A stretch of DNA of 64,000 nt from Turneriella sp. (lineage in GTDB: Bacteria > Spirochaetota > Leptospiria > Turneriellales > Turneriellaceae): contig CBDIID010000003.1 in the NCBI GenBank assembly GCA_965279515.1, forward strand, positions 896,001 through 960,000, in the 5' to 3' direction. The notes below the pieces were generated by a model. That model was not told the origin of the DNA and searched no databases. It was given only the letters and a program-made list of their open reading frames with translations. Both the position numbers and the translations under genes were made by a program. This document shows positions 1 to 64,000 of the stretch, piece by piece (within the stretch, counting starts at the first letter, position 1; the number at the start of each line of letters is the position of its first letter).

Positions 1-54
1 GGTCTGCGGCGAAGAGGGCATCCTGCCCGCCGCAGACCTTGCGCATCCCTGCGC
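1..54 (-). repeat. Twin-hairpin A(N)GGA-loop element (copy 1), immediately 3' of tRNA-Ser
   Basis: Minus strand reads GCGC-AGGGAT-GCGC AA GGTCTGCGGC-GGGC-AGGAT-GCCC-TCTTC-GCCGCAGACC; same architecture as five other copies; may be clipped by the window edge. Confidence 0.85.
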
Positions 55-56
55 TT

Positions 57-143
57 CGGAGGAGGTAGGATTCGAACCCACGAGACCCGTGAAGGTCTAA
101 CGGTTTTCAAGACCGCCGCATTCGACCACTCTGCCACTCCTCC
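57..143 (-). tRNA. tRNA-Ser(TGA)
   Basis: GGAGGAGTGGCAGAGTGG...CTTGAAA...long variable arm...GGTTCGAATCC...CTCCTCCG; CCA not encoded. Confidence 0.97.
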
Positions 144-287
144 TATGATTTACTATCCATGGTCGGATTTTCGGATCACCGAAAACCATGCGGACAATAA
201 AAAAAGACCTCTCGGTCTAATCTTACACGTTTAGAGATTGAAACACAGCGTCAAACGAATAGTGGATTGAGGGCCGGTTCAGGCGCT

Positions 288-725
288 TTAGATGGAGAAA
301 CGGCCTTTCAACAGGTTCCAGACACCCAGAGTCGCGAAAGTAGGCAGGCTTTTTGCAAACTGCGCACCGATCGTCGCCCAGTCAAAATAATCGCGCCACA
401 GCGTGATTTTACCGTTTTTGACCTCAAAGGTGCCACAAACCCAGAATTCCAGGCGGAGGCCCGGCCCCGAGAGAATATCTGTGCGCTCGGTGAGCACGGT
501 GCCATCTTTCTCAGCGATATTATGCATAATAACTTCAAACTTTTTACTGATCAGCCCAAAACGTTTCAAGGTTGCGATCGTGGCAGCTTTACCGTCATCC
601 GTAGGTAACGGCACGTTCTGGTACTGGACATTGTCGTCGAGAAGAGACTCCGCCTTTTCTAAATCGGAATCTTCGAGCGCCTTGAGGAAGTCGATGACGG
701 TTTCGGTTGCTGTTGTTTTTGCCAT
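288..725 (-). CDS. Limonene-1,2-epoxide hydrolase / SnoaL (NTF2-like) family protein
   Basis: YQNVP, VLTERTD, VCGTFEVKNGKITLWRDYFD motifs. Confidence 0.88.
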   Translation of the reverse strand: MAKTTATETVIDFLKALEDSDLEKAESLLDDNVQYQNVPLPTDDGKAATIATLKRFGLISKKFEVIMHNIAEKDGTVLTERTDILSGPGLRLEFWVCGTFEVKNGKITLWRDYFDWATIGAQFAKSLPTFATLGVWNLLKGRFSI

Positions 726-734
726 AAAACGACC

Positions 735-1628
735 TTAAAGGAACTTACTCTTCGCTACACCTTCATCAAACTCGCCGTAACCCGCATAGTCGATCAGGTC
801 ATAGAGCTCTTGCCGCGTCTGCATGTTCGGTACTTCACTTTCCTGCGAGCCCGAATTTTTAATGGCATTGAAGACGCGCTCGACGGCCTTCATCTGCACA
901 CGCAGTGAGGTGACGGGGTAAATCACCATTTTATATCCCCATTCCTGGAACTTTTGCGCTGGAATATAAGGCGTTTTACCGAATTCTGTCATGTTCGCCA
1001 GCAGCGGCACCTTGACTTCGGCGGCAAATTGTTTGAATTCTGCTTCTGTTTTCAGCGCTTCAGGGAAAATCGCATCGGCGCCAGCATTGACGTACATCTT
1101 CGCGCGCTTGATCGCTTCTTCAATGCCAAAGATCGCATGGGCATCGGTGCGCGCCAGCAACATCAGGTTCTTGCGCGTCTTTGCTATCGCTTCAATTTTG
1201 CGGCACATTTCATCTGCCGTGACGAGTTCTTTGCCTTCGAGGTGACCGCATTTTTTGGGCAGCTTCTGGTCTTCCATCTGGATCATCGCCGCGCCGGCGC
1301 CTTCCATCTCAAGCACAGTGCGTGGCAGGTGCACGACTTCACCGAAACCGGTGTCGACATCGACGAGAATCGGCAGGTTGGTCGATTGGTAGAGGCCGCG
1401 CACATAGTCCGCAAGCTCTGTGACCGTGAAGTAGCCGATGTCGGGCATACCGCGCGAGGCAGAAAACGCCGCGCCGGAGATATAAAGAGCTTTGAAGCCG
1501 GTCTTTTTGGCCATGAGGCCCGTCAGCTGATCGTGCGCGCCGGGCATCTGCACAATCTCTTTGCCCTGCAGCAGGGCTTTCATCCTTAAAGGAGCATCAA
1601 ATTCGCGTTTGTCTAACATCCATGGCAT
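735..1628 (-). CDS. prpB: 2-methylisocitrate lyase
   Basis: DVDTGFG, EDQKLPKKCGHLEGK, ARTDA, LANMTEFGKTP, MQTRQELY. Confidence 0.95.
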   Translation of the reverse strand: MPWMLDKREFDAPLRMKALLQGKEIVQMPGAHDQLTGLMAKKTGFKALYISGAAFSASRGMPDIGYFTVTELADYVRGLYQSTNLPILVDVDTGFGEVVHLPRTVLEMEGAGAAMIQMEDQKLPKKCGHLEGKELVTADEMCRKIEAIAKTRKNLMLLARTDAHAIFGIEEAIKRAKMYVNAGADAIFPEALKTEAEFKQFAAEVKVPLLANMTEFGKTPYIPAQKFQEWGYKMVIYPVTSLRVQMKAVERVFNAIKNSGSQESEVPNMQTRQELYDLIDYAGYGEFDEGVAKSKFL

Positions 1629-1705
1629 AAGGCAGCGTCGAGGATCGAAACAGGCCGTAAAACGAGAATTGCTTGACCGGGCGGCAAAGCGCGGTATCTG
1701 ATGGT

Positions 1706-2269
1706 ATGGCTTTAGCAGCGCCCGCCCGAAATAAACCGCGCTACGAAGGGATGCGCGTCACACGCGAGGAGTACCTTGACCTGCAGGAAGACGGCTTCAA
1801 ATACGACGTAATCGACGGAGTAATGACCATGGCACCGAGCCCCTATTTTGAACATAATCTCAGGGCGACGAATTTATTGGCGCGGTTACATTCCTATCTC
1901 AAAGAAACGGATTCTGGCCTCGTTGCTAACGAAACCGATGTTCTCTTACCTGACGGTGGCGACCCGCTCAGGCCTGATATCTCCCTTATCATGAAGCAAA
2001 ATCTGCAAATTATAAAAGGTCATATCCACGGTACGCCCGATCTCATCGTTGAGGTGCTCTCCGAATCGACCCGGGAACGCGACCTGGGAGTAAAAGCCGA
2101 TCGCTACCTCAAATGCGGAGTGCGTGAATACTGGATTCTCGATCCGGAAGATAAAACCATGCAATTGTGGCTGAACCGCAAAGACCACTGGGAGAAGAAA
2201 AATGACCCCGAACTTGCGTCGGAGTTGCTGCCCGGGTTATTGATCAGCAGGGCCGAGATTTTTGCTTAA
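1706..2269 (+). CDS. Uma2 family (PD-(D/E)xK-like) endonuclease
   Basis: M-A-P-S-P..H, RPDI, PDLIVEVLSESTRERDLGVK..Y...GVREYWILDP; ATG at 1706 chosen as start. Confidence 0.92.
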   Translation: MALAAPARNKPRYEGMRVTREEYLDLQEDGFKYDVIDGVMTMAPSPYFEHNLRATNLLARLHSYLKETDSGLVANETDVLLPDGGDPLRPDISLIMKQNLQIIKGHIHGTPDLIVEVLSESTRERDLGVKADRYLKCGVREYWILDPEDKTMQLWLNRKDHWEKKNDPELASELLPGLLISRAEIFA

Positions 2270-2302
2270 GCAACCGAACAAAAACCGTCGCTCACACCAC
2301 CC

Positions 2303-3538
2303 ATGAACATTCTCGATTTTCTGAATAACTCCCCCTCACCCGCCTGGGCGGCCGAAACGGCAGCTCAACTTCTGCAAAGTGCGGGATTCAAAGAGACCGG
2401 TCGCAAAATTTTTCTGCGCCCCCACCCCGGCATGCTGGTCGCGGCGGTCTTGCCCGAAAAAATACAGGCTGACAAAGCCTCATTCCGTATCATCGGCGCA
2501 CACACAGATTCACCCCACCTGCGCCTCAAACCCAACACTGCCGTTGAGGCTGCCGGTCATACCGTACTCACGAGCGAAATCTATGGCGGCGCCCTGCTCT
2601 ACACCTGGTTCGACCGCAATTTAGGCATTGCCGGTGAAATCTATTATAAATCGGGAAGTTCGGTTGCGCAGAAGCTCATCAAGATCGATGCGCCTGTCGC
2701 GATTGTGCCATCGCTGGCAATCCATCTGCAGCGTGGCGTCAATGAAGACGGTTTTATTCCCGCGAAGGCCGCGGGCATGAATGCACTCATTACCTTAAAG
2801 AAGGGGGATTTAGACTTCAACCAATATCTGGCGGCGCAGGTCAAGATTGCGCCCGAAACTTTGCTCAGCTATGACCTTTCCCTGTTCGATGTCCAGAAAG
2901 CCACGCGCGGCGGGCTGGATGATCAGCTATTGTCTTCAGCCCGCCTAGACAATCTCGTGAGTTGTTTTACTGCAGTCAGCGCACTCGCAGGTGCGGGCAG
3001 TGAAAATAGGATTCCGGTCGTCGCGCTCTTCGATCATGAAGAGATCGGCAGCGTTTCAGAGGCCGGTGCCGAAAGTATACTTACAGAAAACCTGCTGCGC
3101 GATTTCGGCGCACAGGCCGGGCTTGATGAAAAATCTTTCCGCAGCGCCCTCGGCCGCAGTATCTTTTTGAGCGCCGATATGGCGCACGGGGTACATCCCA
3201 ACGCAAGCGACAAGCATGACACGCAGAACCGGCCCCGCCTCGGCGGCGGCGTGACGCTCAAGGTGAACCAGAACCGCCGCTATGCGACCAGCGCAGCGAC
3301 GCAGGCGGTATTTCACGATATCTGCCGTACGAACCAAATTGCGTCGCAGATCTACACACACCGCAACGATTTACCCTGCGGCAGCACCATCGGCCCCGCA
3401 GTCAGCGCCCGGCTGGGCATAGCCACGCTCGACGTCGGCGTGGCGATGCTGGGCATGCATTCGATACGCGAAACCTGCGCGTGGGAAGATCTTGCCCACT
3501 ATCAGAAATTTATGAGCACGTTCTTGGCGGGGTCATAG
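2303..3538 (+). CDS. apeB: M18 family (aspartyl) aminopeptidase
   Basis: GAHTDSP, RLDNL, FDHEEIGS, SADMAH, PCGSTIGP, MHSIRE. Confidence 0.92.
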   Translation: MNILDFLNNSPSPAWAAETAAQLLQSAGFKETGRKIFLRPHPGMLVAAVLPEKIQADKASFRIIGAHTDSPHLRLKPNTAVEAAGHTVLTSEIYGGALLYTWFDRNLGIAGEIYYKSGSSVAQKLIKIDAPVAIVPSLAIHLQRGVNEDGFIPAKAAGMNALITLKKGDLDFNQYLAAQVKIAPETLLSYDLSLFDVQKATRGGLDDQLLSSARLDNLVSCFTAVSALAGAGSENRIPVVALFDHEEIGSVSEAGAESILTENLLRDFGAQAGLDEKSFRSALGRSIFLSADMAHGVHPNASDKHDTQNRPRLGGGVTLKVNQNRRYATSAATQAVFHDICRTNQIASQIYTHRNDLPCGSTIGPAVSARLGIATLDVGVAMLGMHSIRETCAWEDLAHYQKFMSTFLAGS

Positions 3539-3558
3539 GGGTATGCAATACCCCTATG
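3534..3558. terminator. Hairpin between convergent genes
   Basis: CATAGGGGTAT-GCA-ATACCCCTATG perfect 11-bp inverted repeat. Confidence 0.6.
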
Positions 3559-3582
3559 CATTTGATTACTTTTTAAAAGTAA

Positions 3583-3939
3583 TCAACCCATATTCCCGGC
3601 GCGGGAATTGATCTTATCGAGAAAGTCGAAATCGAGATTCAGCGTTTCATCGCCGTCAAAATGGCTCTTGAGTTCGGCGTAGATAATGCCGGAAAAATGC
3701 TTCTTGTCGTTGAGTTGGGGATGGATTGAGTACTCCACCCACCTGCCCTGCTTATTATCTAATACGAGATCGGAATCGCGCAGGATGGATAAATGCTGGG
3801 AAATCGTCGGCATCGACAGGCGCAGCATGAGTTTAATGTCATTAACGACGAGCGGTCGGCGCGACAAAAGCGCTAAAATCCGCAGCCGCTGCTTGTCGGA
3901 GAGCGCTTTGAACATGCGTTCGTATTCGCGCAATTGCAC
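3583..3939 (-). CDS. ArsR/SmtB family transcriptional regulator
   Basis: FKALSDKQRLRIL...SMPTISQHLSILRDSDLV...KQGRWVEYSI winged HTH. Confidence 0.92.
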   Translation of the reverse strand: MQLREYERMFKALSDKQRLRILALLSRRPLVVNDIKLMLRLSMPTISQHLSILRDSDLVLDNKQGRWVEYSIHPQLNDKKHFSGIIYAELKSHFDGDETLNLDFDFLDKINSRAGNMG

Positions 3940-4014
3940 ACTTAACGAAGTGGCGAAATGAATCGGCGTGTCAAGTAGGTCAAATAATGGAAGATCTGAT
4001 TGTGAATCAAAAAA

Positions 4015-4041
4015 CGCCGTGTCCCCGTGCTCGCCGTGGTT
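4015..4041. repeat. CACGG-unit palindromic repeat, half copy
   Basis: CGCCGTGTCCCCGTGCTCGCCGTGGTT matches the 3' arm of the elements at 5134, 10728 and 47373. Confidence 0.75.
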
Positions 4042-4246
4042 CTCATTTTTTTAAGCCTTCTATTCATTCAATTGATAACCTGCTAACATATTTATACTTC
4101 GCTATTTATCAAAATAAAGATTTTCTCGCTGAGTCACCTGCCCATTATGTCCCCAAGCCGTATTAGAGTCCTGTGGAAGCCTCCACACGAGTCCAATACG
4201 GCCCGACGGGGGAAATCCCCCTCAAATGGAAAAGAAAGGAGAATGT

Positions 4247-5119
4247 ATGAAAACAGCAAAGATCATAGCCGCCCTGTCACTCGCGGCCCTCATTGCCTGC
4301 GGTAAAAAGGACGCGAGCCTTAAAATTGCGGGTTCAGACACGATGGTGCAGCTCGGCCAGACCCTGGCGAAGACCTACATGGAAGCAGATGCGAAGAATA
4401 AAGTTTCTGTTCAGGGTGGCGGCAGCGGCACAGGCATCGCGGCGCTACTCAACGGTTCAACCGACATTGCCAGCGCCTCACGTGAAATGAAACCCAAGGA
4501 ATGGGACCAGGCGAAGGCGAAAGGCCTCAATGTGAAGGAATATGTTGTGGCGCTCGACGCATTGGCAGTCGTGGTGAACCCCACAAACAAAGTCGCTAAA
4601 CTCACGATCGCACAACTCAGTGATATCTATTCGGGCAAAATCAGCAACTGGAAAGAAGTCGGCGGCGAAGATAAGGAAATCCTCGTGATTTCGCGCGAAA
4701 ACAACTCGGGCACGCATGTCTATTTCAAAGAGCATGTGCTGCGCCAGGGTAAAGAAGCGAAAAAAGACGACGCCAACCCGGACCCGCTGTCAAAACTCGA
4801 ATTCGGCAGCAAGGTCACCTACGGCGTTTCATCCCAGGCGATCGCTGACCAGGTGAAATCAAACCCGGCAGCCATTGGTTATTTCGGCATGGGTTGGATC
4901 ACCAAAGATGTGAAGGCCGTGGAGATCAGCAAGGACGGCAAAACCTTCTTTGCGCCGACCGCTGAAAATACTTCGAGCAAAAAATATCCGATCGCGCGCG
5001 GTCTGCAGATGTATCTCAACACCGCATCGGGTGAAAAAGGCCAAAGGTTCATTGACTTTGTGATGAGCGCTGCCGGACAAAAGGTTGTTAAAGACCAGGA
5101 TTTCGTTCCGGTTAAGTAA
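4247..5119 (+). CDS. pstS: Phosphate ABC transporter substrate-binding lipoprotein
   Basis: Lipobox LIAC; AGSDTM, GGGSGTG, ASASR, SRENNSGT, YPIAR; AAGGAG SD before ATG 4247. Confidence 0.95.
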   Translation: MKTAKIIAALSLAALIACGKKDASLKIAGSDTMVQLGQTLAKTYMEADAKNKVSVQGGGSGTGIAALLNGSTDIASASREMKPKEWDQAKAKGLNVKEYVVALDALAVVVNPTNKVAKLTIAQLSDIYSGKISNWKEVGGEDKEILVISRENNSGTHVYFKEHVLRQGKEAKKDDANPDPLSKLEFGSKVTYGVSSQAIADQVKSNPAAIGYFGMGWITKDVKAVEISKDGKTFFAPTAENTSSKKYPIARGLQMYLNTASGEKGQRFIDFVMSAAGQKVVKDQDFVPVK

Positions 5120-5133
5120 TCGGTATGAAAAAG

Positions 5134-5199
5134 ACCACAGCGATCACGGAGGACACGGCGATGAAACCAAATCGCCGTGCTCGCCGTGCCGCCGCGGTT
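5134..5199. repeat. CACGG-unit palindromic intergenic repeat
   Basis: ACCACAGCGAT-CACGGAGGA-CACGGCGAT ... ATCGCCGTGCTCGCCGTGCCGCCGCGGTT. Confidence 0.85.
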
Positions 5200-5320
5200 A
5201 AAAATTCTATCGCCATTCAGCAAAATTGCCTTGAAAATCAAGGTCATTTTGCTAAATGACGAATAACGATGTACGCAAAGTCGAAGGGGCAATAGTTGGC
5301 CTGCGTACGAGGAGCTATCA

Positions 5321-6205
5321 ATGCAAAAGCGTAGCCGCATCGCAGAATATCTCATCGAAAAAGGCCTGATACGATTATCGGGTTATGCGGCCGTCGCCGT
5401 ATTGCTCCTGATTCTGTTCTTTATTTTGCGCGAAGGTCTGCCGTTCTTCGGCGTCTACAGCGCATCGGATTTCCTCTTTAAGACAGACTGGTATCCGCTC
5501 TCGGGCCGTTACGGCATGTTGCCGCTTCTCACCGGCAGCATCATGGTCACTGTATTGTCGCTCGCCGTCGCTGTGCCGATGGCGATCGGGACTGCAATTT
5601 TTCTCTCAGAACTTGCGCCAACACGCGTGAGAAGCATGTTCAAGGTGCTGCTCGAAATACTCGCGTCGATACCATCGGTGGTGTTCGGCTTTTTAGGTAT
5701 TATCTTCTTAGGTCCCTGGGTGCAAAAGACCTTTGGCCTGCAGACGGGCCTTAACGCCTTTAGCGCGGGAATCCTGCTTGCCTTCATGGCTTTGCCCACG
5801 ATTGCCAGTGTCGCCGACGAGGCGATGCAGGCAGTGCCGCGCAGTTTGCGCGAGGCATCGCTGGCGCTGGGCGCAAGCCGCATACAGACGATTTTCCGTA
5901 TCACATTCCCCGCTGCATCGTCGGGGGTCATCGCCGGCGTGATGCTCGGCATCGGCCGCGCGATCGGTGAAACCATGACCGTGATGATGGTCGCGGGCGG
6001 CTCTGCGCAGGTAACTCTCAACCCGATGGCGCCGGTGCGTACCATGACGGGCACCATCGCCGCGGAAATGGGCGAAGTCGTGATGGGCGACGACCATTAC
6101 CGCGCACTCTTTATGATCGGCTTGCTGCTTTTTGTCATCACGCTCGGCGTAAACACGCTCTCGGGCCTGATCATCGAGCGCATCCGCCGGAGGCAGGGAG
6201 CATGA
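5321..6205 (+). CDS. pstC: Phosphate ABC transporter permease
   Basis: [46 protein letters not shown]. Confidence 0.96.
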   Translation: MQKRSRIAEYLIEKGLIRLSGYAAVAVLLLILFFILREGLPFFGVYSASDFLFKTDWYPLSGRYGMLPLLTGSIMVTVLSLAVAVPMAIGTAIFLSELAPTRVRSMFKVLLEILASIPSVVFGFLGIIFLGPWVQKTFGLQTGLNAFSAGILLAFMALPTIASVADEAMQAVPRSLREASLALGASRIQTIFRITFPAASSGVIAGVMLGIGRAIGETMTVMMVAGGSAQVTLNPMAPVRTMTGTIAAEMGEVVMGDDHYRALFMIGLLLFVITLGVNTLSGLIIERIRRRQGA

Positions 6206-7059
6206 TCGCGCGCAAGATTCGCGTCGGTGACGGCATCGGCTTAGCGTTTATTTATACGATGACTGCTCTCGTCTTCTTGCCTTTGGTAGGCTTTCTCGTC
6301 TATGTCATTGCAAAAGGTGTCGGGCGCATCAACTGGGAGTTCCTCTTCACCGCGTCTTCGTCGATGGAATCGGGCGGCATCTTTGCACCGCTGTACGGTA
6401 CGTTGATTTTAACTCTGGCTTCTCTGGTGGTGGCGGTGCCGATTTCACTTTTTGCCGCAGTCTATCTTTCAGAGTACGCGCGCAAAGACCGCTGGTTCCA
6501 GATTATTGAACTCACGATTGTCAACCTCGCTGGAGTGCCGTCGGTAGTTTATGGCCTTTTCGGCTTGGGACTCTTCGTTATTTTCTTTGGCCTCGGCAAA
6601 TCCATCATTGCCGGTGCGCTGACGATGGCCTGCATGTCGCTGCCGCTTCTGGTCACGGTTTTTTACCAGGCGCTCAAAGCGGTTCCCCTAACCCTGCGCG
6701 AGGCATCGCTGGCGCTGGGGGCGTCGAAACTGGCGACAACGTTTAGGATCGTGGTTCCGACAGCGCTTCCCGGTATTTTCACGGGCGTCATTCTCGCAAC
6801 CGCGCGTATTGCCGGCGAAACGGCACCGGTACTCTTTACGGTCGCTGCATACTACATGCCCAACCTGCCGCAGAGCCTTTCAGATCAGTCGATGCTGCTC
6901 TCTTACCATCTCTATGTCATCAGCACACAGAATACCGGGGTCAAAGACGAACAGAAGTTTGCCGTCACGCTGGTTCTGGTGCTGCTCGTGCTCCTCGTGA
7001 ACCTCATCGCCATCTGGGCGAGATCGCGCGCCCGCAAAAAAATCGGTAACCTAGGATAA
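6202..7059 (+). CDS. pstA: Phosphate ABC transporter permease
   Basis: [29 protein letters not shown]; 4-bp overlap with pstC. Confidence 0.96.
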
Positions 7060-7063
7060 TATT

Positions 7064-7849
7064 ATGGAAAAAGCCGCCACGGATGTAATTACAAAGCCAA
7101 TTCTAAAACTCGAGCAGGTCAATCTGCATTACGGCGACAACCATGTGCTGAAAAATATCAGTATGGACATCGCCGCTAACTCGATTACCGCCTTCATCGG
7201 CCCTTCAGGCTGCGGCAAGTCGTCGCTGCTGCGCTGCCTCAACCGCATGAACGACCTCATTGATACGACCAAGGTCGAAGGTAAAATCTTATTCGACGGC
7301 AAGATCGACATCAACGAACGCCGCATCGACGTCACGCAACTGCGCCGCAAGATCGGCATGGTATTCCAGAAACCGAACCCCTTCCCCAAATCGATCTATG
7401 AAAACATCGCCTACGGTATACGCATTGCGCAGGCGGCGCCAAAATCTGAAGTCGACGGCCGTATTGAAGAGGCCTTAAAAAAGGTCGGGCTCTGGAAAGA
7501 AGTTTCTGACCGCCTGAAAGATTCGGGGATGGCCCTCTCGGGTGGCCAGGCGCAGCGGCTTTGCATTGCACGCACGATTGCCACGAAGCCCGATATCATT
7601 CTGATGGATGAACCTACCAGCGCGCTCGACCCGATCAGCACGCAGACGATTGAAGAGCTTACGCTCGAACTCAAAGAAAACTACACCGTGGTGATTGTCA
7701 CGCACAACATGCAGCAAGCCGCGCGGATCTCGGACAGCACGGCATTCTTTTACCTCGGTGATCTGATTGAATACAGCCCGACGAAAGTCATGTTTACGCG
7801 TCCGCAACAAAAGAGAACAGAAGACTACATCACAGGCCGGTTCGGCTAG
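7064..7849 (+). CDS. pstB: Phosphate ABC transporter ATP-binding protein
   Basis: [48 protein letters not shown]. Confidence 0.98.
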
Positions 7850-7857
7850 GAGAAATT

Positions 7858-8484
7858 ATGCTCATCATCGAAAAAGCCCTCAAGGAACTCCGCGAAAACC
7901 TCAACTTGATGACCGAAGTGGTGCTCGACATGCTCGAGCTCGTCAAAAACTCGCTCGAACAGGAAAAGATCAACGAGCTCGAGGTTGTCTTCAAACAGGA
8001 TAAACACTTAGACCAGCTCGAAAAGGCCCTCGACCGCCAGTGCATGGAGCTGCTCGCACTCATCAATCCGCATGCGTCGGACCTGCGTTTTGTTTTTTCA
8101 GTGATCAAGGTCAACGTCGATCTCGAGCGCATGGGCGACGAATGCAAAAACGTCGCACGTGAGATGAAGGGTTACAGCGACAAAATACCACCTGAGATGA
8201 AACAACTGGCCGAGATGGTCTATGCCACTGCGCAGAAGACATTCCGCGCACTGAAGAATGACGATTCGAAGCTTGCGAAAGAGATTATTCTCGAAGATGA
8301 CGCCATCGACACACTCGAATACAATATCCTGCAAAAGTACCCGCAGATCGGCACCTCGTTTACCGCCAAGGCCCTCGAGCGCATCGCCGACCATGCGACG
8401 AATGTGGCTGAGAGCATCATCTATTCCGTGGAAGGTATTGACGTGCGCCACGAGAACACCATCAGACAGCGTATGGGAAAGTAG
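7858..8484 (+). CDS. phoU: Phosphate signalling complex protein
   Basis: ASDLR, DLERMGD, ALERIADHATNVAE, GIDVRH. Confidence 0.95.
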   Translation: MLIIEKALKELRENLNLMTEVVLDMLELVKNSLEQEKINELEVVFKQDKHLDQLEKALDRQCMELLALINPHASDLRFVFSVIKVNVDLERMGDECKNVAREMKGYSDKIPPEMKQLAEMVYATAQKTFRALKNDDSKLAKEIILEDDAIDTLEYNILQKYPQIGTSFTAKALERIADHATNVAESIIYSVEGIDVRHENTIRQRMGK

Positions 8485-8556
8485 CCCTTTGTTGCGCAGC
8501 ATAAAAAAGTGGCTGCGGCCTCAACATTTCGTTATTTTCCTAAATGAAGAATATAC

Positions 8557-9879
8557 ATGAAAGCAACAATGACAAAACTAACCAAAGAGACAGCCCCACA
8601 GTCCTGGGATGCCGAACTCACGCACGCGCTTGCCGTCGCCCGCAATATTCTCGAACAGCGTACCTGGCGGCAAAGCATCCGCGAAAACACTATCTTTTCG
8701 GCGTTCGAAGTCGGCAAGCTGGCCAACATCGCCATTGACTGGGTTTCGAACGAGACGGCGCTCAAAACCGTCGACGAACTCATACACGATTTCGGCATCG
8801 AGTTTTTTCCCGTACGCGCCTCGGGTAAATTTATCGGCTATGTGAAGCAGGAGAAATTCCGCGCGCTGCTGGGGCAGAACCAGTACAGCCGCGATATCTT
8901 TTTGCGCAGCGAAAATACCGTCATCGATGTTCTCGAAGAAGGTTTAGTGAGCGTCGATGCGCGTATGACTCTGCCTGAGGTGTCGCGCCTACTCATGGCC
9001 CGCGGCCGCGAGCAGCTCTATGATCCCTTCGTTATCACCTACCACGGCGAATATTACGGCGTCGCCACCGTTAAGGCCGTCATGGACGGCATCGCCTTCT
9101 ACGAGCAAAAAGATATCGCCGCCGCCCGCGAAGCGCAGCAGGCGATGAACAGCCCCAAAAAAAACAACCGGGGTATCTATGTCGATTATGACTTCTTTAT
9201 CGAGCAACACGGTGAAGTCGGCGGCGATTTTATCTATGCACAGGGCCTGAAACCCCATCTGACACTGTTCTCCGTGATGGACGTCTGCGGCAAGGGCCTC
9301 AAGGCGGCGCAGATGGCCATGGCGATGGGCGCCTATTTCCGCGCGATCTTCAAATATCTCTGCAAGACGGGTATCGATGCGGATTTCCGCAGTGTCAAAC
9401 TCTCGCAGCGCCTGAAAATCCTCAACACCATGCTGGCAAAATCGACGCCGTCCGATATGTATGCCTCAGGTGTCGTGCTGCTGCTCGATATCCGTAATAA
9501 TATTCTCCTTTACTTCGATTTCGGCCATACCCCGGTCTATGTGCTGCGCAACGGCAAGGTCATGCCGCTGCCGCGCGCAGAACACAACGAAGCCGACGGC
9601 TTCCCTTTCGTCGGTGTCGAAGAGCAGATGATCATCCGTTCGGTGCCGATACGCGTTAAATCGGGCGATGTCTTCATCGTCACCACAGACGGTATCGGCG
9701 AAACCCGCAACGAGATGCGCGAAGAATTCGGCGAAGACGGCATCATCCGCACACTGACCGGCCGTACATTTGAACACCCGACACAAGTGACCGAACTCAT
9801 GCGCACGGCACTGGCCAATTTCCGGGGCAAGTACCGAAGGCTCGACGATATGTCCTTCCTGAGCTTCATGGTGCCATAG
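8557..9879 (+). CDS. CBS-pair plus SpoIIE/PP2C-type protein phosphatase
   Basis: N-terminal CBS-like pair (DPFVITYHGEYYGVATVKAVM); PP2C motifs VGGDF, DVCGKG, GH, TDGIGE, DDMS. Confidence 0.85.
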   Translation: MKATMTKLTKETAPQSWDAELTHALAVARNILEQRTWRQSIRENTIFSAFEVGKLANIAIDWVSNETALKTVDELIHDFGIEFFPVRASGKFIGYVKQEKFRALLGQNQYSRDIFLRSENTVIDVLEEGLVSVDARMTLPEVSRLLMARGREQLYDPFVITYHGEYYGVATVKAVMDGIAFYEQKDIAAAREAQQAMNSPKKNNRGIYVDYDFFIEQHGEVGGDFIYAQGLKPHLTLFSVMDVCGKGLKAAQMAMAMGAYFRAIFKYLCKTGIDADFRSVKLSQRLKILNTMLAKSTPSDMYASGVVLLLDIRNNILLYFDFGHTPVYVLRNGKVMPLPRAEHNEADGFPFVGVEEQMIIRSVPIRVKSGDVFIVTTDGIGETRNEMREEFGEDGIIRTLTGRTFEHPTQVTELMRTALANFRGKYRRLDDMSFLSFMVP

Positions 9880-9885
9880 GCACAG

Positions 9886-10704
9886 ATGTCTGAAAAGGTA
9901 AAAAAATTCCGCTTTAAAAAAGATACAGTTTACGACGCACTGTATATCTCCGATATCCATTACCTGCTGAAGAAGAAGGTCCGCAATCATATGCATAAAG
10001 ACCTCTTCAAAATGCTCGATCACCTGAAAAAACGCGGCGTGCGTTTCCGCAAGATTTTTCTTGTCGGCGATATCATTGAAAACTGGTATTTCAGCGCGCA
10101 GAGAAAACTCGTGCGCAAATTCGGTAAAAAACGCTTCAACAAGCTTTTCGACCGCTTCGACGCGCTCGCAACACCCGTTTCGCTCAAGGTTTACCTGATC
10201 GGCAACCACGACTCATTCAGCTATGTCGGCAGCCTGCCGCCGAAAATAGATCAGTACCTCAGGGAACGCGATTATGCGATCCAGGACCGCTATGAAAGCG
10301 AACGCCTGGTAGTATTGCACGGCCACCAGGGGCAATACACAAAATTTTCATGGTTCTTAAATATTCTCGGGGTGCGGCTTCTGCATCTACTGACGCATAT
10401 CTTTCCTTCGATTTTCATCACGATGGAAAATTTCTACCGCAAACATTTTAACTTCGACCGCAACGAGACCGAAGACGAGGTGCGCGAGTACTACGGCCTG
10501 CTGCGCGAACGCTCGAACCAGGGTAACCGCCTGCTGATCTGCGGCCATACCCACCAGGCGATGGCAGACCAGCGCCTGCGGGTTATCAATACCGGCGACT
10601 GGATCGAATCCGGCACGTTTGTCATCGAGCAGAACCAGGAATTTGTTGGTTTAGAGTTTAAATCGAAGAAGAAAATTCTGGAAAAATTCAACGTAAAACT
10701 GTAG
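9886..10704 (+). CDS. Calcineurin-like metallophosphoesterase (LpxH/PlcP-like)
   Basis: ISDIH, LVGDII, IGNHD, LHGH, CGHTH, NTGDW. Confidence 0.85.
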   Translation: MSEKVKKFRFKKDTVYDALYISDIHYLLKKKVRNHMHKDLFKMLDHLKKRGVRFRKIFLVGDIIENWYFSAQRKLVRKFGKKRFNKLFDRFDALATPVSLKVYLIGNHDSFSYVGSLPPKIDQYLRERDYAIQDRYESERLVVLHGHQGQYTKFSWFLNILGVRLLHLLTHIFPSIFITMENFYRKHFNFDRNETEDEVREYYGLLRERSNQGNRLLICGHTHQAMADQRLRVINTGDWIESGTFVIEQNQEFVGLEFKSKKKILEKFNVKL

Positions 10705-10727
10705 CGCCTGGGAACCGTATCCTATGT

Positions 10728-10788
10728 AACCACGGCGAACACGGCGATTTGGATTTTTCCCGCCGTGCCCTCCGTGATCGCCGTGGTT
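10728..10788. repeat. CACGG-unit palindromic intergenic repeat
   Basis: AACCACGGCGAACACGGCGAT...CGCCGTGCCCTCCGTGATCGCCGTGGTT between convergent genes. Confidence 0.85.
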
Positions 10789-12012
10789 CTATCTTGCGGC
10801 AGCCTTACGGTAGATCTTTTCGAGCTTATCAGTGCACTTGTCATGCCCGTGATCCTGCGCAATTTCGATGGAGGCCGCTGAACACGCCTCATAGAGCGCG
10901 GCATCTTTCAGCAGGCGCACCGCCGCTTCGGCCATTTTGTGTATGTCATGGGCAGGCGGCGTAAAACCGTTGCGGCCATTCTGGATGAGCTCGGGCAGCG
11001 CATAGGCATCCACACCCACCGCTGGTAATCCCGTCGCAATCGCCTCGAGCGCCACAAGGCCCTGCGTTTCCATCGCCGAAGCGGTGATAAAGAGGTCATG
11101 GTCGGCATAGATTTGCGGCAGCTCGCCGCGCGATTTGTAGCCCATGAAGTTGATGCTGTCGGCGACGTTCAGTTCCGACGCTTCGCGCTTCAGATCGAGC
11201 AGCACCGGCCCGTCGCCGACCACGGTCAGAAGCGCATCGGGAATCTCGCGCTTGATGAGTGTAAAGGCGCGTATGACTTCTTCGGTATTTTTTTCGGGCG
11301 CAATACGGCCGACATGCAGAATACGCGGATGGCTGACCGGGAAATGGCGCTTCTCGCCGCGGAAAAAACGCAAATCGATACCATTCGAGACAACCGTCAC
11401 CGGCGCTTTGATCTGATGGTTGATGAGTTCTTTTTTTATCAGCTCGCTCGGTGAGATAACGATCTGGCATTTCTCATAGAGCCGGTTCGCGAGCTTAAAG
11501 AGCAGCTTGCCACCCAGCGATGCCGGCCTTTTGCGCGTCAGTTTTTCGAGTTTTGAGGCTATTTTTTTCTTGCGGCGGAAACGTGTGAGTAGTTTGTCGA
11601 GCTTCAAAAGCCTGAAAGGATTTACGTACATCCCCACTTCACTCATCATTGTGTGGTAGGTGCCAATCACGGGAATCGAATAAATTTTGCCCGCGGCGAC
11701 CCCATACTGCCCCATAAAGCCCGGCGTCTGGATATGGATGAGGTCGGGCTTAAAATCCTTAATCACCTTGTGCAGACGCGTGCGGCCGGGCACAATGATG
11801 CGCATTTCGGGGTATGAAGGCAATGCCACCGACTTGAAACGCTCAATGCGGATGTTCGCTCCCATGAGCTCGGTGTCATCGTCACCATAACGGGGACAGC
11901 AGATCACAAACTTGTGTCCCCTGCCCTCGAGTTTCTCGCAAAAGTTTTGCACCGAAACGGCGATCCCGTCGATTTTCGGAAAAAAGGAATCCGTGAAGAT
12001 GGCAATCCGCAT
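10789..12012 (-). CDS. GT4 glycosyltransferase (1,2-diacylglycerol glycosyltransferase-like)
   Basis: MRIAIFTDSFFPKIDGIA, HIQTP, TYHT, VGRIAPEKN, ETQGLVALEA. Confidence 0.9.
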   Translation of the reverse strand: MRIAIFTDSFFPKIDGIAVSVQNFCEKLEGRGHKFVICCPRYGDDDTELMGANIRIERFKSVALPSYPEMRIIVPGRTRLHKVIKDFKPDLIHIQTPGFMGQYGVAAGKIYSIPVIGTYHTMMSEVGMYVNPFRLLKLDKLLTRFRRKKKIASKLEKLTRKRPASLGGKLLFKLANRLYEKCQIVISPSELIKKELINHQIKAPVTVVSNGIDLRFFRGEKRHFPVSHPRILHVGRIAPEKNTEEVIRAFTLIKREIPDALLTVVGDGPVLLDLKREASELNVADSINFMGYKSRGELPQIYADHDLFITASAMETQGLVALEAIATGLPAVGVDAYALPELIQNGRNGFTPPAHDIHKMAEAAVRLLKDAALYEACSAASIEIAQDHGHDKCTDKLEKIYRKAAAR

Positions 12013-12081
12013 AATATATTATTTCGCTAACTAACGAATCATAATCTGCGGGTCAACCTAAAATGGTTAAACCCAAAACAA

Positions 12082-13107
12082 TTATTTTGCGGCTTGCACG
12101 AGGGCGATGAGATCGGGCAGCATCGTCTCTGCCGTGAGTTTGTAGTGTTTCATGAGCGACGGTGCATCGCCTGACTGGCCGAACTCGTCGCGCAGGCCGA
12201 TGCGATGCACGCGGCAGGGCTGCTTTTCGGCGATAATTTCAGCGACGGCAGACCCCATGCCCGCCATGATGTTGTGCTCTTCAAAGGTCACAACCAGTTT
12301 CGCATCTTTCGCTTCTGTGAGGATGGTCTTCTCATCGAGAGGTTTTACCGAATATGCGTCAATCACCGTCGGCTTCACACCGGTCTCTTTTTCGAGCAGC
12401 GCCGCGGCTTTCCAGGCCTCATAGACCATGACACCGGTGGCCACAAAAACAACCGGTGCGCCATGGTTCAAGGATGAACCGGGGTCGGCCGAGCCAGGGA
12501 TGGCGAAAGGCCGACCTTTCTGCAAAACGGTTGAACCACCAACTTTAAAAGTATCGGCTGCGCTGTAGATCGACGGCACATTCGGCCGGCCGAGGCGCAG
12601 GTAGACAGGTCCATCAAATGCCACAGCCGCTTTAATCGCCGCAGCGGCGTGAAAATAATCGGCAGGCACAAGTACGGTCAGGCCGGGGATAACCCGCGTC
12701 AGGGCGAGGTCTTCAATGATCTGGTGGCTGGCACCGTCTTCGCCGAGTGTAATGCCGGCATGCGTTGCAGCGACTTTGACGTTGAGGTGAGGATAACAAA
12801 CCGAATTACGCAGAATTTCCCAGGCGCGGCCGGCGGCAAACATCGCAAAACTCGACGCCACGGGTATGAGCCCCGAGAGCGCAAAGCCGGCTGCCTGGCC
12901 GATGAGGTTCTGCTCCGCCACGCCGTAATTAAAGAAGCGATCAGGGTACTTTTCACTGAATTTTTTGGTTTTCGTCGAACCTGAAAGGTCGGCATCGAGT
13001 ACCACGACCTTAGGGTTCTCAGCCCCGATTTCGACGAGTGCCGCGCCATAACCGTCGCGGGTCGCCTTTTTCTCGAGATTTGCAGCGAGTATATCTGTAA
13101 CTGGCAC
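12082..13107 (-). CDS. Transketolase C-terminal subunit (split transketolase), carrying an 18-aa palindrome-derived insertion
   Basis: ATRDGYG, DADLSGST, GVAEQN, GEDGASHQ, GPVYLRL, EEH; GTG start. Confidence 0.93.
   Translation of the reverse strand: MPVTDILAANLEKKATRDGYGAALVEIGAENPKVVVLDADLSGSTKTKKFSEKYPDRFFNYGVAEQNLIGQAAGFALSGLIPVASSFAMFAAGRAWEILRNSVCYPHLNVKVAATHAGITLGEDGASHQIIEDLALTRVIPGLTVLVPADYFHAAAAIKAAVAFDGPVYLRLGRPNVPSIYSAADTFKVGGSTVLQKGRPFAIPGSADPGSSLNHGAPVVFVATGVMVYEAWKAAALLEKETGVKPTVIDAYSVKPLDEKTILTEAKDAKLVVTFEEHNIMAGMGSAVAEIIAEKQPCRVHRIGLRDEFGQSGDAPSLMKHYKLTAETMLPDLIALVQAAK
12465..12516 (+). repeat. Twin-hairpin A(N)GGA-loop element (copy 2), in-frame and antisense inside the transketolase gene
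   Basis: GGTTC-AAGGAT-GAACC GG GGTCGGCC-GA-GCC-AGGGAT-GGC-GAAA-GGCCGACC. Confidence 0.9.
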
Positions 13108-13214
13108 ATGGCTAAACCGGGGGTTTTAACACGCTGTCACCCGGATTTCCACAGAATGCTCAGTGAGGTGAGAAAAACAAGCCTGTTTTTGGTATTTCAT
13201 TTATAGAGCCAGCC

Positions 13215-13799
13215 ATGAAATACATCCACCCCCTGCACCACCGAAAAACATCCGTGTCGCTGCCGCGCGCCTCTTACCGCCGTATGTGCGCGGCCCGTAA
13301 AATTTTTGCCCGTAACGGTATTTACTATTCCCGGCAGGAAATTTACCGCCGCCTGTTTAAGCTCTTCCTTAAGAACTGGCGCGGCCGCGGTGCAAAAACC
13401 AATGGTCTTCGGCGCTACAATGCCGATGGTAAGGATTTTGAAATCCACCCGCTCTATATCAATCAGGTGCTCTATGCGGCCCTCTGGCAGCGTGCGCTGC
13501 ATTCGGGTGAATCTATTTCACGCATGCTCGATGTGGCAATCCGTGTCTATCTGCCTCAGCTGCTGGAGAGCTTGTTGTTCTCGCCTCGGCCGCAAGCGAC
13601 TTTGACTAAGAACATTCGGTATTGGACGATGCGCTACTGCCAACGGAAGAATCAACAACCGGACTTTTTCATTAACTACCTCTGTCATACGCGGATGAAT
13701 GACGGAAGCGGCCTGGAATATTCGCAAAGTATGCAGATTATCTCCAAAGCAGGCCTTTCGCCCATGCAGATTTGGGACTTGTTACACCGGGCGGCGTAA
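13215..13799 (+). CDS. Hypothetical basic protein (possible ribbon-helix-helix-like DNA-binding protein)
   Basis: 194-aa ORF filling the gap; KTSVSLP...Y and GESISRMLDVAIRVY segments resemble RHH patterns; no firm family. Confidence 0.6.
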   Translation: MKYIHPLHHRKTSVSLPRASYRRMCAARKIFARNGIYYSRQEIYRRLFKLFLKNWRGRGAKTNGLRRYNADGKDFEIHPLYINQVLYAALWQRALHSGESISRMLDVAIRVYLPQLLESLLFSPRPQATLTKNIRYWTMRYCQRKNQQPDFFINYLCHTRMNDGSGLEYSQSMQIISKAGLSPMQIWDLLHRAA

Positions 13800-13823
13800 A
13801 AATTCCAAATTCACACGGCGCAA

Positions 13824-16052
13824 TTACTTGATTACGATAGAATGTTTGAGATTCGTCTCGAGCTGCCGGTCAAACAGCTTATATTCGCCGTAACCCGAAA
13901 AAATCGTATTATCATTTTCGGCCTTCACCTGCGAAACGGTGCCCGAACCATTGCCGCGGTTCGTGCGCACATCGACGGTCTCCCACTGCAAGGGTAACTG
14001 CTGCGCACGCGCCCAGGCGCCCAACCGCACACGCTTCAGGCGAATATCGGTGACCGACATCGCCTTGAGGTAGTGATCCGCCGCGCGCTCACCGTTATAG
14101 TTGTTATCGTGGACAATTTCCACGCCGGAGAAGTACTCAAAATAATCACCGCCAAACCAGGGCTTCAAAAGGTCATAACCGCCGTCGAGGTTCAGGCGTA
14201 AATTATGGGTATACCACGGTGAGTTCGCTTCGTCCCCCGCATAAGAGAGGGAAAGGTTTGTCCAGTTTTTGCCGTCCGCCGACGAAAGCCGGAATGTTCC
14301 GCCGGAATACTGCGGCGCAAAGAACAGTTCACCCTTAAGGGGTGTTCTCTGCCCCCAGTCAAAATTTTTGATCTCAATCGGCATGGCAAAATCGAGATAC
14401 TGGAAAAATCTCACGAAATACTCGCGGCGCTTCAGGTGCGATGGCAGCCACGAATAGTGCATACCGTCACGCACTTCCTCCCAATAATCGTCGAGCCAGA
14501 AATTGACATAGGGCTTAAGGTCTGACCAGTAGATATTCTCTGAGACCAGGGGCGCGGCGATTCTGCCGCTCAGGGCAAAAATTTTCTGTTCTGAAACCTG
14601 GCCGCGCTCGCGCATCAGCGCGTTGACGCGGGGCTTAAAAGCCACCGGATAGAGTTCAAGCGAGCCCTGGGCCGAAGTCGTGAGCTGCGAATTGCCGCTC
14701 ATGGCTTTAATCTCCGCAGAAAATTTTTCGTTCGCAAGCGCCAGGTGCGCTTCGGGAATCCGGATTACCGGCAGGGTACGCTCATCGCCCACAGCAAAAC
14801 CGCCGTCGGCGATATCGAGATTCATTTCCGTTTTGGCATATTTGTTCCCGTTGCGGCCCGAAAGGTTAATCGAGAGATTCGTCAGGCCATAGAGTTTTTT
14901 CTGCGCCGGCAGGCGGAGCATCTTTTTGCCGAAGAGTTTGGGTTCGATTCGGAAAGTATATTTCTCCGGCAGGGCATCCGGCCGCAGATCTTCGAATTCG
15001 GCATTCACATTATAACTCTCGAGCGCTGCGCGCACATAACCTGTGGAGCTCTGTCCCTTGATGAGCATTTTTGTATCAACAGCGAAAGAATCGGAATGAT
15101 ACCATTCGCGCTTTTTCTTTGAAATCGTAAAATCGCGCGCCGCCATCGCCATGCGAAAATTAGACACCGGCTCACGGAATTTCTCCGGTTTGCCCTTCAC
15201 GATGCGTTCGGCCTCGACCAGGGTACGGTCGAAGGCAACCTCACCCGAAAGCAGGCCCGATGTGATATCATACTCTTTCTGAAAATTATTCAGCAGAACT
15301 GTTTTCAGGCCAGACGGTTTGAAATACCAGTATCCCTCTAAATCGTCGCAGCCGAGCGAAACGCAGGCTTTGAACTTACCGAAAAAATCGCCGTCACCGA
15401 TCGTCGAACTTTCATAACGCACCAGCGCCTGCACTTCCTTACCGGCATGCCTGACGGTGAAATACAGGGTCTGTACTGGGGTAATTTCCTGAAAATAGCT
15501 GTTGTCTTTGACGTTGAGCGCGAAGCGGCATTCGTCGCACTCGACATGGTACTGCAGGTTTTCCTGCATCAGGCGCCGTACCTGGTTTAAAACTTCTTTA
15601 TCCGCCGCATCGGCTGTAAGCCAGTAACTGACCTTGCCCTTGTCGATGACAATGCGCGCCTTGGAAAGCCAGTCGCGGTCCGACGCATTCGGAAAACCAA
15701 AAGGAACGTGGATATAGACCGCCGGCGCCTCGAGCAGGTAGCGCCCACGCGAAAAATCCTTATCGAAGGAAACACGCACGCCGATGATGCGCACGCCGCG
15801 GAACAGGCTGACATCGACGCCCTGGTAAGAGATCGCGATGCCGCTGGCATCGATCACCTCGTTGAGTTTTGCCTGGAACGCTTTGCTGTTAAAAAACAGC
15901 GAGGGCACTGCATCGGCGGTGAACCAGAGGACAATAGCGGCCACGATGCTGATGCTGTATTTAAGCATGCGCCGCGTCGCGAATGCTTCGAGGCGGGTAC
16001 GCGCCGATTTGAGAACGGTCTCCCGGTCAAATCGCATTTGCTGTTTCGTCAA
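13824..16052 (-). CDS. Large membrane-anchored hypothetical protein (AsmA-like architecture possible)
   Basis: 742-aa ORF, one N-terminal TM helix followed by beta-rich body; start uncertain. Confidence 0.7.
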   Translation of the reverse strand: MTKQQMRFDRETVLKSARTRLEAFATRRMLKYSISIVAAIVLWFTADAVPSLFFNSKAFQAKLNEVIDASGIAISYQGVDVSLFRGVRIIGVRVSFDKDFSRGRYLLEAPAVYIHVPFGFPNASDRDWLSKARIVIDKGKVSYWLTADAADKEVLNQVRRLMQENLQYHVECDECRFALNVKDNSYFQEITPVQTLYFTVRHAGKEVQALVRYESSTIGDGDFFGKFKACVSLGCDDLEGYWYFKPSGLKTVLLNNFQKEYDITSGLLSGEVAFDRTLVEAERIVKGKPEKFREPVSNFRMAMAARDFTISKKKREWYHSDSFAVDTKMLIKGQSSTGYVRAALESYNVNAEFEDLRPDALPEKYTFRIEPKLFGKKMLRLPAQKKLYGLTNLSINLSGRNGNKYAKTEMNLDIADGGFAVGDERTLPVIRIPEAHLALANEKFSAEIKAMSGNSQLTTSAQGSLELYPVAFKPRVNALMRERGQVSEQKIFALSGRIAAPLVSENIYWSDLKPYVNFWLDDYWEEVRDGMHYSWLPSHLKRREYFVRFFQYLDFAMPIEIKNFDWGQRTPLKGELFFAPQYSGGTFRLSSADGKNWTNLSLSYAGDEANSPWYTHNLRLNLDGGYDLLKPWFGGDYFEYFSGVEIVHDNNYNGERAADHYLKAMSVTDIRLKRVRLGAWARAQQLPLQWETVDVRTNRGNGSGTVSQVKAENDNTIFSGYGEYKLFDRQLETNLKHSIVIK

Positions 16053-16362
16053 GTTCCCTGAGGAATTTATAAGTGTAAATCCCGGTATTGTGCCCGTCGC
16101 TGAAGGTAAAATTCACGGCATAATTTCCCACCCAGTCAAAGGAGGCAATTTCAACCATGGGCGGCACGCCTTTCGGCCCGCGGATGGCATTCGGGTCCGG
16201 GTTATGCAGATCGCGGCAGGTCGCGCACGGGCAGCGCATGCGCAGGTTGAATGCTGAGTGTGCGCTTTCGGCACCGTCTGACCAGCGTATCGCCGCGACA
16301 TTGCCAGAGAGGACCTTTTTGGGCAGGCGGATTTCAATCGATTCGGGGAGTATTACGGGCAT
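16027..16362 (-). CDS. DUF971 / gamma-butyrobetaine hydroxylase-like domain protein
   Basis: WSDG, LRMRCPCATC, VGNYAVNFTFSDGHNTGIYTY. Confidence 0.92.
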   Translation of the reverse strand: MPVILPESIEIRLPKKVLSGNVAAIRWSDGAESAHSAFNLRMRCPCATCRDLHNPDPNAIRGPKGVPPMVEIASFDWVGNYAVNFTFSDGHNTGIYTYKFLRELDETANAI

Positions 16363-16386
16363 GGTGTTTGCCGGGTAAGTGGCAAT

Positions 16387-17265
16387 CTAAGTTTTGGGCC
16401 GTATACCCAAAAACCCCTGAAACCAACTGAGCAGTGCCCGGTAAAATTTCGCGAACGGTTGCTGCTCGAAAAAGAGCAACACCGTATCGCGCCCGCAGGC
16501 GATAATCTCAAAGGCAATAAACCCAGGCGCTCTGAAAAAATATTCGCGAAATAACCGGGCGCGGTTCCGGAACATGTGTTGGTAACGGAACAAGGAATAT
16601 CCCGGCGGGTGCAGGGTGAATCCCATGATCTTTTTGCCCTTGCGCTCGCCGCGCGCATGTTCGAGCACAGCATCGCCACAGATCATAGTTTGAATTCCCG
16701 CTTGGCGCTTTGCCCTGAGGCAGAACTCCCAGTCGACATAGTCGATGAAAAACTCTTCGCGCATGCCCCCAACGCGTTCAAAAACCTGACGGCTAATCAG
16801 CGTCCCCGAGGCGATGGCCAGCATCGCGTGTGGCAGCACTGCCCCTTGCGGGCAAGCACGCCGGCGGAACAGAAATTTTGCATAAACAGGATATTTGCTG
16901 AAATGGCGGGTGTTGACATCGAAGATCTGCGCGCCCACGATCACGGGATGGGATTCGTTTTTATATGCAGTCCACAGGGCTTTGGTTAATCCCCGCTGCG
17001 GCGTCGAATCGTGATCGAATAGGATTACCCCGTCGGCCTTTTTATCGAACGCGAGTTTTAATCCCACATTCTGCGCATGCGCGATGCCGGTATTTTTACC
17101 AAGCTCGACCACGGTCGCTTTTGTCTTTTTGAGTATTTTCAGACTCTCAGCGGGCGAGCCGTTATCGATGACGTAGACCGCATCGCATTCCCGCGCAATA
17201 GCTTTAACACGATCTGCTATTCCCGTATCCGGGTTGTACGTAACTATAACCGCGGCTGTCTTCAT
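16387..17265 (-). CDS. GT2 glycosyltransferase (rhamnosyltransferase-like)
   Basis: VTYNPD, IDNGS, NTGIAHAQNVG, FDHDS, IASG, FFIDYVDWEFCLRA. Confidence 0.9.
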   Translation of the reverse strand: MKTAAVIVTYNPDTGIADRVKAIARECDAVYVIDNGSPAESLKILKKTKATVVELGKNTGIAHAQNVGLKLAFDKKADGVILFDHDSTPQRGLTKALWTAYKNESHPVIVGAQIFDVNTRHFSKYPVYAKFLFRRRACPQGAVLPHAMLAIASGTLISRQVFERVGGMREEFFIDYVDWEFCLRAKRQAGIQTMICGDAVLEHARGERKGKKIMGFTLHPPGYSLFRYQHMFRNRARLFREYFFRAPGFIAFEIIACGRDTVLLFFEQQPFAKFYRALLSWFQGFLGIRPKT

Positions 17266-17272
17266 GGGGTTG

Positions 17273-17293
17273 TTAAGGGGCGAAGCCCCTTAA
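17273..17293. terminator. Hairpin 3' of tmRNA
   Basis: TTAAGGGGC-GAA-GCCCCTTAA. Confidence 0.6.
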
Positions 17294-17299
17294 ACATTT

Positions 17300-17639
17300 T
17301 GGAGACGGCGGGAGTCGAACCCGCGTCTTACCGCTCAATCATTCGCTTTCTACATGCTTAGTCGGTAATTGTTTTTCTATGAACCGCCGCCCGCCGACAG
17401 GCAACGAATCCACATAGCGGCTTAACTTCGCCAAGACGCGCGCCGCGCGCGTCCCGGCTATTTTGCTGTAAGGTTTAAGGCTATAACTTCCGCAAACTCA
17501 GATCATAGCCAGTGCCTCGTGCGATTAAGCAGCGAGAGCGTAGTTTTCGTTTTCTGCAGTTAAACAGATTGCCTTTTATGGAGGCTACCATGCATGCTTT
17601 TCAAACAACCAATACGATAATCGAAGCCATTGCGTCCCC
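17300..17639 (-). ncRNA. ssrA: tmRNA (one-piece); tag reading frame AENENYALAA* at 17557-17525
   Basis: 5' GGGGACG pairs with 3' CGTCTCC-A giving G3.U; T-arm GCGGGTTCGACTCCCGC; resume codon GCA after TTAACT; tag ends YALAA-stop. Confidence 0.97.
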
Positions 17640-17682
17640 TAAGGTTTTTGCGCACTCTTGCGCAAAAGCCGTGGCTACCAAT

Positions 17683-17711
17683 ACTATACTCCATTATGTG
17701 AAATATGTCCA
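17683..17711 (-). promoter_or_regulatory. Putative sigma70 promoter of ssrA
   Basis: TGGACA-17 nt-TATAGT on the minus strand, about 45 nt upstream of the tmRNA 5' end. Confidence 0.6.
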
Positions 17712-17809
17712 AGAAAACCGGAAGCCGGCCTCTTGGCCGCTTCAGCCGTGAACTTGCCGCAGGCAAGTTTTAGGGCTTCCGGTTTTGAGGGATCGGTAGC
17801 CCTTTTCTA

Positions 17810-17882
<73 letters not shown>

Positions 17883-17952
17883 CCAGGATATAAAATCCGT
17901 CCCGGAGAAAACTGGAGACAAAACAGCCGGTAAAGCAAAAATTGGGCTAAAT

Positions 17953-18046
17953 GCGGGCGTCCCCCTACGCTGCGCTCCGGGTCGGGCCCTTCCGGGCTCC
18001 GCTAACGCTGCGGCCCTGCGGGCTGCCCCTGCAGGTCCCTGACGCA
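17953..18046. repeat. GC-rich multi-hairpin intergenic element
   Basis: GGGCGTCCCC...CGCTGCGCTCCGGGTCGGGCCCTTCCGGGCTCCGCTAACGCTGCGGCCCTGCGGGC...CCTGACGC; very GC-rich against AT-rich flanks; single copy in window. Confidence 0.5.
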
Positions 18047-18128
18047 CACTGCTGCATGTATGCTTAAACGTAATATAAAGCCTGCGCACGACCAATAAAA
18101 TATATATAGATCAAATTATCTATTGTTA

Positions 18129-18157
18129 TTGACAAGCCATCCCCACCGCCGCATACT
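18129..18157 (+). promoter_or_regulatory. Putative sigma70 promoter of hsp20
   Basis: TTGACA-17 nt-CATACT, AT-rich upstream region. Confidence 0.65.
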
Positions 18158-18190
18158 GCGATTAGCCGCCCCTGCGGCACGGAGGAACCT

Positions 18191-18691
18191 ATGAATATTA
18201 TCAAACCATGGACCAGCGAAGGCCGCGAACGCCTCGCCAGTGATTTTAATACGCGCATCGCGCAGTTGCAGCATGAGTTTAACCACCTGTTTGATGGCAT
18301 CAGCAGCGGCTGGCGCTCGAACCCGCTGGTTCTCGAATCGGAGAAATTCTTCAACCGGTTCATACCCAGCATCAATGTGCGCGAAAACGACAAAGACATC
18401 ACCGTCACGGCCGAGCTGCCGGGCCTCGAAGAGAAAGATATCCACGTCACCCACTCCGAGAATGAACTCATTCTCGAAGGCGACAAAAAGATCGAAAAGC
18501 GCGATCCCAAAGACAAAGATCACGTGATCGAGAGCTCGTATGGCAGCTTTCGCCGCATCATCGGCCTGCCTACGTCGATCGATCTCACGAAGATCGACGC
18601 TAAATTCAAAAACGGCGTCCTGACCATCACCCTGCCCAAATCTGAAAAGGCAAAGGAAAACGTCCGTAAAATAGAAATCAAAGCTGGTTAA
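18191..18691 (+). CDS. Hsp20/alpha-crystallin small heat-shock protein
   Basis: PSINVRE, AELPG, ESSYGSFRR, AKFKNGVLTITLPK; GGAGGA SD. Confidence 0.95.
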   Translation: MNIIKPWTSEGRERLASDFNTRIAQLQHEFNHLFDGISSGWRSNPLVLESEKFFNRFIPSINVRENDKDITVTAELPGLEEKDIHVTHSENELILEGDKKIEKRDPKDKDHVIESSYGSFRRIIGLPTSIDLTKIDAKFKNGVLTITLPKSEKAKENVRKIEIKAG

Positions 18692-18702
18692 ACTGGTCTT
18701 TG

Positions 18703-18736
18703 GGCTGCCCGACCGCTCCGCCGGGCAGCCTTTTTT
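18703..18736 (+). terminator. Intrinsic terminator after hsp20
   Basis: GGCTGCCCG...CGGGCAGCC followed by TTTTTT. Confidence 0.8.
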
Positions 18737-18809
18737 AAAAAACAGTTCAGGGATTTCGTAAACAACCGATACTAATTATGTCACATAAGGCGCGTTAGCG
18801 CCCTTAGAC

Positions 18810-18859
18810 ACCTGCCAAGGACGGCAGGTAAAGATCAGGCATGGATGCCCCGGGATTTT
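18810..18859 (+). repeat. Twin-hairpin A(N)GGA-loop element (copy 3) in the leader of the 76-aa gene
   Basis: ACCTGCC-AAGGAC-GGCAGGT AAAGATC-A-GGC-ATGGAT-GCC-CCGG-GATTTT. Confidence 0.85.
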
Positions 18860-18890
18860 CAAAGAAAATCCGCTGAACTAAAGGAGCAAC

Positions 18891-19121
18891 ATGCGTAAAC
18901 CCTCAATCGCGGCTGGCCGCAACAAATTCAAAAAGGTTCTGTCACAGTACGTCAAACACCAGGGCCTCGACCTCGAAGTCACCATGAAAGGCGGCGAACG
19001 CGTTACCCTGTCAAAAATGCGGAAAATCGAAGGCGATCAGGTCATCTCCACCACATCGCGTGGCATCCAGTCAGCGCTGGCTATCCGCGATATCACACAC
19101 CTCGAAGTTTTTGTAAACTGA
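18891..19121 (+). CDS. Small basic hypothetical protein (76 aa)
   Basis: AAGGAG SD, typical codon usage, fills the intergenic gap. Confidence 0.8.
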   Translation: MRKPSIAAGRNKFKKVLSQYVKHQGLDLEVTMKGGERVTLSKMRKIEGDQVISTTSRGIQSALAIRDITHLEVFVN

Positions 19122-19175
19122 GACACAGGATGTGTCCAGGCCACCGCCGACAGGATGTCGTCGGTGCGGTGGCTG
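19122..19175 (+). repeat. Twin-hairpin A(N)GGA-loop element (copy 4) between convergent stop codons
   Basis: GACAC-AGGAT-GTGTC CAG GCCACCGC-CGAC-AGGAT-GTCG-TCGGT-GCGGTGGC. Confidence 0.9.
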
Positions 19176-19176
19176 A

Positions 19177-19422
19177 CTATTCTTCTAAAAGCGCGTTCAT
19201 GCTCGCCAGCAATGCGTCGAGCGGAACGCCATAACCCATGCAGATCTGCTCGAGGGTTTCAATTTCATTGATACCACAGTGTGAGCAACCGCCCAAATGG
19301 AAACTCGCGAGAACCAGGCCCGCTTCTTCATGGATGCGCAGCGCCTCGCCTACGGTTGTTTGACCGGTAAATTGTGGCTTTTGTGTAACTTCAGCAGCCG
19401 GGGCACTTGTTGTGGTTTCCAT
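19177..19422 (-). CDS. DUF1858-like / hybrid-cluster-associated redox disulfide domain protein
   Basis: TVGEAL..H.EA..VL..FHLGGCSHC....ETLEQ....YG; ATG 19422. Confidence 0.8.
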   Translation of the reverse strand: METTTSAPAAEVTQKPQFTGQTTVGEALRIHEEAGLVLASFHLGGCSHCGINEIETLEQICMGYGVPLDALLASMNALLEE

Positions 19423-19464
19423 CAGTTCAGAATATAGCAATCCCAGGCAAAAACGTCAAGAAAA

Positions 19465-19911
19465 TCAGACCCCGAGGTCGCTTACTCGCACCTCTTTCAC
19501 CCAGAGGTCGTGTTTATTGCATTTGGCGAAGATTTTCACTTTGCCCGACCATGGCAGAATCTTCTTATCAAAGTACGCATAGTTCAGGGGATTGCGCTGC
19601 CGCGGCATCGTCTCGACGGCGAGCTCTTTTCCCGTCATATCCATGATGCCGATCTTCTCGATGTAGTGTCCCTCATCGGCCTTCGCAAGGGGGATTTCTA
19701 CAATCACGGCGGGTTGCCCCTTATGGACAGAGGCTTTTGCTGTAGGTCCGTGCTCCTTCGCAATATCTGTCCACTCACGCGCCTCGTCGACGGTGTATTC
19801 TTTCATGGGCGTGATCGGTCCGTCTTTAGGAAGTTCTTCGGCTTTTTTGCAATGGTAGCCGCTCATCACAAGCGCCACCACCAGTATTAACCTCAAATTA
19901 ATTCTGCCCAT
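19465..19911 (-). CDS. Desulfoferrodoxin/superoxide-reductase-like lipoprotein
   Basis: Signal peptide with Cys (MSGYHC); KEHGP, GHYIEKI, AKCNKHDLW. Confidence 0.75.
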   Translation of the reverse strand: MGRINLRLILVVALVMSGYHCKKAEELPKDGPITPMKEYTVDEAREWTDIAKEHGPTAKASVHKGQPAVIVEIPLAKADEGHYIEKIGIMDMTGKELAVETMPRQRNPLNYAYFDKKILPWSGKVKIFAKCNKHDLWVKEVRVSDLGV

Positions 19912-22900
19912 TTGCCGTTCTGTAAATTTTCATCGCATTCGAGCCGTCGCGCGTCACGAGAATCAGCCAATCGTTCCCGCCATCTGTAACTGTTACGTGG
20001 CTGAAGATTCGTTGATTGACCGAGCTGCCGTCGAGGCCCAGAACACTGTTGACAATTTGAAAACTGGTCTCCGCCGGAACATTGCCTGAGGTCATACAAC
20101 TTGCCGCACCGGTACAAGTCCCGCCAGCCATATCAACGCGCCAGACATTGGCACCATGATCCTGGTTGTCGAAACCGATATAGAGATAGTTGCCCACAAA
20201 TTCGAGTAACGTCAGGTGCGCATTGCGTTCGCAGCGGTTCGTGCCGGCATTCACGCAGGTCGCCGTATTACCGCGCAATGTTGTCGAGACGCGCTGCGGC
20301 AAAGAAGCAGGTGCACCCGCAATATTATACGGTGCGCTCTGGTACGATACGGGAGTAAAGCTGCTGCTTGCCACCAGTTTCCAGTCGTCTGAATCGTTGT
20401 TGCCCCCGTCACCACCGCCGTTCGTACCCGCAGCACCTTTTGCAGGCAACACCCACAACTGTGGTACTTCATAACCCGGCGGGCAAACCTGCTTACGACC
20501 GTCCCCGGTTGTGGAGAAGGTATTATTGAAGTTGTTGTTCACCCGCGTGTTCAGCGCTGCATCCCCCGCTGCGGATGCCGAGCATGGGGTATTCGTCGTC
20601 GCGCTGCATTTCGTCTGCATCATGTGCGTAGCACAGGCATTACGGATCATGTATAAATCCCCGTTGGGCGCCGTACGCATATACGGCACGGCCTTAATCG
20701 CCGGAATAATCCGGTTCGAAGGCAACATATCTCCCCAGTCGACGTTCGCATCGGAACGGAAAGGCAGGGGAATCGACATATAATCCAGCCAATTCGCAGA
20801 GGTCGGCGTAATGTTTTCAAAGGCAACGGATAGACAATTCGCGGCATTGGTGGCGGTACCATGATTGAGGGCATGGCAACCGGGGGGAGCTGCTGCGGTA
20901 GAGCGGGCAAGGCGCGAGCGAATAATACCACCGTCTGTTCCTAGCGCATTGGCACCATTTGCCCGGTTTAGGCGCGTAGTGCCGGTCCCGAAACCAATCG
21001 TGCCGCCAAACCGGCCACCGTTCGCCATATAGAGTTGAGGCACATTGGCACTCCCACCATCATTGTCGTATTCATGCATTACGTCAATGGATACCGTATT
21101 ACCGGCAGTACCTTCAAACCCGCTATTGGGCGATGAACCAGTACTATTCGCACCACCCTTACCGATCATCGGATAAAAATTGGTGGCGCCGCCGCCACCT
21201 GCGATAACTGCAGTCCATTGCGTGCGGGCCGCACCGTCGTTGCAACCATTACTATTCATACAAATGCGCGCAACCTGTGGCGCATTCTGCCCCTGATGCG
21301 GAGAGGCAATATACAGCCAATCGGTGAACATCACCATCGTCATGGAGCGATAGGTATGCGTCGTATTCGATGTATGCACACGATGGTTAAATGTAAAATG
21401 CGTTGTTGTATCGCTCGTCTCTGTTGTTGTGAAGTAGCTCTTATAAAACCCTGGAGCCGTCGCTTTATATCCACCCATAAGCAGATATTCGATTCCGTTT
21501 TCCGCCGTACAGGCAGCCCCAGTCAGTGAAGGTTTCCAGTTTCCTGTAGACGTGGCAGTTTTTCCACAGGCCGCTGCGATGGCATCAATGCCTGCAATTG
21601 CTCCGCTGCCCCCGTCAGTGGCATTCGCCCCCCCCGTACTCGCCCAACCATTATTGGTACCTGTGCAAGTCGGATGCGTCGTATAGCCCGATAGTTGAGT
21701 ATAAGGCGTCGTGTTGTTTCCGTCCACATCAATCGCGATAGTCTGTGCCGTCGTAAGACCGTTATTCATTTCGAAGAGTCTTGAAGAGCAATTATCCCAA
21801 CCCAACAATAACTTGTTGTTGTAGCGAACAATCTGACCAGCAGGCGTACCGTCGCCGAAAGGGTCGTCAAATATCGGACCGCCTGAAAAACCCGTAGGCG
21901 TGTTAACGAGAAACGGCTGTACGTTACCCACTCCATCATCGGCAATTGCATTTCCCGTCGGCGTCACCTGATCTTTGACATTGATGACCCTGAGCTGATG
22001 ACCGCCATTGGCAAGTGCTGTTCCCGGGGCAAAGGTGATGAGCACCTGTGCCTGGTTAGCCTGACGCGCCGCAGATGAGACGTTAAAACCATAAGCCTGC
22101 GCATCATACCGGTAATTCGTTGCTGTGTTTGCAGTTACGTTATCTACCCCTTCACTGAACGTTGCAAGAACTACGATCGCCGCCGAGGTAGATGACACGA
22201 CCGTAACACTGACAAGGCTCGGCGGGGTCGCCTCGACGCCGCACTGGAAACTGACATTCGTCGGTGTCGCTACGGCGTTGCCATTTGCATCCTGTACGTT
22301 TGCCACCGATAACCGGTAGACGTTATCTGTGCCTGTCGTCTGTGTAAAGGCGGTGCCCCAATCCACGGCATATTTATTGCCGCCCATGCTGTAAACGTTC
22401 GATGCGGCCTGTCCGAGCCCCGCTGTACATGGCCCCGTAATACATCCGCCGTTCGGCGAAGTTGAAACCGTGTAGTTCGCTGCCGTCGTAGCCGACGCCC
22501 CGACCGTTTGGTCGTATTGCACCACAATACGCCGACGCGCAGCGATTGACGGTGGCAGGTTCGTCGGAGTCGGACATTCGGTTGCAGTATCTGTGCTGAT
22601 GGTCAGCGCCGGTCGGCCATCCCCGTTAAACGTTGCCGCATTATTCGGTGAAGAAACATAGCGTCCCGCCGGGGCCGCGACACCCTCGATTTTGGTCGCA
22701 AGAACTGTCGTCGTATACGCCTGGCCTTCAATCATCGGGTTCACCGTCAGCGTATATGTTGCCGAATTCACGCCAGCACCGCCGGTCGATACAGCGGAAA
22801 GTACCGGCAAAGAAAGATTCTGATAGATCACCGCGCAAGCGGTCTGGTTTGCGCACTCCGCCGTGGTCGCCTTGACCGATTCGTTAAACGTAATGGTCAG

Positions 22901-25900
22901 CGTCGTTGCCGAAGTCGTGACGATACTCACGACCACTGGGTCAACAACACCGTTGAATTGTGCCTGGTTTGCCGGCAAACTTGTTGTGGGGTTCGTGTTC
23001 GTGATGAGGTTGATATTCACCAGGTCACGCAACGTTGTATTAACGGTGAGCGTATAGCTGGCACCGCCGGTCTGTGCGCTCGTTGTTAAATGCACGATAC
23101 GGAAATTCGTAGCGTCGCGCGCCGCGTTGCTCACGGTCACGCCACCCGTCAGCGTATAGTTACCGGCGACGTTGGCCTGCGTAGCCGTTATCGGTTCGCT
23201 GAATGTCACATCCAATGATGATGCACCCAGCGAAAGCGCACGCACGACTACCGGCGCCGCATTATCCGCTTCGGTAACCGTACCAACATTGACTTGCGCC
23301 AAAGACTGGACCCCATCAGTCACGCCGGGGGTCGCTGTTGTGGTTAAGTCGGGTTTCGCATCCGTATCACAACCCGTTTGCGTCGAGGCATTGCAACTCA
23401 GCACATTCTCATCGAACCTGACGTAGATGACCGAATCGTCCCCGGTATCCGTCGCAAATGTTACAGATGTTCCGTGAATTAGCCGCACGTTCGAATAACC
23501 AGCAACCAGCCACTGCGTGGTGACTGTCCCTAACGCATTCGCTGAATAACCCGGGAACGTATTATCCTGAATATTCTTATTGAAAGTGACCTGATAGGTA
23601 TCGATTTTTCCGTTATAGTTGGTATCCAAGGCCACCGCGCTCGTAATCGCCGGAGGGCCACTACTGTAGGTGACGCTCGTCGCGTTCACTGCCGTTGCCG
23701 CATTGCCGGCAGCGTCAGTGCAACTCCAGGTTACGGTATAAATACCGCCGCCCGTGAGTGGGTTGCTGCCAAAAGCGACATTGCTGTGTGCCCCAGCATT
23801 AAGTTCGCTGCCGGTCAAAGTACGTGTATGCGGTCCGTTGGGATGTCCCGTACCGCCTGTGCTCTGCCAAACGATGGTCGCAGAAGCGCAGTCTTCGGAG
23901 AATGTCACGTTTGCCGCGCTACTGGTGACGCCCGCGCTGCTCGCAGGTGAAGTCGCCGAAATAACCGGTGCAACCACATCTTTGGTCTTATTATTCGTCG
24001 CTGCGGTACCAACATTGCCTGCCGGGTCAGTCAAGGTCACACTGAGGGTCAAGGTACCGTCGCCCAAGCCTGTTGTATTGATGCCGGTGATCTGCTGACC
24101 CGCGGAAGAAACAGTCGCCGAACCCGTGACGTTTGTGCCGCCACCTGAGCTGCTGATGGTGTAGTTGTAGGTCGCCCCGACTTCAGCGCCGGTGAATGTG
24201 AAAGATACGGCCGCCTTGTTGGCATTGTTGATATAACTCTGGTCGATGACGACCGTATAGCCCGAAGGTGCGGTATTATCGACCGTCAATGTTGCGGTTG
24301 ATTCAGACGAAATATTGCCAGCCAGGTCGATGACGAAGAGTTTGTAGCTGCCCGCCGTCGTCGGCGCGTTAATTGTCGTCGCGGTGCCCGAGCCGGCTTG
24401 AGTCATGGTCGCGCCCGCTGCAAAGGTTGTCGTTCCCGAAGGAGCAAACCAGACCTGGTTCGAGGCTGTACCTGAACTGACAATCGCCTGGGCCCCGCCG
24501 CTCGTGCGAGACGAAGACGATGCATAGACCGTATTCTGATTCGTCGGCGCGGTGGTATCAATGTTCAGAGAGTATGCTGACGATGCTGCGCTGACGTTAT
24601 TTGCCGCATCGGTTGCCGTTGCGACTATACTATAAGTGTTTTCCGCGAGCGAAATGTTATCGAGAGTCCAGTTACCTGAACCGTTCGCCGTTGTTGTACC
24701 AATGAGGGTACCGGCGGTATTGGGATAATAGAGCCTCACCGTCGCATTCGCTTCGGAGGTACCGGTAAATGTTAAGTTAGTGGTATTCTTTGTCACGCCG
24801 TCGCTGTTTGAAGTGCCTGTATCGTCGGCCGCGTCGAGCGCAATGCTCGCAGGCGCCGATGGAACAGTCGTATCGACGACGATATTCTTATTCGTGGCAA
24901 GGCTTGTACCGGCGAGTGTCAGCGTCGCCGCATTGCCCGCCGCGTCGTTGATTGTCCCGCCATTCAGCCCCAGCGAGTTCGCATCGAGGTCTGTCGAAGT
25001 GTGCGGTGAGGCAATGGTGTAGGTGAAGGTGAGAGTGCTTGTACCGCTGCCTGAGGCATAGTTCACCACCGCGTCGGTTGCTCCCGTTTCGAGCGTTAGC
25101 TGCGGTGTGCCGGTAACGGTCACATTTTCAGAAAAATTCACCTGAATCGAAATGACATCCCCCGTCTTATAGCTGCCGTCGGCGGTCGAAGAGTTCACAC
25201 TGGTAATTGTCGGAGCAACCCCGTCGACCACCAGGTTTTTGTTGGTGGCGAGGGTTGTGCCGGCCAGCGTCAATGTCGCGGCATTGGCAGCACCGTCGTT
25301 AATCGTACCACCGTTCAGCGCGAGAGAGTTCGCGTCGAGATCGGCAGAGACATGTGGAGAAGCAATCGTATAGGTAAAAGTTAACGAGCTTGTGCCACTA
25401 CCCGAAGCATAGTTCACCACGGCGTCGGTTGCGCCTGTTTCGAGAGTCAGCTGCGGCGTGCCGGTAACAGTCACATTTTCTGAGAAATTGACCTGGATCG
25501 AAATGATATCCCCAATCTTGTAAGTACCGTTCGCCGTAGAAGAGTTCACACTCGTGATCGTCGGAACCGTAGTATCCACAACGAGATTCTTGTTCGTTGC
25601 CAAAGTTGTGCCCGCCAGCGTCAGCGTCGCCGCGTTGCCAGCCGCGTCGTTGATCGTGCCGCCGTTCAGCCCCAGCGAGTTAGCATCGAGATCAGAAGAA
25701 GTATGCGGAGACGCCACTGTGTATGTGAAAGTCAGTGAGCCGGTACCGCTGCCCGACACATAGTTCACCACGGCATCAGTCGCACCTGTTTCGAGAATCA
25801 GTTGCGGTGTACCCGTGACAGTCACGTTTTCAGAAAAATTGACCTGGATCGAAATGACATCCCCCGCTTTATAGCTGCCGTTGGCGGTTGAAGAGTTCAC

Positions 25901-28900
25901 GCTCGTGATCGTCGGCAGGGTCGTATCGACGACGAGATTCTTATTCGTGGCCAAGCTGGTGCCCGCCAGTGCCAATGCCGCCGCGTTGCCGGCAGCGTCG
26001 TTGATTGTACCACCGCTCAATGCCAACGAGTTGGCATCGAGATCGGATGAAGTATGCGGAGATGCCACAGTGTAAGTGAAAGTAAGAGAGTTCGTACCGC
26101 TGCCAGACACATAGTTTACTACGGCATCGGTTGCCCCGGTTTCCAACGTCAGCTGCGGCGTACCTGTAACAGTGACGTTTTCGGAAAAATTGACCTGAAT
26201 CGAGATGGCATCCCCTGCTTTATAGCTGCCATTGGCAGTTGAAGAATTCAGGCTCGTGATCGTCGGCGCGGTGGTATCGACCACAAGGTTCTTATTGGCT
26301 GCGAGCGTCGTGCCAGAAAGCGTCAGGTTTGCGGCATTGCTTGCTGCGTCATTGATTGTGCCACTATTCAAAGCCAGGGAGTTGGCATTAAGATCGGTCG
26401 AGGTATGCGGAGAAGCGACTGTGTATGTGAACGTCAAAGTGCTCGTTCCGCTGCCCGAAGCGTAGTTAACCACGGCATCTGTGGCGCCGGTTTCGAGAGT
26501 CAACTGGGGCGTGCCGGTCACGGTCACGTTTTCGGAAAAATTCACCTGAATCGAGATGACATCCCCGGCTTTATAGTTTCCATCAGCTGTCGAAGAGTTC
26601 ACACTGGTGATAGTTGGAGCGAGTCGGTCAGGGAATGTCAGCACACTCGTGCCTACGGTATTCGGGGTGATGCCATTCGTTCCACTGTGAATTTCACCAG
26701 TAGCGGCTGTCACCTGAATGGTTTCAACGCCTGATGTGACACCGGTCCCCGTAACGATTAAGCGCATCGCTGTGGCGCCCCCCGCCGGCGCGGTACCCGG
26801 GCAAACGGTGCTCGGCGCTGTTGTCACACAACTAATGATAGCATTCGTTGAATTGCCGCTGTTCTGTACAAAGGCCACGCTAAAATCGCTGGCAACCAGG
26901 GAGCCTGTTGCTCCGGCGTTCGTGTACACCCCTTCGCTCCAGACGAGGTCGATGTAGCCGGTCGTCCCTCCGCTCACCGGCGCGATAGCAACGTAAGTTG
27001 GAGTATTGGTAATATTCGCGATGCCGATCGCGCTCAAAGTCTTAGCGCCCGTCGAGAAGGTAGACGCATTGCCCGCATTGTCGTAGACAGAGTTGGCCAC
27101 AGTATCCACAGTGATTGTCTCTGTACCCGCAACGGTACCAGTGACCGATATTGTTAGCGTAACGGTATTGCTGCCAGCCGTATGCGTAATGCCAGTAATA
27201 CTGGCGCCGGTTGCTGTCCCGGCATTCGCGGCAAAACTTAGGGAAAATGCAGCCGCTGTGAGCGCCCCCCCTGAAACGTTGTACGCGTTTTCATTCAGAT
27301 TTAAAGTCAGAGTCGTGTTTGAAGCAAGATTGCTCGAGGTAAGTCCCGGCGCTGTCGAATCAACTGTAACGCTGAGGTTTGCCGAAGCTGTGCTGACATT
27401 GCCGGCAACATCAGTCTGAATGACGTTGATGCTCGGGTATGCCGTGCCAGTCTGCCCACTACCCGCTAAGGCTGTCGTTGTTAGGGTAACGTTGCCACCA
27501 ATCGGGCATGTCGCCCCGCCAACGGGCGACGAAATATCCGTCGCGCCGTTGCGCAAAACGACCGTCGCTCCTGCTTCGCAATTCACACTGAATTGCAGCG
27601 AAGCACCATTGGTAATCCTATCGCTGTTACTGATGCCCGTATCGCTCGCCGTCACCAGTGTCAACGAAGTGGGTTGAATGGGATTTGTTGAATCGTAATT
27701 AATCGAGAATGTCTGCGAAAGGTCACTCACAAGCCCCGTGGAGCCGACAGTCGCGATGTTAAACTGGTTCGTGCCCTGTGAAATTGTCGCTGTGCTCGGA
27801 ACTGTAACCGTGTAGGTGCCTGTCGGACCTGAAACCGCTGTTGCGTACGGAATCGGCGTATTCAGAATACCGGTGCCGTCTGTAGTGAGAGGCGCCACCG
27901 CCCCACCTGGTGTCGTCGAGAGCTGAAACGTATTAGCGGTAGCATTGATAACATAATACGTTGTGTTTGTCGCAATACCGGTGGTCGAGTTGATCGTCGT
28001 GAAGCTAACCGCAGTGCCGTTGGCGAGACCGTGGCTCGTTAGTGTCACAAGATCACCCGCATCGGTGAACGATACACCAGGCGAATGGTAGAGAATGACG
28101 GTTGTATTCGGAGTTGTGTTACCGGTAAACTGCAGGCCGGGGGATGTCAGGTTAACGCCGGTGATATTGTCGCCGACGGTACCGGTATCCGAGACCGTGG
28201 CAAGCGACGCGGTTGAAGGCGCTGTGCCCGAACCGCTGAATGTGGCGGTATTGGGAGTTCCAATGGTATTGCCGGCAGCATCCGTTACACCCGTCGCAGT
28301 GACAGTATAGCTGTTCGATGAACCATAAGCGCCCGGAGTGATGGTCAGACGTACCTTGGTTGTATCTGTCTGAATCACCGCTGAAGATACTGTGTTGCCG
28401 CCCGTAACAAGGTAATTCGACGCTGTCTGAGCGGTCCCCAGATTCATCGCTTCGCTGAAAGAAAGCTCGACGGTGGTCGAATTGATGAGAGTCGCCAGGA
28501 AAAGCGTCGGCGCTGTGGCGGATGATCCGATGCCTGAGAAATTGACCGTTTGCGTTGCCATCGTATTGGGAACCGCATCTTGCACGCCACTCACCGTTAA
28601 CGCATACTGAACAGCGCTGGTACCGGGAGCATTTAAAGTGATCGTACAAACCGTACCTGAGCAGCTGATATTGTTAATGCCGCCGCTAAGAGCCGGAGAG
28701 AAAGAATAGTTTGCAAGGTTTTGGCCTGACCCAGAAGTCACTATTTCGCTGAAATAGACGCGAACTTCGGTATTTGAGAAAGCAACAACCGAAGCTACCG
28801 TCGGCGCGGTCGTGTCGGGCGTGGCTACGTTAGTACCGCTGTAATCATACAACGCATTATTGTTCGTGGCACCGATTGTGTTCCCGGCAAGGTCAGCGAC

Positions 28901-30961
28901 ATTTCCGGTCCCGACTGTAACAGTACAGGAGACAACCGCCGCCGCAGGTGCCCCAGGCGGTGTTACAACTAATTGAACTACACCGGCAGCGATCTGTATC
29001 GCAGATGTTGCCCCTGTTGGGCAATTTGCACCGGTCAAGGCAAAATCACCCGCCGCAATTGTGGCGTTGTTTAATGGCTCATTAAAAATGACAATTACCG
29101 TCGTTGGTGATGTCGAAGTCGCACTTGTCACCTGCGGCGCCACTGTGGCGCTTGGTCCGGTAAATGCGCCGCCATTGGGTACGGTGCCGAGTGTAGGATT
29201 TCCGGAAGCATCGGTGCTGCCGGTGGGGTTGTTAACACCGATCGTATGCGTGGTTCCATCCGTTAATACGGGCGCGATAGTGAGTTTTACATAGATAGAG
29301 CGATCGTTAGCATCGGGAAGATGCAGCGCCGCGGAAGAACCGGGCGACCACGGTGCCTGATCGAGCGCCGTACCATCCAGCGAATAATCCGCCGCATTGA
29401 CAGTACCTGAGCCGCCAATGGGTTCAGACCACTGCACCATTACGGTACCGCTATCGATAGCATAGATGGCAACAATGTAGGGTTTGCCATCGCCGTTGAA
29501 AGTGGTAGAGCCGCTGCTAAGCGTATTCGCAGGCGTTGCATTATCCTGAATACCACCTGAAGTGCTGGTGATCGAAACACTATAGGGAGTTGAACTCTGG
29601 TCATCTGTCGTAAGCGTGCAGACATTAACGCTGCAACTGACATTCGTGATATTGAGCGCGGGCGAAAAATTAAAATCGCCGGTGGTGACGCCGGTGACCG
29701 GCTCCGAAAAAGTTACCACTACAGTATTCGAGTTCGTCGTTGTCACTCCGACAACAGCGGGTGGCGTTGTGTCGGTTGCATTTGAGTTGTTGTAAGATAA
29801 TACACCCGTATTCCCAGCAGTCGTGAGGCGAGCACCAGCGGCGCTGCACACAAGGCCCGCCGTCGTATCGCAGGTGGTGCCGCCGGGTATTGTCACAGTG
29901 AGATGGCAGGAACCATTACCCGTGCTCGTGACTCCCGTAAAGAGAACAGATCTTGTGCCAACCACGGTACCCACGCTATTGAGATTCACAGAACCAGCCG
30001 TACTACATTGGTTGATCGTATAATTTGCGTTGTTCGTCAGCGCGGTACCGGCAATGCCTGTGGTATCCATATCTTCGCTGTATGTGACTAAAACGGTCGA
30101 AGGCGATGTCGATGTCACACTGGCAACACGCGGTGTCGGTGCGGTAAACAGGAAAGCCGATGATGCTATCACCCCGCCATTATTGATGATTGTCGTTTTG
30201 GAATTACCCCAGACATCGCGTACATCGGTCGTCGCACAAACATAATATGTGCCACCTGGAACTAAACCGGTCGGCGCTGTAAGCGTTACTTTTGCAAAGT
30301 TAGCTGCGTCTCTCACGGCCGAGGTCACATTCACATTCGTTCCGGTACAATTGGCGTTTGTGTAGATGTCGAAAAAGCTTCCGAATGTGGCGTTACTATA
30401 CACCACACCGGTGGCGGGATTCGTCTGCGAAATCGCTTCATTAAAATATACTTCAACCGTGGTGCTGGTCAACGCTGCCGCTGAACCAAACTCTGGAGCT
30501 GTCTGATCCGCATTGGTCGGCGCAGTAAACGTGGCCCTCGCATTGCCCAATGCTGCCCCGTCCACGAAGGTAATCCCCGAAACTGTCGCAGTGTATTGAG
30601 TTCCGGCCGCCTGCGGGATGGTATCTACAAAGATGATATTCGAATTATTCGGGTCGCGGGATACAGCGAGAATATTCAACAAATTGCCGTTAGCGGCTGT
30701 AATGCGATAGTTGGCTACGTTTTGTCCGGAAGCAAGGGTAACCGGTTTCGAGAAAGTCAGCATTACCCGGGTATTGGTGAGTGGCGTCGCTGCAATCAGC
30801 GAGCCCGATACGGCGGGGTTCGCCGGCGGCTGTCCGTTCTGGCTTCCAAAGACCAGATCAAACGGCTGAAAAAAGGTACTGTAGGTTTTACCAGAACAGT
30901 TCATGGCAAAAACCGAAATCCCCACAACAAAGGCCAATTTCGCACCGCTTAGATATCGCAT
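19898..30961 (-). CDS. Giant Ig-like-repeat surface lipoprotein (~3690 aa, Lig-like adhesin)
   Basis: Signal/lipobox VFAMNC after ATG 30961; many bacterial Ig-like modules (V.FSE...Y...DxAGN); Thr/Ala/Gly/Asn-rich; non-repetitive Cys-rich C-terminal domain. Confidence 0.9.
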   Translation of the reverse strand: MRYLSGAKLAFVVGISVFAMNCSGKTYSTFFQPFDLVFGSQNGQPPANPAVSGSLIAATPLTNTRVMLTFSKPVTLASGQNVANYRITAANGNLLNILAVSRDPNNSNIIFVDTIPQAAGTQYTATVSGITFVDGAALGNARATFTAPTNADQTAPEFGSAAALTSTTVEVYFNEAISQTNPATGVVYSNATFGSFFDIYTNANCTGTNVNVTSAVRDAANFAKVTLTAPTGLVPGGTYYVCATTDVRDVWGNSKTTIINNGGVIASSAFLFTAPTPRVASVTSTSPSTVLVTYSEDMDTTGIAGTALTNNANYTINQCSTAGSVNLNSVGTVVGTRSVLFTGVTSTGNGSCHLTVTIPGGTTCDTTAGLVCSAAGARLTTAGNTGVLSYNNSNATDTTPPAVVGVTTTNSNTVVVTFSEPVTGVTTGDFNFSPALNITNVSCSVNVCTLTTDDQSSTPYSVSITSTSGGIQDNATPANTLSSGSTTFNGDGKPYIVAIYAIDSGTVMVQWSEPIGGSGTVNAADYSLDGTALDQAPWSPGSSAALHLPDANDRSIYVKLTIAPVLTDGTTHTIGVNNPTGSTDASGNPTLGTVPNGGAFTGPSATVAPQVTSATSTSPTTVIVIFNEPLNNATIAAGDFALTGANCPTGATSAIQIAAGVVQLVVTPPGAPAAAVVSCTVTVGTGNVADLAGNTIGATNNNALYDYSGTNVATPDTTAPTVASVVAFSNTEVRVYFSEIVTSGSGQNLANYSFSPALSGGINNISCSGTVCTITLNAPGTSAVQYALTVSGVQDAVPNTMATQTVNFSGIGSSATAPTLFLATLINSTTVELSFSEAMNLGTAQTASNYLVTGGNTVSSAVIQTDTTKVRLTITPGAYGSSNSYTVTATGVTDAAGNTIGTPNTATFSGSGTAPSTASLATVSDTGTVGDNITGVNLTSPGLQFTGNTTPNTTVILYHSPGVSFTDAGDLVTLTSHGLANGTAVSFTTINSTTGIATNTTYYVINATANTFQLSTTPGGAVAPLTTDGTGILNTPIPYATAVSGPTGTYTVTVPSTATISQGTNQFNIATVGSTGLVSDLSQTFSINYDSTNPIQPTSLTLVTASDTGISNSDRITNGASLQFSVNCEAGATVVLRNGATDISSPVGGATCPIGGNVTLTTTALAGSGQTGTAYPSINVIQTDVAGNVSTASANLSVTVDSTAPGLTSSNLASNTTLTLNLNENAYNVSGGALTAAAFSLSFAANAGTATGASITGITHTAGSNTVTLTISVTGTVAGTETITVDTVANSVYDNAGNASTFSTGAKTLSAIGIANITNTPTYVAIAPVSGGTTGYIDLVWSEGVYTNAGATGSLVASDFSVAFVQNSGNSTNAIISCVTTAPSTVCPGTAPAGGATAMRLIVTGTGVTSGVETIQVTAATGEIHSGTNGITPNTVGTSVLTFPDRLAPTITSVNSSTADGNYKAGDVISIQVNFSENVTVTGTPQLTLETGATDAVVNYASGSGTSTLTFTYTVASPHTSTDLNANSLALNSGTINDAASNAANLTLSGTTLAANKNLVVDTTAPTITSLNSSTANGSYKAGDAISIQVNFSENVTVTGTPQLTLETGATDAVVNYVSGSGTNSLTFTYTVASPHTSSDLDANSLALSGGTINDAAGNAAALALAGTSLATNKNLVVDTTLPTITSVNSSTANGSYKAGDVISIQVNFSENVTVTGTPQLILETGATDAVVNYVSGSGTGSLTFTYTVASPHTSSDLDANSLGLNGGTINDAAGNAATLTLAGTTLATNKNLVVDTTVPTITSVNSSTANGTYKIGDIISIQVNFSENVTVTGTPQLTLETGATDAVVNYASGSGTSSLTFTYTIASPHVSADLDANSLALNGGTINDGAANAATLTLAGTTLATNKNLVVDGVAPTITSVNSSTADGSYKTGDVISIQVNFSENVTVTGTPQLTLETGATDAVVNYASGSGTSTLTFTYTIASPHTSTDLDANSLGLNGGTINDAAGNAATLTLAGTSLATNKNIVVDTTVPSAPASIALDAADDTGTSNSDGVTKNTTNLTFTGTSEANATVRLYYPNTAGTLIGTTTANGSGNWTLDNISLAENTYSIVATATDAANNVSAASSAYSLNIDTTAPTNQNTVYASSSSRTSGGAQAIVSSGTASNQVWFAPSGTTTFAAGATMTQAGSGTATTINAPTTAGSYKLFVIDLAGNISSESTATLTVDNTAPSGYTVVIDQSYINNANKAAVSFTFTGAEVGATYNYTISSSGGGTNVTGSATVSSAGQQITGINTTGLGDGTLTLSVTLTDPAGNVGTAATNNKTKDVVAPVISATSPASSAGVTSSAANVTFSEDCASATIVWQSTGGTGHPNGPHTRTLTGSELNAGAHSNVAFGSNPLTGGGIYTVTWSCTDAAGNAATAVNATSVTYSSGPPAITSAVALDTNYNGKIDTYQVTFNKNIQDNTFPGYSANALGTVTTQWLVAGYSNVRLIHGTSVTFATDTGDDSVIYVRFDENVLSCNASTQTGCDTDAKPDLTTTATPGVTDGVQSLAQVNVGTVTEADNAAPVVVRALSLGASSLDVTFSEPITATQANVAGNYTLTGGVTVSNAARDATNFRIVHLTTSAQTGGASYTLTVNTTLRDLVNINLITNTNPTTSLPANQAQFNGVVDPVVVSIVTTSATTLTITFNESVKATTAECANQTACAVIYQNLSLPVLSAVSTGGAGVNSATYTLTVNPMIEGQAYTTTVLATKIEGVAAPAGRYVSSPNNAATFNGDGRPALTISTDTATECPTPTNLPPSIAARRRIVVQYDQTVGASATTAANYTVSTSPNGGCITGPCTAGLGQAASNVYSMGGNKYAVDWGTAFTQTTGTDNVYRLSVANVQDANGNAVATPTNVSFQCGVEATPPSLVSVTVVSSTSAAIVVLATFSEGVDNVTANTATNYRYDAQAYGFNVSSAARQANQAQVLITFAPGTALANGGHQLRVINVKDQVTPTGNAIADDGVGNVQPFLVNTPTGFSGGPIFDDPFGDGTPAGQIVRYNNKLLLGWDNCSSRLFEMNNGLTTAQTIAIDVDGNNTTPYTQLSGYTTHPTCTGTNNGWASTGGANATDGGSGAIAGIDAIAAACGKTATSTGNWKPSLTGAACTAENGIEYLLMGGYKATAPGFYKSYFTTTETSDTTTHFTFNHRVHTSNTTHTYRSMTMVMFTDWLYIASPHQGQNAPQVARICMNSNGCNDGAARTQWTAVIAGGGGATNFYPMIGKGGANSTGSSPNSGFEGTAGNTVSIDVMHEYDNDGGSANVPQLYMANGGRFGGTIGFGTGTTRLNRANGANALGTDGGIIRSRLARSTAAAPPGCHALNHGTATNAANCLSVAFENITPTSANWLDYMSIPLPFRSDANVDWGDMLPSNRIIPAIKAVPYMRTAPNGDLYMIRNACATHMMQTKCSATTNTPCSASAAGDAALNTRVNNNFNNTFSTTGDGRKQVCPPGYEVPQLWVLPAKGAAGTNGGGDGGNNDSDDWKLVASSSFTPVSYQSAPYNIAGAPASLPQRVSTTLRGNTATCVNAGTNRCERNAHLTLLEFVGNYLYIGFDNQDHGANVWRVDMAGGTCTGAASCMTSGNVPAETSFQIVNSVLGLDGSSVNQRIFSHVTVTDGGNDWLILVTRDGSNAMKIYRTANGQN
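24866..26620 (-). repeat. Five tandem 351-bp (117-aa) Ig-like repeats within the giant gene
   Basis: xPTITSVNSSTA(D/N)G.YK.GD.ISIQVNFSENVTVTGTPQL...NKNLVVD repeated with starts at 26620, 26269, 25918, 25567, 25216. Confidence 0.95.
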
Positions 30962-31151
30962 ACGTTTTGCGACGAAAAAACGGCCGATTTTACGACAAAA
31001 ACTTCCCGGGGTTAAACCAACCCGTTCAACAAAAAAAAGAAAACGGATGGGACATAAAATTACCGCCTGAAAAGCCTCGCTTGCCGCACGCGGCGGTACG
31101 GAATGCCCCACGAATCTGCGATCGCGAGGTACCGGTAATCTTACAAAATAT

Positions 31152-32972
31152 CTACTCTGTCAGAACACGCACTTCGACGCGACGGTTCTTCGCAGCGCCT
31201 TCGGTTGTTTTGCCATCGGCAATCGGCTTCGAACCACCATAACCTTCGGAGGTCAGACGGTTCTCGTCAATGCCCTTCTTGATGATGAACTTGCGCACGG
31301 CTTCAGCGCGCTTTTTCGACAGGTTACGCGAGTTATCGTCGTCGGCACCTGCGGCAGCGGTATGCCCGCCAATTTCAATTTTTACCTCGGGGTTGCCTTG
31401 CAAAAACTTGATGAGCTCGAGGATGGCTTTTTCTGCGGCCTTGTTGATCAGCTGATCAGAATCGGGTTTGAAGTTCACGCCCTCAAGACTGTAGATAAGA
31501 GCGGCGAGGATGAAATCCTGATCGCGGGTCTTTTTATCATTCGAGGTCAGCGGCAGATCGACTTTCGACTTAACATAACCGTCTTTGCGCGCTTCGATGA
31601 CGTAGTCGAGACCCGGATCGAGCTCGAGCGAATACTTGCCCTTCTCATCGGCGGTGGCTTCTTTTTGGATGCTAGTCGATCCTTTCAGGAAGACGACGAT
31701 CTGCGAACCGGGCAATGCGTCACCGTCGGGTTCTTTTACGGTACCTTTCAGGTTCAACACCACACTCTTGGCCCCGAGATAGTTGATGGGCAGCGTCTTC
31801 GCTTCACCCGTCGCCATGCCGTAATGCCACGCAACACCACCATTAATGATAAAATAGGCACCTGTTATATCCTGCGCGTGCATCATATAACCGCCGTCGA
31901 CAAGGAAGGCAACCGGCCAATTTGTCGGGCGTATCTCGATACCTGCGGCGGCCATGAAGCCATTACCAATATAACTGCCGGAACGTGCGCTCTCCGCACC
32001 CGGGGCGAGCAGAGGTAAGTACGCAGCTTTGACCTGAGTATTAACAGAACTAAAAATGAGACCGTCAGCAATGCGTATATATGGCGAGAACGTAACCGCC
32101 ATCTTCTTCGGTTTGAGATCCCAATAGAGAGCAAGTTGAAAGAGCACAGGAATAAGAGTGATGTCACCAGTGCTGACAGCTTGGCCATTCTGGAATAGAT
32201 CCTGCGAGAATTTGTGATAACCCGCATTGATACCAAAGCGTAAACGCAGGTTATGCTTTTTTAGTGGCAAGAAGCTCATCTCGGGAACCTGAATAGAGTT
32301 TTCGACGGTAAAACCGATAACCCCGAATTTCAACAGGCTGATATCTGCCGTCGGCACCAGCGGCGTATAATATGCTCCAATACGCGGGTCGAGTTTTGAC
32401 CATTTGGCGAAGAGGCCCTGCCCCGGATGGATGGTGCTGCGGCCGCCTGAGATGTCCACCGTTTGCACTGTATCCATCGTCATATCGAGAGGAAAGGCCT
32501 GCACACCTAAGCCCGCAGCCGGCGCTTTGTCGGCTTGTTGCTCCATGGCAAAGTTAAATCCCCATGCCATGCCGCGGCTGGTTTCGTAATAAGGCAGTTG
32601 TCTTTTCTCACCGGCTTTTGACAGCGTCAGAAGCGTGGTATCATAGCGGCGTTTGATGTCGCTACGCTCAATGGCCATCGAACGCGCCAGGAAGGGGCTA
32701 CCGACAAAACGGCACTCGCCGTTCGCCATTTTGGAAGGTTTCTTGAATTTTCCCTTGGGAAGATATTTCGGAAAATCTTTTTCATCGCAGTACTTTTCGG
32801 GCATGATCGCGTTGCGCACATCGATCGAGGCCGACTTATCGGTTTCGGAAACGTACTCCGCGTGCAGCAAAATGCCGTCGACGGTTTCAATGACGACGTC
32901 GGTTTTGGGCGGCGCCGCCATGAGAAAAAAAGTGGCGCCGCTTAAAATAGTGGCAACAATTGCAGTTTTCAT
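31152..32972 (-). CDS. OmpA-family protein (signal peptide, beta-barrel-like region, carboxypeptidase-regulatory-like Ig domain, OmpA C-terminal domain)
   Basis: VNFKPDS, IEIGGHT, LSKKRAEAV, GYGGSKP, AKNRRVE. Confidence 0.9.
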   Translation of the reverse strand: MKTAIVATILSGATFFLMAAPPKTDVVIETVDGILLHAEYVSETDKSASIDVRNAIMPEKYCDEKDFPKYLPKGKFKKPSKMANGECRFVGSPFLARSMAIERSDIKRRYDTTLLTLSKAGEKRQLPYYETSRGMAWGFNFAMEQQADKAPAAGLGVQAFPLDMTMDTVQTVDISGGRSTIHPGQGLFAKWSKLDPRIGAYYTPLVPTADISLLKFGVIGFTVENSIQVPEMSFLPLKKHNLRLRFGINAGYHKFSQDLFQNGQAVSTGDITLIPVLFQLALYWDLKPKKMAVTFSPYIRIADGLIFSSVNTQVKAAYLPLLAPGAESARSGSYIGNGFMAAAGIEIRPTNWPVAFLVDGGYMMHAQDITGAYFIINGGVAWHYGMATGEAKTLPINYLGAKSVVLNLKGTVKEPDGDALPGSQIVVFLKGSTSIQKEATADEKGKYSLELDPGLDYVIEARKDGYVKSKVDLPLTSNDKKTRDQDFILAALIYSLEGVNFKPDSDQLINKAAEKAILELIKFLQGNPEVKIEIGGHTAAAGADDDNSRNLSKKRAEAVRKFIIKKGIDENRLTSEGYGGSKPIADGKTTEGAAKNRRVEVRVLTE

Positions 32973-33023
32973 TCGTATAATACCTTTCCCGACGGTGGAA
33001 AAGGCAGAAATACAACAAAAAAA

Positions 33024-36000
33024 TCAGGCCGTTAGGGCTTTCGATGCGCCCGCGGCGAGCACGCCGAGCTTCATGAGCAACCGGCGTGTAATGGCCACCG
33101 GGTCAAAAGCCGAATCTTCCTTATAAATAAGCTGTTTAGAATCCATCAGCAACGCCAGCGCTGCCGGGTCGGCAAACTGCTCGCCCCACAGGCCCTCGAT
33201 GAAGCGGCCACCCTGCACCAGGCCACGCATCTCCAAAAGGCGGAGGGTTCTCACAAACTTAGGCCAGGGTACCTTGAAGAAATCATTTTCCGCAGCGTAG
33301 CGGTAGATCACGCCCTGGCGCGCAAGCTGCATGCCGGCAATGGCGACCGCGCGTTCATCGGCATCCACAGCTTCGGGAAATACCACACGCGCAAAGCGCC
33401 CCGGAGGAAATTGCGCTGCCCCGGTGCCGCCATACCGCATAGCTGCACTGGGGCGGCGCGTGGCCGGGCGGGAGAGACGGCGCAGGGCAAAAAACTGGTC
33501 CGAAGTGATGAGTCCCCGGGCGATCAGCTCTTTCAGTCCGCGCAATGTCTGTTCAGAAAAGAATTTACCCGCATGGTGGATGTCCCCCGCAAACGAGGCA
33601 CCGTTTTTTTCGAGATACTCATAGATGCGCCGCGCATCGGCCGACAGCGTATTCAGCGACGCCGCTTCGAAACCTTCACCCAGCTGGTACCAGAGCTCGC
33701 GGCTCAGAATCATGTAGCGCGTTTTCGGTGTGATACTCTTCACCGTCGCCTCGGCGGTAGCCGGCCGCCACCAGAAAAACTCGCCGGTCAGAAATATATC
33801 CTCGAGCATGCGCTCGGAAAAATCGTTGATGCGGCGCTGCAGCGCGGCAACCCAATCGGCCTGCGAAAGCGCCACACCCTGCAGCTGACGCAAAATTTTC
33901 CGCAGCGATTCAACCCCTGCGAGTGGCTCTCCGCCCGCATGCTGCCAGACCTGTAGAAAGGTGAGGTATCCTTCGGGAGTCACCCTGTGCTGACCCTCGC
34001 GCGGGCGGCGGTTATAGTGCAGAAGGCGTTGGTAGAAGGCGCGCTCGACAAAGAATTTGCCGCCCTTTCGCTCTAGCTGAAAAACACTGCCGGAATTTTC
34101 GAGAGCCAGAAGTGCGAGAGTGACGGCGCTCTCCGGGAAATTCAGGCGAACCGCGATCTCCGCAACAGCCATGGGCCCCAATAGCTCAAGGTGAGCGAGC
34201 ACGATAGTCTCAATCGCGGTGAAGCGGCGCTGATCCGCAATCTCGTTACCCTCACCCAAAACTGTGGCATAAGCATCTTCGATCAAACCAAGTTTGTCCG
34301 CGCTGAACAAAAATCTTCCGCCGGCTGGGAGGGGGACAACCTTGCCTTCTTCGATGAGAGCAGCCAGCCCGGTGGAAAATCCCAGCTGACTTGCCTCGGC
34401 TTCAGGTAAAACGGCAAATTGCGTGATACGGTCATAGAGCTCGTAGGCATTGCGTGCGGGATAAAGCGACTCGGCCTTAACGGCTGCAATTGTGGAGTCG
34501 GATATTTCATCGCCCTCACGCTCTTCAAAATTCGTGCGCACCGCGCGTGTGCGTCGCTCTTCGAGCGGTGCATCGTCGAGAAAAGCATAGGGTCGCGCAT
34601 TGATGATTTCATGCGCCAGCTGTGAGGGTTCGCTGCTGTCGAGTGTCACGGTCTGAATGGCGCCGCTCTCGAGCCCCTTCAGCACGCCCAGAAAGCCATC
34701 CACATCCATCGCTTCGTGCAAACAGTCATAGAGCGTCTGCTCGACGAGCGGGTGTTCGGGTATCGAGCGCGGGCCGGAGAGATTCTCGGCGCAGGCAATC
34801 TGATCGGGGAAAAGCAACGCAATGAGATCCTGCGCATTCGATTTTTGCCACTGCGCCGGTGTCTTACCCTTCGCATTGCGGCGAAGAATCGCCAGCGCAC
34901 GCGAGGCATTCCAGCGCCAGCGGATTTCAAACATCGGCGCATCTAAGAGCGCCTGAATCAAGACGTCGCGCGCCGATTTGGAGGAAAGATAAGAGAAAAC
35001 TTCATCGAGCACGAAAGAGTGCGTGTGGCTGAGTGAAAGGATAATCGCGCTATCATTGGCCGCCGCCTGCAGTTCGAAGTTAAACTGTCGGCAAAAGCGC
35101 TTGCGCAAGGCCAGCCCCCAGGCGCGGTTGATCTGCGTGCCAAAGGGCGAGTGCAGAACGATGTGGCAGTTATTGACCTCGTCGAAAAAACGCTCGAGAA
35201 TAATCGTCGTCTGGGTGGGCAGGGTTTTCAGGTGATCGTGCGAGGCACGCAGGTATTCGGCCAATTCGCGGATTTCCCGCACAGCCAACCCGGTTTCGAC
35301 GCCGGTTGCCTGCGTAAATGCTTCGATATCGGGGTTTGCGAGAAAATGTTCATTTAACGACGAAACCGCGCGGCTGAGGGCGTCACTGCGGCCCGGCACA
35401 TCGACAATCCAGAACGGAATCGTCGGGTGTTTGTCGGGTGCGGCAAAAACCGAGACGCGGTTGCCGCGCACGGCCGTGATCTGCCACATGCGGTTGCCGA
35501 GTTGAAAGACATCGCCCTGTATCGACTCGATGGCAAAGTCTTCATGCACCGTGCCAACAAAAACCTGCTCGCGCTCGTCGACGACTTCATACTCAAAATT
35601 CTCGGGTATCGCACCGCCGTTCAAAGCCGCATAGATGCGCGTGCCGGGGCGGGCATGCAGGTGCTGCGATATCTGGTCATAGAAGAGGTAACGCGCCTTA
35701 CGGCCGAAGCGCAGCGAATAGCCGTCATTCAGCATCTGCAGAATCTGGCGGAATTTCTCTTTCTTTACGTCTCTGTAGACAAAGGAACCCGTAAACAGCT
35801 CAAAGAGTTCGTCGGCGCCATAGTCGCGCATCGAGACCTCGGCGACAATTTGCTGTGCGAGCACATCGAGCGCGGGCGCGCAGAGCGTCACATCTTCGAG
35901 TTCGCCTTTGTGCAGCGCCCGAATGAGCGCGACGCATTCCAGCAGATCGTCGCGCGAGAGCGGAATGAACAAGGCGCGTGAAGTGCCGTGCTTGTGGTGC

Positions 36001-37232
36001 TCGCTTCTGCCGACACGCTGGATAAAAGAGTGGATCGAGCGCGGGGAAGAGATCTGGACCACAAGATCGATCGAACCAATGTCGAGACCCAGCTCGAGCG
36101 ACGATGTGGCGATCATCACCTTGAGTTCACCCGCCTTCAGCATCTGCTCTGCGCGGTGGCGCGCGGCATGCGAAAGCGAGCCGTGGTGTGAGGCGACCAG
36201 GTTCTGCCCCAAAAGCTCAGAGAGATGACGCGCCAATCTCTCACACAGGCGGCGGTTATTCACAAAGATCAGTGTAGTGCGGCGCTGCTGTATCTCTGCC
36301 GCAAGTTTTTGATAGATTTCATCCCATGCCTCGCCGCTCATGACGGCAGAGAGCCCCGCGTCGGGAATGAGCATCTTCACATCGAAGGGCCGTTTTTTCG
36401 CATCGGCGCACAGCGCGATCGGTTCGTTGCCGACAAGATATTGCGCGACTTTCTGCAAGGGGCGCACGGTCGCCGAAATGCCGATGCGCTGCATTTTTGC
36501 GTAGTTGCCGACATCCCCCTCTTCTTTTGCCTTTTGCAGACGCAGATTCTCCAGGCGCTCGAGCGATAAGGCAAGATGCGCACCGCGGCGGTTTGAAACC
36601 AGCGCGTGGATTTCATCGACGATCACGGTTTCAATCGTCGAGAGCAGTTCGCGGCCTGAACCGCTGGTGAGCAGCAGATAGAGAGATTCAGGGGTTGTTA
36701 CCACAATCTGCGGCTTCAGGCGCACGAGCTTCGCGCGCTCAGACGAAGTGCTGTCACCGGTGCGCACCATCGCATGGATTTCGTCGATGTCAATGCCCTC
36801 TTTTTTAAGTTCGTTCTGGATGCCGGTGAGCGGTGCGCGCAGGTTTTTTTCGATATCGTTCGAAAGCGCTTTCAGCGGTGAAATATAAAGGATGCGTGCC
36901 GCGCGGATATTTTCGCCTGCGGCAGCACGGCGTACCAGACTGTCGATGATCGCGAGGAACCCGGCCAGCGTCTTACCTTCCCCGGTGGGTGCACTGATGA
37001 GAGCATGCTGTTTCTGCGAGAGCGCCGACCATGCCTCAAGCTGAATGGGCGTGGGATTTCCCAACGTTTCGGCGAACCAGCGCCGTGTCGCCGAATGGAA
37101 TATTGTCGGAAGGTCGGCAACCACTGGGGACAGATTATGCCGGAAAACACCCCGCGACAAGTTTTTATGGAAGCTGAAAAGACTCTGATAATTTGTCGTG
37201 CTTAGTAATTCAGGTCCGTCTGATTGCCTCAT
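33024..37232 (-). CDS. lhr: Lhr family ATP-dependent helicase
   Basis: APTGEGKT, YISPLKALSNDI, TTPESL, DEIH, HHGSLS, SLELGLDIG, QRVGRS, C-terminal RFIEG..GEQFA; true start probably about 37123. Confidence 0.93.
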   Translation of the reverse strand: MRQSDGPELLSTTNYQSLFSFHKNLSRGVFRHNLSPVVADLPTIFHSATRRWFAETLGNPTPIQLEAWSALSQKQHALISAPTGEGKTLAGFLAIIDSLVRRAAAGENIRAARILYISPLKALSNDIEKNLRAPLTGIQNELKKEGIDIDEIHAMVRTGDSTSSERAKLVRLKPQIVVTTPESLYLLLTSGSGRELLSTIETVIVDEIHALVSNRRGAHLALSLERLENLRLQKAKEEGDVGNYAKMQRIGISATVRPLQKVAQYLVGNEPIALCADAKKRPFDVKMLIPDAGLSAVMSGEAWDEIYQKLAAEIQQRRTTLIFVNNRRLCERLARHLSELLGQNLVASHHGSLSHAARHRAEQMLKAGELKVMIATSSLELGLDIGSIDLVVQISSPRSIHSFIQRVGRSEHHKHGTSRALFIPLSRDDLLECVALIRALHKGELEDVTLCAPALDVLAQQIVAEVSMRDYGADELFELFTGSFVYRDVKKEKFRQILQMLNDGYSLRFGRKARYLFYDQISQHLHARPGTRIYAALNGGAIPENFEYEVVDEREQVFVGTVHEDFAIESIQGDVFQLGNRMWQITAVRGNRVSVFAAPDKHPTIPFWIVDVPGRSDALSRAVSSLNEHFLANPDIEAFTQATGVETGLAVREIRELAEYLRASHDHLKTLPTQTTIILERFFDEVNNCHIVLHSPFGTQINRAWGLALRKRFCRQFNFELQAAANDSAIILSLSHTHSFVLDEVFSYLSSKSARDVLIQALLDAPMFEIRWRWNASRALAILRRNAKGKTPAQWQKSNAQDLIALLFPDQIACAENLSGPRSIPEHPLVEQTLYDCLHEAMDVDGFLGVLKGLESGAIQTVTLDSSEPSQLAHEIINARPYAFLDDAPLEERRTRAVRTNFEEREGDEISDSTIAAVKAESLYPARNAYELYDRITQFAVLPEAEASQLGFSTGLAALIEEGKVVPLPAGGRFLFSADKLGLIEDAYATVLGEGNEIADQRRFTAIETIVLAHLELLGPMAVAEIAVRLNFPESAVTLALLALENSGSVFQLERKGGKFFVERAFYQRLLHYNRRPREGQHRVTPEGYLTFLQVWQHAGGEPLAGVESLRKILRQLQGVALSQADWVAALQRRINDFSERMLEDIFLTGEFFWWRPATAEATVKSITPKTRYMILSRELWYQLGEGFEAASLNTLSADARRIYEYLEKNGASFAGDIHHAGKFFSEQTLRGLKELIARGLITSDQFFALRRLSRPATRRPSAAMRYGGTGAAQFPPGRFARVVFPEAVDADERAVAIAGMQLARQGVIYRYAAENDFFKVPWPKFVRTLRLLEMRGLVQGGRFIEGLWGEQFADPAALALLMDSKQLIYKEDSAFDPVAITRRLLMKLGVLAAGASKALTA

Positions 37233-37273
37233 GTGCTTATACGGGCTATTTGAGGAATCCGGGAGTTGTTTGT

Positions 37274-39541
37274 ATGAATTTTAATTTTGTTGCGCTATTC
37301 AAGGAACTGACGTTTAAAATTGAACTGTTTACCTATCTGGTGCCGGTACCTGTTGCGGTTTATTTTGCTTTCACAACAGTAAGCAAGTACATCGACGACG
37401 CTTCTAAGGGTATTGCTTTCGTCGTCAGCTTCCTGATCGCCGCAAGCTGCAACGCCACGGCCGCAATAACATGGCGTTATTTCCGATTGCGGAAAATTGC
37501 TGCCTCCCTTAAAAACGGAACAAACCCGCCTGAGGCCACGAAAAAAATGCTTTTGGGCCAACCGCGTTTCGAAGCCACACTGATGGTCTTCCGCTGGGTA
37601 TTCGGATGCATTCAGGGATTTGCGGGAACGTTCTTCTTTTCAGGAATCCCCGCCAGCGCCTGCGTCGAACTCTCGATCGTTTTGCTCGGCTTGCTGGTGC
37701 CACTCGAAAGTGCCGCAACTTACATTATGAGCGAGGCGGCGGTCGCAAAAGTTCTCGAAAAGCCGCCTTTTGATCACGTCGTAATACCCGAAAAGACCGT
37801 GAGGTTCCATCCCTACTGGCTGAAAATCGTTTGGACTGTCTTATCGGTTGTATGGTTGCCATATTTTATGCTGAGTTACCTTATGTACGCGGAGCGCTCC
37901 GGGATGGTTCAGATCACAAATCCCATGACGCATATCCTTATTATGGGTGGTCTCATCATCTTACCGATCGCAATTATGTCTTATTATTTAGGCCGGGGGG
38001 TTTCGCGGGGCCTCAAAACAGTATACTCACAATTGAGGAGAGTGAGCGACGGAGATTTTGAGGTCACAACAGCCGCAACGACGAAAGATGAGTTCGGGGC
38101 GCAAGCCTATGTCCTGAACGACGTCATTTCACGCCTGCGGGGCCTTTATGAAAATATTACGGAACTCAACGCGACGCTTGAATCCAAAGTGAGCCATCGC
38201 ACAAGCGAACTTAACGAAACGCTGAGCGAAATTCGCGAGATAAAGAAACAGCAAGACGGGGATTATTTTCTCACGAGTTTGCTTTTACATCCGCTCAACG
38301 GTAATTTCGCCCAGAGCGAAAAAATTGAACTCGTATCTTTTGTGCGGCAAAAAAAGACATTTGAGTTCCGTAACAGACCATCAGAACTCGGAGGAGATCT
38401 CATCGCCACATATAATGTGCAACTGAACGATCGCCGGTACATAGCTTTTGTGAACGGGGATTGTATGGGCAAGTCGATGCAGGGCGCAGGCGGAGCAATC
38501 GTTCTCGGCACCGTTTTCAAATCCTTTGTCAATCGGACCAAATTTCAGGCAAGGCGGGATGAGATTTATCCGGAGCAGTGGCTGCGCGAATGTTTGTTGG
38601 AACTTCAGGACGTTTTCACGGGATTCGACGGTCACATGGCAACCTCGGCCATCATCGGCCTGATCGACGAAGAAAATGGCGTAGTCTATATGATTAACGC
38701 CGAGCATCCCTGGTCAGTCCTCTACCGCAACGGTAAGGCTTCCTTCCTGAAAGAACAGACCGCAATGTACAAGATTGGTTTTCCCGATGCGGAGAAGAAT
38801 ATGTCCATCAATATTGTCCGGCTGCTTCCGGGGGACGCCATCATTTGCGGCTCGGACGGAAGGGACGACATCATACTCGGCGGCAGCAACGATATGCGGG
38901 AAATAAACTCGGACGAGGCCAAATTTCTGATCTCCGTGGAAGCAGGGAAAGCGGATCCAGCGCTTATTTTCAAAGAACTCGAATCCAGCGGGAATCTGAT
39001 CGACGATCTCTCACTGATGCGGATATCCCTGAAACAAGGCGCCCAATCGTATCTCGACGAAACCTCCGGTACCGAGGAAGTTGATCAAGCCAGATCATTT
39101 TACCAGGCCGGTGAAAACGCCAAGGCGATCGCTATACTTGCGGAACGAGTCCGAAGCGGCGGACCGACGTCGCGCGGGATCGTTCGCATGTTAGCACAAT
39201 TGTACGCGCAGGATAAAAGATATCTCGAGGGACTGAGAATCTGTGAGGAGTTCAGTCAGAATTTCCCCGAAGAAAATACGCTTCTCTACGTAGCCGCTTA
39301 TTGCGCGCTCCGGCTCGGAGACCGCGCTAAAGCGTTAGACCTTTCAGAACGCTTGCGGTTACGTGCGCGGGAACACATTGAAAACCTACTCCTATTGGCC
39401 CGTTTATATGGCCGTAGAAATAGCGTCCGAACACGAATGCTTTTGAATGAAATATTGCAACTACAGCCGAAGAATATAAAGGCGGCAAGTCTGCTGAGGC
39501 AATTAGACGATAGCGTGGATACCGATCTGCTCTCCGCGTAG
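37274..39541 (+). CDS. Membrane HAMP + SpoIIE/PP2C phosphatase with C-terminal TPR-like helices
   Basis: About 6 TM helices, HAMP (KDEFG), QQDGDYFLTS, LGGDL, GDCMGKSMQGAGGA, GSDGRDD, DDLSL. Confidence 0.9.
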   Translation: MNFNFVALFKELTFKIELFTYLVPVPVAVYFAFTTVSKYIDDASKGIAFVVSFLIAASCNATAAITWRYFRLRKIAASLKNGTNPPEATKKMLLGQPRFEATLMVFRWVFGCIQGFAGTFFFSGIPASACVELSIVLLGLLVPLESAATYIMSEAAVAKVLEKPPFDHVVIPEKTVRFHPYWLKIVWTVLSVVWLPYFMLSYLMYAERSGMVQITNPMTHILIMGGLIILPIAIMSYYLGRGVSRGLKTVYSQLRRVSDGDFEVTTAATTKDEFGAQAYVLNDVISRLRGLYENITELNATLESKVSHRTSELNETLSEIREIKKQQDGDYFLTSLLLHPLNGNFAQSEKIELVSFVRQKKTFEFRNRPSELGGDLIATYNVQLNDRRYIAFVNGDCMGKSMQGAGGAIVLGTVFKSFVNRTKFQARRDEIYPEQWLRECLLELQDVFTGFDGHMATSAIIGLIDEENGVVYMINAEHPWSVLYRNGKASFLKEQTAMYKIGFPDAEKNMSINIVRLLPGDAIICGSDGRDDIILGGSNDMREINSDEAKFLISVEAGKADPALIFKELESSGNLIDDLSLMRISLKQGAQSYLDETSGTEEVDQARSFYQAGENAKAIAILAERVRSGGPTSRGIVRMLAQLYAQDKRYLEGLRICEEFSQNFPEENTLLYVAAYCALRLGDRAKALDLSERLRLRAREHIENLLLLARLYGRRNSVRTRMLLNEILQLQPKNIKAASLLRQLDDSVDTDLLSA

Positions 39542-39637
39542 AATAAGAGCAGTCATGGTTGGCTCTGAAGCTTAAAAAACTAAGCCATCTGCGCATCGAA
39601 CTACTTTACACTGACTCTGAACCTGAAAACATGCGGC

Positions 39638-40129
39638 GTGCGTAACGCTGTCTACCCCGGTAGTTTTGACCCCTTTACCAATGGCCATCTCGATATTGTG
39701 CAGCGTTCGTTGCGCGTCGCGGACACACTGACGATTGCGGTGCTCAAGAACACCTCGAAGAAGAGTATGTTCACGCCCGACGAGCGCGTGGATATTATCC
39801 GCGAGGTACTCAAGGATTATCCGCAGGTAAAGGTCGAGACCTTTGAAGGCTTGCTTGTCGATTTTTGCCGCACGCGCGATATCCGCATCGTTATCCGCGG
39901 CCTCAGGGCAGTCTCCGATTTTGACTACGAACACGCGATTTTTCTGATGAACCGCAAGCTTTTGCCCGACCTCGAAACCATGTTCCTGATGGCTGCTTCT
40001 GATAACTCTTTTATTTCCAGCACGATTGTAAAAGAAGTCGCGCATTTTGGCGGCAACATTTCAGACCAGGTGCCGGCTATTGTCTTTGAGCGGATGCAAC
40101 AAAAGAAAAAAAGTCACCATGGCGAATAA
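39638..40129 (+). CDS. coaD: Phosphopantetheine adenylyltransferase
   Basis: YPGSFDPFTNGHLD, RGLRAVSDFDYE, ISSTIVKEVA. Confidence 0.97.
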   Translation: MRNAVYPGSFDPFTNGHLDIVQRSLRVADTLTIAVLKNTSKKSMFTPDERVDIIREVLKDYPQVKVETFEGLLVDFCRTRDIRIVIRGLRAVSDFDYEHAIFLMNRKLLPDLETMFLMAASDNSFISSTIVKEVAHFGGNISDQVPAIVFERMQQKKKSHHGE

Positions 40130-40153
40130 GAGCAAGAAAACCTTTTGGGGCGT

Positions 40154-41773
40154 ATGGTGACAGCTGCTCGCGGGCTCGGCGTCGGTTATCGCGCGGCGCT
40201 GGGGCTCACGATCCTTTCCGCTGCGCTGATTTCAGTCTCCTACGTGCCTTATAATATCTTTCCGCTGGGCTTCCTGGGGCTGATGCCCCTCTTCTACCTC
40301 TTTGAGCATTTTGTACCGAAACGCAAACAGCTCTTCTACCTGTGGCTGGTCTGGATCTTAATTCTGAATTTCATCGCATACCACTGGATCATGCATACCA
40401 TTGCGGTCTACGGCATGATGCCGACGTTTGTGGCTTTTCCTTTGTTCATCCTTTATACGCTCGGTACGGGCAGCAAAATGCTGTTCTTTCTCGTCTTCCT
40501 GAAATGGATGAACCGCCGCGCCGATCTCTTCGACTCTGTCGCCAAACGCACGCTGGCTGTGTCGGCAGCCTTCGGCATCTGCGAGATCGTCGGCTGGCAG
40601 CTCTTCCCCTGGCATGGTGGTAACATTGTCTCCGGGGATATCTGGTATGCCCAGGCGGCGGACCTGATTGGCACGCGCGGGCTTTCCGTGGTCTGGGTCG
40701 CCTTGCAATACCTCGCCTATACCGGTGGCAAAGACTTCTTTTACCGATACAATAAATCTTTTCGGACATTTTTGACGCAGAGCCGCAGCTTCCAGGCGTT
40801 TCTCGCACTTTTCGTGCTGTTCCACGCTTACGGAGCCGTGCGCCTCGACCAGTTTCGCACGGCAGAAACCCAGGCACCCAAAATGCAGATCGGCGTGCCA
40901 CAGGGCAATGTACCGCTCATCACACGCCAACATGAGCGCCCCTACATCATTTCACGGATGGTGGCGCAGACGCAGAAACTCGTTGCCGATGCCAGCAATG
41001 CGGGTAAGAAACCTGACCTGATCGTCTGGCCTGAAAGTTCGATTCCGGCCATGGAATTTGAGCGCTCGATGGAATTAAAATTGGCCGTCACCGATTTACA
41101 AAAATACACCAATACCCCCATCATCATCAACGACATCTATCATGAGAATAACACCGATAAGGATTATTCAAACATGTGGCACCTGGACAATACCGGTATT
41201 CCCCTGAACAGTTATCAGAAAAACTTCCTTCTGCCGTTTGGGGAATTCATGCCGCTGGGAAATCAGTATCCAGCCCTCAAAAATCTTTTTCCCGCGGTCT
41301 CCGATTTTTCGCACGGTGAAAAATTCTCGCTTTTTCATATTGCGACCAGGCACGGTATCGTTAAGGCCATGCCTCTCATCTGTTACGAGGTTATTTTACC
41401 CGAGTATGCCCGGGGTTTCGACACACTGACGCACTATGAGGCTCAGTTTATTATCAACATTACGAACGATGCCTGGTTCGGCGAGAGCATTGAAAGCCTG
41501 CAACACATGACACTGGGCGTGATGCGTGCGATCGAACTCAGGTTGCCGATCGTGCGCTCGACGAACTCCGGGATCAGTGCCTACATCGCCTCGACGGGAG
41601 AGGTTTCCGGTCAAACCAAGCTGTTTGAACGCGTAAACCAACTCTACGAAGTTCCGGCGATGCCGCGTTCAAAAACACTTTTTGCCGTGATCGGCAACAC
41701 GATTCTTTATGCCTTCATCGCCTTATGCTGCGGCTATCTGGGGTTCCTGTGGTTTCGCCGGCGCCAGACTTAG
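40154..41773 (+). CDS. lnt: Apolipoprotein N-acyltransferase
   Basis: QGN, WPES, YQKNFLLPFGEFMP, ICYE, TNDAWFG, RAIE, RSTNSGISA. Confidence 0.95.
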   Translation: MVTAARGLGVGYRAALGLTILSAALISVSYVPYNIFPLGFLGLMPLFYLFEHFVPKRKQLFYLWLVWILILNFIAYHWIMHTIAVYGMMPTFVAFPLFILYTLGTGSKMLFFLVFLKWMNRRADLFDSVAKRTLAVSAAFGICEIVGWQLFPWHGGNIVSGDIWYAQAADLIGTRGLSVVWVALQYLAYTGGKDFFYRYNKSFRTFLTQSRSFQAFLALFVLFHAYGAVRLDQFRTAETQAPKMQIGVPQGNVPLITRQHERPYIISRMVAQTQKLVADASNAGKKPDLIVWPESSIPAMEFERSMELKLAVTDLQKYTNTPIIINDIYHENNTDKDYSNMWHLDNTGIPLNSYQKNFLLPFGEFMPLGNQYPALKNLFPAVSDFSHGEKFSLFHIATRHGIVKAMPLICYEVILPEYARGFDTLTHYEAQFIINITNDAWFGESIESLQHMTLGVMRAIELRLPIVRSTNSGISAYIASTGEVSGQTKLFERVNQLYEVPAMPRSKTLFAVIGNTILYAFIALCCGYLGFLWFRRRQT

Positions 41774-42453
41774 CTTTGCGGCAAGTCGATTTTACCGTCG
41801 CGCATCAGCAGGCGGCGTGATGCAGCCATCGCCAGTTCTGATTCATGCGTCACAACAATGATCGTGAGTTTGTCTTCGGCCTGAAGCGTGTTTAACACAT
41901 CAATAAAACGCTGGCGGTTGTCGCTGTCGAGATTTCCGGTCGGTTCATCGGCTAAAACCAGGGGCGGATTTTTCACCACGGCGCGCGCCACGGCCACCCG
42001 CTGGCTCTCTCCCCCTGAAATCTGCGAGGGATAGTGATTCATGCGGTGGTCGAGACCGATACGCTTTAAGATTTTTGCGGCCTTCTCTTTTGCCTCTGCG
42101 TTGGGCACACCCTGCGCGCGCAGGGGCAGCATGACATTCTCCAAAACAGAAAATTCCTGCATCAGGTAGTGGTTCTGGAATATAAAACCGATTTTGTCGC
42201 GGCGGAAGACATCCACCGTCTTATGTTTAATCTCAGCCGTGAGTTCAAGACCGTCGATGACAATCTTGCCCGAGTCGGGTTTATCAAGCGCGCCCAATAG
42301 GTTGAGGAGTGTGCTTTTGCCTGCGCCGGATGGCCCCTGGATTGCGACAAACTCACCCGATTCGACGCTGAAACTGATGCCCTTCAAAACCTCGGCAAAC
42401 GCTTCGCCGTCGCGGTAAGTTTTATGCAAATCTGTAACTTCGAGGATCGGCAT
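41770..42453 (-). CDS. lolD: Lipoprotein-releasing ABC transporter ATP-binding protein
   Basis: GPSGAGKS, GFIFQNHYL, ISGGESQRVAVARA, ADEPTGNLD; downstream of a LolC/E permease. Confidence 0.88.
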   Translation of the reverse strand: MPILEVTDLHKTYRDGEAFAEVLKGISFSVESGEFVAIQGPSGAGKSTLLNLLGALDKPDSGKIVIDGLELTAEIKHKTVDVFRRDKIGFIFQNHYLMQEFSVLENVMLPLRAQGVPNAEAKEKAAKILKRIGLDHRMNHYPSQISGGESQRVAVARAVVKNPPLVLADEPTGNLDSDNRQRFIDVLNTLQAEDKLTIIVVTHESELAMAASRRLLMRDGKIDLPQS

Positions 42454-43811
42454 CAGAATTCCGCCTTACGGATAATATCAATAGGTTCGAGCTTCGCGGC
42501 TTTGCGCGCCGGGATAATCGAGGCGAGTATTGAAAGGATCACGGATACATAACCCAAAACGCGTAACAGCTTCCAGTCGATGTCGATCGGCAGATGGTCG
42601 AAATAGTAAACGTCACGCGGTATCAGGCGGACATCCAACCACATACAGGAGCTGAGTTTCGTACAATAGATGTGGCCAAAGTAGTTGATGACGGCTTCGA
42701 CACCGTGCAGGATATTTTCGAGGTTATTGGCAAGGCCGACACCGGCAAAAATGCCCGCGACCGAACCGATGATACCCATCGTCATACCGGTAACAGCGAA
42801 AATCATCAGGATATGCTGCCGCGAGAAACCCAGCGATTTCATGATACCGATGTCGCGCCGGTGTGCCCGCACAATGTTAAATGTCGCGATGATGATGCCG
42901 ACCATTGCCGCGATAATGAAGAGGAAAACGATCACGATCATGATCGTTTTTTCGAGGCGCAGCGCGGCAAAAAAATTACGCTGCTCGTCTTCGATGGTGC
43001 GAATCGTATAGGGCCAGGCTCGCGCAATCTTGCGGCGTGTTTTAGAGAGCGTGTCGGTGTCTTTGAGGCGAATCACCAGCTGCTGAACGGCATCGGGCAA
43101 GGCATAAAGGTTTTGTACCGTTTGCAGCGACAGCACCACCACTTTCGTGTCATAATTGTAATGCCCGGTCTTGAAGAGCGCGGCAATCTTAAAAGTACGT
43201 ATAGAAGGTGTCACGCCCGTCTGCAGATTGAATTGCCCGCGCGGCACAATCAGCTCAATGCTGTCGCCGACGCTGATATTCAGGTTAGCGGCCATTTCTT
43301 TACCGATGATGGCATAGTCGCCCTGCGGAATTTTGCGCGCATTCGGCGGCTCGACAATCTCCGGGAAGTATGAAGGTATTTCAAAAGTCTTCGCGGTGTC
43401 GTCGGGCTTGAAGTCCATGCCACGCACAAAAACGTGATCGAGAAACTTGCGGCGGCGGAAGATTGCCGGCGACTGGATATTGCCTTCGACTGCTTCGACG
43501 TCGTCTTTGAGTTCGGTCGCCAAACGCTCTTTCCACTTCTGCCAGCCAGCGATCTTCTCGCCGCCGGTGATGCGGTCGACCGTGAGCATAACATGGGGAT
43601 CAAACTGGAAGATACTTTTTTTCAGCTGCGCCTGGAATCCGCCAAAAATCGACATGACGACCACCAAGAGGCTCGTGCCGACAAAGACGCCGACGAAAGC
43701 CAGGAAGGCATTCATGCTGAGGAAATACTTACTCTTGCCCCGGGAATAGCGGTAACTGATGCCCAGCGCGAGTTTAAAGCGTTCGAAATTAGGGGATTTA
43801 CTGACGGCCAT
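42453..43811 (-). CDS. Lipoprotein-releasing ABC transporter permease (LolC/E family)
   Basis: LVVVMSIFGGF, FFAALRLEK, DIGIMKSLG, YYFDHLP, IPARKAAKLEP. Confidence 0.9.
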   Translation of the reverse strand: MAVSKSPNFERFKLALGISYRYSRGKSKYFLSMNAFLAFVGVFVGTSLLVVVMSIFGGFQAQLKKSIFQFDPHVMLTVDRITGGEKIAGWQKWKERLATELKDDVEAVEGNIQSPAIFRRRKFLDHVFVRGMDFKPDDTAKTFEIPSYFPEIVEPPNARKIPQGDYAIIGKEMAANLNISVGDSIELIVPRGQFNLQTGVTPSIRTFKIAALFKTGHYNYDTKVVVLSLQTVQNLYALPDAVQQLVIRLKDTDTLSKTRRKIARAWPYTIRTIEDEQRNFFAALRLEKTIMIVIVFLFIIAAMVGIIIATFNIVRAHRRDIGIMKSLGFSRQHILMIFAVTGMTMGIIGSVAGIFAGVGLANNLENILHGVEAVINYFGHIYCTKLSSCMWLDVRLIPRDVYYFDHLPIDIDWKLLRVLGYVSVILSILASIIPARKAAKLEPIDIIRKAEF

Positions 43812-43947
43812 ACTGAGTAATTAAAGCAACGCAAACTTCAGAATCGAATCATAACGGCGAGACAAATTGGCATCATCCAAAACTTGGCCGGGTTTGGCGT
43901 TCATTATTCGAATTGCCAATACCTTTTGGATTCGGCCGGTGGCGGAC

Positions 43948-44733
43948 GTGAAGCTACAGAATAAAAACATCATTATCGTTGGCGGCTCGGACGGCATCGG
44001 GCAGGCCGTCGCTCTTGCATTGAGCAAAGCAAATAACTCGATTGCAATCATTGCACGCAATAGAAAGACGCTCGAGCTCACGGCAAAGCAGATTGAAAAA
44101 AATGGCAGCCGGGCTCTTGTTTGTGTGGGTGACGCGGCAAACGGTAAATTGGCGAAAAAACTCGTGGCCGATATCTGGAAAAAATTCGGCCATATCGATA
44201 TGGCGCTCCTTAACGTCGGCGGTGCATCCGACGTTTTACGTGTCGCGACAGGTGACGCTGAAGAAGCAAACCACGCGATGCGGCTCAATTTCGACACGAT
44301 GACCAACTATCTTTTCCCGATTGCGCAGATCATGAAAGATCAGCCTCAAGGCGGGGTTATCGCGCACACGAACTCATTGGCCGGATATCTGGGCATGCCG
44401 CTGGCGCTTCACTATAATGCCGGCAAAGCCGCGACACGGATTTTTCTCGACGGTGCGCGTATTGAGCTCGCCCGCCATAATGTGCGAATCGTCAATCTTT
44501 GTCCGGGCTTCGTGCAGACGCGCCTGCAGGCAAAAAACCCCTTACCGACGCCTTTCCTTATGACACCTGAAAAAGCGGCGTTGAAGATGGTCAAGGCAAT
44601 AGAACGGGAAAAAAAGGAATATTCATTTCCCTGGCAATTGGCATTGAGCACTCATCTCGGACGCCTGCAACCAAAATGGATTTTGTCGATTTTCTTTCGT
44701 ATGGCCGCGGGTAAACAACTATCCGGTAAGTAA
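43948..44733 (+). CDS. Short-chain dehydrogenase/reductase
   Basis: GGSDGIG, YNAGK (YxxxK), PGFVQT; GTG start 43948. Confidence 0.9.
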   Translation: MKLQNKNIIIVGGSDGIGQAVALALSKANNSIAIIARNRKTLELTAKQIEKNGSRALVCVGDAANGKLAKKLVADIWKKFGHIDMALLNVGGASDVLRVATGDAEEANHAMRLNFDTMTNYLFPIAQIMKDQPQGGVIAHTNSLAGYLGMPLALHYNAGKAATRIFLDGARIELARHNVRIVNLCPGFVQTRLQAKNPLPTPFLMTPEKAALKMVKAIEREKKEYSFPWQLALSTHLGRLQPKWILSIFFRMAAGKQLSGK

Positions 44734-44868
44734 GACTATTTAGCGACGCAGGAATCGCCTGCGGCGCAGCGAGGACGCTGAGCGAACCCCGAACCAAAAA
44801 TTAGTATTAGCACTCGCTCTAACCAGCTGTGGCCGCTTTGCGGCCTCCGTCTTCGGTGCTACGTCGCC
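44733..44868 (-). pseudogene. Degenerate tandem copy of tRNA-Met interrupted by two hairpin insertions
   Basis: Colinear matches to the adjacent tRNA and its 3' flank (AGACTATTTAGCGACGCAGG, CGAACCCCG.ACC, TCGCTCTAACCAGCTG, GCTACGTCGCC) with ~27-bp inserts and a decayed anticodon arm. Confidence 0.85.
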
Positions 44869-44881
44869 TCGAATAGACTAT

Positions 44882-44956
<75 letters not shown>

Positions 44957-44963
44957 ATTATTC

Positions 44964-44998
44964 TTACTAAATAGGGGCCGCTGGCCCCTATTTAGTAA
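44964..44998. terminator. Perfect 16-bp inverted repeat between the two tRNA genes
   Basis: TTACTAAATAGGGGCC-GCT-GGCCCCTATTTAGTAA. Confidence 0.6.
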
Positions 44999-45003
44999 TC
45001 ATT

Positions 45004-45076
<73 letters not shown>

Positions 45077-45258
45077 GTATAAGTTATATTGTGAGTTTGA
45101 GACAGGGTGACAATCCTTTTTGGTATTTGGGCATCCCAATTGCTTAGCTGGCAGCGTGGAAATTTGCCGATGCTTGACCACCTATGCAAAAAATACAGTG
45201 CAAATCTCTCTCCACTAAAAGGCAAAAATCACCGTAAGGAAATCCGTTTAATCAGACT

Positions 45259-47361
45259 ATGAGCACCGCAACCATCTCTTACCGCAACGACCTGCAGGGC
45301 CTGCGTGCCATCGCTGTTATCGTTGTTTTTCTCTTTCATCTCTGGCCTGATACGTTTCGGGGCGGATTTATCGGTGTCGATGTTTTCTTTGTTATTTCGG
45401 GCTTTCTGATCACCAGCTTACTGGTGGCTGAAATCGAGAAAACCGGCGCGCTGAGCCTGGGCAATTTCTGGTCGCGCCGGCTACGCAGGCTCTTGCCTGC
45501 CGCCACGCTCGTTCTTTTAGTTTCACTCTGGGCTTCCCTGAAATGGCAGCCTGAAACCGAATGGCTCAATACCGCCAAACAGGTCTTCGCTTCAGCGCTT
45601 TATTTTCAAAACTGGATGCTGGTAGCGCAATCTGTCGACTATATGGCGCGCGAAGCGAGTGCCACCGTGGCGCAGCACTATTGGTCGCTCTCAATCGAAG
45701 AACAGTTTTATTTTGTCTGGCCCCTGCTGGTGTTTTTCTGCGCCCACCTCAGCCGCAGGTCCGGCCGGTCGATCCGCTCGGTCGCGGCAATTTTTTCCAT
45801 TTTGATGCTGGTCGTTTCTCTGTTTTTCTCCATTTTCGTGCTACGCAATACGCCGCAGGGTTATTTTGTCACCACGACGCGCGCGTGGGAGCTCGCCCTC
45901 GGGGCAACGCTTGCGATACTGTGGCCCTATGTTAAGCTCGCCACTGGCCTGCGCATCGGTCTTAGCTGGGCGGGACTCATCATGGTCATAGCATCAGTCT
46001 TCGTGGTGAAACAAGGCGGCGACTTTCCGGGATTCATTGCCCTGCTACCCACCATGGGCGCCGTGTTTCTGATTCTCGGCAACGAGGCGCGCTTCGCGGC
46101 TGGCTCTCTTCTGGGTAAACAACCGACACGCTTCATCGGCGATATCTCATACGCGATCTATTTGTGGCACTGGCCGCTGATTGTTATCTCAAAACATATT
46201 CCCCAATTGGCAAAATGGCCGGCATGGCAGGTTTCCGCGGGGATTATCGTCTTAACGCTGGTGCTCTCGGTGCTGACAAAATTCCTCGTCGAAGATCCGT
46301 TCCGCAGTGGCTTTCTCGCTTTCTTCAAATCAAACCGCAGGCGCTTTGTGATCGGCTCGCTCGCCACGGCACTCGTGCTGATCATTGCCGGCTCCGGAGT
46401 TTCTGCATACACTTGGGTTAAGGAAGAAAAAGCCTGGCAGGCGCTCAAGGCGAAGGAAAAGGCTACGATCCACCCGAAATCCGAATACCCCGGCGCGGCG
46501 GCCTTCGACCCGATTTCACCGGCACCGGTACCTGCAGGCATGCCGATCATTCCGAATCCGGTGATCGCCGAGCACGATATGGATGGCAAACACGCGCACT
46601 GCATGGGGCTCACGGGTAGCATGCAGATCAGGCAATGCGAATTCGGCGTGCGTAACGGGCCCAAGACCATCATACTTGCGGGCGATTCGCATGCGATGCA
46701 GTTCGGCACCGCCATTGAAAAGGTCGCGAAGCTGCACGGCTGGCGCTTCGTGATGTTTGTCAAACCCGCCTGCCCGTTCGGGGATTTCTCTGTTTATACC
46801 GAAGGGTATGAGCGCGGCGAATGCTGGCATTTCAGAAAAGAGGTACTGCGCAGGGTTCTCGAAATTAAACCCGATCTTCTGCTCGTCGGTTCGGCACGCG
46901 CCGGACTTTTCGGCCAGATTTCTGCCGCTGAAAAACAAATCACGGGCTTTAAGACGTATCTGCAAAAGTATATCGACGGGGGTATCCGCATGGGAATCAT
47001 CCGTGATAACCCGAGCCTGCGCATATCGGCACCCGGCTGTGTGCTCAGTTACGGCAAAGACCACACGCTTTGCAACAGCCAGCGCAAGCTCGTGATCGAT
47101 ACGCTGAAGGATTACCTCGTCAATGTAGCAGAGATGCTGCCCGAAGCCTCGCTGGTCGACCTGACGCATCTCTATTGTACCAAGGATATCTGCCCCGCGG
47201 TGATCGGCAATATTCTCGTCTACCGGGATAGCCACCACATCACCGACGCCTATGGAAAAACCATGGCGCCTTACTTTGATAAGGTTATCCGGAAGTTACT
47301 GCTGAAACCGGCACCGACACCTGTCGTTGCGGCAGCGGTACCACCGGCACCAGCGAAGTAG
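45259..47361 (+). CDS. Acyltransferase-3 fused to SGNH domain (OafA/OatA-like O-acetyltransferase)
   Basis: YRNDLQGLRAIAV, GVDVFFVISGFLI, HYWSLSIEEQFY, ISYAIYLWHWP, GDSHA, YRDSHH. Confidence 0.93.
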   Translation: MSTATISYRNDLQGLRAIAVIVVFLFHLWPDTFRGGFIGVDVFFVISGFLITSLLVAEIEKTGALSLGNFWSRRLRRLLPAATLVLLVSLWASLKWQPETEWLNTAKQVFASALYFQNWMLVAQSVDYMAREASATVAQHYWSLSIEEQFYFVWPLLVFFCAHLSRRSGRSIRSVAAIFSILMLVVSLFFSIFVLRNTPQGYFVTTTRAWELALGATLAILWPYVKLATGLRIGLSWAGLIMVIASVFVVKQGGDFPGFIALLPTMGAVFLILGNEARFAAGSLLGKQPTRFIGDISYAIYLWHWPLIVISKHIPQLAKWPAWQVSAGIIVLTLVLSVLTKFLVEDPFRSGFLAFFKSNRRRFVIGSLATALVLIIAGSGVSAYTWVKEEKAWQALKAKEKATIHPKSEYPGAAAFDPISPAPVPAGMPIIPNPVIAEHDMDGKHAHCMGLTGSMQIRQCEFGVRNGPKTIILAGDSHAMQFGTAIEKVAKLHGWRFVMFVKPACPFGDFSVYTEGYERGECWHFRKEVLRRVLEIKPDLLLVGSARAGLFGQISAAEKQITGFKTYLQKYIDGGIRMGIIRDNPSLRISAPGCVLSYGKDHTLCNSQRKLVIDTLKDYLVNVAEMLPEASLVDLTHLYCTKDICPAVIGNILVYRDSHHITDAYGKTMAPYFDKVIRKLLLKPAPTPVVAAAVPPAPAK

Positions 47362-47372
47362 AATTGGTTATT

Positions 47373-47435
47373 AACCACGGCGAACACGTAGAGCACGGCG
47401 TAATAATTTGCGAAGCGCCGTGCCTGCCGTGGCTT
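47373..47435. repeat. CACGG-unit palindromic intergenic repeat
   Basis: AACCACGGCGAACACGTAGAGCACGGCG...CGCCGTGCCTGCCGTGGCTT between convergent genes. Confidence 0.85.
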
Positions 47436-47442
47436 TTTCTAT

Positions 47443-48351
47443 TTAAGCTAATTTAGCTTTGAAAAATTCAACCTGTCTCGCGGCAATTTTAGAGAACCAC
47501 GGTTCTTTGAAGGGCTGAATATGCCCCATCGAATATTCTTCGATTTCGACATCACGGATTTTCTTCGCCGTTTCAAGCACCGATTCGACAGGAATTCCCT
47601 CGTCGCGCTTGCCATATTGAATAAGCACGGGACAATTCACTTCTTCAGCCCTGAGTATCGGGCGGTGCAGAGGTAGTTCCAGTGCAATACGGGCCGGCAG
47701 TTTATTCTGCCACAGTGATCCCTTGGGCACGCTTTTCAGGATACCCTCTTTCCAGCCGGGAAAAGTGAGAAAGGCAAAGTCACCGGGATCACCCGCCAGC
47801 TGCATGTTGACGCTGCGCCCGAAGAGTGACGCCACTCCATCGGCGAGCGCCATGAGCGACACAGGGAGAAATCCCACCTTGGGCATGCGCGCCATCACGG
47901 CCCAGGAATCAAAAAGCGGCACGAGGCAACTGACTGCCTTGACCTTGCCGTCTTCCGCGGCGACCATGAGGGCATTGCCGCCCGAAAGCGAAGCGCCCCA
48001 AAGGCCGATGCGGGCAGCATCGACACGCGCATGTGTGCGCAGAAACTTCAGGGCTGCATGATAATCTTCGCGGTGGCGCGAGGGTGAAACCCACTGGGCG
48101 GGTTGCCCAGCCAACGGCTGGCGCACATTGCCCGGGCTGTCGCCGAAATTGCGGTAGTCGAAGTTGAGAACACCGATCCCCGCTTCGGCGAACTTCTGCG
48201 CAAAGTCAGGCAATTTCCAGGTACGTTCTGCCCCGAAACCGTGCGCCATCACAACAAAGGGCTGTTTCTTTGCGGCAGCATCAAAATACAAATCGCCGAC
48301 GCACTCAGAATCTTCGCTCGCGAAACTGACGGTTTCTTTCGAATATGCCAC
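47443..48351 (-). CDS. Alpha/beta hydrolase
   Basis: MAHGF, FDYRNFGDS, GASLSG nucleophile elbow, RDE, GH. Confidence 0.9.
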   Translation of the reverse strand: MAYSKETVSFASEDSECVGDLYFDAAAKKQPFVVMAHGFGAERTWKLPDFAQKFAEAGIGVLNFDYRNFGDSPGNVRQPLAGQPAQWVSPSRHREDYHAALKFLRTHARVDAARIGLWGASLSGGNALMVAAEDGKVKAVSCLVPLFDSWAVMARMPKVGFLPVSLMALADGVASLFGRSVNMQLAGDPGDFAFLTFPGWKEGILKSVPKGSLWQNKLPARIALELPLHRPILRAEEVNCPVLIQYGKRDEGIPVESVLETAKKIRDVEIEEYSMGHIQPFKEPWFSKIAARQVEFFKAKLA

Positions 48352-49176
48352 TTACGCCAGCTTGCCGTCTTGGTAATCTGCAAAAGCCTGCTGTATTTCT
48401 TCTTTAGTATTCATGACAAACGGCCCATAACGCGCCACGGGCTCGCCGATAGGTTCAGCCGCGATGAATAAAAGCCGTGTGTCCTCTTTGCCTGTAATAC
48501 GCACGCCCTCGCCTTCCTCAAAGACCGCGATATCACCTGCCGCAATTTTTTCGCCTTCAATCTCCGCGTTACCGGTGACACCGACAACAAGGGCGTTAAA
48601 GTCAGAAGGAAAGCTGTGTTCAAAAACACCATCGCCCTTGAAGATGATATCGAAGTAGATCACAGGAATATTCGTTTCGGCGGCACCCGGTTTACCCTCG
48701 TATGAGCCGGCGACGAGACGCACTTTGAAGTCGTCGGTCTCGAACTCGGGAATTTTTTCCGGTGGGATATCCTGGTATTTGGGCTCGCTCATCTTGAGGT
48801 TCGCCGGCAGGTTCACCCAAAGCTGATAACCCCATAACATACCGTTTTCCATTTCCGGCATTTCAGAGTGAATGATACCGCGCGCGGCGGTCATCCACTG
48901 CGCTGAACCGGCTGTGAGGAGTCCCTTGTTGCCGCGCGAGTCGCCGTGGCGCATGCGGCCTTCAATCATATAAGAAACCGTTTCGAAGCCGCGGTGCGGG
49001 TGGCTGGGAAAACCCGCAACATATGCTTTCGGGTCGTCGTTCTTAAATTCGTCGAGCAGCAGAAACGGATCTAAAAAGGAGATTTCATTGGTGCCGATGA
49101 AACGTTTGAGTTTAACTCCCGCGCCGTCGGTCGTGTTCTGGCCGGCTAGCTTTGTCGCTACTTTTCTTGCGTTCAT
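48352..49176 (-). CDS. Pirin family protein
   Basis: DPFLLLDEF, FPSHPHRGFETVSY, QWMTAARGIIHSEMP, QLWVNLP, GPFVMN. Confidence 0.96.
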   Translation of the reverse strand: MNARKVATKLAGQNTTDGAGVKLKRFIGTNEISFLDPFLLLDEFKNDDPKAYVAGFPSHPHRGFETVSYMIEGRMRHGDSRGNKGLLTAGSAQWMTAARGIIHSEMPEMENGMLWGYQLWVNLPANLKMSEPKYQDIPPEKIPEFETDDFKVRLVAGSYEGKPGAAETNIPVIYFDIIFKGDGVFEHSFPSDFNALVVGVTGNAEIEGEKIAAGDIAVFEEGEGVRITGKEDTRLLFIAAEPIGEPVARYGPFVMNTKEEIQQAFADYQDGKLA

Positions 49177-49976
49177 GTCGCTACCTCCACTACCTTTTGT
49201 TCCGTATTCTTAATATAGATTTCTTTACCTTTTTGAGTCATCTGTTCGAAGATGTGCATGTTCTTGGTATCGACGCGTGTGCCGATGTCGTAAAATGCAC
49301 CCGACCATTTTGCCTCGCCGATTTTTGCACCGAGAAGTTTCGCAAAACGCAGGTCGGCGTTTTCGAAATTTGTGTCTTCGATTTGGCAGTCGTTGAGGAA
49401 CGCACCGCGTAGGTTCGCCCCGGAAAAGTTGGCACCTGTCAGATTACTCTCGCGCAGAAAGGCATGCATCAGATTGGCACCCGAAAAATCTACGCCCGAA
49501 AGATCGAGTTTGTCGAGCATGACGGAGTTGAGGTTCTGTCCGCGCAGGTGACCGTTAGCTTTGAGGAATTCCAACGTCTTATCGCGGCTGATGACCTGCT
49601 CGCCCGCAAGACCCGTCTGGTTCTGGTAATCTTTCACGGCCTTTTGCAGCGCCTGCACCGCTGTCACGGCATAATTTTTTCTTTTCTCGGGATAACCTTC
49701 AATGGCAGGCTCCAGCTCATCGGGTTGGATTTTTAACGCGTCTTCGAGGCTTTTGTTTTTTGCCAGGTCGCAGATAATCGCGAGCGACGCCAGGGAAAAA
49801 CTACAGCCTGTCGTGGTATAACGCGCGTCACGGATGACATCCCCCTCGACATCGAGGTAGAGACGGTAGCCGTCGCCGCAGCCGATGTTTTTGTACTCAG
49901 ACACGACCGAAGCGTGCTCAAGCTCGCCGTAATTGACACGGCCTTCGACGAGGGCGTTGAATTTTTCGAAGTTCAT
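49173..49976 (-). CDS. IscU/NifU-N-like scaffold domain fused to pentapeptide repeats
   Basis: NIGCGD, TGCSFSLAS; C-terminal (A/D)(N/D)(L/F)xx pentapeptide repeats. Confidence 0.85.
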   Translation of the reverse strand: MNFEKFNALVEGRVNYGELEHASVVSEYKNIGCGDGYRLYLDVEGDVIRDARYTTTGCSFSLASLAIICDLAKNKSLEDALKIQPDELEPAIEGYPEKRKNYAVTAVQALQKAVKDYQNQTGLAGEQVISRDKTLEFLKANGHLRGQNLNSVMLDKLDLSGVDFSGANLMHAFLRESNLTGANFSGANLRGAFLNDCQIEDTNFENADLRFAKLLGAKIGEAKWSGAFYDIGTRVDTKNMHIFEQMTQKGKEIYIKNTEQKVVEVAT

Positions 49977-50078
49977 CGATACTATAATATATAAAGAAGG
50001 AAAGAAAGTCTACAAATGCCGAAAGGGGATCGACCATGATACGGGCCCGAATCTGATGGCAGGTATATCTCCCCCCTT

Positions 50079-51287
50079 TTGGTATGGCGTGTGATAGAAA
50101 ACCGACCTGCGCCAACGAACCATTCGTGGCTTTCGAACCCGCTCGACTGGTGCCAGATCGACCGCATGATCATTCTGGGCGTCATGGTCTTGCTGATACC
50201 GGTGTTCTTCGGCGGAGCCCTGGCAGGGGCGCTCGCGCTGGCTCCGGACTGGCTGCATACGCCCGTGGCGCGCTCACTGCTGGCCCTCTACGCCGTTTAT
50301 ACAATTATTCTCCTCCTATTCCTGAAGCTGGCCTTCTCGCGCAGAAAGACAATCGACCGCTGGCCGTTTTTTGAAAATTTTATTATCAGCTCGTACGTTG
50401 TCGTCGTCTTCACGCAGGCCTGGCTCTCAGGCACCCATTTCACGGGCGGCATGCTGCTGATGATGATCGGCGTCTATATGACCTCGGCGCTGGCGGATAT
50501 CCGCAAGATCGTCAGGGCACACATCGCGGTCGCCATCATTTTCGTTGCGCTTTGCATCGCCGAAGGCAGCGGTTTTTTCCGTTACGCGCCGCTCTTCAAA
50601 AAACCGCCGTTCAACCCCGACGGCTCGTCGGTACCCGCATGGCTCGCCATACAGATCGCGCAAATCACGGCTCTTTTGGTGCTCACGCGCATCGGTATTA
50701 TGGCGACAGAGCGTTGGGTCGAGCGCGAGAATTTATTCCGCGAAATGTCGACGATCGACGGCCTGACGCGGCTCACCAACAGGCGCTCATTCATCGAACG
50801 CAGCGAAACGGAATTTGCCCGGGCAAGCCGTGCGCCCGTCACGGGAATATCCTGCATCATGATCGATATCGATCATTTCAAAAAAATCAACGACACTTTG
50901 GGTCACCCCGCGGGAGACACGGTGCTGATGCACACAGCTTCGCTGCTGCTGAAGGCCAGGCGCCAGTACGACGAGGTGGCACGTTATGGCGGTGAAGAAT
51001 TCGCGATCTTATTGCCCGCGACGTCGATCGACGATGCGGCGAAAATCGCCGAGCGGCTGCGCGACAGCATCGCCAGCCAGACCATGAGCATCGATGGGAA
51101 AAAGACCCAGGTGACAGCGAGCTTCGGCGTCGCGAGTTTTCCGGCGAAGGGTATCCAAAGCATCGGGGACCTGCTCAAGGCTGCCGACGCTGCGCTCTAC
51201 AAAGCCAAACACGCGGGACGCAACCGCGTTGTTGCCACGCGGAAACGCAGCGCGGGCCCGGCAAAAAAGAAATCTAAGGCAAAGTAA
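50079..51287 (+). CDS. Membrane-bound diguanylate cyclase
   Basis: Multiple TM helices; DGLTRLTNRR, DIDHFKKIND..GH..GD, RQYD I-site, RYGGEEF. Confidence 0.93.
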   Translation: MVWRVIENRPAPTNHSWLSNPLDWCQIDRMIILGVMVLLIPVFFGGALAGALALAPDWLHTPVARSLLALYAVYTIILLLFLKLAFSRRKTIDRWPFFENFIISSYVVVVFTQAWLSGTHFTGGMLLMMIGVYMTSALADIRKIVRAHIAVAIIFVALCIAEGSGFFRYAPLFKKPPFNPDGSSVPAWLAIQIAQITALLVLTRIGIMATERWVERENLFREMSTIDGLTRLTNRRSFIERSETEFARASRAPVTGISCIMIDIDHFKKINDTLGHPAGDTVLMHTASLLLKARRQYDEVARYGGEEFAILLPATSIDDAAKIAERLRDSIASQTMSIDGKKTQVTASFGVASFPAKGIQSIGDLLKAADAALYKAKHAGRNRVVATRKRSAGPAKKKSKAK

Positions 51288-51307
51288 TCCGAACCGAAAA
51301 CATCCCG

Positions 51308-52024
51308 GTGCGTCTAAAGAAGATGAGATGGGCCGCCCTTGCAGTAGGATGCACTTCATTGATTGCGGCTAAAGAGTCGGATTTCCTCATGGAGAACGAC
51401 GGTTTTGCAGTGATACATACATTTACCCTCACCGGCGGAAAAATCTGCCGCAAGCTCGACCGCTATGCCTCCCCCGACCCCGTCGCTTGGAATATTCGCA
51501 GCGAATGGAATTCCATCCATTTGGGCCCCGCAGACGACACCGGTAAAAACCCATCCGTGACGACCGGGCTCAGCGGCGGTTGCCAGCGCGGCATCTCGCA
51601 GAGCACGCTCGTCGGCCCGCTTAAAAAAGGCAAATGGAAGATTCACAGCACGTCTTCCGTTTCCATCGGGAAAACTGTAGCATTTTCGGAACGGCGTGAA
51701 ATCCGTGAAGAAAAGAAGCAGTGGATCTTTAATGTGGAGAAGCCCGCCATCGCGTCCGTGCTGGTCTATTATTTCAGCAACACCACAGGCCAATGCCGTG
51801 AATTCGTTCCGCTGATTATGCGCGTTGAAGCCGGAAAAGATGCGCAGGCAGAGAATACCGTCCACGTCTCGCCCGGAGTACTTCGCTCTATCGACATTAG
51901 CCGCAGCGAACGTTGCCGGGCCATGCCGCAGACAATTGCAGAGGGCACGCTGGAAATCATGCCCGGAAAATACCGGGTCTCAGGCAATGATATAAAACGC
52001 GTCAGTCTCTATCTGCAACAATAA
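51308..52024 (+). CDS. Hypothetical exported protein
   Basis: 238-aa ORF with signal-like N-terminus filling the gap. Confidence 0.65.
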   Translation: MRLKKMRWAALAVGCTSLIAAKESDFLMENDGFAVIHTFTLTGGKICRKLDRYASPDPVAWNIRSEWNSIHLGPADDTGKNPSVTTGLSGGCQRGISQSTLVGPLKKGKWKIHSTSSVSIGKTVAFSERREIREEKKQWIFNVEKPAIASVLVYYFSNTTGQCREFVPLIMRVEAGKDAQAENTVHVSPGVLRSIDISRSERCRAMPQTIAEGTLEIMPGKYRVSGNDIKRVSLYLQQ

Positions 52025-52032
52025 CACGACCA

Positions 52033-53541
52033 TCACGCAAAGATGCCGCGCAGTAAGCCGCGAACCAGGCGGTATGCCAGGTAGACAAAAGCTACCGCGG
52101 CGAGAAGAAAAGCTGCACCCTGTACCGGCGCGCTTTGATACACGGGAATTCTGCGCGCGGTGAGATCGAGCATATAAACTGTATTGCCATCGAAAAAAGC
52201 CTCTATGCCTGCGATTCGCGAACCGGTGAACCGAAAAAGGCCGGGGCCTACGGGCACAAGCTCACCGCTGCGTAACAGACGGGAGCTATACCGAAGCGTT
52301 CCGTTCTGGGGCTCGATATGCAAATCTACAAAATAACGAAAGAACCAGAAATGCGGATCGATCACATCGTAAAACCGGTACGTACCGGCGAAACGCCTGA
52401 GTTCCTCCGGGGTGGGCTTATATGCCGTTGCCGCGGGCGGCGGGACGAGAAGATCGAAAATTGCATTCGCCGCTTCAGACGAGGCGGCATTATCGCTCTG
52501 GTTCGAGAGCAGAACGACACCGCTCTGCGATGCGGGATGCAGAATAAGCCGGTTGGCAACTCCGGCCAGACCGCCATCCCACCAGACAATCTTGCGGCCC
52601 GGATTCTCATTGACGCCGAACCCCAGGCCAAAACCGATCTTCGAGTCGGGGTAAGGCCGTGCCTGAATTGTGAATAGCTCCGCAACACCCGCCTGTGTCA
52701 GAATCTGTGCGCCATCGAGCGTGCCGCCCCTGAGCAGCATCAGCGCGAAACGTGCGAACTCGGGCGCCGTCGTTACAAGCCCGCCGGCAGGTAACGCAGC
52801 GGTGACATCGTTGTGAGCAGACAACTCACCGGGCGCCATGAGGCTACCGTAGGCGCGCGATAATTTTGCGGACGTCATCGTCCAGGGCGCCGCAAAGGTG
52901 GAAGTCTCCATTCTCAGGGGCCTCAGAATGACCTTCGCTGCATGTTCGGCAAAACTTTCGCGCTCGGCTTTTGCGGCGATATAACCGGCGAGTGAAAAAG
53001 CGTCATTCGCGTAGATAATTCTTTCACCCGGCGCATAAACGGCCTTCAGGTTCTGCGAGAGATAACTTTCGAGGCTCTGCAGGGCATCGCCCTCAGAGGC
53101 AATCGGCTTCCATGAAACCGGCAGGCCCGAACTATGCGAAAGCAGTTGCATGAGCGTCGCCGCCGAGGGCTTGCCGTCGCTGCCAACAATTTGCATTGCG
53201 CGGGGAAGATATTCGTTCGCGGGCCGGTCGATCTGTAGCCGCCGTTGCTCCGCCTGCCGCACGACAAGAGCCGCCGTCAGCAGTTTAGTGAGCGATGCCG
53301 CTGGAATTAATGTATCCGGCTCTATCGGCTTTTTATTTTCGCGGTCGGCATAACCGGAAACAAAAGTGCCGGCGATAATCCCGTTGCGGATGACCGTAAC
53401 AACCATTCCGGGAGTTCCGTATTGTTGGCGTTTTGCATTGAGTATTTCGACAACTTTATCTTCAAATCTTTCCGGCGCTTCAGCGGCGGCAATAACGCTG
53501 CCCGCCAAAAAAAACATGCATAGTGTCCTGATCTTTTTCAT
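52033..53541 (-). CDS. Serine hydrolase (beta-lactamase/class C-like family) with C-terminal TM anchor
   Basis: ASLTK (SxxK), LLSHSSG, YAN (YxN), PAGGL. Confidence 0.88.
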   Translation of the reverse strand: MKKIRTLCMFFLAGSVIAAAEAPERFEDKVVEILNAKRQQYGTPGMVVTVIRNGIIAGTFVSGYADRENKKPIEPDTLIPAASLTKLLTAALVVRQAEQRRLQIDRPANEYLPRAMQIVGSDGKPSAATLMQLLSHSSGLPVSWKPIASEGDALQSLESYLSQNLKAVYAPGERIIYANDAFSLAGYIAAKAERESFAEHAAKVILRPLRMETSTFAAPWTMTSAKLSRAYGSLMAPGELSAHNDVTAALPAGGLVTTAPEFARFALMLLRGGTLDGAQILTQAGVAELFTIQARPYPDSKIGFGLGFGVNENPGRKIVWWDGGLAGVANRLILHPASQSGVVLLSNQSDNAASSEAANAIFDLLVPPPAATAYKPTPEELRRFAGTYRFYDVIDPHFWFFRYFVDLHIEPQNGTLRYSSRLLRSGELVPVGPGLFRFTGSRIAGIEAFFDGNTVYMLDLTARRIPVYQSAPVQGAAFLLAAVAFVYLAYRLVRGLLRGIFA

Positions 53542-53555
53542 ATTTTTCCTGTGTT

Positions 53556-54809
53556 TTAAAGTACTGTGAACATCTCGACGGTTCCGCGGTTTTTAATACT
53601 GATCTCACCCCTCGCCTCGCAGCGGAACTCGTTTTTGACGAGGTCAAACGTCGTGCGTGAAATATTCACTTGTCCTGCAAGCGCGGCGCTTTCCATGCGG
53701 GAAGCCACATTCACGGTATCACCCCAGATATCGTAGGCAAATTTTTTCTGACCGACAATACCCGCGACCACGGGTCCGGAATGCACGCCGATGCGGATAT
53801 CCCAACTGGGTTCTCCCGCTTTCATCTTCTCTGCCCGATACATCGCCATAAAGTCACGCATCTCTATCGCGGCCCTGATACAGCGGATAGCATGCGCCGG
53901 GTTGGGCTCGGGCAGGCCCGCACAGGCCATGAATGCGTCGCCGACGGTTTTCAGCCTTTCGAGGTCGTATTTGTCGCAGATGCGGTCAAATTCAGAAAAA
54001 CAAAAATCGAGTTCTTGCAACAGCTTCACGGGGGTCATCTTTTCTGCGATCGCCGTAAAGCCGATAAAGTCGGTAAAGAGGACGCTGGCATGCGCATACT
54101 CGCGCGCCTCGGCCTTACCCTTCTCCTTGAGTTCGTTCGCCACGGCCTCGGGCAGAATATTCAGCAGCAGCTGATCTGCCTTGTCCCGTTCCCGGATATA
54201 GCTGCGTTCAGCCTGAATGCCCTGCGACGTGGTAATAATAAAAAAGATGACAACGACAGCAAAAACCGTAAACGCGGAGATATAATAGAAGGCGATGCGC
54301 ACCGGCTCGTAATCAATCGGGTAAAGCGGCGGGTAGTAGAGGTATAATGTGCGGATCGCCAGCAGATTCAGCAGGCTAAACAGGATTGCCGCGACCACAA
54401 AGCGCCGCTTGCGCCAGAAGCCGACGCAGCCAATACCGGCGATCACCAGCGTAAAATATTCAAAGCCGAAAAACGGCCCGTAAAAGATACATACCGAGGT
54501 TGTCCAAAAATGGTAAGTCAAGCCTGAGAAAAAATAAACATTCTCAAAATCACCAAACCAATGCTGGAGAAAGAATGCAATCGTCGTCAGGAAACCGACC
54601 CCCAACGCAATGTAGATACCGTAGATATGGTTCCAGTATTTTGGGGCGTCGTGATGGATCAGCATCAACCATGCGACAGCAAAAGCACTGACGACCAGTA
54701 TTAAGATTATCAGGCCAATCAGCAGCGACTGGTTGACCAGCATGTGGAACTTGCGCACATCGTGGCTCGCGCCCATGTCGACTTTATACTCGGTTAATTT
54801 CTTCCACAT
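53556..54809 (-). CDS. Membrane class III adenylate/guanylate cyclase
   Basis: LLLNILP, FTDFIGFT, KTVGDAFM, RIGVHSGPVVAG, YDIWGDTVNVASRME. Confidence 0.94.
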   Translation of the reverse strand: MWKKLTEYKVDMGASHDVRKFHMLVNQSLLIGLIILILVVSAFAVAWLMLIHHDAPKYWNHIYGIYIALGVGFLTTIAFFLQHWFGDFENVYFFSGLTYHFWTTSVCIFYGPFFGFEYFTLVIAGIGCVGFWRKRRFVVAAILFSLLNLLAIRTLYLYYPPLYPIDYEPVRIAFYYISAFTVFAVVVIFFIITTSQGIQAERSYIRERDKADQLLLNILPEAVANELKEKGKAEAREYAHASVLFTDFIGFTAIAEKMTPVKLLQELDFCFSEFDRICDKYDLERLKTVGDAFMACAGLPEPNPAHAIRCIRAAIEMRDFMAMYRAEKMKAGEPSWDIRIGVHSGPVVAGIVGQKKFAYDIWGDTVNVASRMESAALAGQVNISRTTFDLVKNEFRCEARGEISIKNRGTVEMFTVL

Positions 54810-54862
54810 GGATAGTGCCAACTGAAAAAGAATCCGTCTCTCTGCAACAAGTTAACCCAAGG

Positions 54863-55867
54863 TCAGAATTCGATGTTGGGCCTGAACAGCACCTGGTAAT
54901 GCTGGCCGCCCGGATAATTATCCAGCGGGCCCGAATACAAACTTTCGGACTCCCAGGTAAACCCGAGCGCGAGCGTAAAAGCCGTGCCTTTGCGAAAAGG
55001 CCATTTTTTGTTCACTTCAAAATATGAGCGCACCGGTTTCAGGTTCGAGATTTTAAAATCGAGGCGGAATTCAAAACCGCTGTTCGCCAAAAAGTCCCAC
55101 GCGTCGGCGGTATAATCCAGCCGGTTGCGTTTGATGCCGATGAAAGCGACATCGGAGATATTGGAATTATCGTGCAACTTGACGCCGATTTTGTAATCCC
55201 ACTGCAGCTTTTGCAAGGTAAAGAGCTGATCGCCCTTCACCTTCCATTCCAGTTCGAACCAGTTATCCTGGAAGAGTTCGTTGTCTTTGATATGGTGTGA
55301 GCCATAACTGATGAGATACCCTGTGTAGCCGATCGAACTCTGGTAACCCGACTGTTTGTTCTTCTCGCGCTCTTCGGCATTGCGCGCGATCGGCCGGTAG
55401 CGCGCCACATTTCCAAGAAACAGGGAAACCGCGTACGGTTCCTGGAAACCCCGCGTCGCGGCGCGGATCAGGTTAAAACTTTCACCACCCACCTGTGCGC
55501 GCTGGTAGAGCTCATTGGCTTCCTGGCGGATCAGTACACCTGCCACGGGCATCGGATTTACGCTTGTTTCGAGGATCGCAAAGCTCGGCAATTTAAAGGG
55601 CGAGACCAGCAGGTGTTTATAAATCTTCAGCTCACTCTCCTCGCCGAGATTTTCCATGGGCTTATCGGTGAAGTTAAAAATCACGCCGCCATAGCTATAG
55701 TAGGCATCCACCCCATAGTCGAGTTCAAAACGTTTATGCCGCGGCTCTTCGGGTATGATCGGGTTGCCGTGCTCCATATAGACTGCAATGGGATCGACGG
55801 CGTCACCGGCGCGAAGCGCAGAGACGCATAAAAACACCGGGATCAGACAAAGCCAGACCCGTGGCAT
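54863..55867 (-). CDS. Hypothetical exported / outer-membrane beta-rich protein
   Basis: Signal peptide, alternating aromatic strands, C-terminal Phe. Confidence 0.7.
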   Translation of the reverse strand: MPRVWLCLIPVFLCVSALRAGDAVDPIAVYMEHGNPIIPEEPRHKRFELDYGVDAYYSYGGVIFNFTDKPMENLGEESELKIYKHLLVSPFKLPSFAILETSVNPMPVAGVLIRQEANELYQRAQVGGESFNLIRAATRGFQEPYAVSLFLGNVARYRPIARNAEEREKNKQSGYQSSIGYTGYLISYGSHHIKDNELFQDNWFELEWKVKGDQLFTLQKLQWDYKIGVKLHDNSNISDVAFIGIKRNRLDYTADAWDFLANSGFEFRLDFKISNLKPVRSYFEVNKKWPFRKGTAFTLALGFTWESESLYSGPLDNYPGGQHYQVLFRPNIEF

Positions 55868-55870
55868 AGG

Positions 55871-56278
55871 TCAGTAAAGAGCTGTGTGCTCGGCGATTTT
55901 TTTTAAGAGACCTGCCTGATCGATGGGCTTGCCGATAACCTCGTGCGCGCCGGCCTTCGAGGCCTTTTGGTGCAGGTCGCTCGTATAGCGGCCCGCGGTG
56001 ACGAAAATGATACAGCGGTAGTCGGTATCCTTTTCTTCTTCGTAGCTGCGGATGCTTTTGATGAGTTCAAGCCAGCTTTTCGCGGGAAGGTTAGAGTCAA
56101 CCAGCACTATGCCGGGAGAGAAATCACTGAAAGCGGCCACAGCTTCGTCAATATCAGAAGCGCGGCGCACGGTATAACCGTTCAGTTCAAGGAAAGAGGA
56201 AAGCGACAAGGCGTCTGCTTCATCGACGTCGGCCAACAGAATTTTATCGCCGTTTGGGAAATGCGAAGAAACCGGCAT
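55871..56278 (-). CDS. Stand-alone response regulator receiver domain
   Basis: KILLAD, LVDSNLP (phospho-Asp), FVTA, GKP. Confidence 0.85.
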   Translation of the reverse strand: MPVSSHFPNGDKILLADVDEADALSLSSFLELNGYTVRRASDIDEAVAAFSDFSPGIVLVDSNLPAKSWLELIKSIRSYEEEKDTDYRCIIFVTAGRYTSDLHQKASKAGAHEVIGKPIDQAGLLKKIAEHTALY

Positions 56279-56394
56279 TTAGGCGACACTTTGAGCGCGA
56301 AAGAGGCGGTCGATAACAATCACTACCGATAGAGGGTTGATCCCGTTCAAGATTGGCTTTACGAAAAGTCGATAATGCCACAGGTACTAGTATC

Positions 56395-57975
56395 ATGACC
56401 CGCCGCGCCCGGACCCATGTTTTAGCAATAATCGCGGTATTCAGCGTGGCCCGCTTCCAGTGTGAATTCAAATTCTCCGCCGGAGAGAGTCTGCCCTGGC
56501 AAGAAAGGCTGCTGCGCATGGCGGATTTGCTGCTGATGGAACCGGGCTATGCCCAGGCGCGCACCCTCGCCGCTGAGTGGTCTGCATACACGCAAAAATT
56601 TACCACGGACGAGAAGCGCGCCGCTGAACTCGAAGCTTTGGCCAATGAGCCGGCAATACTCGGCCTTATCCGTGATCCCAGGGGCCCGCTGGCACCGGCC
56701 TTTGAAACGGAAACCGCGGAAATCCTCAATACCTTCGGCAACGGCGCGCTCAAGGCATGGCGCCTGCGCACCCTCGACGACAAGACTCTGTTCGCGCGCG
56801 ATGCCAAGCGCCTTGCGGGGCTCGACACCACAACGGCACGGCGCGAGATCGGGCCGCGTTTTTTTACGATACCGATCAGCGGCACGGGTTTTAATGTCAG
56901 CCTCGACGCCGAGTGGGATGTCACCCGGCTCTCAGACTTTCCGCTAAGCCAGATCAATTCCGAATATCTGTTTCTGACGACCGACCACGAAATGAATATT
57001 CTCGCGATCGGTAATCCCCGCTCTATACCCGACTCGGGTTTCCGTTTTATCTCCGGCAACAAATTCATCTCTGAACCATACGGCATTAAACACGGCCTGA
57101 GAATTGTGACAACCGAAGCGAAGGATTTTCGCCTCGTGATCTGTTATCCGTTTGCCGGTTATATTTTCTATGCGGTCCGCGGCGGCCTGGCCCTGCTTCT
57201 CATCATCACTCTTATAATAGCACTCGTTAAGATCGGCTCGCTGCGCTCGGCAGCCACGCATGTCATGGAAAACCGCTCCGGCGAATGGTTGCAGCAGCAT
57301 TATGAACAGAGCCTCGGCATCAACGAACAGGCGCTGAATATCGGTGAAAAGGCGCTGGGTGTCGTTTCATCGCTCAAGGAGCGGGAAGCAAAAGTGATCG
57401 GTGAACTCGGCCGCCATATTGAAGAGCTCAGCGACAACTTCACGGCGCAGACCCGCCTTGTTCTCGAGGAAGCCAGCAAAACCCAGGTACAGTCACCGGC
57501 GCCCGTTTCTAAAGGCGAACCTTCGCGCGAAGTGCGCCGGCCGTTGCACAAAAAATCCGTGCACAAAGCGCCGCTGCTCATCGAGCACGATAAGGCTCCG
57601 GAGATCCGGGTCACCATAGAACTCGATCTGCCGCTCGAGGATGAAAAACAGCTGAAGCCCGAAGAAAAAATCGCCTACATCGGTTCACTGCGGCGCCGCG
57701 CACAGGAAAAGACAGGTCAGAAAGATTTTATCCACGATGAAAAAATCGACAACTACGACTATATTGCGCCGGAGCCGATGGCCATACCCGAGCCAGGCTA
57801 CGCAGCGGCAGGCGCAGGCACGCCCGACACCGCTGATCTTGAATATGTCCAGAAATTCCAATATGCCGGCAAGACCCGTGTCTTGCCGATGGCTGCCGTC
57901 GAAAAGAGCGCGGCGACGCTGCGCATGCGCGAAGACCTGCACCGCGAGACCCTGATCGTTACCGAAGAAGAGTGA
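56395..57975 (+). CDS. Hypothetical membrane protein
   Basis: Long ORF, two TM segments, coiled-coil cytoplasmic region; ATG 56395. Confidence 0.7.
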   Translation: MTRRARTHVLAIIAVFSVARFQCEFKFSAGESLPWQERLLRMADLLLMEPGYAQARTLAAEWSAYTQKFTTDEKRAAELEALANEPAILGLIRDPRGPLAPAFETETAEILNTFGNGALKAWRLRTLDDKTLFARDAKRLAGLDTTTARREIGPRFFTIPISGTGFNVSLDAEWDVTRLSDFPLSQINSEYLFLTTDHEMNILAIGNPRSIPDSGFRFISGNKFISEPYGIKHGLRIVTTEAKDFRLVICYPFAGYIFYAVRGGLALLLIITLIIALVKIGSLRSAATHVMENRSGEWLQQHYEQSLGINEQALNIGEKALGVVSSLKEREAKVIGELGRHIEELSDNFTAQTRLVLEEASKTQVQSPAPVSKGEPSREVRRPLHKKSVHKAPLLIEHDKAPEIRVTIELDLPLEDEKQLKPEEKIAYIGSLRRRAQEKTGQKDFIHDEKIDNYDYIAPEPMAIPEPGYAAAGAGTPDTADLEYVQKFQYAGKTRVLPMAAVEKSAATLRMREDLHRETLIVTEEE

Positions 57976-58049
57976 GCCGCCAGCCAGCTTTTTCGCGCCG
58001 CATCAATTCACCTTGACACGCTGACAAAAAAGCGATTACCCACCCCACT

Positions 58050-58538
58050 ATGAAAAAATTGATTCTGATGGGCCACGCGCTCATCCTGACTATTGCTTTT
58101 GCCCTGACCGGCAGTGTTGCGGCTAAATCCGCATGCCAGGGCCTCGGCGAAAGCGAATGCTCTTCCAACGAAAATTGCACATGGGTAAAAGGCTATGAGC
58201 AAAAAGACGGAGACAAAGTAAAAGCTTATTGCCGCGCAAAACCCGGTAAAGGCGACGGCGAAAAGAAAGAAAAAAAGAAGAAAGACAAATCAGACGAAGC
58301 AGTGAAGTCTGACGACGACAAAGCTGAGAAGAAAGACAAGAAAAAGAAGAAGAAAAAAGAAAAATCTGAAGAAGCCGTAAAAACTGACGACGCTAAAGCA
58401 GAAAAGAAAGAGAAAAAAGAAAAAAAGCCTAAGAAGAAAAAAGAGAAAGAAGACAAAAAAGAAACAAAGTCTGACGACAAAAAAGACGACGACAAGAAAA
58501 AATCTAAAAAGAAAAAGAAAGAGAAAAAAGAAGACTAA
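58050..58538 (+). CDS. Exported protein with 4-Cys N-terminal domain and Lys/Glu/Asp-rich tail
   Basis: Signal peptide; C..C..CTWV.GY..KDG.KV.AYCR; K/E/D low-complexity repeats; preceded by TTGACA, followed by a hairpin. Confidence 0.8.
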   Translation: MKKLILMGHALILTIAFALTGSVAAKSACQGLGESECSSNENCTWVKGYEQKDGDKVKAYCRAKPGKGDGEKKEKKKKDKSDEAVKSDDDKAEKKDKKKKKKKEKSEEAVKTDDAKAEKKEKKEKKPKKKKEKEDKKETKSDDKKDDDKKKSKKKKKEKKED

Positions 58539-58554
58539 TCCAGTTTCTTCAACT

Positions 58555-58582
58555 CCGGCCGCAATAAAACGCGGCCGGCTTT
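58555..58582 (+). terminator. Hairpin after the Lys-rich gene
   Basis: CCGGCCGC-AATAAAAC-GCGGCCGG-CTTT. Confidence 0.55.
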
Positions 58583-58586
58583 ATCT

Positions 58587-59489
58587 ATGCACATTACCGG
58601 CTTCTCATTCATTCGCAATGCGATCAAATATGATTATCCGATCAAAGAATCGCTCGAATCGTTATTACCCATAGTCGACGAAATTGTCGTCGCCGTCGGA
58701 AAATCTGACGACAAAACCCTCGAACTCATACAAAAAATAGATAAAAATAAAATCCGCATTCTGAAGACCGTCTGGGACGACTCAAAGCGCGAAGGCGGCC
58801 GTGTGCTCGCCGAAGAGACGCAGAAGGCGTACGAAGCCATCGGCGATCGCGACCAAGGTGCGGACTGGGCATTTTACCTGCAAGGTGACGAAGTCTTGCA
58901 TGAGCAGGACTACCCCGTTATCCGCGCGGCAGCCGAAAAATACCGCAGCGACGAGCGCGTCGACGGCTTACTTTTCAAATACAAACATTTTTACGGCTCT
59001 TACGATTACCTGGGTGCATCACGACGCTGGTACCGGCGCGAAATCCGCATCGTACGCCCGCCGCAATTTTCCCTGAAACCAGAGATGAAAATTTATTCCT
59101 ATAAAGACGCACAGGGTTTCCGTAAAGACGACAACCGTAAACTCAGCGTGAAGGAAATCGACGCACACATCTATCATTATGGCTGGGTGAAACCCCCCGA
59201 AGCGCAGATGCAGAAGCAGCAGACATTTAACAAATACTGGCATAATGACCAGTGGATGCAGGAAAATATACCCGCGGCTGCCGAATTTGATTATTCGAAC
59301 ATCGACTCGCTGGCGCGTTTTGAAGGCAGCCACCCGGTCGTGATGAAAGACCGCATCCGCAAAAAGAACTGGCGCTTCGATTTCGATATCAGCCGGTCGA
59401 AATATACGCTGAAAGAAAAGATTTCTGCCTTCATTGAAAAGTTCACCGGTTACCGCCCCGGCGAATATAAGAACTACAAAAAAATCTGA
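58587..59489 (+). CDS. GT2-like glycosyltransferase
   Basis: GFSFIRNAIKYDYP, SDDKT, DWAFYLQGDEVLHE, YHYGWVK. Confidence 0.85.
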   Translation: MHITGFSFIRNAIKYDYPIKESLESLLPIVDEIVVAVGKSDDKTLELIQKIDKNKIRILKTVWDDSKREGGRVLAEETQKAYEAIGDRDQGADWAFYLQGDEVLHEQDYPVIRAAAEKYRSDERVDGLLFKYKHFYGSYDYLGASRRWYRREIRIVRPPQFSLKPEMKIYSYKDAQGFRKDDNRKLSVKEIDAHIYHYGWVKPPEAQMQKQQTFNKYWHNDQWMQENIPAAAEFDYSNIDSLARFEGSHPVVMKDRIRKKNWRFDFDISRSKYTLKEKISAFIEKFTGYRPGEYKNYKKI

Positions 59490-59492
59490 AAT

Positions 59493-60143
59493 TTAAAGCA
59501 GTTCAGCGCGCAGCTCGGCAATGCTGCCCAGCACCCTGAGCGGCGACGCAGAGAGCAGCTCGGCTTCACTATGCGCCCCGTGGGTTAATCCCACTGAAGC
59601 GATGCCTGCATTAGACGCCATCTTCAGGTCATGTCTGGTATCGCCGACCATGATTGCCCGGGCGGCGTCGATTCCCGCCGCAGCCAAAAGCTCGCGGATC
59701 ATCTGCGGATCAGGCTTGGGGCGGCACTCTTCGGGTGTGCGCGAGTGCGCGACAAAGGCAGCAAGTCCCGTCGTTGCCAGGGTGCGGTCGATGCCCGCGC
59801 GGCTTTTCGCGGTCGCCACGGTAACAATTTTGCCCGCTGCGTGAAGGTCACGCACCAGCTCGTAGGCGCCCTCATAGAGTTCGATTTTTCCCTCTCCCGC
59901 TTCATAGGCAGTGCGGTAGGCACGGTGGAAGGAAGACAAAAATTCGGGACTTAACGCGGCTTCGTCGGGAAAGAGCTGTTTTTGCGCGGCCTTCAGGCCG
60001 AGGCCGATTATATCACGGGCTATCGCCATCGGTATTTCGCGGCCGACCTCGCGGCCGGCGGCGATAATGGAATCTGCGATGAGATCAATCGACCGGTAGA
60101 GCGTACCATCCCAATCGAAAATGATGAGTTCGGCGCTGCGCAG
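59493..60143 (-). CDS. HAD-IA family phosphatase (Gph-like), apparent CTG start
   Basis: The frame continues upstream of ATG 60029 to include motif I IIFDWDGTL; also VATAK, KPDP, MVGDT..D; in-frame TGA just upstream. Confidence 0.88.
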   Translation of the reverse strand: MRSAELIIFDWDGTLYRSIDLIADSIIAAGREVGREIPMAIARDIIGLGLKAAQKQLFPDEAALSPEFLSSFHRAYRTAYEAGEGKIELYEGAYELVRDLHAAGKIVTVATAKSRAGIDRTLATTGLAAFVAHSRTPEECRPKPDPQMIRELLAAAGIDAARAIMVGDTRHDLKMASNAGIASVGLTHGAHSEAELLSASPLRVLGSIAELRAELL

Positions 60144-60145
60144 AG

Positions 60146-60550
60146 CTACTCTTCGTCGTCGTCATCATCGTCATCGTCGGGCAGCTCATAGTCGTCATAG
60201 GCATAACCGTCTTCGCCGGGGTCTTCTTGCCCGACATACTGAATCGGAATGATCTTATCGAGCATGACGACGTCGAACGAACTCTTGAGTTCTGGGTTCG
60301 CATTGATGACATTCAGGCGCCCATCGGTGCGCACGAGAATACTCTGCAGTTCGACAAACTTGGCGATGAGCTCTGAATTTGCTGAGTTGAGCTTTGCGAG
60401 GTCAATCTCGAGCAAAAGATTGGGAATCTTCGCCATCTCGAGCTCGCTGACGACGCGGTCCAGGTGCCGGATCATGTTGATGAGACCGAGCTTATTGTCC
60501 TGATCTTCAATGAGGACGAGCCATTTACTTTCGCTTTTGTTTACCTGCAT
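60146..60550 (-). CDS. STAS-like (anti-sigma-factor antagonist) protein with acidic tail
   Basis: IDLAKLNSANS...G.L.VINANPELKSSFDVVMLDKII pattern; poly-Asp C-terminus. Confidence 0.7.
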   Translation of the reverse strand: MQVNKSESKWLVLIEDQDNKLGLINMIRHLDRVVSELEMAKIPNLLLEIDLAKLNSANSELIAKFVELQSILVRTDGRLNVINANPELKSSFDVVMLDKIIPIQYVGQEDPGEDGYAYDDYELPDDDDDDDDEE

Positions 60551-60640
60551 AAATAAGTAGAGGCGGCATAGATTTTTTTTTATCTACACCGTCGACGAGA
60601 AAAGTAGCAAATGCGCGGTGCGAAAGGCGCTTCAGGAAGG

Positions 60641-61021
60641 CTAAACCGGGCGCCAGATCAGTGCGAGCGCGATGGCCGGAACCAGTCCCTGCAGGAGCAC
60701 GCCGCGCAGCATAGCCATGCCCGCCGAAAACAACAAGACAAGCGCCGCAGCGACCATACTGCCCAAGGTGACCGTCAGAATCGCAACGGCCTGCGAGACA
60801 TATCCCGTATTCCAGAGATAAATGCCGGCAACCGTCGCAATAGCGAGAAACAGGTTATAGTACCCTTGGTTCAGCGCCATCAGTTTGGTAGTCTGCGCTT
60901 CGGCTTCGGTGCGGCGAAAAATCTTCCGCACGGCAGGTTTCATCCAGAACAGGCTTTCCATCGCGAAAAACAGCACATGAACGAAAGCGGCAACGGCCGC
61001 AAGGATCGATATGGTTAACAT
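60641..61021 (-). CDS. DUF1304 family membrane protein
   Basis: VHVLFFAMES..W, ALNQGYYNLFLA, LLQG. Confidence 0.85.
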   Translation of the reverse strand: MLTISILAAVAAFVHVLFFAMESLFWMKPAVRKIFRRTEAEAQTTKLMALNQGYYNLFLAIATVAGIYLWNTGYVSQAVAILTVTLGSMVAAALVLLFSAGMAMLRGVLLQGLVPAIALALIWRPV

Positions 61022-61118
61022 GGCTGATTCATATGCGAAGCATCCGGATGTCAACTAAAACGCGGGCCCCATCAAATCGCGATTTACAGCGCCGTTAAAG
61101 GCCATGTGCTGCCGGGCG

Positions 61119-61610
61119 ATGAGCGAAGCCGTACACCCACCACGCAAACGGATTGCGCAGATCGGCTTCATCACGATCGGATTGCCGTTTGCGGCGTTTA
61201 AGATTCTCTTCGGCCTGACCATGCCGGCGCTCTGGCCGGGGCAGGCAGCCCAGATCGGCGGCGCGGGGCTTGTTATTCTCGGTGCTCTTGATCTCCTGGT
61301 CAACGCGCTTAACTCCACATTTATGCTGGTTCGCGGAAAAATTTTGACGCAGGTCTGCGTGTTCGCGATCCTCTTCGATTGGCTGGGAAAAAAGAGAGTG
61401 GAGGGCGATAAGGCAACAATCCGTTCCGCGGATTTCGGCACGGCGCTCGATGTCATGCTGTCCTTCACGCTGGTCGCGCTCTGTGTAGGGCTCAATCTCC
61501 TGGCGCGCTTTGGCGAAAGCGAACGGCTGCTGTGGAACCTCAGCGTCGTTGTCAACGTGCTCGGCGCAGGTGTCTCGCGCATCATGGTTTCTATTCTCAA
61601 GGCGGATTGA
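61119..61610 (+). CDS. Hypothetical membrane protein
   Basis: About 4 TM helices; ends 1 nt before the cobB start. Confidence 0.7.
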   Translation: MSEAVHPPRKRIAQIGFITIGLPFAAFKILFGLTMPALWPGQAAQIGGAGLVILGALDLLVNALNSTFMLVRGKILTQVCVFAILFDWLGKKRVEGDKATIRSADFGTALDVMLSFTLVALCVGLNLLARFGESERLLWNLSVVVNVLGAGVSRIMVSILKAD

Positions 61611-61611
61611 C

Positions 61612-62454
61612 ATGGCGGAAAAAACGGCGATCGAACGCGCGGCGGCGATTCTCAAAGCGGCGAAACATCCCCTCTTCCTGAGCGGCGCCGGTATCTCGGC
61701 CGAGAGCGGTATACCGACTTTTCGGGGCACAGGAGGTGCTCGAGCCGGCGGCGACAAGGATGTCGCAGCCGCCGGCCGCGGCGCCGAGGGGCTTTGGAAA
61801 AATTTTCGGGCCGAAGCGACACGAGGTCGCGAGTCGGACGCCGCCAGGATGGCGTCCTTGCGTCCCGAAGAGCTGGCGACGCCCGAAGCTTTTCGCCGCG
61901 ACCCGGCGCTCGTCTGGGAATGGTACAACTGGCGTAAGCGCCTGATCTCGGAAAAGCAGCCGAACCCGGCGCACCATGCGATTGTCACCATTCAGAAAAA
62001 ACTGCCGGAATTGCTTTCGGTAACGCAAAATGTCGACGGCTTTCACGCCCTCGCCGGTCTCGGTGAAATTCTCGAAATGCACGGCAATATTTTCCGCGCG
62101 CGGTGTACATCCTGCAAAGCGGTGCATGCGATGCGCGAAGATGTAGATCCCCACACCGCCTGCCCTGCCTGTATGGCGGCGGCGCTGCGCCCCGACATCG
62201 TCTGGTTCGGCGAGCAGCTGCCGTCAGCCATTCTCGACAAGATCTACGAACGGCTACGTATCGCCGATGTCATTCTCGTGGTCGGCACTTCAGGGCAGGT
62301 TTACCCGGCCGCAGGTTTTGCGGTCGAGGTCAGGCGCCGCGAAGGGCATGTGATCGAGATCAACATTGAAGAGGGCCACAAGGCGTATGCGAACGATATT
62401 TATATCCGCGGCAAGGCGGGAGATATTTTGCCACAGATTGCGGAGCTGGTTTAA
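61612..62454 (+). CDS. cobB: NAD-dependent protein deacylase (class III sirtuin) with two 18-aa palindrome-derived insertions
   Basis: GAGISAESGIPTFRG, YNWR (YxxR), PNPAH, TQNVDG, HG, CxxC...CxxC, LRPDIVWFGE, VGTSG.VYPAA. Confidence 0.95.
   Translation: MAEKTAIERAAAILKAAKHPLFLSGAGISAESGIPTFRGTGGARAGGDKDVAAAGRGAEGLWKNFRAEATRGRESDAARMASLRPEELATPEAFRRDPALVWEWYNWRKRLISEKQPNPAHHAIVTIQKKLPELLSVTQNVDGFHALAGLGEILEMHGNIFRARCTSCKAVHAMREDVDPHTACPACMAAALRPDIVWFGEQLPSAILDKIYERLRIADVILVVGTSGQVYPAAGFAVEVRRREGHVIEINIEEGHKAYANDIYIRGKAGDILPQIAELV
61727..61776 (+). repeat. Twin-hairpin A(N)GGA-loop element (copy 5), in-frame in cobB
   Basis: GCAC-AGGAG-GTGC TCGA GCCGGCGGC-GAC-AAGGAT-GTC-GCA-GCCGCCGGC. Confidence 0.9.
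61816..61865 (+). repeat. Twin-hairpin A(N)GGA-loop element (copy 6), in-frame in cobB
   Basis: GCGAC-ACGAG-GTCGC GAGTC GGACGC-CGCC-AGGAT-GGCG-TCCTT-GCGTCC; first loop degenerate (ACGA). Confidence 0.88.
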
Positions 62455-62501
62455 CCCCACCCCGGCGCAAGCGCCGCCCCTCCCCACGATGTGGAGAGGG
62501 G
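62455..62501. repeat. C-rich/G-rich palindromic intergenic element
   Basis: CCCCACCC-CGGCGCAAGCGCCG-CCCCTCCCCAC-GAT-GTGGAGAGGGG between convergent genes. Confidence 0.65.
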
Positions 62502-62511
62502 TAGAGCGGGA

Positions 62512-63075
62512 TCAAAAAGGTATGAACACCACTGGCGCCCATTGCCATTCACTCTGGCTATAGTTATCAATCGCAAACGTCACGTAGCTGATTGAAATCC
62601 CCCAATAGATTCGCCCGATAAGATTTGTCATCAAACCAACCGAAGGGCCGTGAGACCATCCGTCAGCCTGGAGATTACCGCGAAAAAAATGACGGTCCGC
62701 ACCATAAGAGACTTTGAAAAGGTATCCGCTGAATGGACCGATGTAGTATGCAAGGGCCGGGCCGACATAATAATTATTAACAGCAGAGGAAAACAGAGCA
62801 CCACCGCCGGCCTGTAACGCAAGACGATCGATCAGAAAATAGCTGAAAACCCCGTATCCGCCCCAAACAAGAGTTGAATTTACGGAACCGAATGCAGGCC
62901 CGAGACTGAACCCCACGCAGCCCGCGCCAAAGGCAAAGTCCGTGCATGTCCGCTTCTTCTCAGCGTGCTCCGCGCCGATTGTGAGCGGTTTGTTTTCGTC
63001 AAAATCCTGTGCGGTTACCGCCGCGACGGATACCAAACTCATCAAACAAATTACCAGAAACTTATGCGCCTGCAT
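62512..63075 (-). CDS. Hypothetical small outer-membrane beta-barrel protein
   Basis: Signal peptide, amphipathic Gly/aromatic strands, C-terminal Phe. Confidence 0.7.
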   Translation of the reverse strand: MQAHKFLVICLMSLVSVAAVTAQDFDENKPLTIGAEHAEKKRTCTDFAFGAGCVGFSLGPAFGSVNSTLVWGGYGVFSYFLIDRLALQAGGGALFSSAVNNYYVGPALAYYIGPFSGYLFKVSYGADRHFFRGNLQADGWSHGPSVGLMTNLIGRIYWGISISYVTFAIDNYSQSEWQWAPVVFIPF

Positions 63076-63083
63076 ATTACCTC

Positions 63084-64000
63084 TCATGCACTCAGTTCTT
63101 TGACCATATCGCAAAAAATATGCGCGCCCTCTTCGAGCACCTCTTCGCGCGTCGCATAGCTGATGCGAATCGATTTGCGGTTAGCACTGAAGATATAACC
63201 CGGCACCAGTAACAGCCTGCGCTCGATTGCCTTGGTTACGAATTCTGACGAATCTATGGGAACATCCGGATAAACATAAAAGGCGCCGTCGGGATAAGGC
63301 AGCTTGGTCACTTTGGATAGAATGCCATAGACCAGATCGCGCCGCTTGCGCATAAACTGGAGCTCCGCCTCGATCGGCGTTTTTAATGCCACAATGGCGC
63401 CGCACTGCACGACATGCGGCGAGCAGACCATGGTGTATTGCTGGAGCGTCACCATCTTCTGCACAATGCCCGCAAAACGTTCGGGCGCCGCAAGATAACC
63501 GGCGCGCAAACCCGTCATCGCATGGCTCTTCGAAAAGCCGTTCAGCGTCAGCGTGCGCTCGGGGTCGATCGACGCCATGCTGACATGGGTTTTTTCATAA
63601 TCGAATGCCGCGTAAATTTCGTCCGAAGCGATGATTGCATCGTTATCTGCGCCTAATTTCGATAACAGTTCGAGTTGCTCGCGCCTGAGAATTTTCCCTG
63701 TCGGATTCGACGGCGAGGCGAACATGATGAGTTTGAGTTTGACATTGTCGCGTTTCAGTGTCTCTGCCAGGTTCGCGATCTCAGCGGCACCAAAACTTTC
63801 AGGAACAGTGTATTGCCTGCCCTCGTGGTATTTGACGAGCGCGGGATAGATCATAAAATAAGGATCGATGAGCAACACCGCGTCGCCCTTACCCACCATT
63901 GTCTGGAATAAGAGAAAAAGAATCGAGGCGACGCCCGTCGAAACAATGATGTTATCGGGTTTGGTTTCATAGCCGATTTTGGGCGCGAGAAACGCACTGA
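63084..64000 (-). CDS. PLP-dependent aminotransferase class I/II (5' end outside window)
   Basis: SPSNPTG, SDEIY, NGFSKSHAMTGLRAG, GAFY; frame stays open to the window end. Confidence 0.92.
   Translation of the reverse strand, partial: SAFLAPKIGYETKPDNIIVSTGVASILFLLFQTMVGKGDAVLLIDPYFMIYPALVKYHEGRQYTVPESFGAAEIANLAETLKRDNVKLKLIMFASPSNPTGKILRREQLELLSKLGADNDAIIASDEIYAAFDYEKTHVSMASIDPERTLTLNGFSKSHAMTGLRAGYLAAPERFAGIVQKMVTLQQYTMVCSPHVVQCGAIVALKTPIEAELQFMRKRRDLVYGILSKVTKLPYPDGAFYVYPDVPIDSSEFVTKAIERRLLLVPGYIFSANRKSIRISYATREEVLEEGAHIFCDMVKELSA

What the first reader, a model, noticed from the sequence alone, without database searches (positions are those of the whole stretch)
1..61865. A family of ~50-bp twin-hairpin A(N)GGA-loop elements with conserved shape but different stems, found between genes and inside them
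Seen: six copies (1-54, 12465-12516, 18810-18859, 19122-19175, 61727-61776, 61816-61865) share one architecture. A short hairpin closed by C...G around an A(N)GGA(T/C/G) loop is followed by a 0-5 nt linker and a longer hairpin (outer stem, 3-5 nt 3' bulge, inner stem, A(N)GGAT loop). The stem sequences are almost unrelated between copies yet always pair, so a simple sequence-identity repeat search would miss them. Established: ACA(A/G)GGAUGU with GGA in a hairpin loop is the high-affinity CsrA/RsmA site, CsrA dimers can bridge two sites, and spirochaetes encode CsrA. Inference: this is either a structure-defined mobile palindromic element spreading by an unknown mechanism or a dispersed set of dual CsrA sites acting as operators or a distributed sponge, possibly both. 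No transposase is present in the window.
Basis: partly seen in the sequence, partly recalled or inferred. Interest (0 to 1): 0.92.

Follow-up and report, generated by a model that had tools for sequence, protein, structure and literature searches.

The report
Tiny twin-hairpin repeat invading bacterial genes
A 54-57-base DNA repeat that folds into two hairpins is scattered through this spirochaete's genome and has inserted in frame into housekeeping genes, keeping its shape rather than its sequence; its loops resemble sites for the regulator CsrA, but it behaves mainly as a mobile element whose enzyme is still unknown.

Summary
The twin hairpin occurs 66 times in the genome and 0 times in a Markov control. 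Geometry is fixed: short A(N)GGA hairpin, 19-20 nt, long hairpin with a 3' bulge. All 13 congeners carry 36-104 copies. Copies 2, 5 and 6 are exact 54-bp in-frame insertions in transketolase and Sir2/CobB, with empty orthologues; recG, rnr, tatD and others show the same. Copy 1 is on the minus strand. Mobility is therefore supported. CsrA as the general purpose is not: copies show no mRNA-strand bias between co-directional genes (16:17), and loops lacking GGA are mostly one variant, ACGA. Copy 3 is the exception: a GGA-hairpin pair kept in a sense leader in 5 of 5 genomes, a candidate operator. Folding is strand-specific (G·T 57, A·C 14), orthologous copies change by compensation, and sites often resemble the element's own end-to-end junction. 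Best reading: a non-autonomous element that moves as a single strand and integrates by junction microhomology. No mobiliser was found. It resembles the TwoAYGGAY core but fails that family's score and basal-stem tests: a new variant.

The parts
1..61 (-). Element copy 1, directly 3' of tRNA-Ser; cut by the window start (4 more bases lie outside)
   Evidence: R1 58 bits; fold z -4.3; tRNA at 57-143
57..143 (-). tRNA-Ser(TGA), upstream neighbour of copy 1
12082..13107 (-). Transketolase C-terminal subunit gene, host of copy 2
   Evidence: Pfam PF02779/PF02780
12459..12521 (+). Element copy 2: 54-bp (18-aa) in-frame insertion, antisense to the transketolase mRNA
   Evidence: R1 32 bits; segment 58 aa against 40 aa in all 7 intact orthologues parsed, of 17 loci; spanned without gaps by contigs of 3 runs
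18810..18859 (+). Copy 3: degenerate or domesticated copy, or an independent pair of GGA hairpins, in the leader of a 76-aa gene; candidate CsrA operator
   Evidence: R1 15.3 bits; both GGA loops and the GGA of the ribosome-binding site kept in 4 of 4 relatives, long outer stem not kept
18891..19121 (+). Conserved 76-aa gene of no Pfam family, between copies 3 and 4
   Evidence: (84-96% identity in 4 of 5 genomes)
19116..19179 (+). Element copy 4; fills the gap between two convergent stop codons
   Evidence: R1 55.6 bits; absent from the orthologous gap in 4 of 4 relatives
61594..62454 (+). Sir2/CobB deacylase gene, host of copies 5 and 6
   Evidence: Pfam PF02146; PDB sirtuin match broken at the inserts
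61720..61782 (+). Element copy 5: 54-bp in-frame insertion (site 1), sense
   Evidence: R1 33.3 bits; intact in 3 of 16 parsed orthologues, shorter inserts in 3, empty in 10
61810..61871 (+). Element copy 6: 54-bp in-frame insertion (site 2), sense
   Evidence: R1 38.8 bits; present in 4 of 16 parsed orthologues

Best explanation
A non-autonomous miniature mobile element of about 54-57 bp, defined by single-strand structure. Shown: the unit is a 4-bp hairpin with a CA(N)GGA(K)G-type tip, a 3-nt linker, a 9-bp outer stem, a 4-bp inner stem with a second such tip, and a 5-nt 3' bulge that starts TC. It inserts and is lost precisely, survives in genes when its length is a multiple of three, and forms head-to-tail arrays. 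Inferred: a host or trans-acting enzyme reads the folded GGA strand (ssDNA, as in IS200/IS605 or REP systems, or RNA). The unit leaves as a small circle or concatemer joined at the foot of the outer stem, and integrates at sites that share a few to about 15 bases with that junction. An existing copy or its empty site is then the best target, which gives arrays, hotspots and local gain and loss. That turnover selects folding-competent copies and so keeps shape while stems drift. CsrA binding to transcribed copies is a possible side effect, and copy 3 may be one co-opted case.
For: Empty sites: Sir2 both/site 1/site 2/neither; amine oxidase and MBOAT; recG, rnr, aroA; tatD; about a dozen relatives' copies empty in this genome. 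Arrays: 39 of 120 canonical elements are followed by another unit or short hairpin. Sister copies at unlinked loci share sequence from about -9 to +20, then fall to background. Summed over 18 of 21 filled/empty pairs the best boundary lies 6-9 nt before loop 1. Solo copies have flanking direct repeats above chance (17 of 67 at >=7/11, 5.5 expected; 8 at >=9/11, 0.3 expected). 6 of 20 empty sites fall in the top 10% of a junction profile. G·T 57 against A·C 14 with neutral detection. No transcript-strand bias in intergenic copies. 5-nt loops are AGGA 55, ACGA 26, ATGA 2, AAGA 0, which fits a reader other than CsrA.
Against: No mobiliser found. 28 Y1 loci carry other palindromes and none is flanked by the element. 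IS110 transposase 0 of 20 genomes. Reverse transcriptase in 7 of 20, none beside an element. No leading/lagging bias, 42 of 93, unlike IS608. No identical unlinked copies, so no proof of current activity. Boundaries vary between sites, and one very close pair shows no repeat at all (L129). The right-flank triplet did not match the short stem at any single offset. The junction-profile test is modest: median rank 0.27, one strong site, some sites misregistered. Single in-frame copies are conserved well above synonymous sites (16% against 54%), which host selection would also explain. Coding copies lean sense, 29:15, p=0.049, not explained by stop codons.
Confidence: 0.5

Rival explanations
1. 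Copies spread once as mobile DNA but are now kept because CsrA dimers bind the two GGA loops in transcripts (operators, or a distributed sponge fed by sense and antisense transcription).
For: Loops match the ANGGAX hexaloop on a stem (PMC4005645, passages). 120 of 148 elements keep GGA in both loops. csrA is present. Copy 3 is conserved in a sense leader. Nucleotide-level conservation of orthologous inserts. G·T tolerance fits RNA. Coding copies lean sense.
Against: 16:17 orientation between co-directional genes. Antisense copies score as well as sense ones (median 38.6 against 42.6 bits, p=0.46). ACGA loops are selectively tolerated, and AGGA/ACGA differ between orthologous Sir2 copies. csrA lies beside fliW, a protein antagonist, and occurs in genomes without the element. 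Many copies are lineage-specific.
Confidence: 0.22
2. After an old burst of insertion, the covariation is mutational: hairpin extrusion and template switching copy one arm onto the other, and slippage between flanking repeats makes arrays and precise losses. No enzyme and no selection act now.
For: Double compensatory changes outnumber single changes between orthologous copies, 43 against 19 of 285 pair cells. No mobiliser and no identical unlinked copies were found. In some sites the inner 16 nt are close to an inverted copy of the target.
Against: Template switching is strand-symmetric, yet G·T exceeds A·C 57:14. It does not explain the kept loop words, the TC of the bulge (3 of 38 positions differ against 23 of 57 for the rest of the bulge) or the fixed spacing.
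Confidence: 0.13
3. A bacterial SINE-like retroelement: the folded RNA is reverse-transcribed at a nick, primed by microhomology, leaving variable target duplications.
For: Variable flanking repeats of 0 to about 15 nt. G·U-type pairing bias. Copies directly 3' of tRNAs here and in another family.
Against: Reverse transcriptase found in only 6 of 14 genus genomes, none beside an element. No truncation series was looked for or seen; unit length is constant. Flank copies are often imperfect, with donor-type bases.
Confidence: 0.1

Closest known systems
TwoAYGGAY RNA motif (Rfam RF01731; Weinberg 2010, PMC2864571, table row and supplement passages seen; Gardner and Eldai, PMC4333381, passages seen; bioRxiv 10.64898/2026.09.22.753630, abstract, section 8 and passages seen)
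   Same: Two sequential hairpins with A(N)GGA-type loops, a short one followed by a longer bulged one; multicopy with variable copy number; CsrA binding proposed but untested; a mobile-like spread suspected. One copy aligns to model positions 48-110.
   Different: Best score 24.4 bits against a gathering cut-off of 43. No basal stem. Both loops AYGGAY in only 15 of 148. About 55 bp instead of 168 or more. Head-to-tail arrays instead of divergent doublets. Nearly half the loci lie inside genes (44 of 93; about 1,693 of 16,086 reported in Pseudomonas). Phylum Spirochaetota.
Rickettsia palindromic elements and intragenic REPs (PMC3733652 and PMC3184786, passages seen)
   Same: Palindromic repeats inserted in frame in unrelated housekeeping proteins, including DNA-repair genes (here recG, tatD, rnr, aroA, thiC, cobB).
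   Different: Shorter than RPE-1 (about 105-146 bp), no GTAG or CGTC tag, little sequence identity between copies, twin GGA loops, no flanked transposase found.
IS200/IS605 ends and REP/RAYT systems (PMC6006769, passages seen)
   Same: Strand-specific bulged hairpins, precise loss, and an internal segment that pairs with both the element's own end and the target's left flank (left-flank 4-mer pairs with the outer 5' arm above chance, p=0.004).
   Different: No cognate Y1 gene, no lagging-strand bias, no fixed tetranucleotide target, variable extra homology.
Mycobacterial interspersed repetitive units, MIRU (PMC3184786, passage seen)
   Same: 40-100-bp units, tens of loci per genome, filled and empty sites, short flanking repeats; tandem copy-number variation (recalled).
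   Different: MIRU units are sequence-conserved and have no twin GGA architecture (recalled); this family is conserved in structure.

Membership tests
TwoAYGGAY (RF01731) | Score at or above the gathering cut-off of 43 bits | tested here: not met
   best 24.4 bits in the genome; no hit in the window
TwoAYGGAY (RF01731) | Two sequential hairpins with GGA-bearing terminal loops | tested here: met
   GGA in both loops in 120 of 148
TwoAYGGAY (RF01731) | Loops read AYGGAY | tested here: not met
   both loops AYGGAY in 15 of 148
TwoAYGGAY (RF01731) | Common basal stem | tested here: not met
   flank duplex -10.14 against -10.38 kcal/mol shuffled, 79 of 100 shuffles as low, n=75
REP/RAYT (REPtron) | Cognate Y1 gene flanked by the repeat | tested here: not met
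   28 Y1 loci, best R1 hit 17.4 bits; other palindromes flank the genes
REP/RAYT (REPtron) | GTAG or CGTC tag at the hairpin foot | tested here: not met
   flank composition shows CC then purines, no such tag
MITE (DDE-mobilised) | Terminal inverted repeats and a fixed-length target duplication | tested here: not met
   ends do not pair; flanking repeats run from 0 to about 15 nt
RPE-like intragenic palindromic insertion (works like) | In-frame insertions in unrelated genes with empty orthologues | tested here: met
CsrB/RsmZ-type sponge RNA | A dedicated transcript with many GGA hairpins, own promoter and terminator | tested here: inconclusive
   largest clusters hold 5 hairpins and are arrays of the unit; promoters and terminators of arrays not scanned; transcription not assessed
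CsrA target site | Binding of CsrA to the RNA | not testable with these tools
   needs EMSA or CLIP
CsrA target site | GGA loop on the transcribed strand near a ribosome-binding site | tested here: inconclusive
   met for copy 3; not met for the family as a whole
IS110/IS1111-mobilised element | IS110 recombinase in the host | tested here: not met
   PF02371 in 0 of 20 family genomes

The most novel reading that the evidence does not exclude
A self-targeting minimal mobile element: the 16 nt between its loops act as an internal guide that pairs with its own junction and with the target, so every copy carries its own target preference and is retargeted as its stems drift. An uncharacterised enzyme that reads CA(N)(G/C)GA loops moves it. 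It would be the stripped-down core of the TwoAYGGAY-like superfamily, making those 'CsrA sites' first of all mobility signals, and a steady source of 18-19-aa loops in housekeeping proteins.
Probability: 0.22. Interest if true: 0.88.

Novelty: new variant of a known kind. Interest (0 to 1): 0.63.

Why it matters
Whether TwoAYGGAY-like twin-GGA repeats are regulatory RNAs or mobile DNA is stated as unresolved in the 2026 preprint (passage seen). This family makes the question testable. Its in-frame copies give codon-exact filled and empty alleles across 14 genomes, so ends, targets and in-place evolution can be read directly. It also shows a structure-defined element adding 18-19 residues to enzymes such as RecG, TatD, AroA and CobB, and one site (copy 3) that may show co-option as a CsrA operator. 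Finding the mobiliser could reveal a short, sequence-guided insertion system.

Tried and rejected
Y1/RAYT as cognate enzyme: present in 12 of 14 genus genomes, but each gene has its own palindrome. IS110: 0 of 20. Reverse transcriptase: 7 of 20, no element nearby. Exonuclease III gene flanked by two copies here, but by none in 3 of 3 relatives recovered. No other nuclease was seen between 11 close pairs of copies, judged by eye from N-terminal sequence. GIY-YIG, DUF559 and other nuclease families were not searched. Replication-strand bias: none. Exact target duplication with stems templated from the target: attractive at one site, but the general test was negative and tatD and recG show donor-type left arms. 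Relation to the attC-like cassette repeats: they share a TCTT-type bulge, but their GGGA loop is on the opposite strand and R1 does not hit them; rejected. A sigma-28 promoter before copy 3: the recalled motif is not enriched (360 against 383 in the control), so only 'conserved box' is claimed. Viral contigs: 0 matches to the strict pattern. Sequencing runs: no RNA holder listed; contigs over window 1-20000 showed no indel at the elements. Protein atlas for the 76-aa gene: no named family at 0.9 or above. Literature: searches found no description of this spirochaete element; the library lacks most subscription journals, and the preprint's supplements were not seen.
Full report
Observation. The six stretches exist and fold into a short hairpin followed by a bulged long hairpin. 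Copy 1 is on the minus strand, directly 3' of tRNA-Ser. In the 4.84-Mb chromosome a strict descriptor found 35 twins and a relaxed one 66, against 0 in a 5th-order Markov genome. The spacing between the loops is 19 or 20 nt in 62 of 66. I built model R1 from 12 well-aligned copies out of 22 first aligned. Its pair counts are partly circular, because the copies were chosen for pairing. R1 scores five window copies at 32-58 bits and copy 3 at 15.

Anatomy. From 47 canonical copies: a 4-bp stem closed C-G round A(N)GGA(T/G/C), a 3-nt linker, a 9-bp outer stem, a 4-bp inner stem with a second such loop, and a 5-nt 3' bulge starting TC. Similarity of the short stem is not linked to similarity of the long hairpin (Mantel r about 0.03, 61 dereplicated copies). 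With detection that treats G·T and A·C alike, 148 elements give 57 G·T and 14 A·C (p=3e-7), so the GGA strand is the one that must fold. Loops are ACGGA 92, ATGGA 62, AGGA 55, AAGGA 40, ACGA 26, AGGGA 17, ATGA 2, ACAGA 2. Copies are related by descent, so these are not independent counts, but AGGA/ACGA differences recur between orthologous Sir2 copies.

Distribution. All 13 congeners carry 36-104 hits (150 candidates scored per genome); the six other family genomes carry 0, 0, 7, 3, 0, 0. In the phylum sample 15 of 150 genomes have 1-11 hits with the same outline, and 0 of 21 in the other family of the class (34 candidates scored each; folds). A strict pattern hit 42 GTDB loci. The 22 with at least 8 of 9 outer pairs are all labelled Spirochaetota, many Turneriella; the 10 from other phyla have at most 6. 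I infer the genus from these titles.

Mobility. Copy 2 adds 18 aa to transketolase: 58 aa against 40 in all 7 intact orthologues that my pattern parsed, of 17 loci. Copies 5 and 6 each add 18 aa to Sir2. Of 16 parsed orthologues (17 loci), 2 have both inserts, 2 only site 2, 1 only site 1, 3 have shorter inserts at site 1, and 8 are empty; sisters G014 and G018 differ at site 1. Empty orthologues were also seen for recG (4 of 5), rnr (5 of 5), tatD (5 of 5), an amine oxidase (2 of 2) and an MBOAT gene. aroA is shared with G018, empty in two genomes and has shorter inserts in two. Copy 4 is absent from 4 of 4 orthologous gaps. After merging arrays, 44 of 93 loci are inside genes by my own gene calls. 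Arrays of 2-5 units are common.

Ends and targets. Unlinked sister copies exist (21 pairs at >=17 of 25 internal positions, about 3 expected), and their identity runs from about 9 nt before loop 1 to about 20 nt after loop 2. Over 18 usable filled/empty pairs of 21, the summed best boundary is 6-9 nt before loop 1, at the foot of the outer stem, with scatter between sites. Solo copies are flanked by direct repeats above chance, from none (L129) to 13 of 15 bases, where native codons recur on both sides (amine oxidase). In tatD and recG the left arm is not in the empty allele, so it came with the element. The left flank pairs with the outer 5' arm above chance (p=0.004), while the right flank does not match the short stem at any single offset. 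Empty sites resemble the family junction modestly (6 of 20 in the top 10%, median rank 0.27, some misregistered). These data fit integration at junction-like sites better than a fixed duplication. This step is inference.

Evolution in place. Across 19 orthologous-site pairs tallied of 38 found, 285 pair cells gave 219 unchanged, 43 double compensatory, 13 broken, 6 wobble and 4 other; elements had to keep 14 of 17 pairs, which hides decayed ones. At three in-frame sites (10 non-independent pairs, recognisable inserts only) the insert differs at 16% of positions, evenly over codon positions, against 54% at four-fold sites of the same genes. The constraint is on nucleotides. Local turnover of folding-competent copies or host selection on the RNA could each cause it.

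CsrA. The loops match the high-affinity ANGGAX loop (PMC4005645, passages), and csrA is present beside fliW. The flagellin leaders carry GGA words. Against a general role: 16 sense and 17 antisense copies between co-directional genes; 15 antisense of 44 coding copies; no score deficit of antisense copies; ACGA loops; csrA in 20 of 20 genomes whatever the copy number. For it: the sense lean in genes (29:15, p=0.049), which open-frame counts do not explain (61 against 63 of 102). Copy 3 stands apart. In 5 of 5 genomes with the 76-aa gene the leader keeps two GGA hairpins and a GGA ribosome-binding site behind a conserved box, while the outer stem is lost. That is the pattern of a real operator; binding is untested.

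Mobiliser. None found. Y1 genes carry their own palindromes, IS110 is absent, reverse transcriptases are patchy and unlinked, and there is no replication-strand bias. Other nuclease families were not searched.

Comparison. TwoAYGGAY was recalled and then tested: 24.4 bits at best, no basal stem, AYGGAY in both loops in 15 of 148. It is the closest kind, and the 2026 preprint already reports copy-number variation and a suspected mobility for it. In-frame palindromic insertion is known from Rickettsia elements and intragenic REPs. Guide pairing at hairpin ends is known from IS608 and REP. Earlier scan notes describe similar twin-GGA repeats in other genomes; I did not check them and they are not support. 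Searches found no account of this element.

Verdict. A real, genus-wide, structure-defined insertion element and a new minimal variant of the twin-GGA hairpin repeats. Mobility is shown by filled and empty alleles. The circle-and-junction mechanism is inferred (0.5). CsrA function is plausible for copy 3 and unsupported for the family. Interest 0.63.

Noticed in passing
G000:C3 about 93,000-170,000 and 3,734,000-3,803,000 (L265-L268): Two long arrays of small genes separated by about 220-nt branched repeats that look like integron attC sites (91 hits to one motif; identification by eye and recall). No integrase was seen among ORFs of 150 aa or more in 8-9 kb at the four ends.
   Followed up: partly
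L001, L235-L260: Turneriella Y1/RAYT-like genes fall into several types, each flanked by its own perfect palindrome; REPtron-like families worth cataloguing.
   Followed up: partly
window 4011-4041, 5134-5188, 10728-10788, 47373-47440: A second repeat family in inverted pairs, of the kind recalled as linked to GxxExxY genes; a PF13366 gene sits next to fliW.
   Followed up: no
window 18891-19121: Conserved 76-aa protein without Pfam family; the nearest named atlas clusters are Sm/Hfq-like but score 0.78-0.81, a lead only.
   Followed up: partly
window 19898-31111 (-): 3,737-aa ORF with five 351-bp tandem repeats at 24873-26576.
   Followed up: no
G000:C3:4257539 and 4332533-4332999; L064, L066, L068, L080: The same position in two adenylate/guanylate cyclase paralogues is an insertion hotspot, with arrays of up to 5 units in relatives.
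   Followed up: partly
G000:C3:3509543 and 3984737: Elements lie antisense just upstream of two flagellin genes whose leaders carry sense GGA words.
   Followed up: no
L039:775-2310 (-): The genome's only reverse transcriptase (511 aa) lies among poorly characterised genes, possibly a defence island.
   Followed up: no
window 17297-17639 (-) and 58260-58547: tmRNA gene, and a Lys/Glu/Asp-rich repeat ORF at 58050-58538.
   Followed up: no
L154, L156, L171: A variant with a purine-rich bulge occurs in two other spirochaete records and one Desulfobulbaceae record.
   Followed up: no

Follow-up and report, generated by a model that had tools for sequence, protein, structure and literature searches.

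A sequence-only reading of the 64,000-nucleotide stretch of Turneriella DNA analysed here (the window) had proposed that its cobB gene carries two 54-bp palindromic insertions, both in frame and both in the cofactor-binding loop of the encoded sirtuin, and had interpreted them either as a route to new peptide segments resembling that of the Rickettsia palindromic elements (RPEs) or as an intragenic mRNA switch controlled by CsrA. The locus raises the question of what these inserts are, and how they came to lie in the gene of an enzyme.

Two inserts in the cobB gene

The cobB open reading frame (61612-62454, plus strand) encodes a class III sirtuin of 280 aa, according to family and structure matches. 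Its catalytic and zinc-binding motifs are intact, as had been claimed: GAGxS, F-R, QNVD, the catalytic His, four Cys and the Tyr/Arg specificity pair are invariant columns of the CobB alignment, their catalytic, zinc and specificity roles being those usually ascribed to them in sirtuins. The product scores 239 bits on the NCBIfam sirtuin model, whose cut-off is 243, and the match is split at the two inserts. The AlphaFold2 model obtained with a 19-row alignment has a pLDDT of 84.9 (a single-sequence run gave 37 and was discarded) and matches the CobB, SIRT5 and Af-Sir2 (archaeal Sir2) folds. Its core is confident, pLDDT falls below 50 at residues 41-60 (i.e., insert 1) and 79-81, and insert 2 is partly helical with a pLDDT of 54-74. 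In the archaeal Sir2 chain, residues 37 and 42 bracket the position of both inserts, in what we take to be the flexible cofactor-binding loop.

The empty sites and junctions of both inserts were defined by alignment to close CobB orthologues. Empty orthologues read F-R-G-x-x-G-L-W-x-x-x-R-[AP]-E-[ED]-L-A-T-P, and this short loop is present in 75 of the 85 sirtuin loci that could be parsed out of 110; all ten longer loops are from Turneriella or close metagenome matches, which argues against long loops being a broad property of the orthologues. Insert 1 occupies 61729-61782 on the plus strand, as delimited by its junctions in the orthologue comparison, and is of a short-bulge subtype. It is accompanied by an imperfect 8-bp direct repeat (61723-61730 and 61777-61784, plus strand, 6/8 identical), which is a perfect 8 bp in relative G003. 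The native segment A-E-G-L-W-K-N-F-R (61783-61810, plus strand) separates it from insert 2 at 61811-61864 on the same strand, which can slide to 61817-61870 and has a perfect 6-bp direct repeat (61811-61816 and 61865-61870, plus strand) that extends to 10 bp in relative G006. Both inserts are 54 bp, or 18 codons, long and translate as described. The expectation that their removal restores the canonical sirtuin segment agrees with the short-loop orthologues, but not with the bounds originally drawn for insert 2: in the most closely related empty alleles the motif is R-A-E instead of R-P-E, hence 61811-61864 is the better placement.

Each insert had also been equated with one twin-hairpin element; the hairpins overhang the inserts by 3-5 bp because target bases make up part of the stems. 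In insert 1, hairpin 1 (61726-61740, plus strand) has a 5-bp stem and a 5-base GGA loop, its left arm being target sequence, as read from an empty allele in metagenome run X5; hairpin 2 (61744-61776, plus strand) has a 9+3-bp stem, a 3-base 3' bulge and a 6-base CANGGANG-type loop. In insert 2, hairpin 1 (61816-61830, plus strand) has a 5-bp stem and a 5-base loop with CGA replacing GGA, and hairpin 2 (61834-61868, plus strand) has an 8+4-bp stem, a 5-base 3' bulge and a 5-base GGA loop, its right arm overlapping the target repeat. The TTTTCGGG context reported at the start of both inserts turned out to be no more than the F-R codons, and orthologous carriers do not keep this context. It was also rejected as an insertion target, since no more than 3 of the 72 copies of the element described below have TTTCGG in front of them.

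The predicted structure of the cobB inserts is supported comparatively, not thermodynamically. Folded as single copies, the inserts are weak against shuffles (z of -1.8 and -1.5), and hairpin 1 of insert 2, whose basis is comparative, is absent from the minimum-energy fold of the single copy. Among orthologous cobB copies (four rows per insert), 136 of 136 stem cells are paired, and the changes include six double-sided ones and four of the G-U type; in a covariation test on these rows, whose outcome is inflated by kinship, 3 and 28 of 500 shuffles reached the observed values. Many of these stem changes alter the amino acid, and 13-17 of 18 third positions are identical in the inserts, against 45-70% in the flanking gene. 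Three further compensated pairs were found in the AroA insert pair. Eroded copies occur at cobB, RecG, AroA and flgN, and G-T outnumbers A-C among stem mismatches (44 vs 16). In the element, constraint falls on the loops, and the stems vary freely yet stay paired. An Rfam search at cobB yielded no relevant match, and none to RF01731.

A cobB match was obtained in 12 of 13 same-genus genomes. Both inserts are present in G003, insert 2 alone in G006 and G008, and insert 1 alone in G012; G001 has a 5-codon remnant, G002 and G009 have eroded inserts of 11 and 15 codons at site 1, and G004, G005, G007, G011 and G013 have no inserts. Hence, seven of the twelve (five empty, two eroded) hold no intact copy at either site, and an eighth holds the remnant only. 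Of four close metagenome loci, one has an insert-1 allele, another an insert-2 allele, and the remaining two are empty. Metagenome contigs (not raw reads) from two samples of one study, possibly including the source sample, span 61300-62212 and are identical to the window, whereas both sites are empty in a relative from a different study. In the cobB tree, one clade with 100/100 support contains all four states, and the allele of this genome (G000) forms a group with an empty one, supported at 80/76. This indicates gain or exact loss recurred at cobB, two processes the tree does not separate; the patchy presence could reflect repeated exact loss, or recombination of the cobB segment, rather than repeated gain.

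The element family in Turneriella

A rule-based scan of this genome returned 73 matches, 72 of which have standard geometry, so that a twin-hairpin element of 54-57 bp is present in 72 copies or more, against none in a codon-block shuffle. A covariance model built from nine copies gave at least 71 matches (131 candidates scored), and it under-scores other subtypes because all nine have 6-base first loops. A symmetric scan added seven new places. Together, these searches make about 80 copies a fair estimate for the genome. The element consists of a 4-5-bp hairpin 1, a spacer of 2-3 bases and a longer hairpin 2 with a 3' bulge, its loops being of the types ANGGAN, AGGAN or ACGAN. Loop-to-loop spacing is 19-21 bases in 70 of 72 copies, and mean column identity is 59% in a 33-copy DNA alignment in which 5- and 6-base loops are misaligned. 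A repeat signal at period 57 was detected in nine of 72 copies. Tandem, half-unit and one-and-a-half-unit forms also occur; arrays hold 6-10 loops, and in-frame tandem arrays reach about six units. Replication-strand bias was not found (32/72 copies on the leading strand).

Four further copies lie in the window. The first (1-54, minus strand) lies 3 bases downstream of the 3' end of a tRNA-Ser, and the second (12465-12516, plus strand) is in frame but antisense in a transketolase-family gene (12082-13107, minus strand). The other two are intergenic on the plus strand: a degenerate copy at 18810-18859, found by the rule-based scan and missed by the covariance model, and a copy at 19122-19173. 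Over the whole genome, for which ARAGORN predicts 39 tRNAs and no tmRNA, three of the 39 tRNA genes have a copy no more than 5 bases from their 3' end, an arrangement that recurs at four loci from relatives. At 1513090-1513302 of contig C3, two elements and a third insert of a different kind interrupt a duplicated copy of tRNA-Arg.

The element is concentrated in the genus: each of 13 same-genus genomes has at least 24-76 matches, compared with 0-4 in each of 27 genomes of other genera (131 candidates scored in both cases). In a phylum sample with 35 candidates scored per genome, 7 of 150 genomes have at least 1-5 matches. In other spirochaetes (loci L251, L252, L256 and L258), the same twin-hairpin core is nested inside larger, unrelated palindromic repeats. 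A GTDB-wide search with an exact pattern found 33 loci, with paired stems in those titled Turneriella or Spirochaetes but not in most others; one match, from a gammaproteobacterium, resembles TwoAYGGAY, possesses a long basal stem and scores 39.2 bits.

According to our own hexamer gene model, 34 of the 72 copies are inside predicted genes. Pfam matches were obtained for 24 of 28 host ORFs submitted, ThiC, RecG, RecF, AroA, TatD, RNB, polyprenyl synthetase and a cyclase among them. When 56 element clusters from relatives, chosen among the matches listed (150 of 621), were examined, 30 aligned to a coding orthologue in this genome: 26 are clean gains of 18-112 codons, one is shared and three have doubtful frames. 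The gains amount to 18-20 codons in 14 cases, 38 in five, 26-29 in five, and 60 and 112 in the remaining two. At one gene site, head-to-head element arrays add up to 112 codons in G013 (L063) and 38 in G003 (L094). The reverse test agrees, since the inserts that this genome has in RecG, TatD and AroA are missing from close orthologues, and in cyclase paralogues the same site is occupied by copies of different sequence.

Coding copies keep the frame while using all three frames and both orientations, and intergenic arrays have periods of 55-60; the frame is therefore kept by selection in genes, not by the unit. Since coding DNA makes up 87% of the genome, genes are still under-used as insertion sites. 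The encoded peptides are only loosely stereotyped and consist of G, A, S, T, D and P to 59-66%, against 38% for the proteome. The proposal that new peptide segments arise here by a route like that of RPEs is hence supported, as a genus-wide process rather than one limited to cobB.

Proposed movement of the element and rival explanations

The element occurs in many copies, differs in its presence among relatives, has short direct repeats of varying length on its flanks, and preserves its fold and loop motif rather than its sequence. The best explanation, to which we give a probability of roughly 0.7, takes the inserts to be copies of a mobile module, non-autonomous, 54-57 bp long and spread through the genus, whose in-gene copies are tolerated passengers. 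A trans-acting factor would read the element as a single strand, either RNA or single-stranded DNA, through its two loops, and the element would be joined into targets sharing a few bases with its own end. The likeliest form of this, which we put forward tentatively, may be an intermediate shaped as a small circle and recombining at microhomology. Copies in genes would survive only where the frame is kept and the landing site is a flexible surface loop, so that the peptides of 18-20 residues would be passengers and CobB with both inserts is probably still active as an NAD-dependent deacylase.

The direct repeats, which are 2-10 bp at nine junctions and in some cases up to 13 bp, would permit exact loss and tandem expansion. 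In purT, duplicated native codons resemble hairpin 1 and its loop. The excess of G-T over A-C mismatches would fit a single-stranded intermediate, although transcription-linked mutation could also cause it. Nearest-neighbour identity within the genome ranges from 0.59 to 0.97 (median about 0.78), and owing to this divergence no donor-recipient pair showing recent movement is seen.

No mobilising gene emerged from the 14 genus genomes, the element being in 2 of 52 candidate loci, about the chance rate. The candidates rejected as unlinked to the element or patchy were reverse transcriptase (6 of 14 genomes), IS110 (3) and DUF559 genes (11); Y1 transposase (12/14) and GIY-YIG (14/14, mostly UvrC-size frames) are likewise not linked to it, and 0 of 20 Y1_Tnp loci hold a copy. 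The IS200-type transposase genes of the genus (L059, L304-L322) are flanked by perfect palindromes of their own, with arms reaching into variable flanks, and one such palindrome lies upstream of flgN in this genome. The only reverse transcriptase of its genome (L154:775-2310, 511 aa) is opposite a gene that we read as an OLD-type nuclease, and the locus is probably a defence island. A palindrome directly after the cobB stop (62455-62506, fold z of -3.8) is of a repeat type that presumably adjoins DUF559 genes, and two patterns related to it match 106 and 64 chromosome places.

A selfish passenger alone does not explain the perfect in-place pairing of orthologous copies, and this pairing at cobB is among the points in favour of a second explanation, namely that the copies are kept as a dispersed sponge: CsrA dimers would bind their paired GGA loops wherever these occur in mRNAs, in tRNA trailers and in tandem arrays, and the copies would take the place of small RNAs of the CsrB type. 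Such a role would be compatible with a mobile origin too. GGA is found in 119 of 144 loops, 80 of which are ANGGAN hexaloops, and is missing from both loops in only 2 of 72 copies; by motif, the loops match the CANGGANG site and the dimer spacing given in the accessible part of PMC4894983. CsrA is encoded in the genome, with an upstream gene read as fliW, and TwoAYGGAY RNAs have been proposed as CsrA binders (PMC4333381, as far as its text was available). In-gene copies are more often sense than antisense (24 vs 10, p = 0.024) with open frames being equal (164 vs 162), yet among intergenic copies with co-oriented neighbouring genes the two strands are used equally (11 vs 11). In addition, 24 of 144 loops carry CGA, orthologous loops swap GGA for CGA, and CsrA is present in 41 of 41 genomes and therefore does not explain the genus limit of the element. 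No examined site is kept across the genus: a conserved regulatory copy at flgN was rejected, with intact loops in 3 of the 10 starts read and no flgN match at 8 of 18 loci. We regard this explanation as rather unlikely.

It is improbable that no mobile element exists and that each copy was made locally by template switching, as target, inverted target and target. The middle segment is partly complementary to both flanks, direct repeats reach 13 bp, and the palindromes around the IS200-type genes also extend perfectly into variable flanks. However, the loop motifs, the hairpin 2 core and the fixed spacing are missing in empty targets, the first arm is not target-derived in RecG and TatD, and the outer stem of insert 1 mismatches the upstream target. 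A pure triplication of the target is only partly true of the copies.

The CsrA-controlled switch of the sequence-only reading, as an mRNA switch specific to cobB, is more improbable still. GGA occurs in three of the four insert loops on the sense strand, but the fourth lacks it and GGA and CGA forms interchange among orthologous copies. The inserts begin 117 bases into the gene, with the first loop about 120 bases in, far from the ribosome-binding site; one or both are missing in most relatives, most of which hold no intact copy, and equivalent inserts lie in dozens of unrelated genes. Removal at the RNA or protein level, as by a mini-intron or an intein-like process, would account for strong structure conservation inside catalytic genes and is hardly credible: coding copies keep the frame in three frames and both orientations, which a spliced element need not do, half-units exist, and 18 residues are too few to hold an intein domain. 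An assembly artefact or chance can be practically dismissed in spite of the non-significant single-copy fold energies and of covering metagenome runs that may be the source sample, as related inserts are at the same codons in orthologous carriers from independent genomes and metagenome contigs, and the family is missing from shuffles.

Comparison with known repeats

The element behaves like an RPE, yet it is not one. Both are small repeats found as in-frame inserts of numerous unrelated genes; ORFs hold nearly half of RPE copies according to the accessible text of PMC10969869, and 34 of 72 copies are in genes here. At 54-57 bp, the Turneriella element is far below the RPE length of about 105-150 bp (PMC3184786, PMC10969869, both seen in part). 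RPEs, in the same partial sources, have a conserved peptide per family, whereas the stems here are variable and three frames and two orientations are used. The Turneriella element differs as well in forming in-frame tandem arrays and in belonging to a free-living spirochaete genus.

The closest RNA family, which the sequence-only reading had not named, is TwoAYGGAY (Rfam RF01731; background in the available part of PMC2864571). The two share sequential hairpins, GGA-type loops, many copies and variable copy number, and the portion available of a recent preprint reports many TwoAYGGAY copies with mobile-like variation (10.64898/2026.09.22.753630). With the RF01731 model, sub-threshold matches to the core were obtained for some copies: its best score is 30.7 bits against a gathering cut-off of 43, with 20-24 bits in this genome, and none of the 14 genus genomes passes. 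Exact AYGGAY is present in 34 of 144 loops and in none of the four cobB loops. The Turneriella element differs in its many 5-base and CGA loops and in that about half of its copies are translated. No common basal stem was found among the 72 copies (longest flank pairing of 4.57, against 4.55 in shuffles); the outer stem of TwoAYGGAY is itself poorly conserved within the family, in the accessible part of PMC4333381. The element can hence be described as RPE-like behaviour by a stemless, TwoAYGGAY-like core, genus-wide.

In the literature searched, which covered few subscription papers, no description of the element in Turneriella was found, nor, in the text accessible, TwoAYGGAY-like in-frame inserts with empty alleles. 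A term search of the available text of the Turneriella type-strain genome paper (PMC3746428) gave no mention of such a repeat. The accessible text of the preprint (10.64898/2026.09.22.753630) shows no empty sites and sets aside 1,693 of 16,086 matches, in-gene ones in Pseudomonas, unexamined. The alleles with and without inserts presented here, along with their junctions and target repeats, supply what the TwoAYGGAY literature, as far as available, lacks, and make the spread of such elements, and any link of that spread to CsrA, directly testable. They also place Turneriella as a second, independent lineage where a repeat builds protein loops genome-wide, with a unit of about half the RPE size and no fixed sequence. 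Since CobB occurs with no insert, with either one and with both, its four natural states allow the tolerance of the cofactor-binding loop to be compared.

It is conceivable, if doubtful, that the twin-loop core of TwoAYGGAY is itself the mobile unit, a shape-defined module of about 55 bases that a host or trans-acting enzyme would move, with a single-stranded intermediate and short-homology targets. What looks like a "basal stem" in other phyla would on this view be a repeat into which the core had landed, as suggested by the core being nested in unrelated palindromes of other spirochaetes. In Turneriella the module would in that case keep supplying core enzymes with loops of 18-20 residues, along with CsrA-dimer sites transcriptome-wide.

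MITEs and REP/RAYT systems resemble the Turneriella element in being non-autonomous repeats with target repeats and arrays. Unlike a MITE, it has no terminal inverted repeat and no fixed target-duplication length (2-13 bp); unlike REP/RAYT, it has no linked transposase, and the IS200-type genes here carry their own palindromes. With CsrB, RsmY, RsmZ and the CsrA sites of flagellin leaders it shares paired GGA loops on short, variable stems, and its arrays have 6-10 loops. However, its copies are dispersed, polymorphic and often in genes, without a dedicated RNA gene, and the putative CsrA sites are assigned by motif. In the leader of a flagellin-like gene of this genome (C3:3984913-3984953), two native GGA hairpins were observed, the second over the ribosome-binding site, an arrangement that resembles the Campylobacter flaA leader.
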